From: Verrucomicrobiia bacterium
GTDB lineage: Bacteria > Verrucomicrobiota > Verrucomicrobiia > Limisphaerales > Palsa-1400
Length of the DNA stretch: 27,895 nucleotides
Direction: 5' to 3'
NCBI GenBank assembly: GCA_036501665.1
Contig: DASXZW010000024.1
Span: 1 to 27,895, forward strand
Below the pieces are notes generated by a model that saw only the letters and a list, made by a program, of their open reading frames with translations, did no database searches and had not been told where the DNA came from. Shown here one piece after another: positions 1-27,895 of this stretch. The position numbers were made by a program, and so were the translations under genes. Numbering within the stretch: position 1 is the first letter of the stretch; every line of letters starts with the position of its first letter.

Positions 1-220
1 CTCGCCGCACGGCGGTGACGCGCAGATGTTCCAATGTCTTGTGATCTAATGTCCGCCCGTCAATTTTCATGGACGGCATCTTATAGCGGACCCTCACCCC
101 TTGTCTAGCAAAATGTAGCCTATCCTAAAGCCCTGGCAGTAAGGCCACAAATAGCTACAAGTCGTCACTATTGGCGAATTGCGTCGCTTGGCTGAGAAAA
201 ACGGCAGGCCAAGTAACAAT

Positions 221-351
221 CGGACGATTCTGAAAAAACATCGGACGATTCGCCTGGGTCTCATCTCGGTTGCTGGGCCGGGTGTTTTTTGAATTCCGGT
301 GTGAGCCAACTTGACGATTACTAAAATTCGCCTGACGATTGGTTGACGATT
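221..351. repeat. Cluster of five GACGATT short direct repeats (223, 244, 313, 334, 345), two embedded in CGGACGATTC, two in TTGACGATT
   Basis: Read directly from sequence; start-to-start spacing 21, 69, 21 and 11 nt; located upstream of the HNH ORF. Confidence 0.6.
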
Positions 352-542
352 TCGGGCAGTTCTCCAAATCCGACAGGATGTGCCAATGTCCGATCCCCTG
401 ATGGCCAATGGTGCCGATGTCCCACCTGCCAACAAGCACGAATGGAGGGCCGCGCGCTTGACCGTCGGACAAACCGTGGCTTCGGTGCTTCTCAAATAGA
501 TGCCTTGTTGCGTACGCTCCGCCCTTTTATTATATGTGACCA

Positions 543-1334
543 ATGGCTGGCCCTTTTGACAAGACGGTCAAGAAGCTCTTTGCGCTTTCGCGTAACCGTT
601 GCGCTTACCCTAAATGCGACACCCCGATTGTTCATCCGTCTGGAACCGTCGTGGGCGAGGTTTGCCATATCAGAGCTCAAAATGCTGGGGGACCGAGATT
701 TGATTCCAAGCAGACAGAAGAGAAGAGGCACTCTTTTGAAAACCTCATCTTGCTTTGCAGCGTGCATCATCGTGTGGTTGACGACCAGTTGGGCACCTAT
801 TCGGTCGAGTTGCTCTCCGACATGAAAGAAATGCACGAGCGCGACGGCGATATTGAGCTTTCGATGGAGGCCGCGCGCATGGCCCAAAAACTAATTGAGC
901 AATCTCAAATAACCATCAACGCAGCGAGCAACGCTCAAGTGATGATGGGTAGCCCTGGCGGAATTCAAGCACATCAGGTTGTAATCAAAACTTCCAAAAA
1001 ACGCGCACCAAATATCCTTCCCACCCAAGGTGCTATTGGACATAACCTTGATAAACGCAACTACACTCTTCACTTGATCGAGCGGTACAACGACTTTCAA
1101 AAGTGGGATTCATCGAAACAGGGCAAAGGCAAATACATCATCATTCACCGGGCGATCAAGACAGAATTTGGGGCCAAATGGGACCTCGTTCCGGAGCCGC
1201 AATTTCCAAGGCTTGTAGATTATCTTCAACGCAGAATCCTCAATTCCAAACTTGGGCGCATTAAAAACAGCCGCGGGGAAAAATGTTTCAGCACTTGGGA
1301 AGAGTGGTTGCAAAGGAATCACGGCTGCGAGTGA
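543..1334 (+). CDS. HNH-type endonuclease domain protein
   Basis: 263 aa; CAYPKC...GEVCHIRAQNAGGPRFD...ENLILLCSVHHRVVDD fits an HNH motif with paired Cys residues. Confidence 0.75.
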   Translation: MAGPFDKTVKKLFALSRNRCAYPKCDTPIVHPSGTVVGEVCHIRAQNAGGPRFDSKQTEEKRHSFENLILLCSVHHRVVDDQLGTYSVELLSDMKEMHERDGDIELSMEAARMAQKLIEQSQITINAASNAQVMMGSPGGIQAHQVVIKTSKKRAPNILPTQGAIGHNLDKRNYTLHLIERYNDFQKWDSSKQGKGKYIIIHRAIKTEFGAKWDLVPEPQFPRLVDYLQRRILNSKLGRIKNSRGEKCFSTWEEWLQRNHGCE

Positions 1335-1461
1335 GCTCTATGACGACTTGGCCGGTTAGGACGTGCAACGCGGAAACATTTGTAGTGGCCGGGCGCAAGT
1401 CATTCCTGTTGACCGACAAAAAAAGTGTCCCGCGCATTTGAGTGGATGCTCCGGTCACTTC

Positions 1462-1770
1462 TTAAGTACGCATTCCCGCAGTGGTGAGTTCGCTTTCGCC
1501 CTTCCGATGGTTTCTAAACTTCCAATGCTCACTGATGGCATCACACGCCTTTGCCAGCCATTTGACGTCCCTGCGGAATTCCTCCAGGTTTATGGCCGCG
1601 AAGAATTTGGGAGCGTTTTGGGCCGGATGACCGAGGGGCTTTAACATCCCCTCTGCCACAAGAATAGGAATTTCGTGCGGTGAGAAACCAAGATACCAGG
1701 CTGCCTGTTCAGCATTCAACCGAGCCGGGGGCGTCTTCAAATTCAGGAACTGCTCTTTGTCGGTGTTCAT
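1462..1770 (-). CDS. Small putative helix-turn-helix DNA-binding protein
   Basis: 102 aa; LNAEQAAWYLGFSPHEIPILVAEGMLKPLG resembles a MerR/excisionase-like HTH; same strand and neighbourhood as the relaxase operon. Confidence 0.55.
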   Translation of the reverse strand: MNTDKEQFLNLKTPPARLNAEQAAWYLGFSPHEIPILVAEGMLKPLGHPAQNAPKFFAAINLEEFRRDVKWLAKACDAISEHWKFRNHRKGESELTTAGMRT

Positions 1771-1780
1771 TGGAAGGCTC

Positions 1781-2443
1781 CTACATGCGTCGCGTAAACC
1801 TGACCCTGTTGTTCTGATTTTCTGTCAGAATTGACATACGAGTGTTGTGGCCGGTTTCGATTTTCTCGGCAACCGCCTCGTTGAATTGGTCTGAGATGGC
1901 TCTGACGACCCGACTCACATCGCGGTCATTTGAATTCTTCCAGATGATCTCCTGAGCACGGGCGACAGCGTCACTGGCCATGAATCGCAACGTGTGGCGG
2001 ACACGTTCGATATAATCCTGCACCAGAATAGTCGGATCTTTTCCTTGGGCCTGAACGACGATGGCACCGTGGGCCTTGGCATACAATGATTGGGGGAGGA
2101 ATCGCTGCACAATTGCGTAGCCCTTCCCGTCGCCGTCCTCGTGGCTGCAAAGCAGAATCGAACCCAACTCCAATTTCAGGATTTGATTCACGACCTTCCA
2201 CGAAGCGGGGGGCTTCGGGGTTGTCAAAACGGATTCCGCGCCGTTGCGGGAGGCCGTTATACCACTGGCGCTTTCGCACAACTCAGCGACCCGATCCAAT
2301 TGGTGACTGAAATCGCTCAGTTCCAGCAATTGCTTTTTGACGGCGCTGAGGGCTTCCAGGTAGAGATTGTGTTCGCTCTCCGTCAGTCTGCCTGCAAAGC
2401 CAGGAACGCAGTAGCGGCAAAGTTCGCCGGATCGTTTCAACAT
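1781..2443 (-). CDS. Hypothetical protein
   Basis: 220 aa ORF collinear with flanking minus-strand genes with short gaps. Confidence 0.55.
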   Translation of the reverse strand: MLKRSGELCRYCVPGFAGRLTESEHNLYLEALSAVKKQLLELSDFSHQLDRVAELCESASGITASRNGAESVLTTPKPPASWKVVNQILKLELGSILLCSHEDGDGKGYAIVQRFLPQSLYAKAHGAIVVQAQGKDPTILVQDYIERVRHTLRFMASDAVARAQEIIWKNSNDRDVSRVVRAISDQFNEAVAEKIETGHNTRMSILTENQNNRVRFTRRM

Positions 2444-2457
2444 AATGCCTCCTTCAG

Positions 2458-2676
2458 TTACGATTTCTCGGTTGACCGCTTCAACAGCCTTTCCATTTCC
2501 GATTTCGGCAGAAAAAGTCTGCCGCCCGAAGATCGTCCGGGATTAGCATCGCCTTGTTGAATCAGCGCATAGAGGCTGAACGCATCAATGCCCAATCGCG
2601 CCGCCGCGTCCGGGATTGAAGGGCCATCATCTTCCCGCTCAGGGGAACGAATCGTTTCGTCTTGATTCTCATTCAT
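2458..2676 (-). CDS. Excisionase-like small HTH protein
   Basis: 72 aa starting MNENQDETIRSPEREDDG; PSIPDAAARLGIDAFSLYALIQQG...GGRLFLPKSEMERLLKR; good SD AAAGGAG upstream of the 2676 start; shorter than the 159 aa ORF-track call. Confidence 0.65.
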   Translation of the reverse strand: MNENQDETIRSPEREDDGPSIPDAAARLGIDAFSLYALIQQGDANPGRSSGGRLFLPKSEMERLLKRSTEKS

Positions 2677-3049
2677 GGTTGGACTCCTTTTGTTTTGGTT
2701 CGCGAATCTCGATTGCCTCGATAAAGCCTTCGCTCTTTGGGAATGTTCGCTGCGCCGATGGGAGAAGTCTGATTCGGTCAACGGCGAGTCGTCCCAACGA
2801 GCTGCATAAGGGTTCCAGGCTCTTGCCGGTGACGATGATAAGACAATCTTGAAATCGAATATGGAGGGACTCGTCACCAGAAATCCTGATAAGTTTGGCG
2901 TGTTGGAAATAGCCGTATGGGAACAGGTGAATTTCACCCGGCTTTTCCACGCGCAGGCAATGGGCGCTGGAATCCGTGCTCCAGCAGTTCAAATCCTTTG
3001 TCCGCGAGCTTGTTGGTGCTTCACTCTCTGATCGAGGTTTTGTTTCCAT
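2669..3049 (-). CDS. Hypothetical 126 aa protein of the relaxase operon
   Basis: Overlaps the relaxase 3' end by 61 nt and its stop overlaps the next start by 8 nt (ATGAATGA), suggesting translational coupling. Confidence 0.5.
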   Translation of the reverse strand: METKPRSESEAPTSSRTKDLNCWSTDSSAHCLRVEKPGEIHLFPYGYFQHAKLIRISGDESLHIRFQDCLIIVTGKSLEPLCSSLGRLAVDRIRLLPSAQRTFPKSEGFIEAIEIREPKQKESNHE

Positions 3050-5808
3050 GCTGTGCTGCTTTCATTTTGTTGCGGTGCCTCCGCTCGACGGGTTTGAATC
3101 AACTTTTGAATGTAGGCTCGAACCGCCGGTGCCAGACCCTGCTTCTTCGGTGCGTCCGGTTCGATGAGTTCAATCGCAAGCTCCCTATTCCCCAAGCGAG
3201 CGACATTCTCCTGCAACCGCGACTTGTCCTGCGTGAAAATCTTGACGCTTCTGGTTCCCCGCGAAATCGTGACGAGCCATTGCTGATTGTTCGTGGCGGC
3301 TTTGACGGATGAATCCGAGAACAAGACGTGTTCGACGGTCTTCCCTTGAGACCCGTACGAAGTGACCGCGTAGCCACGGACGAATTGGCGAAAGTGCGAC
3401 GGTAGGATTCGACCATCTTGAAGATGAATGCGTCCATCCGGGGCAAGACTCTTGATGGAGACCAGTTCGCCATTTACGATCGGCTTGCCATCGCAGGCTT
3501 CCGCGTTAGCCTTGAGCTGAAGTTTGTCTCCCGGTGTCAAGGCCATTTCAACAGGCTGACAAACGGTGAGTCGGTCCAGATGCTTGAATTCGATTTTTCC
3601 AACGTGTTTTTCCGTCCCAACCGTCAGATGGACGGGGGCTGTTTTGAGCAACTTCCCTTGATCTCCCTTCCTGAAATGCCCGGTGTCCCGGTTGAACACA
3701 ATCACCGCGTTCGCTGTATAAAACCGCTCGTCAAGCTTTTGCGCATCGGTTAGGTCAATTCGTTCGTGGGCCTGGACGACCACGTCGTCTTTCGCGATTA
3801 CACCGGCATTTCGCAACCCGATGCGGATTCGTTCATTGATTTCATGGATCTCCGCCCACGTCTGCGACACGACGACAACCGACCTTTTCCGCTTTGCCAG
3901 TTCCACGTAGTCGGCCACCAACTGCTCACGTTGAGCATCCAAAGTTTGGCATTCGACAATCGCGCCAAGCCGATCCAGACGATCAAATGATGCAGCGTAG
4001 TGGCCGGTCTGCGCTTTCCGAATGGCAGCCCGGTACTGTTTGATACGCTTGCGCTCGGACTTCGTTTCGCCAAGTTTGGGGTTCTGCCGTCGAATCTTGG
4101 TCAGCCGTACCGGCTCAAGACCGGAATACTTCTCAATCGCGCGCAAAGCGTCTGACGCCTCGACTGCTCCATGCTGGCGCGTGTCACCCGAAAGAATGAC
4201 GCGCCCTTTATGCTGATGGACGAACGTCAACAAGTCGTGCATCTGCTGTCCGCCAACCTGTCCTGCCTCATCAACAATGACGATTGAGCCGGGAATCATT
4301 TGGCGCTTGGTCAGGAATTCAGAGATGGTTTGGGTTTCGCCGAAACTCGATTTCAAATCCAGGGCTTGCTGGCGTTGAGGCGCAATCACCTGAATAACGT
4401 GGCCAGCGCCCGTCAGGCCAGTGCCGATCTCGCGTAGCGTGTGGCTCTTGCCGGTGCCCGCGCCGCCGCAGAACAGGGTTACGAAGTCCTCAGAGCGAAG
4501 GATTCTTTCCGCCGCCGCCTTCTGATCCGGCATCAAACCAGAGGAGACTTTGTAGTCAGGGTTGAGCGCCGGATGCTTCCATTTGCCGTCCTGCGCCAGG
4601 CAGATGATTTCCCATTCACGATTCAGAATCTCGCGGATGGTAATCTTCCCGGGTGCGTATTCGCTCCGAAGGAATTGACGGCGCTCACTGGCAGTTTTCA
4701 AGTGGTCAATGGTGAACGGTCGGCCCCGCTGACGTTCCAAGGCGGCAGACCAAAGCTCGCTTTCGCGCAGGACGGAATGCCGGTCGAATAGATGATCTTC
4801 CGCCCACTGGATGGCTGCTTCGGCAACAGGAAGCTGGTTTACAGGTGTTTCTGGCCCGGTTTGCCTCACCACCTTGGACAGTGACTGCCGCTCTGCGTGG
4901 GTGACTTGGCCGGCCCAAAGCCGTTCAAGATCGGACAAACGGATGCCTGAGATTTTCCGGCTGCGTTCAGCCTGGGCAATTTGGGCGCGTAATTCCTTGA
5001 GGTTGCCGCCAGCCAGTTCGGGCTTCTCACGCAGCAATTTTTCGATCCGTTCGTCAATTTCGTTGTGCCGTTTCGAGAACCGGGAACAGAGTTCTTTGGC
5101 CACCCCGGCAATTTGAAAATCCCCTCTTGGACGATTCTCAATCTCGTATCCGAACCGGCGAAGATCACGCGCCAGTTCGTGATAATAGACGTTCTCCACA
5201 TATTTCCGCGCCTGCAACATTTCGTAATTGGAGAGCGCCTTCCAACGCTTCTCGACCGCATCGTACGTCGCGTTGAACATGATGCAGTGGGTATGCAAAT
5301 GCGGATCAAGAGCGCGTGACGTCTCGTGGCGAAAGAGCGCACATACCACTTTTCCAGTGAGCCGTTCCGAGATTCTCTGGGCGTGATGGACTCGTGTTCC
5401 GGCAAAACCTTCCAACTCCTTCGCTGCGACCCGAATCGCCCGGTTGTGCGCGTCCATAATTCGGCGGTCCTCAGCGATGAATGTTTGGATGGACACCGAT
5501 TTTGGCGGCGAAAACGTGAAATCGTAAAAAACACGGCGGTTGGCGACCTCTGCCATTTGGTCTTCATCCCATCGAGTTGTTTTCAATCTTTGGGTCAGCG
5601 TACCGTCTCCATCCGGGCGTTCGTTTCGGCAAAGTTTCAGAAATTCCGCCTCCTTGACGACGCCTGCCAATCCCAGCAGTTCAGCGCCGGTTCCAAACCA
5701 CTCGCCAAACACCTGATTCTCTTGGCTGTAGTAGTCGCCGAGTTGCAAATGTTCCTCGAAGTATTTCTCCGCGTTGCTCAAATTGCACTGTGTCTTAATC
5801 GTCAACAC
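2989..5808 (-). CDS. MobF-family (TrwC/TraI-type) conjugative relaxase with C-terminal helicase
   Basis: 939 aa; FGEWFGTGAELLGLAG, DFTFSPPKSVSIQTF, FRHETSRALDPHLHTHCIMFNATYD, Walker A LFCGGAGTGKSHTL and VIVDEAGQVG. Confidence 0.93.
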   Translation of the reverse strand: MLTIKTQCNLSNAEKYFEEHLQLGDYYSQENQVFGEWFGTGAELLGLAGVVKEAEFLKLCRNERPDGDGTLTQRLKTTRWDEDQMAEVANRRVFYDFTFSPPKSVSIQTFIAEDRRIMDAHNRAIRVAAKELEGFAGTRVHHAQRISERLTGKVVCALFRHETSRALDPHLHTHCIMFNATYDAVEKRWKALSNYEMLQARKYVENVYYHELARDLRRFGYEIENRPRGDFQIAGVAKELCSRFSKRHNEIDERIEKLLREKPELAGGNLKELRAQIAQAERSRKISGIRLSDLERLWAGQVTHAERQSLSKVVRQTGPETPVNQLPVAEAAIQWAEDHLFDRHSVLRESELWSAALERQRGRPFTIDHLKTASERRQFLRSEYAPGKITIREILNREWEIICLAQDGKWKHPALNPDYKVSSGLMPDQKAAAERILRSEDFVTLFCGGAGTGKSHTLREIGTGLTGAGHVIQVIAPQRQQALDLKSSFGETQTISEFLTKRQMIPGSIVIVDEAGQVGGQQMHDLLTFVHQHKGRVILSGDTRQHGAVEASDALRAIEKYSGLEPVRLTKIRRQNPKLGETKSERKRIKQYRAAIRKAQTGHYAASFDRLDRLGAIVECQTLDAQREQLVADYVELAKRKRSVVVVSQTWAEIHEINERIRIGLRNAGVIAKDDVVVQAHERIDLTDAQKLDERFYTANAVIVFNRDTGHFRKGDQGKLLKTAPVHLTVGTEKHVGKIEFKHLDRLTVCQPVEMALTPGDKLQLKANAEACDGKPIVNGELVSIKSLAPDGRIHLQDGRILPSHFRQFVRGYAVTSYGSQGKTVEHVLFSDSSVKAATNNQQWLVTISRGTRSVKIFTQDKSRLQENVARLGNRELAIELIEPDAPKKQGLAPAVRAYIQKLIQTRRAEAPQQNESSTAWKQNLDQRVKHQQARGQRI

Positions 5809-6104
5809 GCCACATTTTTAGCGCAACAAGTTCGGTCAAGTTGTAATGAATTCATTACAATGTGGAGCAGTGAAGTGCGCTTCAATGGGGCGCATGAACG
5901 CGAAGCAAAAGCTTCATTTTTCACGGCACGCCTTACCTCTAACGTTCGTTAGAAATCTGGCTGGACAGCCTTGGGCCGCGAAACGGCTGCGGCTCAGACT
6001 CCCTTCACGCATCGCCGAGAAATCGGCCAGACAAATGTTGGACAACATTTGGACATCGTTGAGACAAGTCCGGGCCGCAGTCCGGCCAGAAGCAAATTGA
6101 TTTT
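5809..6104. promoter_or_regulatory. Divergent intergenic region with several inverted repeats; candidate relaxase promoter/operator and oriT
   Basis: Lies between the minus-strand relaxase and plus-strand TraK-like gene; palindrome 5841-5860, GAAGC-AAAA-GCTTC 5902-5915, CTAACG-TT-CGTTAG 5939-5952, CAAATGTT-GGAC-AACATTTG 6032-6051. Confidence 0.45.
5841..5860. repeat. 20 bp perfect palindrome TTGTAATGAATTCATTACAA
   Basis: Read directly; equal to its own reverse complement; 33 nt upstream of the relaxase start. Confidence 0.9.
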
Positions 6105-6509
6105 ATGGAGTCCGAGCAACCCCAAACGCAATCATTCCGGGAAGCGGCGAAGGAATTCGACCGCACCCCGAAACTTTTCCGGCAGTTGATGAAATACAAA
6201 GACGACATCGCCGCATTGCGGCAGAAGGGCGCTTCCTTCGGCATCATCAGCGAGCTATTGCAAAAGGACAACGTAAGGGTTTCATGGAAAACCGTCTCGC
6301 GTTTCTGCCGTAAGATAATTGGCACCGAGAAACGAAGGAGAAAAAGCACGGACGCAATCCCGCCCTCTGGGCTTGTCGAAACGCGATCAAAAACCGGGGA
6401 CGGCGCGGCGAGCCTGCTTTCGGCGTTGAACGAACAACGGAGCAAGGTGGTCGGCCCTTGGACACCGCGAAAACGAGGCCCGCACATCACCGATTCAAAA
6501 AACCTTTAG
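6105..6509 (+). CDS. TraK-like conjugal transfer / HTH protein
   Basis: 134 aa; FRQLMKYKDDIAALRQKGASFGIISELLQKDNVRVSWKTVSRFCRKI resembles the TraK-like wHTH; upstream of TraL-like ATPase. Confidence 0.5.
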   Translation: MESEQPQTQSFREAAKEFDRTPKLFRQLMKYKDDIAALRQKGASFGIISELLQKDNVRVSWKTVSRFCRKIIGTEKRRRKSTDAIPPSGLVETRSKTGDGAASLLSALNEQRSKVVGPWTPRKRGPHITDSKNL

Positions 6510-6520
6510 AGACAAAATTT

Positions 6521-7267
6521 ATGAAAAAACGAATTGATACAATAATCAACGGCAAGGGAGGCGTGGGCAAGAGCTTCTTCGCCGTGAACTTCGTCCAATA
6601 CCTCAAGGACAAGTCCATTTCCCATGTCGCCATTGACACCGACAACGAGAACTCAACCCTCAAACGCTTCCATCCCGAAGCCGCATTTTTAGACATCGAG
6701 GACACCAAGGAAATTGACTCAATGTTCGCCGCCCTGGACAAAGCCGATTTGGTGGTCGTGGACTGCCGGGCGGCTTCGACGGACATTTTCCTGAACTATT
6801 TCGAGGAATTGCAGATTTTTCGGGTACTCGAAAAGGCAGGGGCTTTAATGACCGTTATTTCCCCGGTGAATCACGAAACGGACGGTTTGGAACAGATTCG
6901 CAACCTGAGCGAGCGATTGAATGACCGCTGCAATTATCTGGTCGTCAAAAATCAGGCGTTGTCAGAACGGTTCGGAAACTACGAGCAGAGCAAAACCCGC
7001 GCCCGCTTGGTGGGGGAACTTGGAGCCAAGGAAATCGTGATGCCGAGGCTTTACGATTGGCTGGTCGCGGACCTGAACAAACAGGATTTGACGATCACGC
7101 CCGCCATGCGGCACGAGTCCTTCACCCTGTTTGACCGGCAGCGCTTGTGCAACTGGCAACGCCAGTTTTACGAAGAACTGGATTCGGCCACGGACATTCT
7201 GCTTCCCCCGGCAAAGAAGATGCGGAAACTCGAGAACGATTCCAAGCCCAGCGATTTGCTTGTATGA
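6521..7267 (+). CDS. ParA/MinD-type ATPase, TraL-like
   Basis: MKKRIDTIINGKGGVGKSFFAVNFVQYLKD...AIDTDNENSTLKRF...LVVVDCRAAS; start at 6521 preferred over track start 6458. Confidence 0.8.
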   Translation: MKKRIDTIINGKGGVGKSFFAVNFVQYLKDKSISHVAIDTDNENSTLKRFHPEAAFLDIEDTKEIDSMFAALDKADLVVVDCRAASTDIFLNYFEELQIFRVLEKAGALMTVISPVNHETDGLEQIRNLSERLNDRCNYLVVKNQALSERFGNYEQSKTRARLVGELGAKEIVMPRLYDWLVADLNKQDLTITPAMRHESFTLFDRQRLCNWQRQFYEELDSATDILLPPAKKMRKLENDSKPSDLLV

Positions 7268-7620
7268 CGGAACCCGCCAATTTTGAAAGCGCTGTCGTCG
7301 AGTGGAAGCATCGGCACCGCATCTGCGATGATGATCCAATTCTGGCCGCGTTGGAGTTATTGAAGGTGTTTTTTCAGAACGTAAAAATCGAGATTCCGCC
7401 CGATTCAGAGTCCGCGAAGCTCCTTGAGGTACGAACCGCCATCCAGCAGTTGAATCGGCTCGGAATAGATTTTTCAAAGCAAACGCGGGATTTGACGCTG
7501 GAGATGCGTACGTTGCCAGACCTCGACAAGCAGTTACGCTCCGGGCGCGCGAGCGCATTTGTTTTCACCGCCCTAGCCTGCCTGGGCGCAGGCATCCTCA
7601 TTGGAAAGTTTCTGTTATGA
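7264..7620 (+). CDS. TraM-like transfer protein with C-terminal membrane segment
   Basis: 118 aa from ATG 7264 (ATGA overlap with upstream gene); WKHRHRICDDDPILAALELLKVFFQNV; C-term AFVFTALACLGAGILIGKFLL hydrophobic. Confidence 0.55.
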   Translation: MTEPANFESAVVEWKHRHRICDDDPILAALELLKVFFQNVKIEIPPDSESAKLLEVRTAIQQLNRLGIDFSKQTRDLTLEMRTLPDLDKQLRSGRASAFVFTALACLGAGILIGKFLL

Positions 7621-9107
7621 ATGCGAATTGGCTTGGTTTTCTCACCGCAGGTCTTTCCCTTTTGGCTGGCGCGTATTCGTTCCTTTACCTCCACCAGCCC
7701 ACAGCATCCCTCATTGCGCTCGTGTTTGTGGGACTCGCCGCCTACGCGATTACGACTTCAGCGGCCAATGACGTCGGCGAAATCATTGTTCGCTTGAAAG
7801 GCTTTGTGTGGACCCGCGAAGATTTCTGTCGCGGCTGGCTTATTACGGGCGACACGGGTTCCGGCAAAACCCGTTCCGGGATCAACCAATTGCTGTTTCA
7901 AGTCTTCACCAACGACCCGAAATGGGGTGGTCTTTGCATTGATGACAAGGGCGTCTATTGGGAAACGCTGGTGGAAATGGCTACGCATTTTCACCGCGAG
8001 CAGGATTTGATTCTCGTCCAGATCAAACCTGACGATCCACCGGATGATTGGAAACCGACGCACACGTTCAACCTCATTTCCGACCCGTCCATCCCCTATT
8101 CCACGTATGCCAAGTTTGTAGTGGACACGGTGACGAGTTTGGGCCAACGGACAGAGCAGTCGTTCTTCAAAAGCCAGGCACAGACCCACATCGCGCTTGG
8201 TTTGGAAGTCCTCTCCCGCACCGGGATGGATGTGACGCTGGAAAACGTCCACGGCTTCCTTTTGGACGAAAACACCATGACCGATACTCTCAAAGACCTC
8301 GCGACGGATTATCCCACGGAGCGCGCGCAAAAGTTGGTGGACCATTTTGAAGATCGATATGCGAAGCAACCCCCCGAACAAATGGGCGGCGTCAAGGAAA
8401 CCATCGCCAACTACCTGCAATTCTTCCTGACGCCTGACATTGCCCAAGTGTTTTGCGCGCACCGCAACACGTTTGAGTTCCACGAAATTGATCGAGGCAA
8501 GATTATTTGTCTCGCCATGCCCCAAAAGTACCAGACTGAACGCCGTTACATAAACACGTTTTTGAAGATGCTTTTTTACAACCATGTTTTGCGAAGATTC
8601 GACCGCCGGAAAGAGGCACGTTCGGACGACAATCTTCTCATTTTATGGGCGGACGAAGCGCAGCGATTTGTGACGGCGAGCGACGAAGGCATGAGCGATT
8701 ACAACTGCATTGATGTCATGCGCGAGGCGCGCGCGACTCTCGTGGCGGCCGCGCAATCATCCACGTCGTTCGTTCCGCCGCTGGGGGAAGAAAAGGCGCA
8801 AGTCCTCACGCTCAATCTTCGCAACAGGATGGTTTTCAAAGCCGCAGACGAGGCCGGCGCGGTCGAAAGCGCCGATTTCCTTGGACAACGGAAAGTTCAA
8901 CAGACAACTCGTGGTTTTTCCGGTGGAATGCCTTCGCGGACATACACCAGCATCGAAGAGCACAAAATCAAACCCTACGAATTGCGCCATTTGAAAAAGC
9001 ACCAGTGCGTTCTCGTGCATTGCGAACGCGGGTTCAAACGAACCATTCTTGCGCCGTTGGAGCCGGATGGAGAGGTTTCCTCATGGTACAAAGGGAATTG
9101 GTTCTGA
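7617..9107 (+). CDS. Type IV coupling protein-like ATPase (VirD4/TraD family)
   Basis: 496 aa; N-terminal TM segments, WLITGDTGSGKTRSGINQLLF, GGLCIDDKGVYWE, LLILWADEAQRFVT; ATGA overlap with the upstream gene. Confidence 0.85.
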   Translation: MNANWLGFLTAGLSLLAGAYSFLYLHQPTASLIALVFVGLAAYAITTSAANDVGEIIVRLKGFVWTREDFCRGWLITGDTGSGKTRSGINQLLFQVFTNDPKWGGLCIDDKGVYWETLVEMATHFHREQDLILVQIKPDDPPDDWKPTHTFNLISDPSIPYSTYAKFVVDTVTSLGQRTEQSFFKSQAQTHIALGLEVLSRTGMDVTLENVHGFLLDENTMTDTLKDLATDYPTERAQKLVDHFEDRYAKQPPEQMGGVKETIANYLQFFLTPDIAQVFCAHRNTFEFHEIDRGKIICLAMPQKYQTERRYINTFLKMLFYNHVLRRFDRRKEARSDDNLLILWADEAQRFVTASDEGMSDYNCIDVMREARATLVAAAQSSTSFVPPLGEEKAQVLTLNLRNRMVFKAADEAGAVESADFLGQRKVQQTTRGFSGGMPSRTYTSIEEHKIKPYELRHLKKHQCVLVHCERGFKRTILAPLEPDGEVSSWYKGNWF

Positions 9108-9346
9108 TTCGAAGCACCCGCCTCAACCGCGCTCCAGCGCAGGCGACAACTCCCTCAACTCGTGACAAGACGTTCTCAATCGTGGTATTTTCGGGCCATA
9201 TTGGACACACACGCATGACCGCAGGCCGAGCAAAAATAGCGCGCATCTGGCGACGGCTAGCCGAGACACTGGATATTGTCGGAATCCAGCGCATCGCTGG
9301 CGCGGAGGCGACGGTCGTTTCCGGTAATGAGGGAGGCCCAACATGA
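9083..9346 (+). CDS. Hypothetical small protein
   Basis: 87 aa MVQRELVLIRSTRL...; overlaps the coupling-protein end and couples by ATGA to the next gene. Confidence 0.4.
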   Translation: MVQRELVLIRSTRLNRAPAQATTPSTRDKTFSIVVFSGHIGHTRMTAGRAKIARIWRRLAETLDIVGIQRIAGAEATVVSGNEGGPT

Positions 9347-10566
9347 GCAAGCGTGCGCCTGACACCAAGGCGTTTTTTGCCGAAATCCGAAAGCACAAGC
9401 ACACGTACAAGCGGTTCCTGGATCGGTTGGACTTGCGGGCGGAGGTCCGCCGCGCCTTGCTCCAATTGCTCAAGGATGATTTTCAAATCGAGCCTTCCAG
9501 CGAGGAAGCCGCTGGCGGAAAGGAACTGATCGAAGCTGCGTCCGCTTTTGAATCCACTCCGTTGAATGACATCCACTGGAAATCATTGGATGAGCAAATG
9601 GTTGGAGCCTTTGCGGCCAAAATGGTGGAAAGTCCCGGTTCGCGTGTCTTCGATGAACCAGTCTTCCAGGCGCTTCACTCTCGCGGCTTGCTTTGGCGCA
9701 AGGGCGAAAAAGGTGACCACTTTGCCACCGCCGCCGGCTTCCTGCTCTTTGGCGTCCGTCCGGGCGACCGTTACCCTCAATGCGAAATCCTCGTTGATGC
9801 TTACGCCGACACGAAAATCTCCGGCAAACCGCGCGGTCAGGTCAATATCAATATCGCTTTGCCCAAGGCCATTGACCAAATTCTCGAATTTGTGGACAAA
9901 CACACGTTCCACCCGACTCGTGTCGTCGGCATCAACAATATCGCGCTGGATGAATACCCGCAGCGGGCGCTCCGCGAAGCCCTCGTCAATGCCGTCGCAC
10001 ACCGCAATTACGAGGACGCCAGCCGCAAAATCGCCGTTCAAGTCTTTTCCGACCGCATTGTTGTGGCCAGCCCCGGTTATCCGCCATCACCCCTGACGTT
10101 GGCAAAACTCCGTCGCGGCAACTATCGTCCCTGCTCTCGCAATTCCGTGATTGCCCAAGCCCTCGCGACGATGAACCTCATGGAACAGCGCGGCAGCGGT
10201 TTTGCTCGAATGCGCGACACGATGCTCAACCACGGATTGGACGCCCCCATTTACGGTCAGCAGGACGGTTTTTTCGTCGTCACCTTCCTAGGCCCGAACG
10301 GGAATTACGAACGGCTGAGACTCCCGGATGGCGCTGTTGGATTTATTTCGCCTGCCGTTGAAGCTCAACTCAACGAACGGCAAAAGCGGATTATGGTTCA
10401 AGTGCAAAGAGAAGGTTTCGTGACCAGCGGGTGGTGCCGAAGAGAATTGCCAGTCGTTTATGATACGATTCGCCGGGACTTGCTTGGCTTGGTCAGACTT
10501 GGGCTTATCCAAGTGCGTGGTCGAGGAAGGAACGCCCACTACATTCCCAAAAATGGGCGCGAATAA
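9343..10566 (+). CDS. Divergent AAA / HATPase_c_4-type transcriptional regulator-like protein (COG2865-like)
   Basis: 407 aa; EYPQRALREALVNAVAHRNYED, IVVASPG, LMEQRGSGFARM; C-terminal winged-HTH-like RRELPVVYDTIRRDLLGLVRLGLIQVRGRGRNAHY. Confidence 0.8.
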   Translation: MSKRAPDTKAFFAEIRKHKHTYKRFLDRLDLRAEVRRALLQLLKDDFQIEPSSEEAAGGKELIEAASAFESTPLNDIHWKSLDEQMVGAFAAKMVESPGSRVFDEPVFQALHSRGLLWRKGEKGDHFATAAGFLLFGVRPGDRYPQCEILVDAYADTKISGKPRGQVNINIALPKAIDQILEFVDKHTFHPTRVVGINNIALDEYPQRALREALVNAVAHRNYEDASRKIAVQVFSDRIVVASPGYPPSPLTLAKLRRGNYRPCSRNSVIAQALATMNLMEQRGSGFARMRDTMLNHGLDAPIYGQQDGFFVVTFLGPNGNYERLRLPDGAVGFISPAVEAQLNERQKRIMVQVQREGFVTSGWCRRELPVVYDTIRRDLLGLVRLGLIQVRGRGRNAHYIPKNGRE

Positions 10567-10620
10567 TCTACCGATAATCTACCGATTTTTTTGGATAATC
10601 TACCGATTTGCAAGAATCGG
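10563..10620. repeat. Three copies of ATAATCTACCGAT plus adjoining inverted repeat CCGATT-TGCAAG-AATCGG
   Basis: Copies at 10563-10575, 10574-10586 and 10595-10607; inverted repeat 10603-10620; between regulator gene and queF. Confidence 0.8.
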
Positions 10621-10809
10621 AGGGCAGTTAATTCACGGGCAATCGAGGGGTACAGGTGCAGGTGGACTAAGGCACAACCTGGCGTGATCAGTTCGGTCTG
10701 GGCTTCGTTTGTCCGGTTTTATGTGCCGTTTCGCAACCGAAGCTTATTTGAATTTCAACCAAATTTGATTCCATCTGGAACGCCGAGGTGTCACAATGGA
10801 GCGGCAAAG

Positions 10810-11274
10810 ATGAAACGCAATCGCAACCGCAAATACGCAGCTCTGACGCTCCTGGGAAACTCCCAGGCAGCGTTTCCCAAGTCCCCTCAGAAGGCAACGC
10901 TTGAAGTGTTTGCGAATACCCACCCACAGCGCGATTACTCAATCCGCATTGACTGCCCTGACTTCACGTCGCTCTGCCCCGTGACCTGCCAACCCGATTT
11001 CGCCGAGATCGTTGTTGATTATATTCCCGATGCCCGTTGCATCGAGACGAAATCACTCAAGCTTTATTTGGCTTCGTATCGCAACGTGCATTCGTTCAAC
11101 GAAGCGGTAATCAATCGCATTCTCGACGATTTGGTTCGATCCTGCCAACCGCGCCGAATGCGAATCGAGGGTCACTTCGCCGCCAGAGGCGGACTTGCCC
11201 TCACCGTGATCGCGGCATATCCGCAAAGCGAAATTGACGCCGGTCGTCCCGTCCGAAAAGGAGGTAAAATATGA
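10810..11274 (+). CDS. queF: NADPH-dependent 7-cyano-7-deazaguanine (preQ0) reductase QueF
   Basis: YAALTLLGN, CPDFTSLCPVTCQPDF (catalytic Cys and Asp), VDYIPDARCIETKSLKLYLASYRN, ARGGLALTV; start at ATG 10810. Confidence 0.88.
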   Translation: MKRNRNRKYAALTLLGNSQAAFPKSPQKATLEVFANTHPQRDYSIRIDCPDFTSLCPVTCQPDFAEIVVDYIPDARCIETKSLKLYLASYRNVHSFNEAVINRILDDLVRSCQPRRMRIEGHFAARGGLALTVIAAYPQSEIDAGRPVRKGGKI

Positions 11275-11975
11275 AAACAAAAGTTGTCGTACTCGTCAGC
11301 GGCGGAATGGATTCCGTTTCCGCCCTCTACGAAGCGCATCAGCAATACATTGTCACCGCCGCGCTCAGTTTTGACTACGGCTCAAAGCACAACCACAAAG
11401 AGATTCCATTTGCCGCGTGGCATTGTCAGAAACTCGGTATTCCTCACCACGCCATCTCTCTTGATTTTGTCGGCCAACTTTTCAAGTCTGACCTCTTGAA
11501 GTCCGGCGGCGCGATTCCAGACGGTCACTACGAAGAGCAAAGCATGAAGCAAACTGTCGTGCCCTTCCGTAACGGCATTATGCTCTCAATTGCCGGAGGC
11601 TTCGCTGAGTCCATAGAGGCGAACGGGTTGGTCATTGCTGCTCACTCAGGGGACCACGCCATTTATCCCGACTGCCGAGAGGATTTCATGAAGTCGATGG
11701 CAGATGCGCTTCGACTTGGCACGTACGCCGCCGTCGAAATCCTGCGCCCATTCATTCACCGGACAAAGGCTCAGATTGCCCAGCGCGGACACGACCTCGG
11801 TGTCGATTTCTCAAAAACCTGGTCATGCTATAAAGGGGGTGACATCCACTGCGGCACATGCGGCACATGCGTTGAACGCCGTGAAGCGTTCATGCTCACT
11901 GGACTTCCCGACCCGACAATTTACGCTGAAACCTCAACTCTGCCCCCGAAGCCGGCGGCAGCCATCCACACCTGA
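11271..11975 (+). CDS. queC: 7-cyano-7-deazaguanine synthase QueC
   Basis: VVVLVSGGMDSVSALYEA PP-loop; SMKQTVVPFRNGIMLSIA; YPDCREDFM; CYKGGDIHCGTCGTCVERREAF zinc motif. Confidence 0.93.
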   Translation: MKTKVVVLVSGGMDSVSALYEAHQQYIVTAALSFDYGSKHNHKEIPFAAWHCQKLGIPHHAISLDFVGQLFKSDLLKSGGAIPDGHYEEQSMKQTVVPFRNGIMLSIAGGFAESIEANGLVIAAHSGDHAIYPDCREDFMKSMADALRLGTYAAVEILRPFIHRTKAQIAQRGHDLGVDFSKTWSCYKGGDIHCGTCGTCVERREAFMLTGLPDPTIYAETSTLPPKPAAAIHT

Positions 11976-11976
11976 A

Positions 11977-12669
11977 ATGCTCATCTCGGAGATTTTTTAC
12001 TCCCTTCAGGGCGAAGGCGAACTCACTGGTATCCCCTCGGTATTCGTCCGCACTTCGGGCTGTAACCTCCGTTGCAATTGGTGCGACACAATGTACGCCT
12101 CCTGGGAACCCGAGGGGACTCAAATGTCGATGGATGAAATCCTCCTCAAGGTGGACTCATTCCCGGCTCAACATTGCGTACTCACCGGAGGCGAGCCAAT
12201 GGTTGCCAAAGAAATCCACGCTCTGGCAACAGCACTTAAAGAGCGAGGTAAGCACATTACCATCGAAACCGCGACGACCGTTCCGCCCAAAAGCATCGCC
12301 TGTGATCTCGCGTCGCTCAGTCCTAAACTCAGCAACTCCACGCCGGACCAACGGTTGCCCGACGCTTGGCGACGAAAACACGATAAATTGCGCTGGCAGC
12401 CCCTTGTCATTCAACAATGGATCGACCATTACCCTTATCAATTAAAATTTGTCATAACGTCGGCAGCCGACCTCAATGAAATTGATTTGCTTTTGAATGA
12501 GGTGAACCGAACAATTCCGCCTATGAAAATCTTGCTAATGCCCGAAGGGACATCAGCAGAGACCATTCGAGGGCGAAACGAAACCCTGGTTGACCTCTGC
12601 AAGCGATATGGCTATCGCTACTGCGACCGTCTCCACGTCCAGCTTTTTGGACACACGCGAGGAACATGA
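11977..12669 (+). CDS. queE: 7-carboxy-7-deazaguanine synthase QueE (radical SAM)
   Basis: MLISEIFYSLQGEGELTGIPSVFVRTSGCNLRCNWCDTMYA; VLTGGEPM; start 11977 just after the queC stop. Confidence 0.93.
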   Translation: MLISEIFYSLQGEGELTGIPSVFVRTSGCNLRCNWCDTMYASWEPEGTQMSMDEILLKVDSFPAQHCVLTGGEPMVAKEIHALATALKERGKHITIETATTVPPKSIACDLASLSPKLSNSTPDQRLPDAWRRKHDKLRWQPLVIQQWIDHYPYQLKFVITSAADLNEIDLLLNEVNRTIPPMKILLMPEGTSAETIRGRNETLVDLCKRYGYRYCDRLHVQLFGHTRGT

Positions 12670-13148
12670 TGCCATATCGTATTTGCAAAACTTTTGAGAT
12701 TGAAAATGGGCACATGCTCTCCAAACATCCTGACCTATGCAAATTTCCCCACGGTCACAGCCGCAAAGTCGAAATCGTTCTTGAGGCGGATTCATTGGAC
12801 GGCAATGAAATGGTCTGCGATTTCAAGGCCGTGACTGAGAGCCTAAACGAGCACCTTAAAACCCTCGACCACGCGATATGTGTCAATACCCAAGACCCGA
12901 ATTTCAAGCAGCTTAAGACCGCCTATGGCGACCGCGTCGTCGCCTTCGAAGCTCTCGACCCCACCACCGAGGTCATCGCCAAAGCGATTTTTGATTTTGC
13001 AAAGTCCAGACTGGTTGCGTACGGCTGCAAACCATCCGCCAAATACCCAATTCGCCCCAACATCCGATTGGTTAAAATCCGTCTCTGGGAAACCAGTAGT
13101 TCTTGGGCGGAGTACTTTGAGGCCAGCGGCACTCCACCACGCGAATGA
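12666..13148 (+). CDS. queD: 6-carboxy-5,6,7,8-tetrahydropterin synthase QueD (6-pyruvoyl-THP synthase family)
   Basis: CKTFEIENGHMLSKHPDLCKFPHGHSRKVEIVLEA; MVCDFKAV; LDHAICVN; PTTEVIAKAIFDF. Confidence 0.9.
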   Translation: MMPYRICKTFEIENGHMLSKHPDLCKFPHGHSRKVEIVLEADSLDGNEMVCDFKAVTESLNEHLKTLDHAICVNTQDPNFKQLKTAYGDRVVAFEALDPTTEVIAKAIFDFAKSRLVAYGCKPSAKYPIRPNIRLVKIRLWETSSSWAEYFEASGTPPRE

Positions 13149-13960
13149 AATACGCCCACACCAAGCCCCTCGCTGACATACAAAAAACCAGGGACCGGCG
13201 TGGTGTTAAAATCGACAAAGTTGGCGTCTGCGATCTGTCGTTTCCGATCACGGTTCTGGATCGCCAGAACCAGCGCCAGCAGACTGTTGCGACGGTTTCC
13301 ATGTCGGTGAGCCTGCCCCACCATTTCAAAGGCACCCACATGAGCCGATTCCTCGAAGTGCTCTGCCGACACCAGGGCGAAGTGACAATGCGAACGCTGC
13401 CTGCAATTCTTCACGACTTGAAGGATCGCCTCGAATCCGAAGCCGCCCACATCGAAGTTGATTTTGCCTATTTTCTCACCCGCAGAGCCCCGGTCAGTGG
13501 TTCGGAAGCACCAATGGATTACCGTTGCACGTTCATCGGCGAATCAAATGGCTTAAAAGACGATTTTCTTCTCCGCGTCCGTGTCCCTGTGACAACCCTA
13601 TGCCCATGTTCAAAAGAGATCAGCGATTACGGCGCGCATAACCAACGCGGTCTTGTCACTCTCACCGTCCGCCCTGAACGCAAGAATGGCCTCTGGGAAC
13701 TCATCTGGATCGAGGAACTCATCCTCATCGCCGAAAAATCCGCCTCGGCCCCTGTCTATCCTCTGCTCAAACGCCCGGACGAGCGCCACGTCACTATGCA
13801 GGCCTTCGACAATCCAGTCTTCGTCGAGGACGTTGTCCGCAACGCTGCCCGCATCCTGCAAAAGGACAGGCGCATAGCTTGGTTTGAGGTTCGAGCCGTC
13901 AATCAGGAGAGCATCCACAACCATTCCGCTTTTGCCGTGGTGGAGTCCAAAAGTGCGTGA
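13145..13960 (+). CDS. folE2: GTP cyclohydrolase IB FolE2
   Basis: 271 aa; VSMSVSLPHHFKGTHMSRF; CPCSKEISDYGAHNQRG; FVEDVVRNAARIL. Confidence 0.9.
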   Translation: MKYAHTKPLADIQKTRDRRGVKIDKVGVCDLSFPITVLDRQNQRQQTVATVSMSVSLPHHFKGTHMSRFLEVLCRHQGEVTMRTLPAILHDLKDRLESEAAHIEVDFAYFLTRRAPVSGSEAPMDYRCTFIGESNGLKDDFLLRVRVPVTTLCPCSKEISDYGAHNQRGLVTLTVRPERKNGLWELIWIEELILIAEKSASAPVYPLLKRPDERHVTMQAFDNPVFVEDVVRNAARILQKDRRIAWFEVRAVNQESIHNHSAFAVVESKSA

Positions 13961-14032
13961 ACGACCCCATGTCCCTCTGCCACCAGCCTGCCGCTCCCAG
14001 TCCTTGAGCTGCACCTTCCTAAATTCGACTCC

Positions 14033-14175
14033 GCTGATTTCTGCCGATTTCTGTTGAAATCTGGCTGGTAGGTCTGGAATCCTCTGCTCCAGAGTATGCT
14101 CCGAGCGGATTTGATACGCCAGAGCTTGCCAAACGTGGGAATCGGTTCCTCGGACGCGTTGGATCGGCCGAGGAA
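14033..14175. promoter_or_regulatory. Repeat-rich noncoding segment upstream of the ParB-like gene
   Basis: Near-tandem 10-mers GCTGATTTCT/GCCGATTTCT/GTTGAAATCT (14033-14062), GATTTC-TGTT-GAAATC (14046-14061), TTCCTCGG-14 nt-CCGAGGAA (14146-14175). Confidence 0.35.
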
Positions 14176-14216
14176 AGAAGCGATTTCGCTCAACAAACAT
14201 ATTAAATAGAGGTCCC

Positions 14217-15713
14217 ATGAGACCCAGCGACAAAACATATTTCACGCACCTTCCCACGGGCAAAATTAGGGCGAACCCCTTCAACCCTCGAAAAACCTTC
14301 GACCAAGAGAGCCTAGATGAACTGGCTGCGAGCCTTGCAACTCACGGAGTTTTGCAGCCTCTCATCGTTTACGAAGACGAAACCTTTTTCGTCCTCATCT
14401 GCGGCGAACGCCGCCTGAGAGCCGCCCGTCAAGCCGGTCTGCCAGAAGTCCCAGCCATCGTTCATCCCATTCCCCCGGAAAACCCGCAGATGCTCTCGAT
14501 GATGCTCATCGAAAATCTGCAACGGAAGGAAGTCGATGTGGTGAATGAGTCTGCGGCGATTCGCCTATTGATAGAGGAGCACAACTGGTCCGTGGCCAGG
14601 GTGTCCAGAAGCTTGGGCGCCGGGGCAGCCTACGTCCGAAAACGGTATCTCCTTACTAAATTCAGTGACGTCCTCGTAGCCTTCACGAACAACACGATTT
14701 CATATTCTGAGGCCATCGAACTTGCATCGATTGAGGATGAGACCGTGCGAAAGTGGTTTTTCAGGCGTATCGAATCCGGAGAGCTTGCCGATTTGAAGAA
14801 ACTTGCCACAGCCGTGTCCCGCGATAAGCAGATCCACAACCTTTTGGGGAAAGGAACCTTCCTCAAACAGGCCCTTGATCGGTCCGCCGTCGAGTTTCAA
14901 GTTGATGGCCTTCCGTACTGCGATCCAAAATGTCCACACTACTTTCGAATTAGCTGGGACGAAAAGCAGCAGTACAAGATTCCGCACAGGAAGCCGGGTT
15001 GGGCAGAATTCTGTACAGACAAATGCGGGTCGTGCTACACGCAAAAGGTTAATGCAAAACAAACGAAACTGTCTGCATTGCGCTCCTTGAAGGCCCAAAG
15101 GCCAATCGCCGATGACGACTTTTCTTCGATGATGTGGCTTAATTACGAGGGGAAGTCCTGCCGAACCTGCCCGTGGATGGTGGAGACGACCGCCCTTGAG
15201 GAGGCTGGCCTAACCCCCCCCCCGAAAGCCCACGCCGTTTGCTCTTGCCCCTCCCCTGAATGCTACGATAAACGGACGCACGTTCTCAACAAGCGTGCGT
15301 CCAGACTTGATTTGCAAAAACAGCAATCCGACGATCTCAAACGTAAAATCCTCTTGAAAGAACTGAAAACGCCGTCCAACAAATTGAGTCAGAATCCCCG
15401 TCCCCAACTTACCAAACGGGAGTGTGCCTTCATCCTACTTCAGACCATTTCGCTCCTTGGAGGTCACGCACGTATACGTGACTTCGCGGAACGCCACGGC
15501 TGGGCAGATAAAATGCCCGCCCAGACCTACGCACAAGTGAAATTTGTACGGAATAAGATTCTCGATGAAATGTCCGAGGCAGACCTCTACGAAGCCCTGC
15601 TCAATGAAGCATGCCTCTCCGCAGCTTATACCACCGAGCCCTTTGTCCCGCTCCGGTTTAGGAGGGATGTTCAAAGCGAAGTCCCGGTGCAAACGAAGGA
15701 AGTTGATGAGTAG
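14217..15713 (+). CDS. ParB/Srx-like domain protein with Cys-rich C-terminal half; probable DpdB-like partner of DpdA
   Basis: 498 aa; IRANPFNPRKTFDQESLDELAASLATHGVLQPLIV, ICGERRLRAARQAGLPEVPAIV, LIENLQRKEVDVVNESAAI; Cys motifs CDPKC, CTDKCGSC, CRTC, CSCPSPEC. Confidence 0.8.
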   Translation: MRPSDKTYFTHLPTGKIRANPFNPRKTFDQESLDELAASLATHGVLQPLIVYEDETFFVLICGERRLRAARQAGLPEVPAIVHPIPPENPQMLSMMLIENLQRKEVDVVNESAAIRLLIEEHNWSVARVSRSLGAGAAYVRKRYLLTKFSDVLVAFTNNTISYSEAIELASIEDETVRKWFFRRIESGELADLKKLATAVSRDKQIHNLLGKGTFLKQALDRSAVEFQVDGLPYCDPKCPHYFRISWDEKQQYKIPHRKPGWAEFCTDKCGSCYTQKVNAKQTKLSALRSLKAQRPIADDDFSSMMWLNYEGKSCRTCPWMVETTALEEAGLTPPPKAHAVCSCPSPECYDKRTHVLNKRASRLDLQKQQSDDLKRKILLKELKTPSNKLSQNPRPQLTKRECAFILLQTISLLGGHARIRDFAERHGWADKMPAQTYAQVKFVRNKILDEMSEADLYEALLNEACLSAAYTTEPFVPLRFRRDVQSEVPVQTKEVDE

Positions 15714-17640
15714 GCTGGTCCACACTTACTTTTCGCTCCAGCGCCAAGCACAGTCAGGTGGTAGGCTTGGCACGATCCACTTCGGGAATGGAGGCAAGGT
15801 TCAGACCCCGGCTCTGTTCCCGGCCATTTGCATTATGACCGGCCCCCCCGGTTTTGGCCGTCAGGGCTCGCACTACAAGTACATCAAACGCATTATGTGC
15901 CGCGAGTGGCACCACAATCATTTCCTGACTGAGATCCTCCACTTTGCGGACTATATGGCGACAGCCAAATCATTGAATGCATGGCTGATCAAGCCATTCC
16001 ATCTCTGGATGGATGAAATGATGCGTGGCGGCAATGTGTCCAATCAGGACCAAGGCGATGATTTTGATTACGAACCGGGCCGGGCATACGAAGCCTGTTT
16101 TTTCCTCGACTCAGGCGGGTTTAAACTCCTTTCGAATAGTGATTTCAGCATTCAGAAATTCGGTTATGAAACCAGCCCAAAAAACATTCTCGACCTCCAG
16201 ACCCACATGGGCGGGGATATTATTGCGTCCCTCGACTACCCATTGGCCCCGTTGGATTATGATCATAAGACCCTGGCTCAATTGCAAAACAAGAGCCTCG
16301 ACAACGCCGTCTGGCTCCTTAAACAAATTGCCGACCGAGGTAGCAAAGGGCCGCGCCCTTTAGTTTACTTGGCGGTCCACGGCATAGATTGCGAATCTGC
16401 CCACGACTGCACTGAGCGCCTGCTGCAAAAACTCGACTCAGGAAATTTTCAATATGAGGCATTCGGATTCGCCATCGGCTCACTAGTGCCGCGCCGCAGC
16501 AATCGCGCTCTTGTTGCGAGTATTGTAAAAGGCGTCGTTGATGCAATCCACGATCATCACAACGGTCGTTATATCGAAAAGCCCGTCCATGCTTTCGGCA
16601 TGTCCGGAGACCTCATCCCGACCCTTACAATGCTCGGTGTGGACACCTTCGACACCAATGCCTTTGTCCAAGGTGGCAAAAATCTGCGGTATATCTTGCC
16701 CCCGCGAGGGGCAAACCTCTCCGTTCGTGAGACTAGGTCTATCGACGAACTTTCGTTGGATACCCTCCGCACATGCGGCTGTCGCGCCTGTACCAGATAC
16801 GAAAAACTTCTCAATCCATTTAAGCAACTAGCTCGCATGGAGAGAGACACTCGCCATAAAATTAAGGGGGTTGGCCGTCACCTGATCAAGTCCGAGATCT
16901 ACGCTTTCCTGGCGCTTCACAACCTCGAAACCGAATATCGGGAAATTGAGGCAGTAAAAGCCGAAATTCTGAACAACACTCTGCCAGCCTACGTCCGCTC
17001 TTACGCCGAGCGCGCCAATCACCGTGGAACTCTCATCCGGGCATACGAAGCCGCCACCGGTGAGTTCGTCCCCCGCACGACTGGCAGACGGGTTTCCCTG
17101 GAGCTTACGCGGGAATCTTTTGGCATCTCAGACACGTACCGCCCCCCAGAGGATAAAGAAATCCTGATTTTTCTGCCTTGCACAAAAGATAAACCTTATA
17201 GTAGCGCGCGCTCCCACCAGGCGATTCGCGGGGCGCTCAACAAAGACCCACGCATACACATTGTCACCATCTCTGGCCTCTATGGCCCTGTACCGGAAGA
17301 GTTGGAGCAGGAACCCGAAATCCTCCAATATGACTACGTTCTGTCACCCGAAGCGAAGGAGCAATCGAACGCCATCACGCGACGATTGAGCGAATATCTG
17401 AAGCGGTTCGGCACCCATTACAAGACCATCGTCGCTTACGTCACCACCCGCGCGTACCGTCACGTTGCAAAGCAAGCACTCCGGGCTTATGGACGTGGCG
17501 TGTTATTGCCCACGGCGCCAAAAGAACAAACATCCAAAGAATTTCTCCGATACGAGAATATTCGTGAGCTCCAGACAACTTTGGCACCACACATAGAAAC
17601 CTCAAAATCACTTGATGCATACCAAACCCTGAACACTTAA
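15706..17640 (+). CDS. dpdA: DpdA-like 7-deazaguanine transglycosylase (TGT-fold domain plus ArcS-like C-terminal domain)
   Basis: Starts MSRLVHTYFSL, overlapping the ParB-like gene by 8 nt; FFLDSGGFKLL, YLAVHG, FGFAIGSLVPRR, LTMLGVDTFDT nucleophile region, zinc site CGCRAC...ALHNLE; C-term ILIFLPCTKDKPYSSARSHQAI. Confidence 0.88.
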   Translation: MSRLVHTYFSLQRQAQSGGRLGTIHFGNGGKVQTPALFPAICIMTGPPGFGRQGSHYKYIKRIMCREWHHNHFLTEILHFADYMATAKSLNAWLIKPFHLWMDEMMRGGNVSNQDQGDDFDYEPGRAYEACFFLDSGGFKLLSNSDFSIQKFGYETSPKNILDLQTHMGGDIIASLDYPLAPLDYDHKTLAQLQNKSLDNAVWLLKQIADRGSKGPRPLVYLAVHGIDCESAHDCTERLLQKLDSGNFQYEAFGFAIGSLVPRRSNRALVASIVKGVVDAIHDHHNGRYIEKPVHAFGMSGDLIPTLTMLGVDTFDTNAFVQGGKNLRYILPPRGANLSVRETRSIDELSLDTLRTCGCRACTRYEKLLNPFKQLARMERDTRHKIKGVGRHLIKSEIYAFLALHNLETEYREIEAVKAEILNNTLPAYVRSYAERANHRGTLIRAYEAATGEFVPRTTGRRVSLELTRESFGISDTYRPPEDKEILIFLPCTKDKPYSSARSHQAIRGALNKDPRIHIVTISGLYGPVPEELEQEPEILQYDYVLSPEAKEQSNAITRRLSEYLKRFGTHYKTIVAYVTTRAYRHVAKQALRAYGRGVLLPTAPKEQTSKEFLRYENIRELQTTLAPHIETSKSLDAYQTLNT

Positions 17641-17678
17641 CGCCCAGCGTTTCTCAACGACGAAATAGAGGCTCCAGA

Positions 17679-17713
17679 AGCCCAGTTGCCCGAAAGGGAG
17701 CTGGGCTTTTTTT
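17679..17713 (+). terminator. Rho-independent-type hairpin with T7 tract
   Basis: AGCCCAG TTG CCC GAAA GGG AG CTGGGCT TTTTTT: strong stem with GAAA tetraloop, directly abutting ATG at 17714. Confidence 0.8.
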
Positions 17714-18112
17714 ATGGCAAAAACAATAGCGGATGTTGAAATCGTAGTACAACAGCAAGGCGAACAGGACAGAGTCTTTCGTGCCTCAGTTTCTCTGGAA
17801 GCAAAGCGTTCCTACACAGTTTCCATTCTGGGGCCAGAGGCCAATCCGGATATAACATCGCTGGACTCGGACTCTCAAGCCCCCGCAACCGCGCTCCTCG
17901 AGCAAAAACTGAAGCAGCTTGTCGATCAGTTCGACCCCACCATCGCCCTCGTCAAGATAACCAAGGACACACTCAACGTTTTGCCAAAAGTTACTTACCG
18001 CTGTGGTAACTGGCGCTGTCAAACCAAGCTGTTTGAATCCTGGGGCCTCGCGCCGGGCATTCGCATACTTTGCAAGAAGTGCAAGACCCTGCGAATTCCC
18101 AAAGTCGTCTAA
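17714..18112 (+). CDS. Small protein with C-terminal Com-like zinc-ribbon
   Basis: 132 aa; VTYRCGNWRCQTKLFESWGLAPGIRILCKKCKTLRIP (CxxxxC...CxxC). Confidence 0.7.
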   Translation: MAKTIADVEIVVQQQGEQDRVFRASVSLEAKRSYTVSILGPEANPDITSLDSDSQAPATALLEQKLKQLVDQFDPTIALVKITKDTLNVLPKVTYRCGNWRCQTKLFESWGLAPGIRILCKKCKTLRIPKVV

Positions 18113-18124
18113 GGAGGACGCACT

Positions 18125-19327
18125 ATGACCACACCTGACGAAACAGATGACTTCCTCGACAAATACCTGCCCACACAGTCCCCTCACGCGAATGAACTGA
18201 AGCGCAGCATCACTCTATGTAATGACGACCCGAAACTCCTTGACTGCATTCTAATCTTAGGCCCCACCGGATGTGGCAAGACGCGCCTAGCGAAAATCAT
18301 CGCTGCACATCGATGCTGGATAAACTTCAAAAAGCAGCATACGATCAAAAGCGAATACATTAAAGCGGAAAATTGGCGGGATCTCGAACTCAAGTGGCTA
18401 CAAGGATTCAACAGTATCCTTAGCGACTTCGGCGAGCCGTTCGAGTCGATTAACATCAGCAATGTGGAAGGTTTGGCGTTTGAGTCCGAACTCTTTGGCC
18501 ACGTTGCAGGGGCCTTTACCGACGCAAAAACAGAAAAGCCCGGATTGCTCGCCAGGCCACTTTTATGCGATGTGCTCATTGATGAGATAGGCAATGCTGA
18601 GATTCCTACACAGCGTAAATTGTTGCAGCTTCTTCAGGATAAAACTTACAGGAAAAAGGGCTGTACGACAAAACTTGACTGTGATGCTCGTTTACTTTTC
18701 GCCACCAACGTCAAGCCTGAGTTGCTCCTTCAGAGTAAAGCTCTCCAGGAGGATTTTTACTACCGCCTGTGCAACGGGATCATCCTTGAGATTCAGCCAC
18801 TCAAGAACAGAACCGAAGAGATTGAAGATATTTCCACATCTGTGCTTGACTTTTTAAAGTCAAAACTGCCTCCCCTTGATCCTCGTCTTTCCTGCTATTT
18901 ATCGCCGGATGATCTCACATTTGCGAAAACCTATACCTGGCCAGGTAACATAAGACAGTTGGAAGCGGCTCTCCGCAACTGGCTTGCTAATGTCAAATGG
19001 ACTCCCGCGGTCACACTACAGCAAATGGTCATTGCGAATGCCGAGAAGTACACCGCTTTGGTCCCTCCAGAGAAGATTTCTCTCAATTCAATTTTGGATT
19101 CATACGTGACCGCCCGTCTCAATTCAGCCGCAGCCGGGGAGAAAATACAATCCCTGACAGAGGAGGTAGCCCTCGTCAAAAGAACCGCAGAAACAATTTT
19201 CGCATCTCGCGTGTCGTCAGCCGGTCACACGAAGTCTGAAGCGACTCTTGGCAAAATATGCGCCAAGAACTCCACAAAGCATCTCAAACATATAAGACAA
19301 TGGATTGCTCGAAGAAAACCGAATTAG
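18125..19327 (+). CDS. AAA+ ATPase of the sigma-54 activator (bEBP) type, with no receiver domain and an altered GAFTGA loop
   Basis: 400 aa; GPTGCGKTRLAK, VEGLAFESELFGHVAGAFTDAKTEKPG, DVLIDEIGNAEIPTQRKLLQLLQDKTYRKKG, FATN, YYRL, YTWPGNIRQLEAALRNW; AAGGAGG SD. Confidence 0.85.
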   Translation: MTTPDETDDFLDKYLPTQSPHANELKRSITLCNDDPKLLDCILILGPTGCGKTRLAKIIAAHRCWINFKKQHTIKSEYIKAENWRDLELKWLQGFNSILSDFGEPFESINISNVEGLAFESELFGHVAGAFTDAKTEKPGLLARPLLCDVLIDEIGNAEIPTQRKLLQLLQDKTYRKKGCTTKLDCDARLLFATNVKPELLLQSKALQEDFYYRLCNGIILEIQPLKNRTEEIEDISTSVLDFLKSKLPPLDPRLSCYLSPDDLTFAKTYTWPGNIRQLEAALRNWLANVKWTPAVTLQQMVIANAEKYTALVPPEKISLNSILDSYVTARLNSAAAGEKIQSLTEEVALVKRTAETIFASRVSSAGHTKSEATLGKICAKNSTKHLKHIRQWIARRKPN

Positions 19328-19480
19328 TTGCTTATTGCGGCAATCCGATTGCGGATATGAGCAACTGTAGAATCAAAACAGAATGCTCTCATTGCGTCAT
19401 ATAGCACTAACCAACAACATGTTGCACATAAAGCTGCAACGACGGCCTGAATTTGGCATACCACTCGCATCATCATCGCC

Positions 19481-20011
19481 ATGTTGAATGTTGGAATAAC
19501 GATTTGGAATCAACAGCTTCTCAATGATTTCCTGAGGGAGCTTGAGGCGGGCCCCCAATTGTTTGAGCAAGTCGTGCTCATCTCTCCCTTCGTCAATTTG
19601 TCGGCCACTTCCCGCATCGCCACACGTATTCGCCATCTGTCTGTTTCACTATTACGGCGTCGCGTGACACTTGAAATCGTTTCCGACCTCACCCGCGCAC
19701 GAGTCATGTCCTTCGTGAACTACCAGGCAGACGAGCCTCATTGTCCCAGTTTCCTGACCCTTTACCCAAAACTTCATTCCAAATGTGGGTACGCCGTCGC
19801 CAGAAACGGCGCTCATATCGCCTTCGCTGGGTCAGCAAACCTAACGGACGCAGCGCTGTCAAAAAATAAAGAATTGGTAATCGCGGTTAAGACCACACCC
19901 TCCCTCCCTGAGACGCAGAAAGTATTCAATCAAATAAAACAACAGGCAGACGAAATCCTGGCAGAATCCGTTGGCCCTGGCCACATCACGGCAAAAAGAA
20001 AGTGCTACTAA
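19481..20011 (+). CDS. Phospholipase D-like protein, DpdK-like candidate
   Basis: 176 aa; VVLISPFVN, YPKLHSKCGYAVARNGAHIAFAGSANLTDAALSKNKELVIAV (HxK...GSxNLT signature). Confidence 0.7.
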   Translation: MLNVGITIWNQQLLNDFLRELEAGPQLFEQVVLISPFVNLSATSRIATRIRHLSVSLLRRRVTLEIVSDLTRARVMSFVNYQADEPHCPSFLTLYPKLHSKCGYAVARNGAHIAFAGSANLTDAALSKNKELVIAVKTTPSLPETQKVFNQIKQQADEILAESVGPGHITAKRKCY

Positions 20012-20199
20012 AGCTCCTACATGACAATTGCACATCAGCTATGACACATGATAACACACGTTAACAACCGCTCTGCGCTCGCTCAACTTATCGCCATGCT
20101 CCTTTACCGTCGTCTTCCTCGACCTTCGACTGTCGTAGGCTGTACCAATAACCACACACACACTAACAACATCAACACCGGATCGCAATAGACAAACAT

Positions 20200-21336
20200 A
20201 TGAGTACTTTCACAAATTTCTATTTCCTAAAAAACAACCGCGCCAATTTCGAGTTGGACGTTCGGAAAGACGCCAAATTGGTTTTCGGATACACCAAACT
20301 GAAAGACCTTGTGGACTCCATGCTTGGCGACGCCACGATCAGTGGCACGCCCCCTAAGAGTTTCTGGTGGGGTCAGTACGGTTGTGGCAAAACCCATCAC
20401 TTGCATTACACCGAACAAACGATAAATGCAGTGATGCCATTTAGAGTAGTGCGTTTCGATCTCCCAGAAGTAACGAGCAAGAGTCTTTTCAATGATCTAC
20501 AACTGAACCTCGTGACTCGAATCGACTTAGCCTATTTCAGACCACTCCTCATTTCTCGCTACCAGGCTGACCTCACATGGCTGCAACACCTCTCAATTCC
20601 TCCGGACGTAAGGCAAGCCTTTAATACGATAATCAGTAACGAAATGCGAGCCTTAGAAGCGTGGCGGTTTTTGGCCGGCATAAAAACGGACGATCCAGGT
20701 GGCATAGGGGTAACAAAGAAACAACTCACAGAGGGTGAGGAATTTGCCGCCGCAATAGCTACCATCGCAGAGGTGATTCATTTGCAGGAAAACAAGATGT
20801 TGCTTTACCTAATCGATGAAGCTGAGGGGCTCAGCGCCGTCACCAATGCTGATTCACAGAAAAAGTGGGCACATTCTCTCCGCAAATGTCTCGACCTACG
20901 CGTGGGTTTCGTTTTAGCAATCGCTGCTGAAAAACAGCAATACATACCCGAAATCCTCCAGGCCCAAGAGGTCTGGCGACGCGTTGGAGACGACTACATC
21001 GTCGCTCTCCAGGCACTCCGCGTTCCCGAAATTGAAGGCTTTCTTCGTGGGCTTCTTCACGCTTTCATCGACGAACAGAAACTGATCGCCGCCGAGGGTG
21101 CTGGCACGTTCGCTAACTATCCCCTTTACGATAGGAGCACCTTTCCATTTACCCAAGAAGCTCTCACCGGCTATGCCAAGTACCTTGGCCACAATCAACA
21201 AAACTCGAAGCCATCTGAAATCCTAAAAAATCTTCAAAAGATTAGCCATGCGGCGGTTCGCGTTGATAAACGAGTAATCGACAAAGACTTCCTCACTACG
21301 GCAGGACCCGACGGCCAAAGTTGCTTTCACGACTAA
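20200..21336 (+). CDS. P-loop ATPase with YGxGKTH Walker A
   Basis: 378 aa; FWWGQYGCGKTHHLHYTEQ; MLLYLIDEAEGLS Walker B. Confidence 0.8.
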   Translation: MSTFTNFYFLKNNRANFELDVRKDAKLVFGYTKLKDLVDSMLGDATISGTPPKSFWWGQYGCGKTHHLHYTEQTINAVMPFRVVRFDLPEVTSKSLFNDLQLNLVTRIDLAYFRPLLISRYQADLTWLQHLSIPPDVRQAFNTIISNEMRALEAWRFLAGIKTDDPGGIGVTKKQLTEGEEFAAAIATIAEVIHLQENKMLLYLIDEAEGLSAVTNADSQKKWAHSLRKCLDLRVGFVLAIAAEKQQYIPEILQAQEVWRRVGDDYIVALQALRVPEIEGFLRGLLHAFIDEQKLIAAEGAGTFANYPLYDRSTFPFTQEALTGYAKYLGHNQQNSKPSEILKNLQKISHAAVRVDKRVIDKDFLTTAGPDGQSCFHD

Positions 21337-21345
21337 GGACGACTT

Positions 21346-22746
21346 ATGAGTAAATATATTATCAATCCAACGATTCAGGGGGATGTGACGTTAGGTGAAG
21401 GCGACCGCAAGAGCACGATGTTCGTAGGGCGCCTAGCTGAGACTGGGGCGGTGCGAAACGTCTATCAAGACGTGTCTAAAGAGTTCGTCAGTATTATTAT
21501 TGGTCAACGCGGCAGTGGCAAAAGTTTCAGCCTTGGGTCGCAACTTGAAAGCCTATGCACCACAAACCGAGAATCCTCCATAGGGAAGCGGCAGGAGGAT
21601 CGAGGCGTCCTCCTTATTGATCCAAACGCCAATTTCTGGACGAGTGCCATGCCGCTGCGAAATGGTGACCACGCCCGCCTGAAAAGGCAGCATTCCTCCA
21701 TCTCCGGGTGGAAAATCGGCATAGATGATGTAGCCGTCCAGGTATGGACTCCGGCGGGTTGCCGCTCCAGTACCGATCATCTGTCTGTTCAAGAATATTT
21801 CTTTGATACATCCGATTTTCGTTGTGAGGAATGGGCCGAAATCCTGTCGCTTGACACGACTCAGGACCCTCGCGGTATGTTGCTTTCTGATCTTTACTAC
21901 AAACTACGAGTTTCCGGATGGCATGATGGTACTCGTCGAGTTGATCCAGCGTCCAGAGTGGATCTCGCAACTCTTGTCAATTGTTTGGAAAATGATTCCG
22001 ACATCAATACAGGCTCAGCCGGGTATCAAAAGAGCACAATCGCAGCTCTGAAAAAGGAATTGGTCTCCTTATCGCGCCGCCCATTATTCGCAAATGCAGG
22101 CACACCGCTCACGACACTTATCAAGCCAGGAGTATTCAGCATTATGATGCTTCCATATGAACTGGGTCGTGGTTTACGGTCGGTTCTCGCGAGGGTTATC
22201 ATCAGTAAAATGATGAGCCATCGACGGGAAGCGACTAAGTTGCAACAGAGGCTTGACTTCGAAGAGATGCCGGACGCGCACCGGCAGGATTTGCGCTCCA
22301 AAGTCCTGAACCTCATACCCAGGACGGTTTTGGCCATCGACGAGGCCCAAGAGTTGCTTGGAGAAGCTGGGGGAGTCGAGCGCGCTGTACTTGAAGATTA
22401 TTGTCTTCGCGGGCGCGGCTTTGGTCTGTCGATGATCCTCGCCACTCAGCGACCGGAGTCCAGCGCCCTAAGCTCCAAGGTCACCAGCCAAGCTGACACT
22501 TGGTACATTCACAGCCTCGGTTCGCAAGGCAACATATCTACCGTTTATGATAACCTGGTCGCTGCATTTCCAGAGACAGTTTCGGACGGTCGCCAAACGC
22601 TTGATTTCTTCAGCCTTCTCAGGTCCTTGAACACAGGGCAATCGCTCGTGGCCGCAAAATCCATGGAAACCGGTAACGGAGTGCGGCGTGCATTTGTCAT
22701 GGATACTCGCCCGCGTGTCCGAATTCACGGTGGTGATGCCTCATGA
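21346..22746 (+). CDS. HerA/FtsK-like ATPase
   Basis: 466 aa; VSIIIGQRGSGKSFSLGSQLE; GVLLIDPNANFW; TVLAIDEAQELLGEAGG; MILATQRPESS; SD AAGGACGACTT upstream. Confidence 0.8.
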   Translation: MSKYIINPTIQGDVTLGEGDRKSTMFVGRLAETGAVRNVYQDVSKEFVSIIIGQRGSGKSFSLGSQLESLCTTNRESSIGKRQEDRGVLLIDPNANFWTSAMPLRNGDHARLKRQHSSISGWKIGIDDVAVQVWTPAGCRSSTDHLSVQEYFFDTSDFRCEEWAEILSLDTTQDPRGMLLSDLYYKLRVSGWHDGTRRVDPASRVDLATLVNCLENDSDINTGSAGYQKSTIAALKKELVSLSRRPLFANAGTPLTTLIKPGVFSIMMLPYELGRGLRSVLARVIISKMMSHRREATKLQQRLDFEEMPDAHRQDLRSKVLNLIPRTVLAIDEAQELLGEAGGVERAVLEDYCLRGRGFGLSMILATQRPESSALSSKVTSQADTWYIHSLGSQGNISTVYDNLVAAFPETVSDGRQTLDFFSLLRSLNTGQSLVAAKSMETGNGVRRAFVMDTRPRVRIHGGDAS

Positions 22747-24032
22747 CCATTCCACTTATTACATCATACACTGAGTTTCAGCAGCGCCTCGGCTACTGCA
22801 AGCTCCTCCTGGCCGTTTCCAAGCGAGCCGCCTCACAGCCCGAACAGGTGCTCAGACAACTCGATCACATATTTTTCAAGCCTACCGCCGACGGACACGA
22901 CACTTACCTCGGTCAAATCCTTGGGAAGCAGGTCCAAGTCAAAACAGCCCACTCCCACCTCCGTCTCCACAATTCCCTAGCCGAAACGGATAGCACGACG
23001 AGCCTTCGCAGCTTCGGGAACGAAGCAAAAGAGATACTAACGCTCTGCAGGGCGCTCGGATTGGTTGATGACCGCGTTGTTATCCTCGAAAACGCTATGC
23101 CTCTCATTCGTCTCATCCCCGAGGCTTCCTGGGATCTTGTTCGCCAAGGCTTACGGCCTGACGAGTACAACCCCTTGATCCTCGATCATGGCACCAGCAA
23201 TGTGAGCGAAAAAACCTACTTCCTTATTCGTCTATTAAGCGAGGACATTGCGTTTACATTGCTTCCTCTGGCTCTTCGCTCCAAAACTCGGACTGCTTTC
23301 CATCGCTACATTGATTGGGATGGGCTAAAAACCGACGATTTTCCCTCTAACAATATGTTAACGGTGGTCTATGAAGACCTAATATGCAGCGCCAAACCAA
23401 GACTCTTCGGTGAGGTCCGCAATGCCAAGAATTTAGACAACTATTTCCTTGGTGATCCTCGCAAACGGCGTACTCATCCCGGCATGCGGCAGTACGCGCG
23501 CTTCAGACATCAGGCTACACCGCGACTTGCGTTTCTGAAGGAACTGGGTATAATTGCGTCCCAACCTTTGCCGCCACCGGATTCTCATCTCTCGAAGCAA
23601 TACTCATATCTTCTTACGCCAACAACAGAAGCATACGTCGAATACATTCGGAAGACGTTACTGGCGGACGGGCTGGATAGCGAGGAGTTTGTGCGGAATC
23701 ACGCCTTTAAAATTGCAAGTATAATATACCATAGGGTCACTCGGCGACCCGTAGATCAGGAGGAAGTATTCCGTTACTTTTTGCGCGCGTATGTGCGACT
23801 AAAGCGCGACATGGGGAATACCCCCTCCGGTAGCATTTGTATGTTAGGATGCCTTCTCGCACAGGACGATGGCCTTTTAATAGAAATAAAGGAAATGCAC
23901 CAAGTCGGGCGGGACTACGCCCGTAAGTACTCTGAGTTTCTCCGCTATTCGGGTGGCAGCATTCAACTTGGAGATTATCTTATATCAGTTGATCATAGAT
24001 TGCTGCAAAACCTTGGTATCCAGAACCCATAA
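22743..24032 (+). CDS. Uncharacterised protein of the ATPase module
   Basis: 429 aa; ATGA overlap with the HerA-like gene; no recognised motif. Confidence 0.75.
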   Translation: MTIPLITSYTEFQQRLGYCKLLLAVSKRAASQPEQVLRQLDHIFFKPTADGHDTYLGQILGKQVQVKTAHSHLRLHNSLAETDSTTSLRSFGNEAKEILTLCRALGLVDDRVVILENAMPLIRLIPEASWDLVRQGLRPDEYNPLILDHGTSNVSEKTYFLIRLLSEDIAFTLLPLALRSKTRTAFHRYIDWDGLKTDDFPSNNMLTVVYEDLICSAKPRLFGEVRNAKNLDNYFLGDPRKRRTHPGMRQYARFRHQATPRLAFLKELGIIASQPLPPPDSHLSKQYSYLLTPTTEAYVEYIRKTLLADGLDSEEFVRNHAFKIASIIYHRVTRRPVDQEEVFRYFLRAYVRLKRDMGNTPSGSICMLGCLLAQDDGLLIEIKEMHQVGRDYARKYSEFLRYSGGSIQLGDYLISVDHRLLQNLGIQNP

Positions 24033-24045
24033 TCGAAGAACAATT

Positions 24046-24903
24046 ATGCCATCAAACAAGCCAAAGCCAAACGATATCGCCGAAAGCCCCCTCGGTCCGC
24101 TTGCCTTGAAAGTTTTTGACCGCTCAAAAGTTTGGTCGCTTTTAGCAAAGCAGGTGGAGGACTGCTTTGTTTTCGCCAACGCCACTCCGAACGCCCAACT
24201 CGATCCATTTAAGGTCGCACTACTCCTGCCGCAACTCCAATTACACTTCAGAACTACTAATGACCCTCCCGACGCAGATCTGTCCGCACTACAGGCATGG
24301 ACAAATCAAGAGTGCCGACGTGCAATTGCTGAGTTCGAGGTTGCTTTGCAAAAATTGTGCGCGGCAGAAAAACTCCAAGTAGAAGGCCGGTTCCCTCACT
24401 TCATTCTTGCAGGATTCCTCGAAATTATAGTTCAAGATAAACAACCCGTTTGTAAAATCGGTGGGTCCAGCTTAAATACAGTGAACCTTTCAATCGTTGC
24501 GCCTGTAATCCTTCAAAGGATCAGGGAGGACACCGCCCGCAAGTTCGACCCCAAGTTATTTCTTGATCAACTATACAAAGCTTATCAACGAACCGCTCTC
24601 AATGGGCGAATTCCGGGAGGCGAGCCCGTGCTTGCGAAGTTGATTCTTCCAGAGATCGCCTTTATTAAACAATCGCTCGCTTTCTTGAAGTCGCCGTCCA
24701 AGGCTGCCTTCGTCGATTACACCTTGGAACACTTCGCTCGTGATTTGGCCCTCATTCTGAAAGACGGCAACGTTTGCACCTCTAACGGCAAGCGTTTACA
24801 CCCAACACCAGTGTCCAATTCGTCTGACGGCATTCCAGTTATGATCGACGGCGCTTATCGATACATAGGACGTCTCACCTTCTTGGAGGAAACCCAGCGA
24901 TGA
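24046..24903 (+). CDS. Uncharacterised protein of the ATPase module
   Basis: 285 aa starting MPSNKPKPNDIAESPLGPLALKVFDRSKVW; ATGA overlap with next gene. Confidence 0.7.
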   Translation: MPSNKPKPNDIAESPLGPLALKVFDRSKVWSLLAKQVEDCFVFANATPNAQLDPFKVALLLPQLQLHFRTTNDPPDADLSALQAWTNQECRRAIAEFEVALQKLCAAEKLQVEGRFPHFILAGFLEIIVQDKQPVCKIGGSSLNTVNLSIVAPVILQRIREDTARKFDPKLFLDQLYKAYQRTALNGRIPGGEPVLAKLILPEIAFIKQSLAFLKSPSKAAFVDYTLEHFARDLALILKDGNVCTSNGKRLHPTPVSNSSDGIPVMIDGAYRYIGRLTFLEETQR

Positions 24904-26207
24904 GCACACTGGATCAACCGTTAGCCAAACGGCTCATTTCGCGCCTGAAGGCAGGTACGGCGCCCATTGACTGTGTGGACCAATTGAATGTTGGAAATGA
25001 AGCTTGGTACAGTGCTGCTGTTCAATACTTTGAGGACTTAGCTCAGGATGGCGACGCCCTCGTCCGCTTCGTGCGCGGCCACTATGGTGATGGCAAAACA
25101 CACTTTTTAGGGATGCTCGGTGCTCTCGCATTCAAAAACGGTTGGAGCGTCAGCTACGTTACCGCCGAGAGAACCAAACTTCACAAATTCGAGGTCGTCT
25201 ATTCCGAAATTATAAAGGCCATAAATCTTCCGCCAGGTGTTTCAATTGTCCCCTGGCTTACTGAAATCAGACCGAGGGGGGCGATGTCCCTGTTGGGAGC
25301 CTTTTTCTCCAAGATATACATCGACGTGCATGGTGCTGCCAATGAACATGGCATCAATCGAATGTCGGTACTTCACGAGGTTAAACAACGTGTGGCCAAG
25401 TTTAGTGCGGCGAACGGATTCCACGACTTAGTGAGCACAGCGCTCATGATTTTCACGAAAGCAGCACTGGCACAAGAGGCTCAAGGAATGTCTGACATGG
25501 TTTCATGGTTTCAGGGTGATGATGTTAAATTTAGAGATAAAGGAATAAATAGGCGGATCGACCAACGTCTTGCAAGAGATGTGCTTCGCTGTCTCACGCA
25601 AGTATCCCAGCACGTAGGGATTCGTGGCACCTTGGTCCTTCTTGACGAGGCGGAACTTATATTGGCACAAACGAAGTCTGTACGCACTAAATCCTATTCG
25701 GTGCTTCGTGACCTCCTCGATAATGCCGATCCGCAAGCAGGAATGCGCGCATCCATTATATATATTGCTGCGACACCAGAAATGTTCACGGCTAAAGAAG
25801 GCTTTGCTGAGTACGAAGCGCTGCGCTCGCGCCTAATGCCGGCATTATCCTTTACATCCAAGAGATTCATCGACTATCGCGACGTGGTAGTTGATCTCAC
25901 GCGAACCCCGCTTCCTGCGGACCTCCTGTTCCAGCTTGCAAAGAAAGTACGTGGAATCCATTCTGTTGCCAGACAGTGGGACGCTTCGGCTCACATTTCG
26001 GACGATCTGCTACAGATCATTGTCACGCGGATAGACAACGGGTCGTTTCCCGTCTCGAAGCCGCGCATGGTTACTTCCGTGATTACGCAGCTTCTGGAGT
26101 CCGCTGAGCAGAACAGGACCGAGGACCCCACTTTGGCAATTGAAGCGACGGTGTCGGATGCGGCACAAACACTCTCCATGCGGCCCGATTCCGAGAAATG
26201 GGATTGA
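24900..26207 (+). CDS. BrxC/BrxD (DUF2791)-like P-loop ATPase
   Basis: 435 aa; FVRGHYGDGKTHFLGMLGALAFKNGWSVSYVTAE; TLVLLDEAELI; VIYIAATPEMF-like sensor segment (IIYIAATPEMF). Confidence 0.7.
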   Translation: MSTLDQPLAKRLISRLKAGTAPIDCVDQLNVGNEAWYSAAVQYFEDLAQDGDALVRFVRGHYGDGKTHFLGMLGALAFKNGWSVSYVTAERTKLHKFEVVYSEIIKAINLPPGVSIVPWLTEIRPRGAMSLLGAFFSKIYIDVHGAANEHGINRMSVLHEVKQRVAKFSAANGFHDLVSTALMIFTKAALAQEAQGMSDMVSWFQGDDVKFRDKGINRRIDQRLARDVLRCLTQVSQHVGIRGTLVLLDEAELILAQTKSVRTKSYSVLRDLLDNADPQAGMRASIIYIAATPEMFTAKEGFAEYEALRSRLMPALSFTSKRFIDYRDVVVDLTRTPLPADLLFQLAKKVRGIHSVARQWDASAHISDDLLQIIVTRIDNGSFPVSKPRMVTSVITQLLESAEQNRTEDPTLAIEATVSDAAQTLSMRPDSEKWD

Positions 26208-27895
26208 ATCAGCGGGAATTTCAGATGAACCTAACGAAATCAAGTGCTCGCTGCGCAATTCGGCACTTGAAGCGTGGCGTGTTCCCGCCAGATGAGATTG
26301 AGCATTTCACGGCGGGCCGCGACTCCGAGTGCAAAGCTCTCAACATCGCCCTTAAAGAAGCAGAACAGGGGGGAAACCGCCATTTCTTTATCGAAGCGAG
26401 CTATGGCGTGGGCAAATCACACATGCTCAAGCTCGTTGAGTCACTTGCACTACGAAATGGCTTCGCGGTGTGCTGGGTAACTACTGACGGTTACGCGCAC
26501 GCTTTCAACCATCCTACCCGCTATTTGCACACCCTTCTCGAGAACATGAGAGTTCCAGGTTTGCACAGAAACGGGTTCGCTCAAGCGTGTTCGCATTGGC
26601 TCAAGAACCGCGAACGCGACAACCTACTTACTCGCGTTAAGAGTCAGCCTAACAATGCGCTTCACTGGCCTATTATCCGCATGAGTATGGAAAACGGTGA
26701 CGAGGGCGACTATAAGGATTACTATCTGGGTAACCTAGAGTGCCGCGATCTACAGCATAGAAACGGTCAAGCGTTTTTTGATTGTGTGTATGACCGCATC
26801 GCGTCAATGAACTCGGTGTGTCGTTCTGTAAGTTTAAAAGGAACTGTGTTTCTATTCGACGAAGTTGAATCCGTGGCTACTCTTTTGGTTAATATTCGTT
26901 CTCGTCTTCTTTCTTACGAGTTAATGAATGCATTCACCGATGCTCGCCGATTTCCAAATTCTGTATTTGTATTCGCCACCACCCTCGATTTCAGTGTTAA
27001 GATTCATTACGAGCTGAATGCTTACGAACTCCAAAACTATGCGTATCCAGAAGGCAATCGTTTCGCAAAAAAGTGGATTTCAAAAGGCATAAATCTTCTC
27101 AAGTTAGAAGGAATCAGCCAAGGAAATAATCGAGTACTGTTGCGTAATATTCGGACCGCCCACGAGACCGCCTACGAATGGGTGGCAACCGAAAAGATCA
27201 GCGACCATTTCATCGATCGGTTCCTCAAAAAGGCCAATGATCTTCCTCAGCGTGAGATTACGAGGAGCTTCGTCACTATTCTGGAAATCTCACATCAACA
27301 TCCCACCTGCTGCCCGGCAACCGAATTCCTTGGCGAGGCGTCGCCCACGCCGCAAATTGTGGAGGGCAATGACTCTAGGGTGGTTCGGGAGACCTTTGGT
27401 TCACAGGACGTACCACCATCGCCATGCACTCCGCAAGCGGAGTCGACTTCGGCATCACGTTCTTCTAAAGCAGAGCCGCCAAAAAACCAGTCAACTCCTG
27501 ATTCGTCAACTGTTACGCATGAAACGCCGTTGCCAGATCAAAACCTTAGTTCCTTTCCGCAGCTTGGTTCTTCCACGGCACCATTGACTACTCCAAACAC
27601 TGGCCTATTGCCGTGCGTTCATTGCTTTGCATCAGTAAGGTCTGACCGTATGGGAAGGCATATTGCTCGGTTTCACGCAGGTTTGCAGCCGCCAACCAAT
27701 GTTGCGCCAATGGAAGCCACCGTGGACCAGCCGGGCAAATCAACATCAAATAGCGCGGAAGGCACTTTCACCAGCACCTCAATCTGTTTGGTGCCGTGTA
27801 ATTATTGCTTTTGCATGGTCAGATCTGACAGATTGCAACGACACATACAACGTGTGCATTCAGGGCAACATCGTCCTCCAAGTCCCAATGACTAG
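26198..27895 (+). CDS. BrxC/BrxD (DUF2791)-like P-loop ATPase with Ser/Thr/Pro-rich linker and two C-terminal C2H2-like zinc fingers
   Basis: 565 aa; FFIEASYGVGKSHMLKLVESLALRNGFAVCWVTTD; TVFLFDEVESVA; CVHCFASVRSDRMGRHIARFH and CNYCFCMVRSDRLQRHIQRVH; alternative start ATG 26225. Confidence 0.75.
   Translation: MGLNQREFQMNLTKSSARCAIRHLKRGVFPPDEIEHFTAGRDSECKALNIALKEAEQGGNRHFFIEASYGVGKSHMLKLVESLALRNGFAVCWVTTDGYAHAFNHPTRYLHTLLENMRVPGLHRNGFAQACSHWLKNRERDNLLTRVKSQPNNALHWPIIRMSMENGDEGDYKDYYLGNLECRDLQHRNGQAFFDCVYDRIASMNSVCRSVSLKGTVFLFDEVESVATLLVNIRSRLLSYELMNAFTDARRFPNSVFVFATTLDFSVKIHYELNAYELQNYAYPEGNRFAKKWISKGINLLKLEGISQGNNRVLLRNIRTAHETAYEWVATEKISDHFIDRFLKKANDLPQREITRSFVTILEISHQHPTCCPATEFLGEASPTPQIVEGNDSRVVRETFGSQDVPPSPCTPQAESTSASRSSKAEPPKNQSTPDSSTVTHETPLPDQNLSSFPQLGSSTAPLTTPNTGLLPCVHCFASVRSDRMGRHIARFHAGLQPPTNVAPMEATVDQPGKSTSNSAEGTFTSTSICLVPCNYCFCMVRSDRLQRHIQRVHSGQHRPPSPND

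What the first reader, a model, noticed from the sequence alone, without database searches (positions are those of the whole stretch)
10810..27895. Candidate variant 7-deazaguanine DNA modification/restriction (Dpd-type) island with a QueF gene and an ATPase-rich module
Seen: queF-queC-queE-queD-folE2, then a ParB-like gene overlapping a DpdA-like gene, then a PLD-like protein and five P-loop ATPases, all on one strand. Known: Dpd islands pair preQ0 synthesis genes with DpdA/DpdB/DpdC modification genes and a restriction module including a PLD protein (DpdK). Inference: this is a related DNA modification/defence system, but the visible accessory set has no SNF2- or RecQ-type helicase and instead has three YGxGK(T/S)H ATPases, a HerA-like ATPase and a bEBP-like ATPase. 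I cannot exclude helicases beyond the window edge.
Basis: partly seen in the sequence, partly recalled or inferred. Interest (0 to 1): 0.92.

Follow-up and report, generated by a model that had tools for sequence, protein, structure and literature searches.

The report
Variant deazaguanine DNA modification-restriction island
This stretch of a transferable bacterial element probably writes an unusual guanine analogue into DNA with enzymes borrowed from archaeal tRNA modification, and pairs that writer with an undescribed, separately regulated set of ATPases and a nuclease that likely attacks unmarked DNA.

Summary
Bases 10810-27895 hold 16 same-strand genes: queF-queC-queE-queD-folE2, a ParB gene overlapping a TGT-family gene by 8 nt, a PLD protein and five P-loop/AAA+ ATPases.

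The system-level interpretation (a Dpd-type variant) holds, but several labels need correcting.
- The "DpdA-like" enzyme is a TGT fused to the ArcS catalytic core (DUF5591). It is closest to archaeal arcTGT/ArcS and matches no DpdA model.
- The ParB is a classical GxxRxxA type, not DpdB.
- A small zinc-ribbon protein also belongs to this writer module.
- Relatives of the same writer (48-61% identity) sit next to canonical DpdE/F/G/H. This ties the writer to DNA and to Dpd.
- In the window's clade, DpdE-H is replaced by a cassette: PLD, three BrxD-type ATPases, a HerA/FtsK-like ATPase and two unknown proteins.
- The cassette stays linked to the writer through rearrangements. Elsewhere it pairs with canonical DpdABC or with methyltransferases.
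- The cassette ends at the last gene in relatives, with no helicase beyond.
- The "bEBP-like ATPase" is a genuine sigma-54 activator. A conserved -24/-12 promoter lies before the PLD gene.

No DNA chemistry or defence phenotype was tested. Verdict: new variant of a known kind; interest 0.78.

The parts
10810..11274 (+). QueF, NADPH-dependent preQ0 reductase (unimodular type)
   Evidence: Pfam QueF 2e-30. CPVTCQPDF catalytic Cys and ETKSLKLY NADPH motif read from the sequence, motif as defined in PMC10516641. Start codon.
11271..11975 (+). QueC, preQ0 synthase
   Evidence: Pfam QueC 4.6e-61
11977..12669 (+). QueE, radical-SAM CDG synthase
   Evidence: Radical_SAM 2e-13 and Fer4_12; start
12666..13148 (+). 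QueD (PTPS family)
   Evidence: PF01242 5.9e-27
13145..13960 (+). FolE2, GTP cyclohydrolase IB
   Evidence: PF02649 8.3e-92
14217..15713 (+). ParB-type NTPase with GERRLRA (GxxRxxA) motif, HTH_ParB and a Cys-rich C-terminal half; proposed DpdB analogue
   Evidence: ParB_N 8.7e-25, NCBIfam Noc-like 6.6e-36 and parB_part 2.4e-27. No PADLOC DpdB hit. No BLASTP similarity to DpdB. Motif. Found upstream of the TGT fusion in all 10 writer loci.
15706..17640 (+). TGT-DUF5591 fusion: TGT-family transglycosylase domain plus ArcS C1 catalytic core; proposed DNA deazaguanine inserter and nitrile modifier
   Evidence: Pfam TGT 4e-17 and DUF5591 1e-19; NCBIfam ArcS 6e-25 and arcTGT 8e-18, both below cut-off. 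PDB phmmer: arcTGT 1iq8 and AF0587. AF2 pLDDT 87.5. Foldseek: arcTGT 1e-20; phage nt-1 DpdA2 2e-7; nt-1 ArcS2 1e-4. Invariant D135, D313/D316, C357/C359/C362/H405, and the PCxxxKPY motif.
17667..17713 (+). Conserved AGAGGCTCnnGAAGCCC box plus GC-rich hairpin and U-tract, abutting the next start codon; terminator or attenuator between the writer genes and what follows
   Evidence: Present after the TGT stop in the window, L002, L003, L004, L006, L174 and L175, with different stem interiors. No Rfam match.
17714..18112 (+). 132-aa protein with a C-terminal four-Cys zinc ribbon; third conserved component of the writer module
   Evidence: No Pfam, PADLOC or NCBIfam hit. A homologue follows the TGT fusion in loci with either restriction type (L002-4, L006, L008/9, L174, L175).
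18125..19327 (+). Sigma-54 enhancer-binding-type AAA+ activator without an N-terminal sensor domain (PspF/RtcR-like)
   Evidence: Sigma54_activat 1.7e-28; RtcR/NtrC-type hits. GAFTDA loop here, exact GAFTGA in six homologues, and a Fis-type HTH in the L004 homologue.
19454..19469 (+). Sigma-54-type -24/-12 promoter TGGCAT-N5-CTCGCA, 12 nt before the PLD start codon
   Evidence: A TGGCAY box sits at the same place in L002, L004, L006 and L011, and upstream of the activator gene in L012, L093, L095 and L098. Background frequency is 5.4e-4 per nt.
19481..20011 (+). Single-HKD PLD-family nuclease candidate (HSK...GSAN)
   Evidence: PLDc_2 2.8e-6, RE_NgoFVII 1e-4, PADLOC ZacB 5.6e-11, DrmC 1e-5. 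Motif.
20200..21336 (+). 378-aa P-loop ATPase (GQYGCGKT), a divergent BrxD paralogue; always precedes the HerA-like gene
   Evidence: hhalign against the BrxD alignment: 97% probability, E 3.6e-11. The pairing with HerA is seen in nearly all metagenomic loci with sequence upstream of the HerA gene.
21346..22746 (+). HerA/FtsK-superfamily ATPase (DUF87-like)
   Evidence: PADLOC mad8 3e-11 and HerA 2e-8. The family profile hits HerA and FtsK chains in PDB. 214 representative clusters at E<=1e-30.
22743..24032 (+). 429-aa fast-evolving unknown protein, mostly helical with possible winged-helix elements
   Evidence: No Pfam, PADLOC, NCBIfam or PDB hit. AF2 model is poor, pLDDT 47. Conserved position after HerA.
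24046..24903 (+). 285-aa unknown protein of the extended cassette
   Evidence: No family or PDB hit. Syntenic homologues in L002, L004, L006, L176, L012, L096 and L114.
24900..26207 (+). BrxD-type ORC/Cdc6-like ATPase
   Evidence: PF10923 6e-46; PADLOC BrxD 8e-39; NCBIfam BREX_BrxD 6e-38, below its cut-off of 350 bits
26198..27895 (+). Second BrxD-like ATPase with a window-specific C-terminal extension of about 190 aa carrying two C2H2-like zinc fingers
   Evidence: PF10923 1.4e-23; SngB 2e-16 and BrxD 3e-15. Relatives are 371-382 aa and are the last gene of the island. CxxC...H motifs.

Best explanation
This is a two-module, restriction-modification-like island carried on a conjugative element.

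Module 1, the writer (10810-18112):
- FolE2, QueD, QueE and QueC make preQ0 from GTP, and QueF can reduce it to preQ1. This pathway is established.
- The TGT domain of the fusion protein exchanges guanine in DNA for the deazaguanine base.
- It is helped by a classical ParB-type NTPase, which takes the place of the DpdB ATPase.
- The fused ArcS-C1 (DUF5591) domain then modifies the 7-substituent. It takes the place of DpdC and most likely turns the nitrile into an amidine-type product such as dG+.
- A small zinc-ribbon protein is a third, uncharacterised subunit.

- An orphan sigma-54 activator switches on a -24/-12 promoter in front of the PLD nuclease gene.
- The effector complex is built from three BrxD-type ORC/Cdc6-like ATPases, a HerA/FtsK-like translocase and two fast-evolving proteins, which are presumed DNA or invader sensors.
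- The complex is proposed to load on DNA lacking the mark and feed it to the nuclease.

Shown here: gene content, catalytic motifs, the fold of the fusion, conserved linkage, module swapping and the promoter motif. Inferred: DNA as the substrate, the chemical product, and that the cassette reads the modification.
For: Writer.
- The full preQ0/preQ1 pathway is present.
- The TGT catalytic Asp pair, the Zn site and the ArcS PCxxxKPY core are invariant in the family.
- The AF2 model is confident and matches arcTGT, phage DpdA2 and phage ArcS2.
- The phage nt-1 DpdA2 + ArcS2 pair makes dG+ in DNA (PMC10516641).
- ParB, the TGT fusion and the zinc-ribbon gene are syntenic in all writer loci where that flank is readable, except L176, and ParB/TGT overlap by 8 nt.
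- The only TGT-family gene in L008-10 and L174 is this fusion. It sits directly upstream of DpdE (3.7e-135), DpdF (1.3e-156), DpdG and DpdH (1.3e-64).

Coupling of the two modules.
- The cassette follows the writer in the window, L001/2, L004/5 and L006/7. It precedes the writer in L176.
- A decayed cassette sits next to an intact writer in L003.

The cassette as a portable partner of modification enzymes.
- It lies next to canonical DpdA (8.6e-171), DpdB and DpdC plus QueC/QueE/FolE, with no DpdE-H, in L146.
- It lies next to a DpdA-DUF6884 fusion in L132 and L103.
- It lies next to HsdM/HsdS or C5 methyltransferases in L011-13, L094, L096, L123, L143, L144 and L153.

Regulation.
- The activator family carries the GAFTGA loop, and TGGCAY -24 boxes recur at the same position.
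Against: - No chemistry or phenotype was tested.
- The transglycosylase is closer to tRNA enzymes (arcTGT/ArcS) than to DpdA.
- Its distant relatives (30-35% identity; Poribacteria, cyanobacteria, haloarchaea) have no ParB or defence neighbours, and some may be true tRNA ArcS.
- QueF fits poorly with an ArcS-type step, which needs the nitrile of preQ0. The motif Ser is Ala in the QueF-bearing clade.
- The writer occurs without the cassette (the P0005 locus and L003), and the cassette occurs without any writer I could recognise in many loci. Adjacency could therefore reflect defence-island clustering.
- The predicted sigma-54 transcription start falls almost on the PLD start codon.
- Three of nine loci have a non-GC -12 element.
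Confidence: 0.6

Rival explanations
1. Two independent systems lie side by side on a mobile element. The writer is a stealth (anti-restriction) device that protects the conjugative element's own DNA in new hosts, as phage DpdA systems do. The ATPase/PLD cassette is a self-contained defence system that does not read the modification.
For: The island sits beside a TrwC relaxase, a ParA and a type IV coupling protein. The writer occurs alone or with other neighbours (L003 and the P0005 locus). The cassette occurs in many loci with no recognisable modification gene nearby. Phage deazaguanine systems are protective only.
Against: The linkage of cassette and writer survives rearrangement and 59-76% divergence. 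The same writer alternates with canonical Dpd restriction genes. The cassette recurs next to four different kinds of DNA-modifying enzyme. No relative of the fusion was found in phage or viral collections.
Confidence: 0.25
2. This is a tRNA modification operon. The ArcS-like fusion makes an archaeosine- or queuosine-type base in tRNA, and the ParB gene is incidental.
For: The best sequence and structure matches are arcTGT and ArcS. Public annotations call the family tRNA-guanine transglycosylase. Haloarchaeal relatives sit near QueC and QueE.
Against: The gene overlaps a DNA-binding ParB gene in every member of this subclade. No PUA or C2 RNA-binding domain is detected. The cluster sits on a mobile element. 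In two lineages it is embedded directly in front of DpdE-H. NCBIfam ArcS and TgtA scores are far below cut-off (87.8 against 440; 64 against 350).
Confidence: 0.05
3. The cassette acts as an abortive-infection or plasmid-exclusion machine triggered by the sigma-54 activator on sensing invasion. The deazaguanine mark serves another purpose, for example epigenetic control or marking of the element for partition by ParB.
For: Sigma-54 control implies inducible rather than constitutive expression. HerA/FtsK systems with ORC-like ATPases have been proposed to capture invader DNA independently of modification (PMC12839542). The ParB is of the partition/Noc type.
Against: The cassette repeatedly pairs with modification enzymes of unrelated chemistry. 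ParB is translationally coupled to the transglycosylase, not to the ParA gene upstream.
Confidence: 0.1

Closest known systems
Dpd system of Salmonella Montevideo (dpdA-K; PMC10164549)
   Same: preQ0 synthesis genes are clustered with a TGT-superfamily enzyme and a ParB-superfamily NTPase, followed by a multi-gene restriction module that includes a PLD protein. Relatives of the window's writer are followed by true DpdE/F/G/H.
   Different: The transglycosylase belongs to the arcTGT/ArcS lineage, not DpdA. The ParB carries GxxRxxA, not the DndB-type DGQQR. There is no DpdC (DUF328); a fused DUF5591 domain stands in its place. There is no DpdD-K. QueF is present. Restriction genes are BrxD-type and HerA-type ATPases under sigma-54 control.
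Vibrio phage nt-1 DpdA2 + ArcS2 (dG+ in DNA; PMC10516641)
   Same: A TGT-family DNA transglycosylase works with a stand-alone DUF5591 core. The model matches both nt-1 proteins structurally. preQ0 genes are encoded alongside.
   Different: Here the two are fused. They are bacterial and element-borne, not phage-borne. They are coupled to ParB and to a restriction-like cassette. The phage systems are protective only.
Archaeal ArcS / arcTGT (tRNA archaeosine pathway)
   Same: These are the best sequence and fold matches. The TGT barrel, Zn site and C1 motif PC-X3-KPY are shared.
   Different: No C2 or PUA tRNA-binding domains are detected. Scores are far below family cut-offs. The motif Ser is replaced by Ala. 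The genomic context is DNA-related.
BREX-Related Capture (BRC) system (PMC12839542)
   Same: It is a composite of a HerA/FtsK translocase, BREX-derived ORC/Cdc6-type ATPases and a TGT homologue proposed to mark self DNA.
   Different: BRC is defined by PglZ, DUF6079 (BrxC-like), DUF4007 and a STAND NTPase, with optional GNAT, and lacks a ParB. None of those is found here. The window has BrxD-type ATPases, a PLD, ParB, preQ0 genes and a sigma-54 activator.
BREX type 2 BrxD, Shango SngB and MADS mad8
   Same: BrxD/SngB-type ATPase domains give E-values of 8e-39 and 1e-25. The HerA-like protein hits mad8 at 3e-11.
   Different: No PglX, PglZ, BrxC, BrxHI, SngA/C or mad1-7 homologues are present. 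These are shared domains, not shared systems.

Membership tests
Dpd system (dpdA-K) | DpdA-family DNA transglycosylase | tested here: not met
   No PADLOC DpdA hit at E<=0.01, while a control DpdA from L146 scores 8.6e-171. hhalign of the family against DpdA gives E 0.013 and 3% probability. Membership of the TGT superfamily is met.
Dpd system (dpdA-K) | DpdB (DndB-type ParB ATPase, DGQQR motif) | tested here: not met
   No PADLOC DpdB hit. No BLASTP similarity to a DpdB that scores 5.7e-140. The motif is GERRLRA.
Dpd system (dpdA-K) | DpdC (DUF328) converting dPreQ0 to dADG | tested here: not met
   No DUF328 or DpdC hit in any ORF. A fused DUF5591 domain is present instead. Its model gives a weak Foldseek match to a YaaA-named viral protein (4.7e-3).
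Dpd system (dpdA-K) | Restriction genes DpdD-K (SNF2, DEAD and other helicases, DpdG/H, PLD DpdK) | tested here: not met
   No DpdD-K hits. The PLD protein hits ZacB and DrmC, not DpdK. Relatives of the writer do carry DpdE-H.
Dpd system (dpdA-K) | preQ0 synthesis genes in or near the cluster | tested here: met
   FolE2, QueD, QueE and QueC, plus QueF
Dpd system (dpdA-K) | 7-deazaguanine nucleosides in genomic DNA and restriction of unmodified DNA | not testable with these tools
   Needs LC-MS/MS and transformation or phage assays
ArcS (archaeosine synthase) | C1 domain motif PC-X3-KPY-X2-S-X2-H | tested here: inconclusive
   The window has PCTKDKPYSSARSH. PC, KPY and H are kept and Ser is replaced by Ala. 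Ser is kept in other subclade members.
ArcS (archaeosine synthase) | C2 and PUA tRNA-binding domains; NCBIfam equivalog score | tested here: not met
   No PUA hit. The protein ends after C1. ArcS scores 87.8 bits against a cut-off of 440.
BREX | PglZ, PglX methyltransferase and BrxC | tested here: not met
   Only BrxD-type ATPases were found by Pfam, PADLOC and NCBIfam
BRC system (PMC12839542) | HerA/FtsK with PglZ, DUF6079, DUF4007 and a STAND NTPase | tested here: not met
   A HerA-like protein is present. No hits to the other four in any ORF.
Sigma-54 enhancer-binding proteins | AAA+ Sigma54_activat domain with GAFTGA loop, and a cognate -24/-12 promoter | tested here: met
   PF00158 1.7e-28. 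GAFTDA here and exact GAFTGA in six homologues. TGGCAT-N5-CTCGCA lies at 19454, with boxes at the same position in eight other loci. A C-terminal HTH was seen only in the L004 homologue.

The most novel reading that the evidence does not exclude
A bacterial mobile element uses a CTP-type ParB clamp to deliver an ArcS-derived transglycosylase along its own DNA. This installs a base not yet reported in bacterial DNA: an amidine-type deazaguanine such as dG+ or a preQ0-amino-acid adduct, or a preQ1 derivative. The HerA/BrxD/PLD cassette would be a general, sigma-54-gated restriction engine that evolution re-keys to whatever mark its neighbour writes (deazaguanine, N6-methyladenine or 5-methylcytosine).
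Probability: 0.25. Interest if true: 0.9.

Novelty: new variant of a known kind. Interest (0 to 1): 0.78.

Why it matters
Three consequences would follow if this reading is right.

1. Bacteria would have recruited the archaeal tRNA archaeosine enzyme lineage, independently of DpdA/B/C, to write deazaguanines into DNA. That widens the enzymology of DNA hypermodification and predicts a new modified base in bacterial DNA.
2. It would define an unnamed restriction-type cassette (PLD, BrxD-type ATPases, HerA/FtsK-like ATPase, two unknown proteins). The HerA-like family has about 214 cluster representatives at E<=1e-30. The cassette swaps partners among deazaguanine writers and methyltransferases, which gives a natural experiment on how defence systems read different marks.
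3. It is a clear case of a defence effector operon placed under a dedicated sigma-54 activator.

All three points are directly testable with one roughly 17-kb clone.

Tried and rejected
- **Unknown proteins.** AF2 of the 429-aa unknown protein, using the only six homologues found, gave pLDDT 47 and was not searched further. Profile searches of both unknown proteins against PDB and Pfam found nothing significant. The best was a wHTH-like transcription protein at E 0.34.
- **RNA elements.** Rfam found no preQ1 riboswitch or any other family, and there are no tRNA genes.
- **parS-like sites.** Inverted-repeat scans near the ParB gene found nothing convincing.
- **Sigma-54 scan.** The window-wide scan allowing three mismatches was at chance level (121 against 129 expected). 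Only positional conservation across loci made the promoter credible.
- **MADS membership.** Rejected. Only a mad8-like P-loop hit is present and no mad1-7.
- **BRC and BREX membership.** Rejected.
- **QueF and the ArcS motif.** QueF presence correlates with Ser-to-Ala in the ArcS motif (5 of 5 against 1 of 5). The QueF-bearing loci are one clade and L176 is an exception, so I treat this as a clade trait only.
- **Phage origin.** No relatives in INPHARED phages or IMG/VR contigs.
- **Wasted search.** One literature search with substring matching returned only noise.

Full report
**1. Observation**

The region 10810-27895 is one uninterrupted run of + strand genes.

Pfam identifies the first seven:
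- QueF (2e-30)
- QueC (5e-61)
- QueE (radical SAM, 2e-13)
- QueD/PTPS (6e-27)
- FolE2 (8e-92)
- a ParB_N + HTH_ParB protein (9e-25)
- a protein with both TGT (4e-17) and DUF5591 (1e-19) domains

True start codons are 10810 (QueF), 11977 (QueE) and 15706 (TGT). The TGT start overlaps the ParB stop by 8 nt.

QueF carries the catalytic CPVTCQPDF and the NADPH motif ETKSLKLY. It is therefore a genuine reductase, not the archaeal amidinotransferase QueF-L (motif definition from PMC10516641).

Downstream genes:
- a 132-aa protein with no hits
- a Sigma54_activat AAA+ protein
- a single-HKD PLD protein
- a 378-aa P-loop protein
- a HerA/DUF87-like ATPase
- two proteins with no hits
- a BrxD-type ATPase (PF10923 6e-46)
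- a second BrxD-like ATPase

Upstream of the region lie a TrwC relaxase, a ParA and a type IV coupling protein. The island is therefore cargo of a conjugative element. The closest genome is an uncultured Verrucomicrobiae MAG.

**2. The transglycosylase is not a DpdA**

PADLOC DpdA and DpdB models do not hit the TGT protein or the ParB. They score 8.6e-171 and 5.7e-140 on control proteins from another locus.

The best family matches are ArcS (6e-25) and arcTGT (8e-18), both far below the curated cut-offs. PDB sequence hits are arcTGT 1iq8 and the ArcS-C1-like AF0587.

An AF2 model built on 39 homologues is confident (pLDDT 87.5). Its best structural matches are:
- arcTGT, 1e-20
- among viral proteins, phage DpdA-type enzymes, including Vibrio phage nt-1 DpdA2 (2e-7)
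- the nt-1 DUF5591 protein ArcS2 (1e-4)
- weaker, DUF6884 proteins and a protein named YaaA; YaaA/DUF328 is, from my own knowledge, the family of DpdC

Profile comparison with a canonical DpdA is marginal (E 0.013).

Catalytic features are invariant across the family:
- DSGG (D135)
- GVDTFD (D313/D316)
- the CxCxxC...H zinc site
- the ArcS core PCxxxKPY

In the window, the Ser of the published ArcS motif is Ala.

The ParB has the classical GERRLRA motif of CTP-binding ParB/Noc proteins. DpdB has DGQQR instead (PMC10164549). BLASTP shows no similarity between the window's ParB and DpdB.

**3. Why DNA is nevertheless the likely substrate**

Homologues of the fusion fall into two groups.

- Distant members (30-35% identity) come from Poribacteria, cyanobacteria, Chloroflexota and haloarchaea. 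They have no ParB neighbour. Some haloarchaeal ones sit near QueC/QueE and may be ordinary ArcS.
- Members at 48% identity or more all have the same neighbourhood: preQ0 genes, ParB, then the fusion. All but L176 also have a homologue of the 132-aa zinc-ribbon protein where that flank is readable.

In two lineages of this second group (L008-10 at 48%, L174 at 61%), the next genes are canonical DpdE (3.7e-135), DpdF (1.3e-156), DpdG and DpdH (1.3e-64). No other TGT-family gene is present there.

The fusion with ParB is therefore the only candidate writer for a bona fide Dpd restriction module. The published phage precedent is that DpdA2 plus ArcS2 gives dG+ in DNA. The fused C1 domain thus plausibly occupies DpdC's place.

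**4. The ATPase module is a distinct, portable cassette**

Four relatives keep the cassette with the writer:
- L001/2 (76% identity), L006/7 (67%) and L004/5 (59%) have the same order after the writer as the window: zinc-ribbon gene, sigma-54 AAA+, PLD, roughly 380-aa P-loop, HerA-like, roughly 430 aa, roughly 285 aa, BrxD, BrxD-like.
- In L001, L002 and L004 the island ends there. In L001 the next gene is a TraG-like gene on the opposite strand.
- In L176 (72%) the cassette lies upstream of the writer instead.

L003 (69%) has an intact writer next to truncated remnants of the PLD, P-loop and HerA genes. This is the pattern expected when restriction is lost and modification persists.

The 378-aa protein is a divergent BrxD paralogue (hhalign 97%, 3.6e-11).

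I searched with the HerA-like protein.
- The family has 214 representative clusters at E<=1e-30.
- Its recurrent core is [PLD] - P-loop - HerA - unknown.
- An extended form adds a roughly 280-aa protein and the BrxD pair, often headed by the sigma-54 activator.

The cassette also occurs without the window's writer but beside other DNA-modifying genes:
- canonical DpdA/DpdB(x3)/DpdC with QueC, QueE and FolE, and no DpdE-H within 10 kb (L146)
- a DpdA-DUF6884 fusion (L132, L103)
- HsdM/HsdS (L012/13/94, L123)
- C5 methyltransferases (L011, L096, L143, L144, L153)

The swapping runs both ways. One writer pairs with two restriction types, and one cassette pairs with several writers. This is the main argument that the two halves of the window work together as a modification-restriction pair.

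**5. Regulation**

The bEBP-like ATPase belongs to a family with the ELFGHxKGAFTGA sigma-54 contact loop. The motif is exact in six homologues and reads GAFTDA in the window. One homologue has a canonical Fis-type HTH.

A TGGCAY -24 box lies 15-45 nt before the gene that follows the activator in the window, L002, L004, L006 and L011. In the window it is 19454 TGGCATACCACTCGCA, with the PLD ATG at 19481. These five intergenic regions total about 900 nt. At the background rate of 5.4e-4 per nt, about 0.5 hits are expected and 5 were seen.

Where the activator abuts the next gene (L012, L093, L095, L098), the box lies upstream of the activator gene itself. Six of the nine boxes have GC at the -12 position.

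This protein is best read as the transcriptional switch of the effector operon. It is not a fifth mechanistic ATPase.

A conserved AGAGGCTCnnGAAGCCC box plus hairpin and U-tract separates the TGT gene from the zinc-ribbon gene in seven loci. It has no Rfam match.

**6. Comparison with known systems**

The island works like Dpd but fails every component-level membership test for Dpd except the presence of preQ0 genes.

It is not BREX. It is not the recently described BRC system, which combines HerA, BREX-like proteins and a TGT but is defined by PglZ, DUF6079, DUF4007 and a STAND NTPase. It is not MADS.

Only the BRC paper in the searchable library mentions HerA together with DpdA. No paper describes a ParB + TGT-DUF5591 writer.

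PADLOC 2.0 and NCBIfam release 20 have no models for the 378-aa, 429-aa, 285-aa or 132-aa proteins.

**7. Uncertainties**

- The product of the writer is unknown. QueF argues for preQ1. The C1 domain argues for chemistry on the nitrile of preQ0. From memory, ArcS transfers lysine to preQ0 and needs a radical-SAM partner to finish G+. Only QueE is present here.
- The substrate-pocket residues GSLVP are invariant regardless of QueF, so they do not discriminate.
- Whether the cassette reads the mark is inferred from synteny only.
- The two unknown proteins resisted analysis.

**8. Verdict**

- Novelty: a new variant of a known kind.
- Interest: 0.78.

Noticed in passing
window 17667-17713; also L002, L003, L004, L006, L174, L175 just after the TGT stop codon: A conserved AGAGGCTCnnGAAGCCC box is followed by a GC-rich hairpin and a U-tract that abuts the start codon of the 132-aa gene. 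Stem interiors differ between loci while pairing is kept. The 3' arm of a small upstream hairpin (GGCU...AGCC) overlaps the terminator stem, so this could be an attenuator or a protein-binding site. No Rfam match.
   Followed up: partly
window 19454-19469: A sigma-54-type promoter lies 12 nt before the PLD start codon. The predicted transcription start would make the mRNA nearly leaderless.
   Followed up: yes
window 1-10566: Conjugative-element genes flank the island: an HNH_2 protein (543-1334), a TrwC relaxase-helicase (2989-5808, - strand), a ParA (6458-7267), a TrwB/TraG coupling protein (7617-9107) and a HATPase_c_4 'RecG-C-like' regulator (9343-10566). The last is not conserved next to the island in relatives.
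   Followed up: partly
L146 7377-21201: Canonical DpdA, three DpdB paralogues (one inside the cassette operon), DpdC, QueC, QueE and FolE lie beside AlbA_2-PLD, P-loop, HerA and a 429-aa protein. No DpdE-H homologue lies within the locus. This is a 'HerA-type Dpd' with the standard writer.
   Followed up: partly
L132 11273-17469; L103; L173 (Haladaptatus plasmid NZ_CP119784) 11992-25919: Further TGT combinations were seen. One is a DpdA-DUF6884 fusion with a second short TGT, an N6/N4 methyltransferase and a BrxD-like ATPase, next to P-loop/HerA. On a haloarchaeal megaplasmid, two TGT-DUF5591 paralogues, a third TGT, a DUF6884 protein and a 1493-aa AAA protein lie together.
   Followed up: no
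TGT-DUF5591 model residues ~480-644 (window 17143-17640): Foldseek links the query model, over short alignments of about 150-210 columns, to the phage nt-1 DUF5591 protein ArcS2 (1.1e-4), to DUF6884 proteins (5e-3) and to a YaaA-named viral protein (4.7e-3). I assume these short matches fall on the C1 domain, because the nt-1 protein is a stand-alone DUF5591; the aligned coordinates were not checked. If YaaA/DUF328 is the DpdC family (my own knowledge), this hints that three 'nitrile-handling' domains fused or adjacent to DNA transglycosylases share a fold.
   Followed up: no
L003 13057-15981; L001/L002 12119-13254: Signs of cassette decay were seen. In L003, truncated PLD, P-loop and HerA remnants sit next to an intact writer. 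In the Verrucomicrobiae MAG locus, the 378-aa P-loop gene is split into 143-aa and 235-aa ORFs.
   Followed up: partly
window 27330-27895: The last BrxD-like protein has a Ser/Pro/Thr-rich C-terminal extension of about 190 aa with two C2H2-like fingers (CVHC...H...H and CNYC...H...H). Relatives, at 371-382 aa, lack it.
   Followed up: no
L174 8098-8475; P0005 locus: Some writer loci carry extra genes. L174 has a nucleoside 2-deoxyribosyltransferase between FolE2 and ParB. In the P0005 locus the writer is followed by NUDIX and RelA_SpoT genes and seven unknown genes instead of either restriction module.
   Followed up: no
L015-L092 (Poribacteria, cyanobacteria, Chloroflexota chromosomes): Dozens of bacterial genomes encode a TGT-DUF5591 protein at 30-35% identity with intact catalytic motifs but no ParB, preQ0 or defence neighbours. 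Its substrate in bacteria is unknown.
   Followed up: no
TGT-DUF5591 residues 492-505, alignment A1: The Ser of the ArcS motif is Ala in all five QueF-bearing loci and Ser in four of five QueF-less loci. In the DpdE-H-linked P0026 clade, the motif's Pro and His are also changed.
   Followed up: partly

Follow-up and report, generated by a model that had tools for sequence, protein, structure and literature searches.

The open reading frame (ORF) followed up here encodes a rare two-domain enzyme in which a TGT transglycosylase and an archaeosine synthase core domain are joined in one chain. It lies in a window of 27,895 nucleotides from a Verrucomicrobiia bacterium (GCA_036501665.1 DASXZW010000024.1:1-27895), the window being the whole stretch of DNA that was analyzed. 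In our best explanation, to which we assign a probability of about 0.6, this fusion has two activities by which it places a 7-deazaguanine mark in DNA, and it serves as the modification arm of a restriction-modification island of Dpd-like type on a mobile element. The features on which this reading is built are collected in Table 1.

Table 1. Features of the window, with positions counted from its first nucleotide
Feature	Coordinates	Strand	Basis
QueF (preQ1 synthase); catalytic Cys in FTSLCPVTCQPDF, NADPH motif ETKSLKLY	10810..11274	+	NCBIfam TIGR03139, 160 bits vs cutoff 86.9
QueC (preQ0 synthase)	11271..11975	+	Pfam QueC, 4.6e-61
QueE (radical-SAM CDG synthase); start presumably the ATG just past the queC stop	11977..12669	+	domain models
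QueD (PTPS family)	12666..13148	+	Pfam
FolE2 (GTP cyclohydrolase IB)	13145..13960	+	Pfam GCHY-1, 8e-92
ParB/Noc-type partner, 498 aa: ParB_N with GERRLRA and ENLQR, HTH, Cys-rich C-terminal domain	14217..15713	+	ParB_N, Noc and parB_part models
TGT-DUF5591 fusion protein, 644 aa	15706..17640	+	ORF call, Pfam, homologues, AF2 model
N-terminal TGT-type TIM-barrel domain, aa 1-450	15706..17055	+	Pfam, NCBIfam, ArcTGT 1iq8 alignment, conservation in 110 sequences
DSGGF motif, aa 135-139	16108-16122	+	sequence
AIGSL motif, aa 256-260	16471-16485	+	sequence
GVDTFD motif, aa 311-316	16636-16653	+	sequence
CGCRAC motif, aa 357-362	16774-16791	+	sequence
LALHNL with distal His405	16909-16926	+	sequence
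C-terminal DUF5591 (ArcS C1 core / ArcS2-type) domain, aa 474-614, with PCTKDKPYSSARSH and SGLYGPVP	17125..17547	+	Pfam, AF0587 2q07, hhalign, Foldseek
ILIFLPCTKDKPYSSARSHQAIRGAL, aa 486-511	17161-17238	+	sequence
Co-conserved module, running past the window end	17714..27895	+	domain/PADLOC models, same order in L003, L082 and L084

The fusion ORF starts at the ATG at 15706, with GAAGGAAG directly 5' of it. The longest possible ORF opens at a TTG at 15544, and the ATG is the start in homologues of 97 to 58% identity, which are 641-652 aa long. The stop codon of the ParB-like ORF (TAG) lies at 15711-15713, and therefore the two genes overlap by 8 nt, just as the preliminary description had it; they are coupled. 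The TGT family (PF01702) was matched over aa 131-436 (E = 2.9e-17, 63 bits vs a Pfam cutoff of 26.3), and a score of 59.6 bits against TIGR00449, above its cutoff of 47.6, places the protein in the TGT superfamily. An ArcS-type C-terminal part had also been proposed, and it corresponds to DUF5591 (PF17884; aa 474-614, E = 1e-19, 71 bits vs a Pfam cutoff of 26). This two-domain architecture is far beyond chance, as 269 homologues carry the same two domains. An AF2 model of the fusion (mean pLDDT 91.5) includes four predicted N-terminal strands at aa 8-40, as in TGTs; the top Foldseek matches were all TGTs.

All of the TGT hallmarks listed in the preliminary description (DSGGF, AIGSL, GVDTFD, and CxCxxC with a distal His) were located, and the catalytic core is intact. 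In an alignment of 110 homologues, D135, S136, G137, G138, D177, H225, D313, D316, C357, and H405 are invariant (110/110), while C359 and C362 are kept in 109 of the 110. D135, D177, D316, C357, C359, C362, and H405 match the catalytic and zinc residues of ArcTGT in alignment. By homology to TGT and DpdA (PMC10164549), D135 would be the general acid/base, D177 and H225 would recognize the base, D316 would be the nucleophile, and C357, C359, C362, and H405 would form the Zn site. Conservation extends into the DUF5591 domain, where C492, K496, P497, Y498, and the SGxYGxxP segment are likewise invariant in 110/110 sequences. Of the ArcS motif PC-X3-KPY-X2-S-X2-H, the fusion (PCTKDKPYSSARSH) has every fixed residue except the Ser, which is Ala; among the relatives, the Ser is kept in 98/110 and the His in 101/110, the latter being lost in the Dpd-linked subclade and replaced in the P0026-29 subclade.

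Ranked by HMM, profile, and fold scores, archaeal ArcTGT is the nearest solved relative of the fusion protein. The family profile matched ArcTGT 1iq8 at 2.8e-34, with the alignment beginning at ArcTGT residue 2, and Foldseek matched the N-domain to the same structure at 9e-21. In both sequence and structure, no relatives of this domain are closer than ArcTGT (TgtA) and ArcS (TgtA2). The C-domain matches the PDB entry AF0587 2q07 and corresponds to the ArcS C1 core with its PCxxxKPY motif. Canonical ArcS is said, in the 2010 account of Phillips et al., to lack key arcTGT catalytic residues, whereas the fusion family keeps all TGT catalytic residues invariant. The fusion also differs from both archaeal families in scoring below their equivalog cutoffs, with 64.6 bits against the ArcTGT model TIGR00432 (cutoff 350) and 88 bits against the ArcS model NF040592 (cutoff 440), the latter aligned over model positions 142-424 only. 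No PUA or C2 tRNA-binding domain was detected in the fusion with Pfam or in the AF2 model, and the chain ends after DUF5591. The preliminary description had regarded placement among the tRNA-TGT/ArcS clades as evidence against a DNA enzyme. The protein does lean to the ArcTGT/ArcS side in sequence, but it falls short of both equivalog models and is without the tRNA-binding domains of these families.

The name ‘DpdA-like’ did not hold up as a statement of family membership. The PADLOC DpdA models did not match the fusion, even though they work as controls (PDLC02807/8 match other TGT-only proteins), hhalign against the canonical E. cloacae DpdA gave a probability of just 21%, and the solved Salmonella DpdA (PDB 7ui4) was not found with the fusion family profile at E≤10; the partner protein is not a DpdB either. 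As judged from its sequence with curated models, the fusion is a member of neither the DpdA, the ArcTGT, nor the ArcS family. The proximity of its TGT domain to the tRNA-acting ArcTGT, with canonical DpdA barely detectable, counts against our best explanation. At the base-reading position, H225 aligns both with the Gln of the ArcTGT ‘IQG’ segment and with the His of the DpdA ‘AHGW’ segment, each in a low-confidence alignment; in DpdA, His181 stands where TGT has a Gln involved in base recognition (PMC10164549), and the His of the fusion at this place is a point in favor of our best explanation.

Directly upstream of the ParB-fusion pair is a complete preQ1 pathway, arranged as an operon with 4-8 nt overlaps. 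The real start of QueF is likely Met74 of the listed ORF, and this gene is absent in L082, L091, and L097, so it is optional in the clade. No preQ1 riboswitch was detected, since Rfam at its gathering threshold gave nothing. A promoter/terminator scan did not do better than shuffled sequence. A TrwC relaxase, a T4CP, and ParA are all encoded within the window, and a megablast of 11 kb of it against plasmids matched nothing.

A ParB-type gene directly precedes the TGT-DUF5591 gene in seven independent loci (the window plus L003, L082, L084, L091, L092, and L097), down to 35% identity, and the two genes either overlap by 1-38 nt or are separated by a 5 nt gap. We considered whether the ParB-like protein could be a DpdB and rejected this, as it has GERRLRA (GxxRxxA) and ENLQR instead of DGQ(Q/H)R, is not significantly similar to the DpdB of E. 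cloacae, and was not matched by the PADLOC DpdB models. A mere plasmid partition ParB was likewise rejected, because the ParA of the window is 7 kb away, none of the related loci yielded a ParA homologue, and a locus on a chromosome also has the ParB and TGT genes coupled. In L091, a 48%-identical relative, DpdE (4e-135), DpdF (1e-156), DpdG, and DpdH (1e-64) come after the ParB and TGT-DUF5591 pair, and the 19 kb read showed no DpdA, DpdB, or DpdC. In L092, the same pair occurs with a YhhQ/Vut_1 precursor transporter.

The location on a mobile element, the element's own preQ pathway, the conserved ParB partner, and the presence of DpdE-H behind the same pair in the 48%-identical relative strongly indicate a DNA target. 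From this gene context we infer an ‘active DNA-targeted enzyme’, as the preliminary description had called it, with DNA rather than tRNA as its most likely target. We consider it very improbable that the fusion is instead a bacterial or mobile element-borne ArcTGT/ArcS-like protein that inserts preQ0 into tRNA to yield archaeosine or preQ0-Lys. Such a function would be in keeping with ArcTGT 1iq8 and the NCBIfam ArcS/arcTGT models being the top matches by sequence and structure, with the relatives being named tRNA-guanine transglycosylase in databases, and with about 30 Poribacteria genomes, in which the genes around the relatives look like housekeeping genes and none for preQ lies within 10 kb. 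It is at odds with the equivalog scores and the undetected PUA and C2 domains described above, with the coupling to a DNA-binding ParB protein alongside a preQ pathway, with the DpdE-H genes that follow the pair in the relative, with the location on a conjugative-type element, and with a tRNA gene scan that found none nearby. The Poribacteria relatives also speak against our best explanation, and because of their housekeeping-like settings the family as a whole is not demonstrably defense-linked.

Viruses offer a close parallel to the two domains. In Sulfolobus virus STSV2, DpdA and ArcS2 are encoded by adjacent overlapping genes (STSV2_15/STSV2_16) in the same order as the fusion domains, and hhalign of the fusion against this pair gave probabilities of 91% (DpdA) and 96% (ArcS2); the gene pair looks like a split version of the fusion protein. 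Foldseek similarly matched the N-domain to DpdA2 of Vibrio phage nt-1 and the C-domain to the nt-1 DUF5591 protein, and in E. coli, nt-1 DpdA2 together with ArcS2 gives plasmid DNA that contains dG+ (PMC10516641). What is shared is a TGT-fold DNA transglycosylase together with a DUF5591 core. The viral ArcS2 is a stand-alone DUF5591 protein beside DpdA, whereas here the two are fused in one 644-aa chain, which occurs in a cellular or mobile element context with a ParB-type partner and has very low sequence identity to the viral proteins. In direct searches, tblastn of the whole fusion protein against phage genomes found nothing at 1e-5, tblastn restricted to the DUF5591 part produced no more than marginal matches to STSV1, STSV2, and PhiF1, and no relatives of the fusion were found among IMG/VR viral contigs. 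When the DUF5591 protein of PhiF1 was used as the query for homologues, only stand-alone DUF5591 proteins of about 200 aa were returned.

Under our best explanation, the co-transcribed FolE2-QueD-QueE-QueC(-QueF) would provide the free base, preQ0 and/or preQ1, and the translationally coupled ParB/Noc-type NTPase would bind DNA and license or target the exchange, as the DpdB ATPase does for DpdA. The N-terminal TGT domain would then replace the target guanine with the deazaguanine by TGT double displacement, with D316 as the covalent nucleophile, D135 as acid/base, and D177 and H225 reading the base. The DUF5591 domain would subsequently modify the nitrile of the DNA-bound preQ0 via its invariant Cys492/Lys496/Tyr498 motif; a bare preQ0 nucleotide is the minimal substrate accepted by ArcS (PMC11298593). 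The product may be dG+, dADG, dPreQ0, or dPreQ1. Of these, an amidine (dG+-type) is the most likely, as with phage nt-1 DpdA2 and ArcS2, and the alternative would be dADG, with DUF5591 replacing DpdC.

It is rather unlikely that the DNA transglycosylase is real while DUF5591 has a structural, dimerization, or DNA-binding role, leaving dPreQ1 or dPreQ0 as the final mark. The genuine QueF in the operon suggests as much, and it counts against our best explanation because conversion of preQ0 to preQ1 leaves no nitrile for DUF5591; moreover, phage Dp-1, with QueF and DpdA, carries dPreQ1 (PMC6884629). The Ser to Ala replacement in the ArcS motif and the replacement of its His in the P0026-29 subclade point the same way and also weigh against our best explanation. 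On the other hand, C492, K496, P497, Y498, and the SGxYGxxP segment are invariant, nt-1 ArcS2 is active despite a slightly degenerate motif (PMC10516641), several loci of the same clade are without QueF, and an ArcTGT-like SLVP pocket segment, seen in alignment only, suggests preQ0 recognition.

The DNA mark made by the proposed bifunctional enzyme would shield self DNA from a nuclease/ATPase module located downstream. This module, a candidate restriction/effector arm, encodes a 132-aa protein, a sigma54-type AAA+ protein, a PLD-family nuclease, an AAA protein, a HerA-like ATPase, two proteins without assignment, a BrxD-like protein, and a BrxC/D-like ATPase. The modification genes and nine downstream genes keep their order in the related loci L003, L082, and L084, a 2.1-Mb chromosomal contig being among them. 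The module order recurs in L083 and L085, which are second contigs bearing the two proteins that L082 and L084 have. No component of the module matched DpdD-K, which is a further point against our best explanation, and identification of its PLD protein as DpdK was rejected for want of similarity. An alternative that we regard as quite unlikely is that the element hypermodifies its own DNA against recipient restriction, as phages do, and that the downstream ATPases and nuclease are unrelated defense cargo. The relaxase, T4CP, and ParA in the same window would suit this role, as would the protection of phage DNA from restriction by deazaguanines (PMC6884629) and a weak match of the ParB N-domain (first ~90 residues) to a PADLOC type II methyltransferase model. 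The constant gene order just described argues against it, as does the Dpd restriction set that serves as the partner module in L091.

The island was also compared with BREX-related capture (BRC) systems, which have TGT/GNAT, HerA, and BrxC-like ATPases (PMC12839542) and with which it shares a proposed DNA-marking TGT homologue and HerA-type and BrxC/D-type ATPases. The defining components of BRC are PglZ, DUF6079, a STAND NTPase, and DUF4007, and no DpdB-like partner is reported for it (PMC12839542), whereas none of these four components was detected in the window, which has a ParB-type partner and DUF5591 instead. Assignment of the island as a BRC system was rejected, given that PglZ, DUF4007, and DUF6079 were not detected.

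The resemblance to the bacterial Dpd system (Salmonella Montevideo; E. cloacae pPOL9A) includes a TGT-fold enzyme translationally coupled to a ParB-superfamily NTPase, a putative nitrile-modifying activity, linked preQ0 genes, and a DpdA-type His (H225) at the base-reading position, while in L091 the pair occupies the DpdA/DpdB/DpdC place ahead of DpdE-H. The components themselves differ, however. The fusion has predicted TGT-type N-terminal beta-strands, a lid that DpdA is without (PMC10164549), and its Zn motif is CxCxxC-x42-H as opposed to the x22 spacing in DpdA. The partner carries GERRLRA rather than DGQ(Q/H)R and its gene precedes the TGT gene, whereas DpdB follows. Where the Dpd system has a DpdC of the DUF328/DUF6884 type, the fusion has DUF5591, and the window module is not DpdD-K.

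More speculatively, and unlikely at present, the locus could make a DNA base new to cellular genomes. The TGT domain would insert preQ0 and DUF5591 would add a non-ammonia amine (lysine as in ArcS, or QueF-made preQ1) while the base is held by the same polypeptide, so that the amidine formed would be N-substituted; a ParB clamp of the CTP type would load at a site, slide, and spread the mark, which would be read by an uncharacterized PLD/HerA/BrxD-type restriction module.

7-deazaguanine marks in DNA have already been described for phages and for the DpdABC system of bacteria. The locus suggests a third, independently assembled route, in which an ArcTGT-lineage transglycosylase is fused to an ArcS core and works with a true ParB/Noc-type partner. 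The genes behind this modification pair can be the classical DpdE-H restriction set or another module of ATPases and a nuclease. If our best explanation is true, archaeosine-type (dG+) or related bases are predicted in bacterial and haloarchaeal chromosomes and plasmids, beyond phage DNA. The fusion would be a single-chain enzyme for site-specific deazaguanine writing and its partner a further case of ParB-fold NTPases licensing DNA-modifying enzymes, while both the ‘tRNA-guanine transglycosylase’ annotation and DpdA-based genome mining would overlook this TGT-DUF5591 class.

The transglycosylase gene that the preliminary description had placed behind, and overlapping by 8 nt, a ParB-like gene proved to be real. 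Its frame runs from the ATG at 15706 to 17640 (644 codons), with GAAGGAAG just before the ATG, and the ParB-like ORF ends in a TAG at 15711-15713, hence the 8-nt overlap. A mechanical ORF list starts the gene at TTG 15544; homologues that are 58-97% identical have 641-652 aa and begin at the ATG-equivalent residue. All of the TGT hallmarks described there (DSGGF, AIGSL, GVDTFD, and CxCxxC plus a distal His) lie at their expected positions, and the ArcS-like C-terminal part corresponds to Pfam DUF5591. Structure prediction, suggested there as a check, yielded a confident AlphaFold2 model (mean pLDDT 91.5, 110 homologues as input), and its top Foldseek match in the PDB was ArcTGT 1iq8 (9e-21).

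Features of the window (nucleotide positions) and of the TGT-DUF5591 protein (aa positions)
Feature	Position	Strand	Remark
HNH-like protein	543-1334		mobile-element backbone
HTH_17 protein	2458-2937	-	mobile-element backbone
TrwC relaxase/helicase	2989-5808	-	mobile-element backbone
ParA	6458-7267		mobile-element backbone
TrwB/TraD-type (type IV) coupling protein	7617-9107		mobile-element backbone
HATPase_c_4 protein	9343-10566		mobile-element backbone
QueF ORF as listed	10591-11274		TTG start, 73 codons 5' of likely start (Met ~10810)
ParB-like gene	14217-15713	+	498 aa
TGT-DUF5591 gene	15706-17640	+	644 aa
Nine-gene module	17714-27895	+	continues past window end
TGT PF01702	aa 131-436		Pfam, E 2.9e-17
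DSGGF	aa 135-139
AIGSL	aa 256-260
GVDTFD	aa 311-316
CGCRAC	aa 357-362
His405	aa 405		within LALHNL
DUF5591 PF17884	aa 474-614		Pfam, E 1e-19
ILIFLPCTKDKPYSSARSHQAIRGAL	aa 486-511

As a family label, however, "DpdA-like" did not hold. A family profile run against the PDB matched ArcTGT 1iq8 (2.8e-34), bacterial and eukaryotic TGTs (about 3e-12) and the DUF5591 protein AF0587 (4e-12), while Salmonella DpdA 7ui4, which is in that library, was unmatched at E<=10. The PADLOC DpdA models matched neither the protein nor a 48% identical relative, although they do match TGT-only proteins of Nostoc and haloarchaeal plasmids, and hhalign against the canonical DpdA of E. cloacae pPOL9A gave a probability of 21%. 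Together with the Foldseek result, these comparisons place the protein outside the DpdA family, and membership was therefore rejected. Equivalog membership in ArcS or ArcTGT was rejected as well: NCBIfam ArcS NF040592 (88 bits, cutoff 440) and arcTGT TIGR00432 (65 bits, cutoff 350) both failed, leaving tgt_general TIGR00449 (59.6 bits, cutoff 47.6) as the sole model passed, and neither Pfam nor the AlphaFold2 model revealed a C2 or PUA domain. The protein also retains all TGT catalytic residues, unlike canonical ArcS, which Phillips et al. reportedly described in 2010 as having lost key ones. Its predicted N-terminal beta-strands are TGT-like, whereas DpdA lacks that lid, and in low-identity alignments an invariant H225 occupies the position of the TGT Gln and of DpdA His181 (PMC10164549).

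Among 5.8 billion proteins searched, 269 relatives turned up, and the TGT and DUF5591 domains were paired in 120/120 relatives among the matches listed, the full-length ones having ~600-675 aa. The family is rare: at E<=1e-30 it was matched by just 76 of the 1.84 billion representatives of 50%-identity clusters. Members occur in Poribacteria, Cyanobacteria, Chloroflexota, haloarchaea (often plasmid-borne) and a Verrucomicrobiae MAG, the source of the closest genomic relative (at 76% identity); the best relative overall (97%) is on a 21.6-kb assembly contig, and none was found in phage genomes or IMG/VR contigs. Among 110 aligned homologues, D135, S136, G137, G138, D177, H225, G226, G258, S259, V261, H295, G298, D313, D316, C357 and H405 of the TGT domain are invariant, as are C492, K496, P497, Y498, S523, G524, Y526, G527 and P530 of the DUF5591 domain, with C359 and C362 kept in 109/110; thus, judged from this alignment, both domains are under catalytic-type constraint. 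The published ArcS motif, PC-X3-KPY-X2-S-X2-H (PMC10516641, PMC5699537), is partly kept: its Ser, found in 98/110, is Ala in the window protein and its closest relatives, and its His is replaced in one subclade. Possible, if unlikely, is that the protein is a DNA transglycosylase whose DUF5591 domain is not catalytic, which would leave dPreQ1 or dPreQ0. Stand-alone TGT-only proteins (P0248, P0250, P0254; ~340-390 aa) and DUF5591 proteins (P0265, P0267, P0271, P0273; ~200-226 aa) also exist, and their 34-42% identity to the corresponding half suggests split forms of the fusion enzyme.

In Sulfolobus virus STSV2, DpdA (STSV2_15) and a stand-alone DUF5591 ArcS2 (STSV2_16) are encoded by adjacent overlapping genes, in the order of the domains in the fusion, and hhalign with the family profile matched them at 91% (E 1e-6) and 96% (E 1.5e-9), respectively. 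A fold search of predicted viral structures paired the N-domain with phage DpdA-type proteins, including R9TGF0 of Vibrio phage nt-1 (4.5e-8), and the C-domain with the nt-1 DUF5591 protein R9TEI9 (1.5e-4). In E. coli, nt-1 DpdA2 alone produces dPreQ0 in plasmid DNA and, together with ArcS2, dG+ (PMC10516641), and T. kodakarensis ArcS can act on as little as a bare preQ0 nucleotide (PMC11298593); therefore, DUF5591 chemistry does not need tRNA architecture. The DUF5591 domain (model aa 474-630) also resembles DUF6884 and YaaA folds more weakly (BFVD Foldseek, E 6e-3 to 5e-2, TM 0.44-0.61), and the E. cloacae gene upstream of dpdA (L096 3465-4316; presumably dpdC) has weak Pfam matches to both, which suggests a fold common to DUF5591 and DpdC-type proteins. 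The ArcS core and DpdC may be distant relatives sharing a nitrile-handling fold.

The ParB-like partner is of canonical ParB/Noc type: it has GERRLRA (a GxxRxxA NTP motif), ENLQR and an HTH, and its C-terminal domain is Cys-rich and conserved. Assignment as DpdB was rejected, as the protein lacks DGQ(Q/H)R. In seven independent loci (the window and relatives' loci L003, L082, L084, L091, L092 and L097), down to 35% identity, the TGT-DUF5591 gene has a ParB-type gene directly 5' of it, the two overlapping by 1-38 nt or lying 5 nt apart, and no ParA accompanies the ParB-type gene in the related loci. Residues 200-498 contain conserved Cys clusters (LPYCDxxCP..., CxxC, CSCP..C) and have no Pfam family; this domain may serve in system-specific zinc-binding DNA recognition or in TGT docking. 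A precedent for ParB-type licensing of DNA-modifying enzymes is a reported ParB-dependent phage thymidine dioxygenase (PMC13229309).

Ahead of this pair are queF, queC, queE, queD and folE2, followed by a 256-nt gap, with 4-nt overlaps at queF-queC, queE-queD and queD-folE2. A 244-nt gap separates queF from the HATPase_c_4 gene, and Rfam gave no match 5' of queF, whether to a preQ1 riboswitch or to another family. The left part of the window (1-10566) is a mobile-element backbone, and because a TrwC relaxase, ParA, a type IV coupling protein and HATPase_c_4 are encoded upstream, the island is carried by a conjugative or mobilisable element. The module on the other side encodes a 132-aa protein whose C-terminal part has CxxC pairs, a CARF-less AAA+ protein of sigma54/RtcR type, a single-HKD PLD nuclease of 176 aa (top PADLOC match ZacB), an AAA protein, an ATPase resembling HerA/mad8, two proteins assigned to no family, a BrxD-like protein and a zinc-finger-bearing BrxC/D-like ATPase. 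Compared with the assembled PADLOC systems and with DpdD-K, the module had no match, and it is a candidate new restriction arm. The module follows the modification genes in 3/3 loci (L003, L082, L084), and the entire block, que genes through BrxC/D-like gene, is in conserved order in L003 (76% identity; a chromosomal 2.1-Mb Verrucomicrobiae contig), L082/L083 (58%, without queF) and L084/L085 (67%, with queF). The L003 block being chromosomal, the defence block moves between backbones. It is improbable that the genes instead let a mobile element modify itself as anti-restriction, rather than forming the arm of a restriction-modification system.

The metagenomic locus L091 (5606-19010, 48% identity), whose TGT-DUF5591 protein is on at least 24 contigs, carries queC-D-E, folE2, the ParB-like and TGT-DUF5591 genes, then DpdE (3.7e-135), DpdF (1.3e-156), DpdG and DpdH (1.3e-64), and no DpdA, DpdB or DpdC was found across the 19 kb of contig read; it is a Dpd system with its modification arm swapped. 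That the protein is a tRNA enzyme is very improbable given these restriction genes after the pair, the ParB partner, the missing PUA and C2 domains, the failed equivalog cutoffs and the co-localised preQ0 genes, which are generally typical of DNA-inserting, unlike tRNA, enzymes (10.64898/2026.04.15.718813). At 35-36% identity, L092 (2017-5909) and L097 (2052-7945) still have the ParB-type gene directly upstream. In L092 a Vut_1/YhhQ-type queuosine-precursor transporter gene comes after the pair and replaces the que genes, pointing to salvage rather than synthesis of the precursor, and in L097 the neighbours are an AIPR abortive-infection gene and large unknown proteins.

More distant branches have other company. 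In ~22 haloarchaeal loci (e.g., L001, L011, L014, L025 and L027 9962-15184), often plasmid-borne and often adjoining queC, queD and queE, the operon comprises TGT-DUF5591, a weakly YaaA/DpdC-like DUF6884 protein, a TGT-only paralogue (~415 aa) and a GHKL ATPase (HATPase_c_3, ~520 aa). The two TGT paralogues might form a heterodimer or insert different bases, and the GHKL ATPase, which the bacterial relative L093 has alongside que genes, may replace ParB or DpdB. In Cyanobacteria and Chloroflexota a DEAD helicase of 1,300-1,400 aa lies immediately 3', and within 10 kb of the Poribacteria relatives neither que nor defence genes are linked. Separately, Haloarcula sinaiiensis pHsi139 (L087, 686-12872) encodes a TGT-only protein with a weak DpdA match beside queE, queD, an EVE-domain protein, a PD-(D/E)XK nuclease and a BREX ATP-binding-domain protein, a different TGT and BrxC/D-type ATPase pairing on an archaeal plasmid.

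What is established here is one chain with two conserved catalytic-type domains, translational coupling to a ParB-type gene, a dedicated precursor pathway and linkage to restriction-type modules. If the protein is a DNA 7-deazaguanine writer in a Dpd-like island (probability about 0.6), its TGT domain would exchange DNA guanine for preQ0 (or preQ1) by TGT/DpdA double displacement, with D316 (counterpart of Zm D280, Ph D249 and DpdA D256) as the putative nucleophile and D135 as acid/base, roles assigned from low-identity alignments. The ParB-type NTPase would serve it as the DpdB ATPase serves DpdA (PMC10164549). The DUF5591 domain would convert the nitrile on the DNA-bound base into an amidine (dG+-type), as in nt-1, or, less likely, into the amide dADG, taking the DpdC slot. 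Given the residue roles in TGT structures, preQ0 is weakly favoured as the inserted base because the SLVP segment aligned with the ArcTGT VVP segment, not the Glu235-bearing bTGT one. QueF, which has the catalytic Cys and the NADPH motif and scores above the TIGR03139 cutoff, is a genuine nitrile reductase and would remove the nitrile; since the clade can do without queF (L082, L091 and L097 have none), the role of QueF may be accessory, or the mark may differ between islands.

Full-text literature searches found no published fused TGT-DUF5591 enzyme and no ParB/Noc-type partner in a Dpd-like system; combinations of DUF5591, PF17884 and DpdA/ArcS led to the phage ArcS2 work only. A TGT, HerA and BrxC-like ATPases also occur together in the recently described BRC systems, but these have other defining components and are reported without a DpdB-like partner (PMC12839542). 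The TGT-DUF5591 locus is classed, as a variant, among the 7-deazaguanine DNA modification systems; annotation as "tRNA-guanine transglycosylase" overlooks it.

What the first reader, a model, noticed from the sequence alone, without database searches (positions are those of the whole stretch)
20365..26425. Three separate ATPases in one operon share the YGxGK(T/S)H P-loop signature, alongside a HerA-like ATPase
WGQYGCGKTHHL (20200 ORF), RGHYGDGKTHFL (24900 ORF) and EASYGVGKSHML (26198 ORF) share the same unusual Walker A context, and IIGQRGSGKSFSL occurs in the 21346 ORF. Repeated related ATPases suggest a hetero-oligomeric machine. The signature recalls BREX BrxC/BrxD-type ATPases, but no PglZ phosphatase or BREX methyltransferase is visible.
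Basis: partly seen in the sequence, partly recalled or inferred. Interest (0 to 1): 0.78.

Follow-up and report, generated by a model that had tools for sequence, protein, structure and literature searches.

The report
Three-ATPase nuclease module beside deazaguanine DNA-modification genes
The three look-alike ATPases are real paralogues that, with a HerA-type motor, a PLD nuclease and two unknown proteins, form a rare, apparently undescribed effector module which here sits directly after genes that put a 7-deazaguanine base into DNA, so it is most likely a new variant of a restriction-modification-like defence island.

Summary
YGxGK(T/S)H occurs three times (6e-4 expected) and profile comparison shows three full-length BrxD/DUF2791 paralogues. 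The fourth P-loop protein belongs to the HerA/FtsK group.

Directly upstream lie QueF, QueC, QueE, QueD, FolE2, a ParB-type NTPase and a TGT–DUF5591 (ArcS-core) fusion, which together form a Dpd-like 7-deazaguanine DNA-modification module. After these come a small Zn-ribbon protein, a PspF-like sigma-54 activator, a sigma-54 promoter-like site and a PLD nuclease.

The order is conserved in several Verrucomicrobiae-type metagenome contigs. In other phyla the same effector module sits next to C5 cytosine methyltransferases or a radical-SAM-like gene. Conversely, the same ParB–TGT–small module is found with SNF2/DEAD helicases. This two-way swapping fits restriction-modification logic.

The core is PLD + ATPase-1 + HerA + unknown-A. 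Unknown-B and the other two ATPases are missing in two loci, which weakens an obligate three-ATPase hetero-oligomer.

It is not BREX, canonical Dpd, Shango, MADS or BRC. It is rare: 8 loci in 185,579 species genomes. I found no description of it in the searchable literature. Defence activity and mechanism are inferred.

The parts
10810..11274 (+). QueF, unimodular NADPH-dependent preQ0 reductase (likely start at M74 of the long ORF)
   Evidence: Pfam QueF 2.1e-30. NCBIfam TIGR03139 preQ1 synthase scores 160 bits against a cutoff of 86.9. FTSLCPVTCQPDF and ETKSLKLY motifs were read; start position. The gene is variable: present in L005, absent in L003/L013.
11271..11975 (+). QueC (preQ0 synthase)
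   Evidence: Pfam QueC 4.6e-61
11977..12669 (+). QueE (radical SAM CDG synthase); start taken at M92 of the long ORF
   Evidence: Pfam Radical_SAM 2.2e-13. N-terminus MLISEIFYSLQGEG and start. Orthologues in L003/L005.
12666..13148 (+). QueD (PTPS family, CPH4 synthase)
   Evidence: Pfam PTPS 5.9e-27
13145..13960 (+). FolE2 (GTP cyclohydrolase IB)
   Evidence: Pfam GCHY-1 8.3e-92
14217..15713 (+). ParB-type NTPase with HTH and a Cys-rich C-terminal region; functional counterpart of DpdB
   Evidence: Pfam ParB_N 8.7e-25 and HTH_ParB. GERRLRAA motif. 8-nt overlap with the TGT gene, as in L003/L013/L015.
15706..17640 (+). TGT–DUF5591 fusion (DpdA-like transglycosylase fused to an ArcS C1-core domain)
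   Evidence: Pfam TGT 4.1e-17 and DUF5591 1.2e-19. NCBIfam ArcS 6.4e-25 and arcTGT 8.3e-18, both below cutoff. PDB hits 1iq8 ArcTGT and 2q07. DSGGF, GVDTFD and LPCxxxKPY are invariant in alignment A8.
17714..18112 (+). Small 132-aa protein with a C-terminal CxxC...CxxC ribbon; travels with ParB-TGT
   Evidence: No significant family match. Orthologues follow TGT in L003/L005/L013/L015/L026/L049/L051.
18125..19327 (+). PspF-like sigma-54 activator (AAA+ domain only, GAFTDA loop)
   Evidence: Pfam Sigma54_activat 1.7e-28. PADLOC RtcR_PspF2 1.5e-37. PDB LuxO/NtrC/FleQ/PspF hits from 1e-26 to 1e-15. ESELFGHxKGAFT[DG]A is conserved in most of the 10 aligned homologues; L020 has AELFGARKGAYTGL.
19340..19352 (.). 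GCAATCCGATTGC palindrome; candidate activator-binding site about 110 nt upstream of the -24 element
   Evidence: Found at the same place in L015, L005 and L006 only; clade-restricted and tentative.
19454..19469 (+). Sigma-54 promoter-like element TGGCATACCACTCGCA (GG-N10-GC), 27 nt before the PLD start codon
   Evidence: Equivalent elements occur in 7 of 10 activator-containing loci, against 0.32 hits expected.
19481..20011 (+). PLD-family (HKD) nuclease
   Evidence: Pfam PLDc_2 2.8e-06 and RE_NgoFVII 9.9e-05. PADLOC ZacB 5.6e-11 and DrmC. KLHSKCGY...GSANLT motif.
20200..21336 (+). ATPase-1, divergent BrxD/DUF2791-like AAA+ ATPase (Walker A nt 20371-20394)
   Evidence: No Pfam, PADLOC or NCBIfam family on its own. 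hhalign to ATPase-2 96.4%, E 1.2e-9. Only 9 clusters in 5.8e9 proteins.
21346..22746 (+). HerA/FtsK-type P-loop ATPase
   Evidence: PADLOC mad8 3.3e-11 and HerA 2e-8. DUF87 in orthologues. Weak PDB matches to FtsK. Walker A GQRGSGKS and Walker B VLAIDEA.
22743..24032 (+). Unknown-A (429 aa), helical; C-terminal ~80-100 residues winged-helix-like
   Evidence: No family match. AF2 pLDDT 46.8 overall and 66-86 at the C-terminus. Foldseek matches ORC1/Cdt1 WH domains with TM 0.52-0.62 but E~0.5. 113 representatives in 1.84e9 proteins.
24046..24903 (+). Unknown-B (285 aa)
   Evidence: No family match. AF2 pLDDT 71.6. No PDB fold match; best E 0.9. 8 clusters in 5.8e9 proteins.
24900..26207 (+). ATPase-2, BrxD-family AAA+ ATPase
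   Evidence: PF10923 6e-46. PADLOC BrxD 8.2e-39 and SngB 1e-25. NCBIfam BREX_BrxD 130.9 bits, below the cutoff of 350.
26198..27895 (+). ATPase-3, BrxD-family AAA+ ATPase with a lineage-specific C-terminal extension carrying two C2H2-like fingers
   Evidence: PF10923 1.4e-23 and zf-H2C2_5 9e-4. hhalign to ATPase-2 E 2.9e-33. The extension is found only here and in L015.

Best explanation
The three YGxGK(T/S)H proteins are paralogous BrxD/DUF2791 (ORC/Cdc6-clade) AAA+ ATPases. Together with a HerA/FtsK-type ATPase, a PLD-family nuclease and two uncharacterised proteins, one with a probable winged helix, they form the effector ('restriction') half of a modification-dependent self/non-self system. 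In this window the modification half lies directly upstream. QueF/C/E/D and FolE2 make preQ0/preQ1. A ParB-type NTPase and a TGT–DUF5591 fusion then exchange guanine in DNA for the 7-deazaguanine base, and may convert it further to an archaeosine-like form. The effector operon is transcribed from a sigma-54 promoter controlled by its own PspF-like activator, which would keep a potentially self-toxic nuclease machine tightly off until it is activated. Inferred mechanism: the BrxD-like ATPases and the winged-helix protein recognise unmodified DNA. They then recruit or load the HerA/FtsK motor, which feeds the DNA to the PLD nuclease. Shown here: homology, intact catalytic motifs, conserved linkage, swapping of modules, and enrichment of promoter-like sites. 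Inferred: the defence role, DNA as the target, the subunit assembly, the loading step, and the chemical identity of the modified base.
For: (1) The three ATPases are homologous over their full length and keep Walker A and B. (2) The gene order [QueF]-QueC-QueE-QueD-FolE2-ParB-TGT/DUF5591-small-activator-PLD-ATPase1-HerA-unkA-unkB-ATPase2-ATPase3 is the same in L003/L013, L005/L016 and L015. Their proteins are 30-99% identical to those of the window. (3) The effector module recurs next to other DNA-modifying genes. C5 cytosine methyltransferases are adjacent in L017, L018 (with a Vsr-like gene), L019 and L020. The L018 and L020 enzymes are 45% identical across two phyla. A B12/radical-SAM-like gene sits in the Dehalococcoidia-type loci. 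(4) Conversely, the same ParB-TGT/DUF5591-small module is followed in L049 by SNF2 and DEAD helicases, with no BrxD/HerA/PLD genes. (5) The TGT domain keeps DSGGF, GVDTFD and CxCxxC, and the DUF5591 domain keeps PCx3KPY. An ArcS2 protein made of DUF5591 alone yields dG+ from dPreQ0 DNA in phage nt-1 (PMC10516641). (6) The PLD HKD motif is intact and hits ZacB/DrmC defence nucleases. (7) The activator family keeps the GAFTGA-type loop in most of its 10 aligned members. Sigma-54 promoter-like sites lie just upstream of module genes in 7 of 10 loci, against 0.32 expected, P~6e-8. (8) Genes from 20200 to 27895 are tightly packed or overlapping.
Against: There is no experimental evidence for any step. 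All carriers are uncultured MAGs or metagenome contigs. ATPase-2, ATPase-3 and unknown-B are missing from L019 and L020, so the three ATPases are not an obligate unit. In L053 the module lies next to a UvrD + N6/N4 methylase + ResIII cluster that could be a separate system. Adjacency to methyltransferases may therefore partly reflect defence-island clustering. The L017 and L019 methyltransferases show only generic similarity of 25-30%. The unknown-A model is poor (pLDDT 46.8) and its winged-helix match has E~0.5. The promoter statistic was defined after the first hits had been seen, and the loci are not phylogenetically independent. Two loci (L013, L018) lack a clear site; L005 has only a sub-threshold GG-N10-GC element read from alignment A1. 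The window's own site has 2 mismatches. The presence of QueF clouds which base is inserted.
Confidence: 0.68

Rival explanations
1. BREX/MANTIS-like single complex. The ATPases act mainly to recruit and activate the modifying enzyme on DNA, and only secondarily to license restriction, so the modification and effector halves are not separable.
For: In MANTIS, an AAA+ ATPase and a co-regulator are required to load the methyltransferase (bioRxiv 10.64898/2026.09.23.753747). BrxD-family proteins belong to BREX-type systems. Canonical DpdA needs the ATPase DpdB (PMC10164549). Modification and effector genes lie on one strand.
Against: The ParB-TGT-small module occurs without any BrxD/HerA genes in L049. 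The effector module also occurs with unrelated modifying enzymes. Both facts argue for separable halves. The module already has its own ParB-type NTPase next to the TGT.
Confidence: 0.2
2. Modification-independent defence or abortive-infection module. PLD + HerA + BrxD-like ATPases sense infection by themselves, and neighbouring modification genes are merely co-located in defence islands.
For: L053 has the whole module with no obviously dedicated modifying enzyme. HerA/FtsK + Orc/Cdc6 + nuclease neighbourhoods have been proposed as stand-alone 'capture' systems (PMC10853773). The sigma-54 gating suggests inducible use.
Against: The order and spacing with the deazaguanine genes are identical in at least three diverged lineages. 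A C5 methylase is adjacent in 4 of 4 non-dpd genome loci that carry the activator. Two of those methylases are 45% identical across phyla.
Confidence: 0.1
3. Conjugative-element function. The element modifies its own DNA to evade recipient restriction, and the ATPase/HerA genes serve DNA transfer or partition rather than immunity.
For: The window carries a TrwC relaxase, a ParA and a type IV coupling protein just upstream. L004 has a TraG-like gene downstream. HerA/FtsK and ParB families also act in DNA transfer and segregation.
Against: Other loci carry the module among unrelated genes, such as TPR, SMC-like, hydrolase, transporter and ribonucleotide reductase genes, without conjugation genes. 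A PLD nuclease of the ZacB/DrmC type and BrxD-family ATPases are typical of defence systems.
Confidence: 0.05

Closest known systems
Dpd 7-deazaguanine restriction-modification system (Salmonella Montevideo DpdA-K; PMC10164549, PMC5699537)
   Same: A preQ0 pathway is used. A TGT-family enzyme paired with a ParB-superfamily NTPase is predicted to insert a 7-deazaguanine into DNA. A multi-gene ATPase/nuclease 'restriction' block follows. The island is mobile.
   Different: The TGT is closer to archaeal ArcTGT/ArcS and is fused to DUF5591. The ParB carries the classical GERRxRA motif, not the DndB-like DGQQR of DpdB. No DpdC (DUF328), DpdD or DpdE-K helicases are present. PADLOC returns no family for the TGT protein.
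BrxD of type 2 BREX / Pfam PF10923 BrxC_BrxD
   Same: ATPase-2 and ATPase-3 pass the Pfam threshold, and ATPase-1 is a profile-level relative. All are stand-alone ORC/Cdc6-clade AAA+ proteins with a YGxGKTH P-loop (classification from PMC12839542).
   Different: There are three paralogues instead of one. There is no PglZ, PglX, BrxC, PglW or BrxHI helicase. All are below the NCBIfam BrxD equivalog cutoff (130.9 and 55.6 bits against 350).
BREX-Related Capture (BRC) systems (PMC12839542, 2026)
   Same: They combine a HerA/FtsK ATPase, an ORC/Cdc6-type ATPase, DNA-binding wHTH proteins and, in a subset, a TGT homologue for DNA marking.
   Different: BRC is defined by PglZ, DUF6079, a STAND NTPase, DUF4007 and GNAT, and it lacks a DpdB/ParB. 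None of these was found here. Here the nuclease is a PLD and the ATPases are BrxD-type.
HerA/FtsK–Orc/Cdc6 'capture' neighbourhoods (PMC10853773, 2024)
   Same: The theme is the same: a HerA/FtsK motor, Orc/Cdc6-family AAA+ proteins, a nuclease and fast-evolving wHTH proteins.
   Different: Those neighbourhoods use REase-fold nucleases and an inactive REase inserted in the Orc/Cdc6 protein. That paper does not mention TGT, deazaguanine, BrxD, DUF2791 or PLD.
Phage DpdA2 + ArcS2 (Vibrio phage nt-1; PMC10516641)
   Same: A DNA transglycosylase plus a DUF5591-only ArcS core gives dG+ from dPreQ0 in DNA. The PCx3KPY motif is conserved here.
   Different: There the two are separate phage proteins used for anti-restriction. 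Here they form one fused bacterial protein linked to ParB and an effector module. tblastn of the fusion against 50,697 phage records finds nothing.
Shango (SngABC)
   Same: SngB is a DUF2791-type ATPase. ATPase-2 hits the SngB model at 1e-25.
   Different: No TerB-domain SngA and no SngC helicase is present.
PspF-type bacterial enhancer-binding proteins
   Same: AAA+ domain with a GAFT(D/G)A loop, no N-terminal sensor domain, and sigma-54 promoter-like sites next to the controlled genes.
   Different: No recognisable HTH_8 domain was detected. The gene is often translationally coupled to the PLD gene, as in L010 and L017-L020. A partner playing the role of PspA is unknown.

Membership tests
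Pfam PF10923 BrxC_BrxD (DUF2791) ATPase family | Score above the Pfam gathering threshold (22.2 bits) over the full-length model | tested here: met
   ATPase-2 scores 157.6 bits over model positions 6-410 of 414. ATPase-3 scores 83.9 bits in two stretches.
Pfam PF10923 BrxC_BrxD (DUF2791) ATPase family | The same threshold, applied to ATPase-1 (20200-21336) | tested here: inconclusive
   The window protein has no Pfam hit. Its 44%-identical orthologue P0006 carries a faint precomputed PF10923 hit. hhalign of its family to ATPase-2 and ATPase-3 gives 96.4% and 94.7% probability over more than 310 columns.
BREX BrxD (NCBIfam NF033438 equivalog) | Score at or above 350 bits | tested here: not met
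   130.9 bits (ATPase-2), 55.6 bits (ATPase-3) and no hit (ATPase-1).
BREX system (any type) | PglZ phosphatase, a BrxC/PglY ATPase and a PglX methyltransferase (or PAPS reductase) in the locus | tested here: not met
   Pfam, PADLOC and NCBIfam scans of the listed ORFs of the window found none of these.
Dpd system | DpdA: TGT-family protein with catalytic Asp residues, next to preQ0 genes | tested here: met
   TGT 4.1e-17. DSGGF and GVDTFD are invariant. QueC/E/D and FolE2 are adjacent. However, PADLOC returns no family for this protein and the closest solved relative is ArcTGT.
Dpd system | DpdB: DndB/SspE-like ParB-superfamily ATPase with a DGQQR motif | tested here: not met
   The adjacent protein is a classical ParB_N + HTH_ParB with GERRLRAA. 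Motif definition from PMC10164549. A functional analogy is plausible but untested.
Dpd system | DpdC (DUF328) and DpdD, each present in about 90% of dpdA genomes, and DpdE-K helicases/nucleases | tested here: not met
   No DUF328, SNF2 or DEAD helicase is present in the window. Frequencies from PMC5699537.
ArcS / ArcS2 (DUF5591 core) | PF17884 domain with the PC-x3-KPY-x2-S-x2-H motif | tested here: met
   PF17884 1.2e-19. The sequence is PCTKDKPYSSARSH: P, C, KPY and H are in register, and Ser is shifted by one position. Amidinotransferase activity was not testable.
HerA/FtsK P-loop ATPases | DUF87/HerA profile match with Walker A and B | tested here: met
   PADLOC mad8 3.3e-11 and HerA 2e-8. 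Orthologues carry DUF87. The window protein itself has only a weak DUF87 hit, E 0.028. Hexamer formation and DNA translocation were not testable.
PLD (HKD) nucleases | HxK(x)4D...GSxN motif and a PLDc_2 match | tested here: met
   PLDc_2 scores 27.6 bits against a cutoff of 27. HSKCGY...GSANLT is conserved in the 7 aligned PLD sequences; the Dehalococcoidia-type PLD has LHAKIY...SSANL.
Sigma-54 enhancer-binding proteins | Sigma54_activat AAA+ domain with a GAFTGA loop, plus sigma-54 (-24/-12) promoters at target genes | tested here: met
   PF00158 1.7e-28. GAFT[DG]A is conserved in 9 of the 10 aligned homologues; L020 has GAYTGL. Promoter-like sites occur in 7 of 10 loci against 0.32 expected. 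A DNA-binding HTH was not detected.
Shango | SngA (TerB domain) and SngC helicase alongside SngB | tested here: not met
   Only SngB-like hits were found; no TerB domain or helicase is present in the window.
BRC (BREX-related capture) system | PglZ, DUF6079, STAND NTPase and DUF4007 together with HerA/FtsK | tested here: not met
   None of the four was detected. Definition from PMC12839542.

The most novel reading that the evidence does not exclude
The effector block is a modification-agnostic 'reader–loader–motor–nuclease' machine. Up to three ORC/Cdc6-like BrxD paralogues plus a winged-helix protein load a HerA/FtsK ring onto unmarked DNA. This would be an immune counterpart of ORC–Cdc6–Cdt1 loading a replicative helicase. 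The machine can be plugged into chemically unrelated marks: 7-deazaguanine, 5-methylcytosine, or a radical-SAM product. In addition, the bacterial ParB + TGT–DUF5591 fusion would write an archaeosine-type or otherwise new 7-deazaguanine derivative into chromosomal DNA.
Probability: 0.2. Interest if true: 0.85.

Novelty: new variant of a known kind. Interest (0 to 1): 0.62.

Why it matters
Three points would matter if this holds.

- **A second effector type for 7-deazaguanine marks.** It would show that bacterial 7-deazaguanine DNA marks are read by an effector unrelated to DpdD-K, and that one effector machine can be coupled to several different DNA modifications. It would also offer a tractable case for what BrxD-family ATPases do, which is still unknown even in type 2 BREX.
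- **A new writer architecture.** The ParB + TGT–ArcS-core fusion has a different make-up from DpdA/DpdB/DpdC and may produce a base not yet reported in bacterial chromosomes.
- **An uncommon control layer.** Gating a restriction module through a dedicated sigma-54 activator is an unusual form of control.

Tried and rejected
- **Near-identical DNA searches.** Searching 17700-27895 against plasmids and E. coli genomes found nothing.
- **Pairwise BLASTP of ATPase-1.** It found only Walker patches. Homology needed profile comparison.
- **PADLOC and NCBIfam.** These gave no system-level assignment.
- **Membership of known systems.** BREX, Shango, MADS (only mad8 resembles the HerA-like protein), BRC and canonical Dpd were each considered and rejected on missing defining genes.
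- **Structures of the unknown proteins.**
  - The unknown-A model is of low confidence. Only its C-terminal winged-helix-like part gives weak matches.
  - The unknown-B model is moderate and has no PDB fold match.
- **Profile searches of PDB sequences.** ATPase-1, ATPase-2 and unknown-A gave nothing significant.
- **RNA and promoter scans.** Rfam and tRNA scans of the window were empty. The sigma-70 promoter and terminator scan was uninformative.
- **Window-wide count of the sigma-54 consensus.** It is not above chance. Only the positional test across loci is.
- **Phage search for the TGT fusion.** tblastn found nothing.
- **Haloarchaeal TGT–DUF5591 loci.** These belong to a different system and were not pursued.

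Full report
**The observation.** All four quoted P-loop peptides are in the stated ORFs. YGxGK[TS]H occurs exactly three times in the six-frame translation, at nt 20377-20397, 25083-25103 and 26402-26422. From the window's own residue frequencies, 6e-4 occurrences are expected.

The repetition reflects common descent:
- ATPase-2 (24900-26207) and ATPase-3 (26198-27895) match at BLASTP E=7e-10. Both pass the Pfam threshold for PF10923 BrxC_BrxD, at 6e-46 and 1.4e-23.
- ATPase-1 (20200-21336) has no family hit of its own, and BLASTP shows only Walker patches.
- A profile of the eight ATPase-1 relatives aligns over more than 310 columns with ATPase-2 (96.4%, E=1.2e-9) and ATPase-3 (94.7%, E=5.6e-8). 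ATPase-2 vs ATPase-3 gives 99.9%, E=2.9e-33.
- Each of the three keeps Walker A and an hhhhDE Walker B.

The fourth protein (21346-22746) is a HerA/FtsK-type ATPase. It hits PADLOC mad8 at 3.3e-11 and HerA at 2e-8, its orthologues carry DUF87, and it has weak FtsK matches in the PDB.

**What surrounds the ATPases.** The four ATPase genes are the tail of an operon-like, single-strand run of 16 genes. In order:
- QueF (a true NADPH preQ0 reductase by its motifs), QueC, QueE, QueD and FolE2.
- A ParB-type protein.
- A TGT–DUF5591 fusion.
- A 132-aa Zn-ribbon protein.
- A sigma-54-type AAA+ activator.
- A PLD nuclease.
- ATPase-1, HerA-like, unknown-A, unknown-B, ATPase-2 and ATPase-3.

The TGT domain keeps the catalytic DSGGF and GVDTFD aspartates and a CxCxxC zinc site. 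Its closest solved relative is archaeal ArcTGT. The C-terminal domain is the ArcS C1 core (PF17884, 1.2e-19), with PCTKDKPYSSARSH matching the PCx3KPYx2Sx2H motif apart from a shifted Ser (motif from PMC5699537 and PMC10516641). A DUF5591-only ArcS2 converts dPreQ0 in DNA to dG+ in Vibrio phage nt-1 (PMC10516641).

The ParB has the classical GERRLRAA nucleotide-binding motif rather than the DGQQR of DpdB. Its gene overlaps the TGT gene by 8 nt. There is, however, a DNA-modification module of the Dpd kind, built from different parts.

The upstream 9 kb is a conjugative-element backbone with a TrwC relaxase, a ParA and a coupling protein.

**Conservation.** The window matches an NCBI Verrucomicrobiae MAG contig.
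- The full order from the Que genes to ATPase-3 recurs in L003/L013, L005/L016 and L015. L001 and L006 are cut upstream. Protein identities run from about 30% to 99%.
- After ATPase-3 the neighbours differ from locus to locus, which marks the end of the island.
- The families are very small. ATPase-1 has 9 clusters, unknown-A 6 and unknown-B 8 among 5.8 billion.
- An exhaustive profile search finds 113 unknown-A representatives in 1.84 billion proteins.
- A scan of 185,579 species genomes finds 8 loci, all MAGs. They come from Verrucomicrobiota, Planctomycetota, Gemmatimonadota, Dehalococcoidia and one Thaumarchaeota contig with a distant ATPase-1 relative.

**Modularity, which is the main argument for function.** The effector genes travel without the deazaguanine genes.
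- L017 and L018 carry activator-PLD-ATPase1-HerA-unkA-unkB-ATPase2-ATPase3 beside a C5 cytosine DNA methyltransferase. In L018 there is also a Vsr-like gene.
- L019 and L020 carry activator-PLD-ATPase1-HerA-unkA beside a C5 methyltransferase, but lack unknown-B, ATPase-2 and ATPase-3.
- The L018 and L020 methyltransferases are 45% identical across two phyla. Those of L017 and L019 show only generic similarity.
- The Dehalococcoidia-type loci (L007-9, L022, L023) have a permuted order: ATPase2-ATPase3-PLD-ATPase1-HerA-unkA. This is followed by a B12-binding/radical-SAM-like protein (CINRCPYC; sub-threshold Pfam hits) and a HEPN-like protein. They have no activator.
- L053 has the full module next to a UvrD + N6/N4 methylase + ResIII cluster, which may be a separate system.

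The reverse also holds. A metagenome scan with the TGT fusion found L049, where FolE2-ParB-TGT/DUF5591-small protein is followed by an SNF2 helicase and a DEAD helicase, with no BrxD/HerA/PLD genes.

A modification module that swaps effectors, and an effector module that swaps modification enzymes, is the signature of restriction-modification-like systems. The small Zn-ribbon protein travels with ParB-TGT. The conserved effector core is PLD + ATPase-1 + HerA + unknown-A.

**Regulation.** The AAA+ protein at 18125-19327 is a PspF-like enhancer-binding protein.
- It hits Sigma54_activat at 1.7e-28, and its best solved relatives are LuxO, NtrC, FleQ and PspF.
- It has no N-terminal sensor domain.
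- Its family keeps ESELFGHxKGAFT[DG]A across phyla, with the L020 homologue diverging to GAYTGL.
- A GG-N10-GC element close to TGGCAC-N5-TTGCW lies 27 nt before the PLD start codon (19454-19469).
- Similar or perfect elements lie just upstream of module genes in 7 of 10 distinct activator-containing loci, giving 8 hits against 0.32 expected, Poisson P~6e-8. This test was designed after the first hits were seen, the loci are related, and the window-wide count alone is not above chance.
- In the closest clade a GCAAT-N3-ATTGC palindrome sits about 110 nt upstream of the promoter-like site. It is a candidate activator-binding site.

I conclude, with moderate confidence, that the effector operon is sigma-54 dependent.

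**The unknown proteins.**
- Unknown-A is helical. Its AF2 model is poor overall (pLDDT 46.8) but better at the C-terminus. That part weakly resembles the winged-helix domains of ORC1, ORC2 and Cdt1, with TM 0.52-0.62 on the target and E~0.5.
- The C-terminal half of unknown-A is also the part conserved among distant relatives.
- Unknown-B has a moderate model (pLDDT 71.6) with no PDB fold match.

**Mechanism.** The following is shown: three homologous, apparently active BrxD-type ATPases, a HerA/FtsK ATPase, an intact HKD nuclease, a catalytically intact TGT with an ArcS core, and the linkage and swapping patterns.

The following is inferred. The upstream genes mark host DNA with a 7-deazaguanine. 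The BrxD-like ATPases with unknown-A recognise unmarked DNA and recruit or load the HerA motor. The PLD then degrades the DNA.

The loader idea follows the proposal that BrxD may load its partner helicase (PMC12839542) and the ORC/Cdc6 classification given there. The base itself cannot be named. QueF (present here and in L005, absent in L003/L013) points to preQ1, while the ArcS core points to an amidine made from preQ0.

Because L019 and L020 lack ATPase-2 and ATPase-3, an obligate hetero-oligomer of all three ATPases is unlikely. ATPase-2, ATPase-3 and unknown-B look like an accessory sub-module.

**Comparison with known systems.** This is not BREX: it has no PglZ, PglX or BrxC, and it is below the BrxD equivalog cutoff. 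It is not canonical Dpd, Shango, MADS or BRC.

The nearest published themes are BRC systems and HerA/FtsK–Orc/Cdc6 capture neighbourhoods (PMC12839542, PMC10853773). Neither describes this composition. Full-text searches for combinations of DpdA, BrxD, DUF2791, HerA, PLD and sigma-54 found no description. The library does not cover most subscription journals, so prior description cannot be excluded.

**Verdict.** The interpretation needs to be widened to a 16-gene island that combines a non-canonical 7-deazaguanine writer with a rare BrxD×3/HerA/PLD effector under sigma-54 control. It is a new variant of a known kind of system. All functional statements rest on comparative genomics.

Noticed in passing
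window 543-9107: Conjugative-element backbone upstream of the island: an HNH_2 protein (543-1334), an HTH_17 excisionase-like protein (2458-2937, - strand), a TrwC relaxase/helicase (2989-5808, - strand), a ParA (6458-7267) and a type IV coupling protein (7617-9107). The related locus L004 has a TraG-like gene and an Mrr nuclease downstream.
   Followed up: partly
window 9343-10566: A HATPase_c_4 (RecG-C-terminal-like) protein lies between the coupling protein and QueF. It is not found in the related loci.
   Followed up: no
window 27350-27895: ATPase-3 has a roughly 180-residue C-terminal extension. It consists of a Pro/Ser/Thr-rich linker and two C2H2-like fingers (CVHC...H...H and CNYC...H...H). 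It is present only here and in the 83%-identical L015 orthologue (584 aa); other orthologues are 371-431 aa.
   Followed up: partly
window 19340-19352; L015 6595; L005 8829; L006 860: A GCAAT-N3-ATTGC palindrome lies right after the activator's stop codon, about 110 nt upstream of the sigma-54 -24 element. It is conserved in the closest clade only and is a possible upstream activator site.
   Followed up: partly
L004/L005/L016 9573-10708 (locus L005 coordinates): In the Verrucomicrobiae MAG MFD09671.bin.2.80, ATPase-1 is split by a frameshift into 143-aa and 235-aa ORFs in both assemblies. This could be a pseudogene or an assembly error.
   Followed up: no
L049 1-10741: The same FolE2-ParB-TGT/DUF5591-small protein module is followed by an SNF2 helicase (1032 aa), a DEAD helicase (832 aa) and a 287-aa protein, i.e. 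a Dpd-like helicase effector.
   Followed up: yes
L024 (Haladaptatus plasmid NZ_CP119784.1, 47-62 kb) and about 20 hypersaline metagenome loci (L027-L052): Haloarchaeal TGT–DUF5591 fusions (about 31% identical) cluster with one or two further TGT paralogues. In L024 they also cluster with a 1493-aa AAA protein, a PLD protein and a DEAD helicase. This looks like a separate archaeal deazaguanine system.
   Followed up: partly
L019 14003-16330; L021 3749-5605: A GHKL ATPase follows unknown-A in L019 (HATPase_c_3/HATPase_c Pfam hits) in place of the BrxD pair. In the Thaumarchaeota locus L021, a 619-aa protein assigned as GHKL only from an ENSVD N-box motif (no Pfam hit) sits near a distant ATPase-1 relative, together with a TFIIB-like protein and a UvrD helicase.
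   Followed up: no
L007 7201-9134; L022 13818-15747; L023 8262-9554: The Dehalococcoidia-type variant ends with a B12-binding/radical-SAM-like protein (CINRCPYC; sub-threshold Pfam hits; frameshifted in L022) and a 220-aa HEPN-like protein (RNNAAH). These could be a new modification enzyme and a backup RNase.
   Followed up: partly
L018 17148-17558 (- strand): A Vsr-like very-short-patch repair endonuclease lies between ATPase-3 and the C5 methyltransferase. This fits a functional 5-methylcytosine writer.
   Followed up: no
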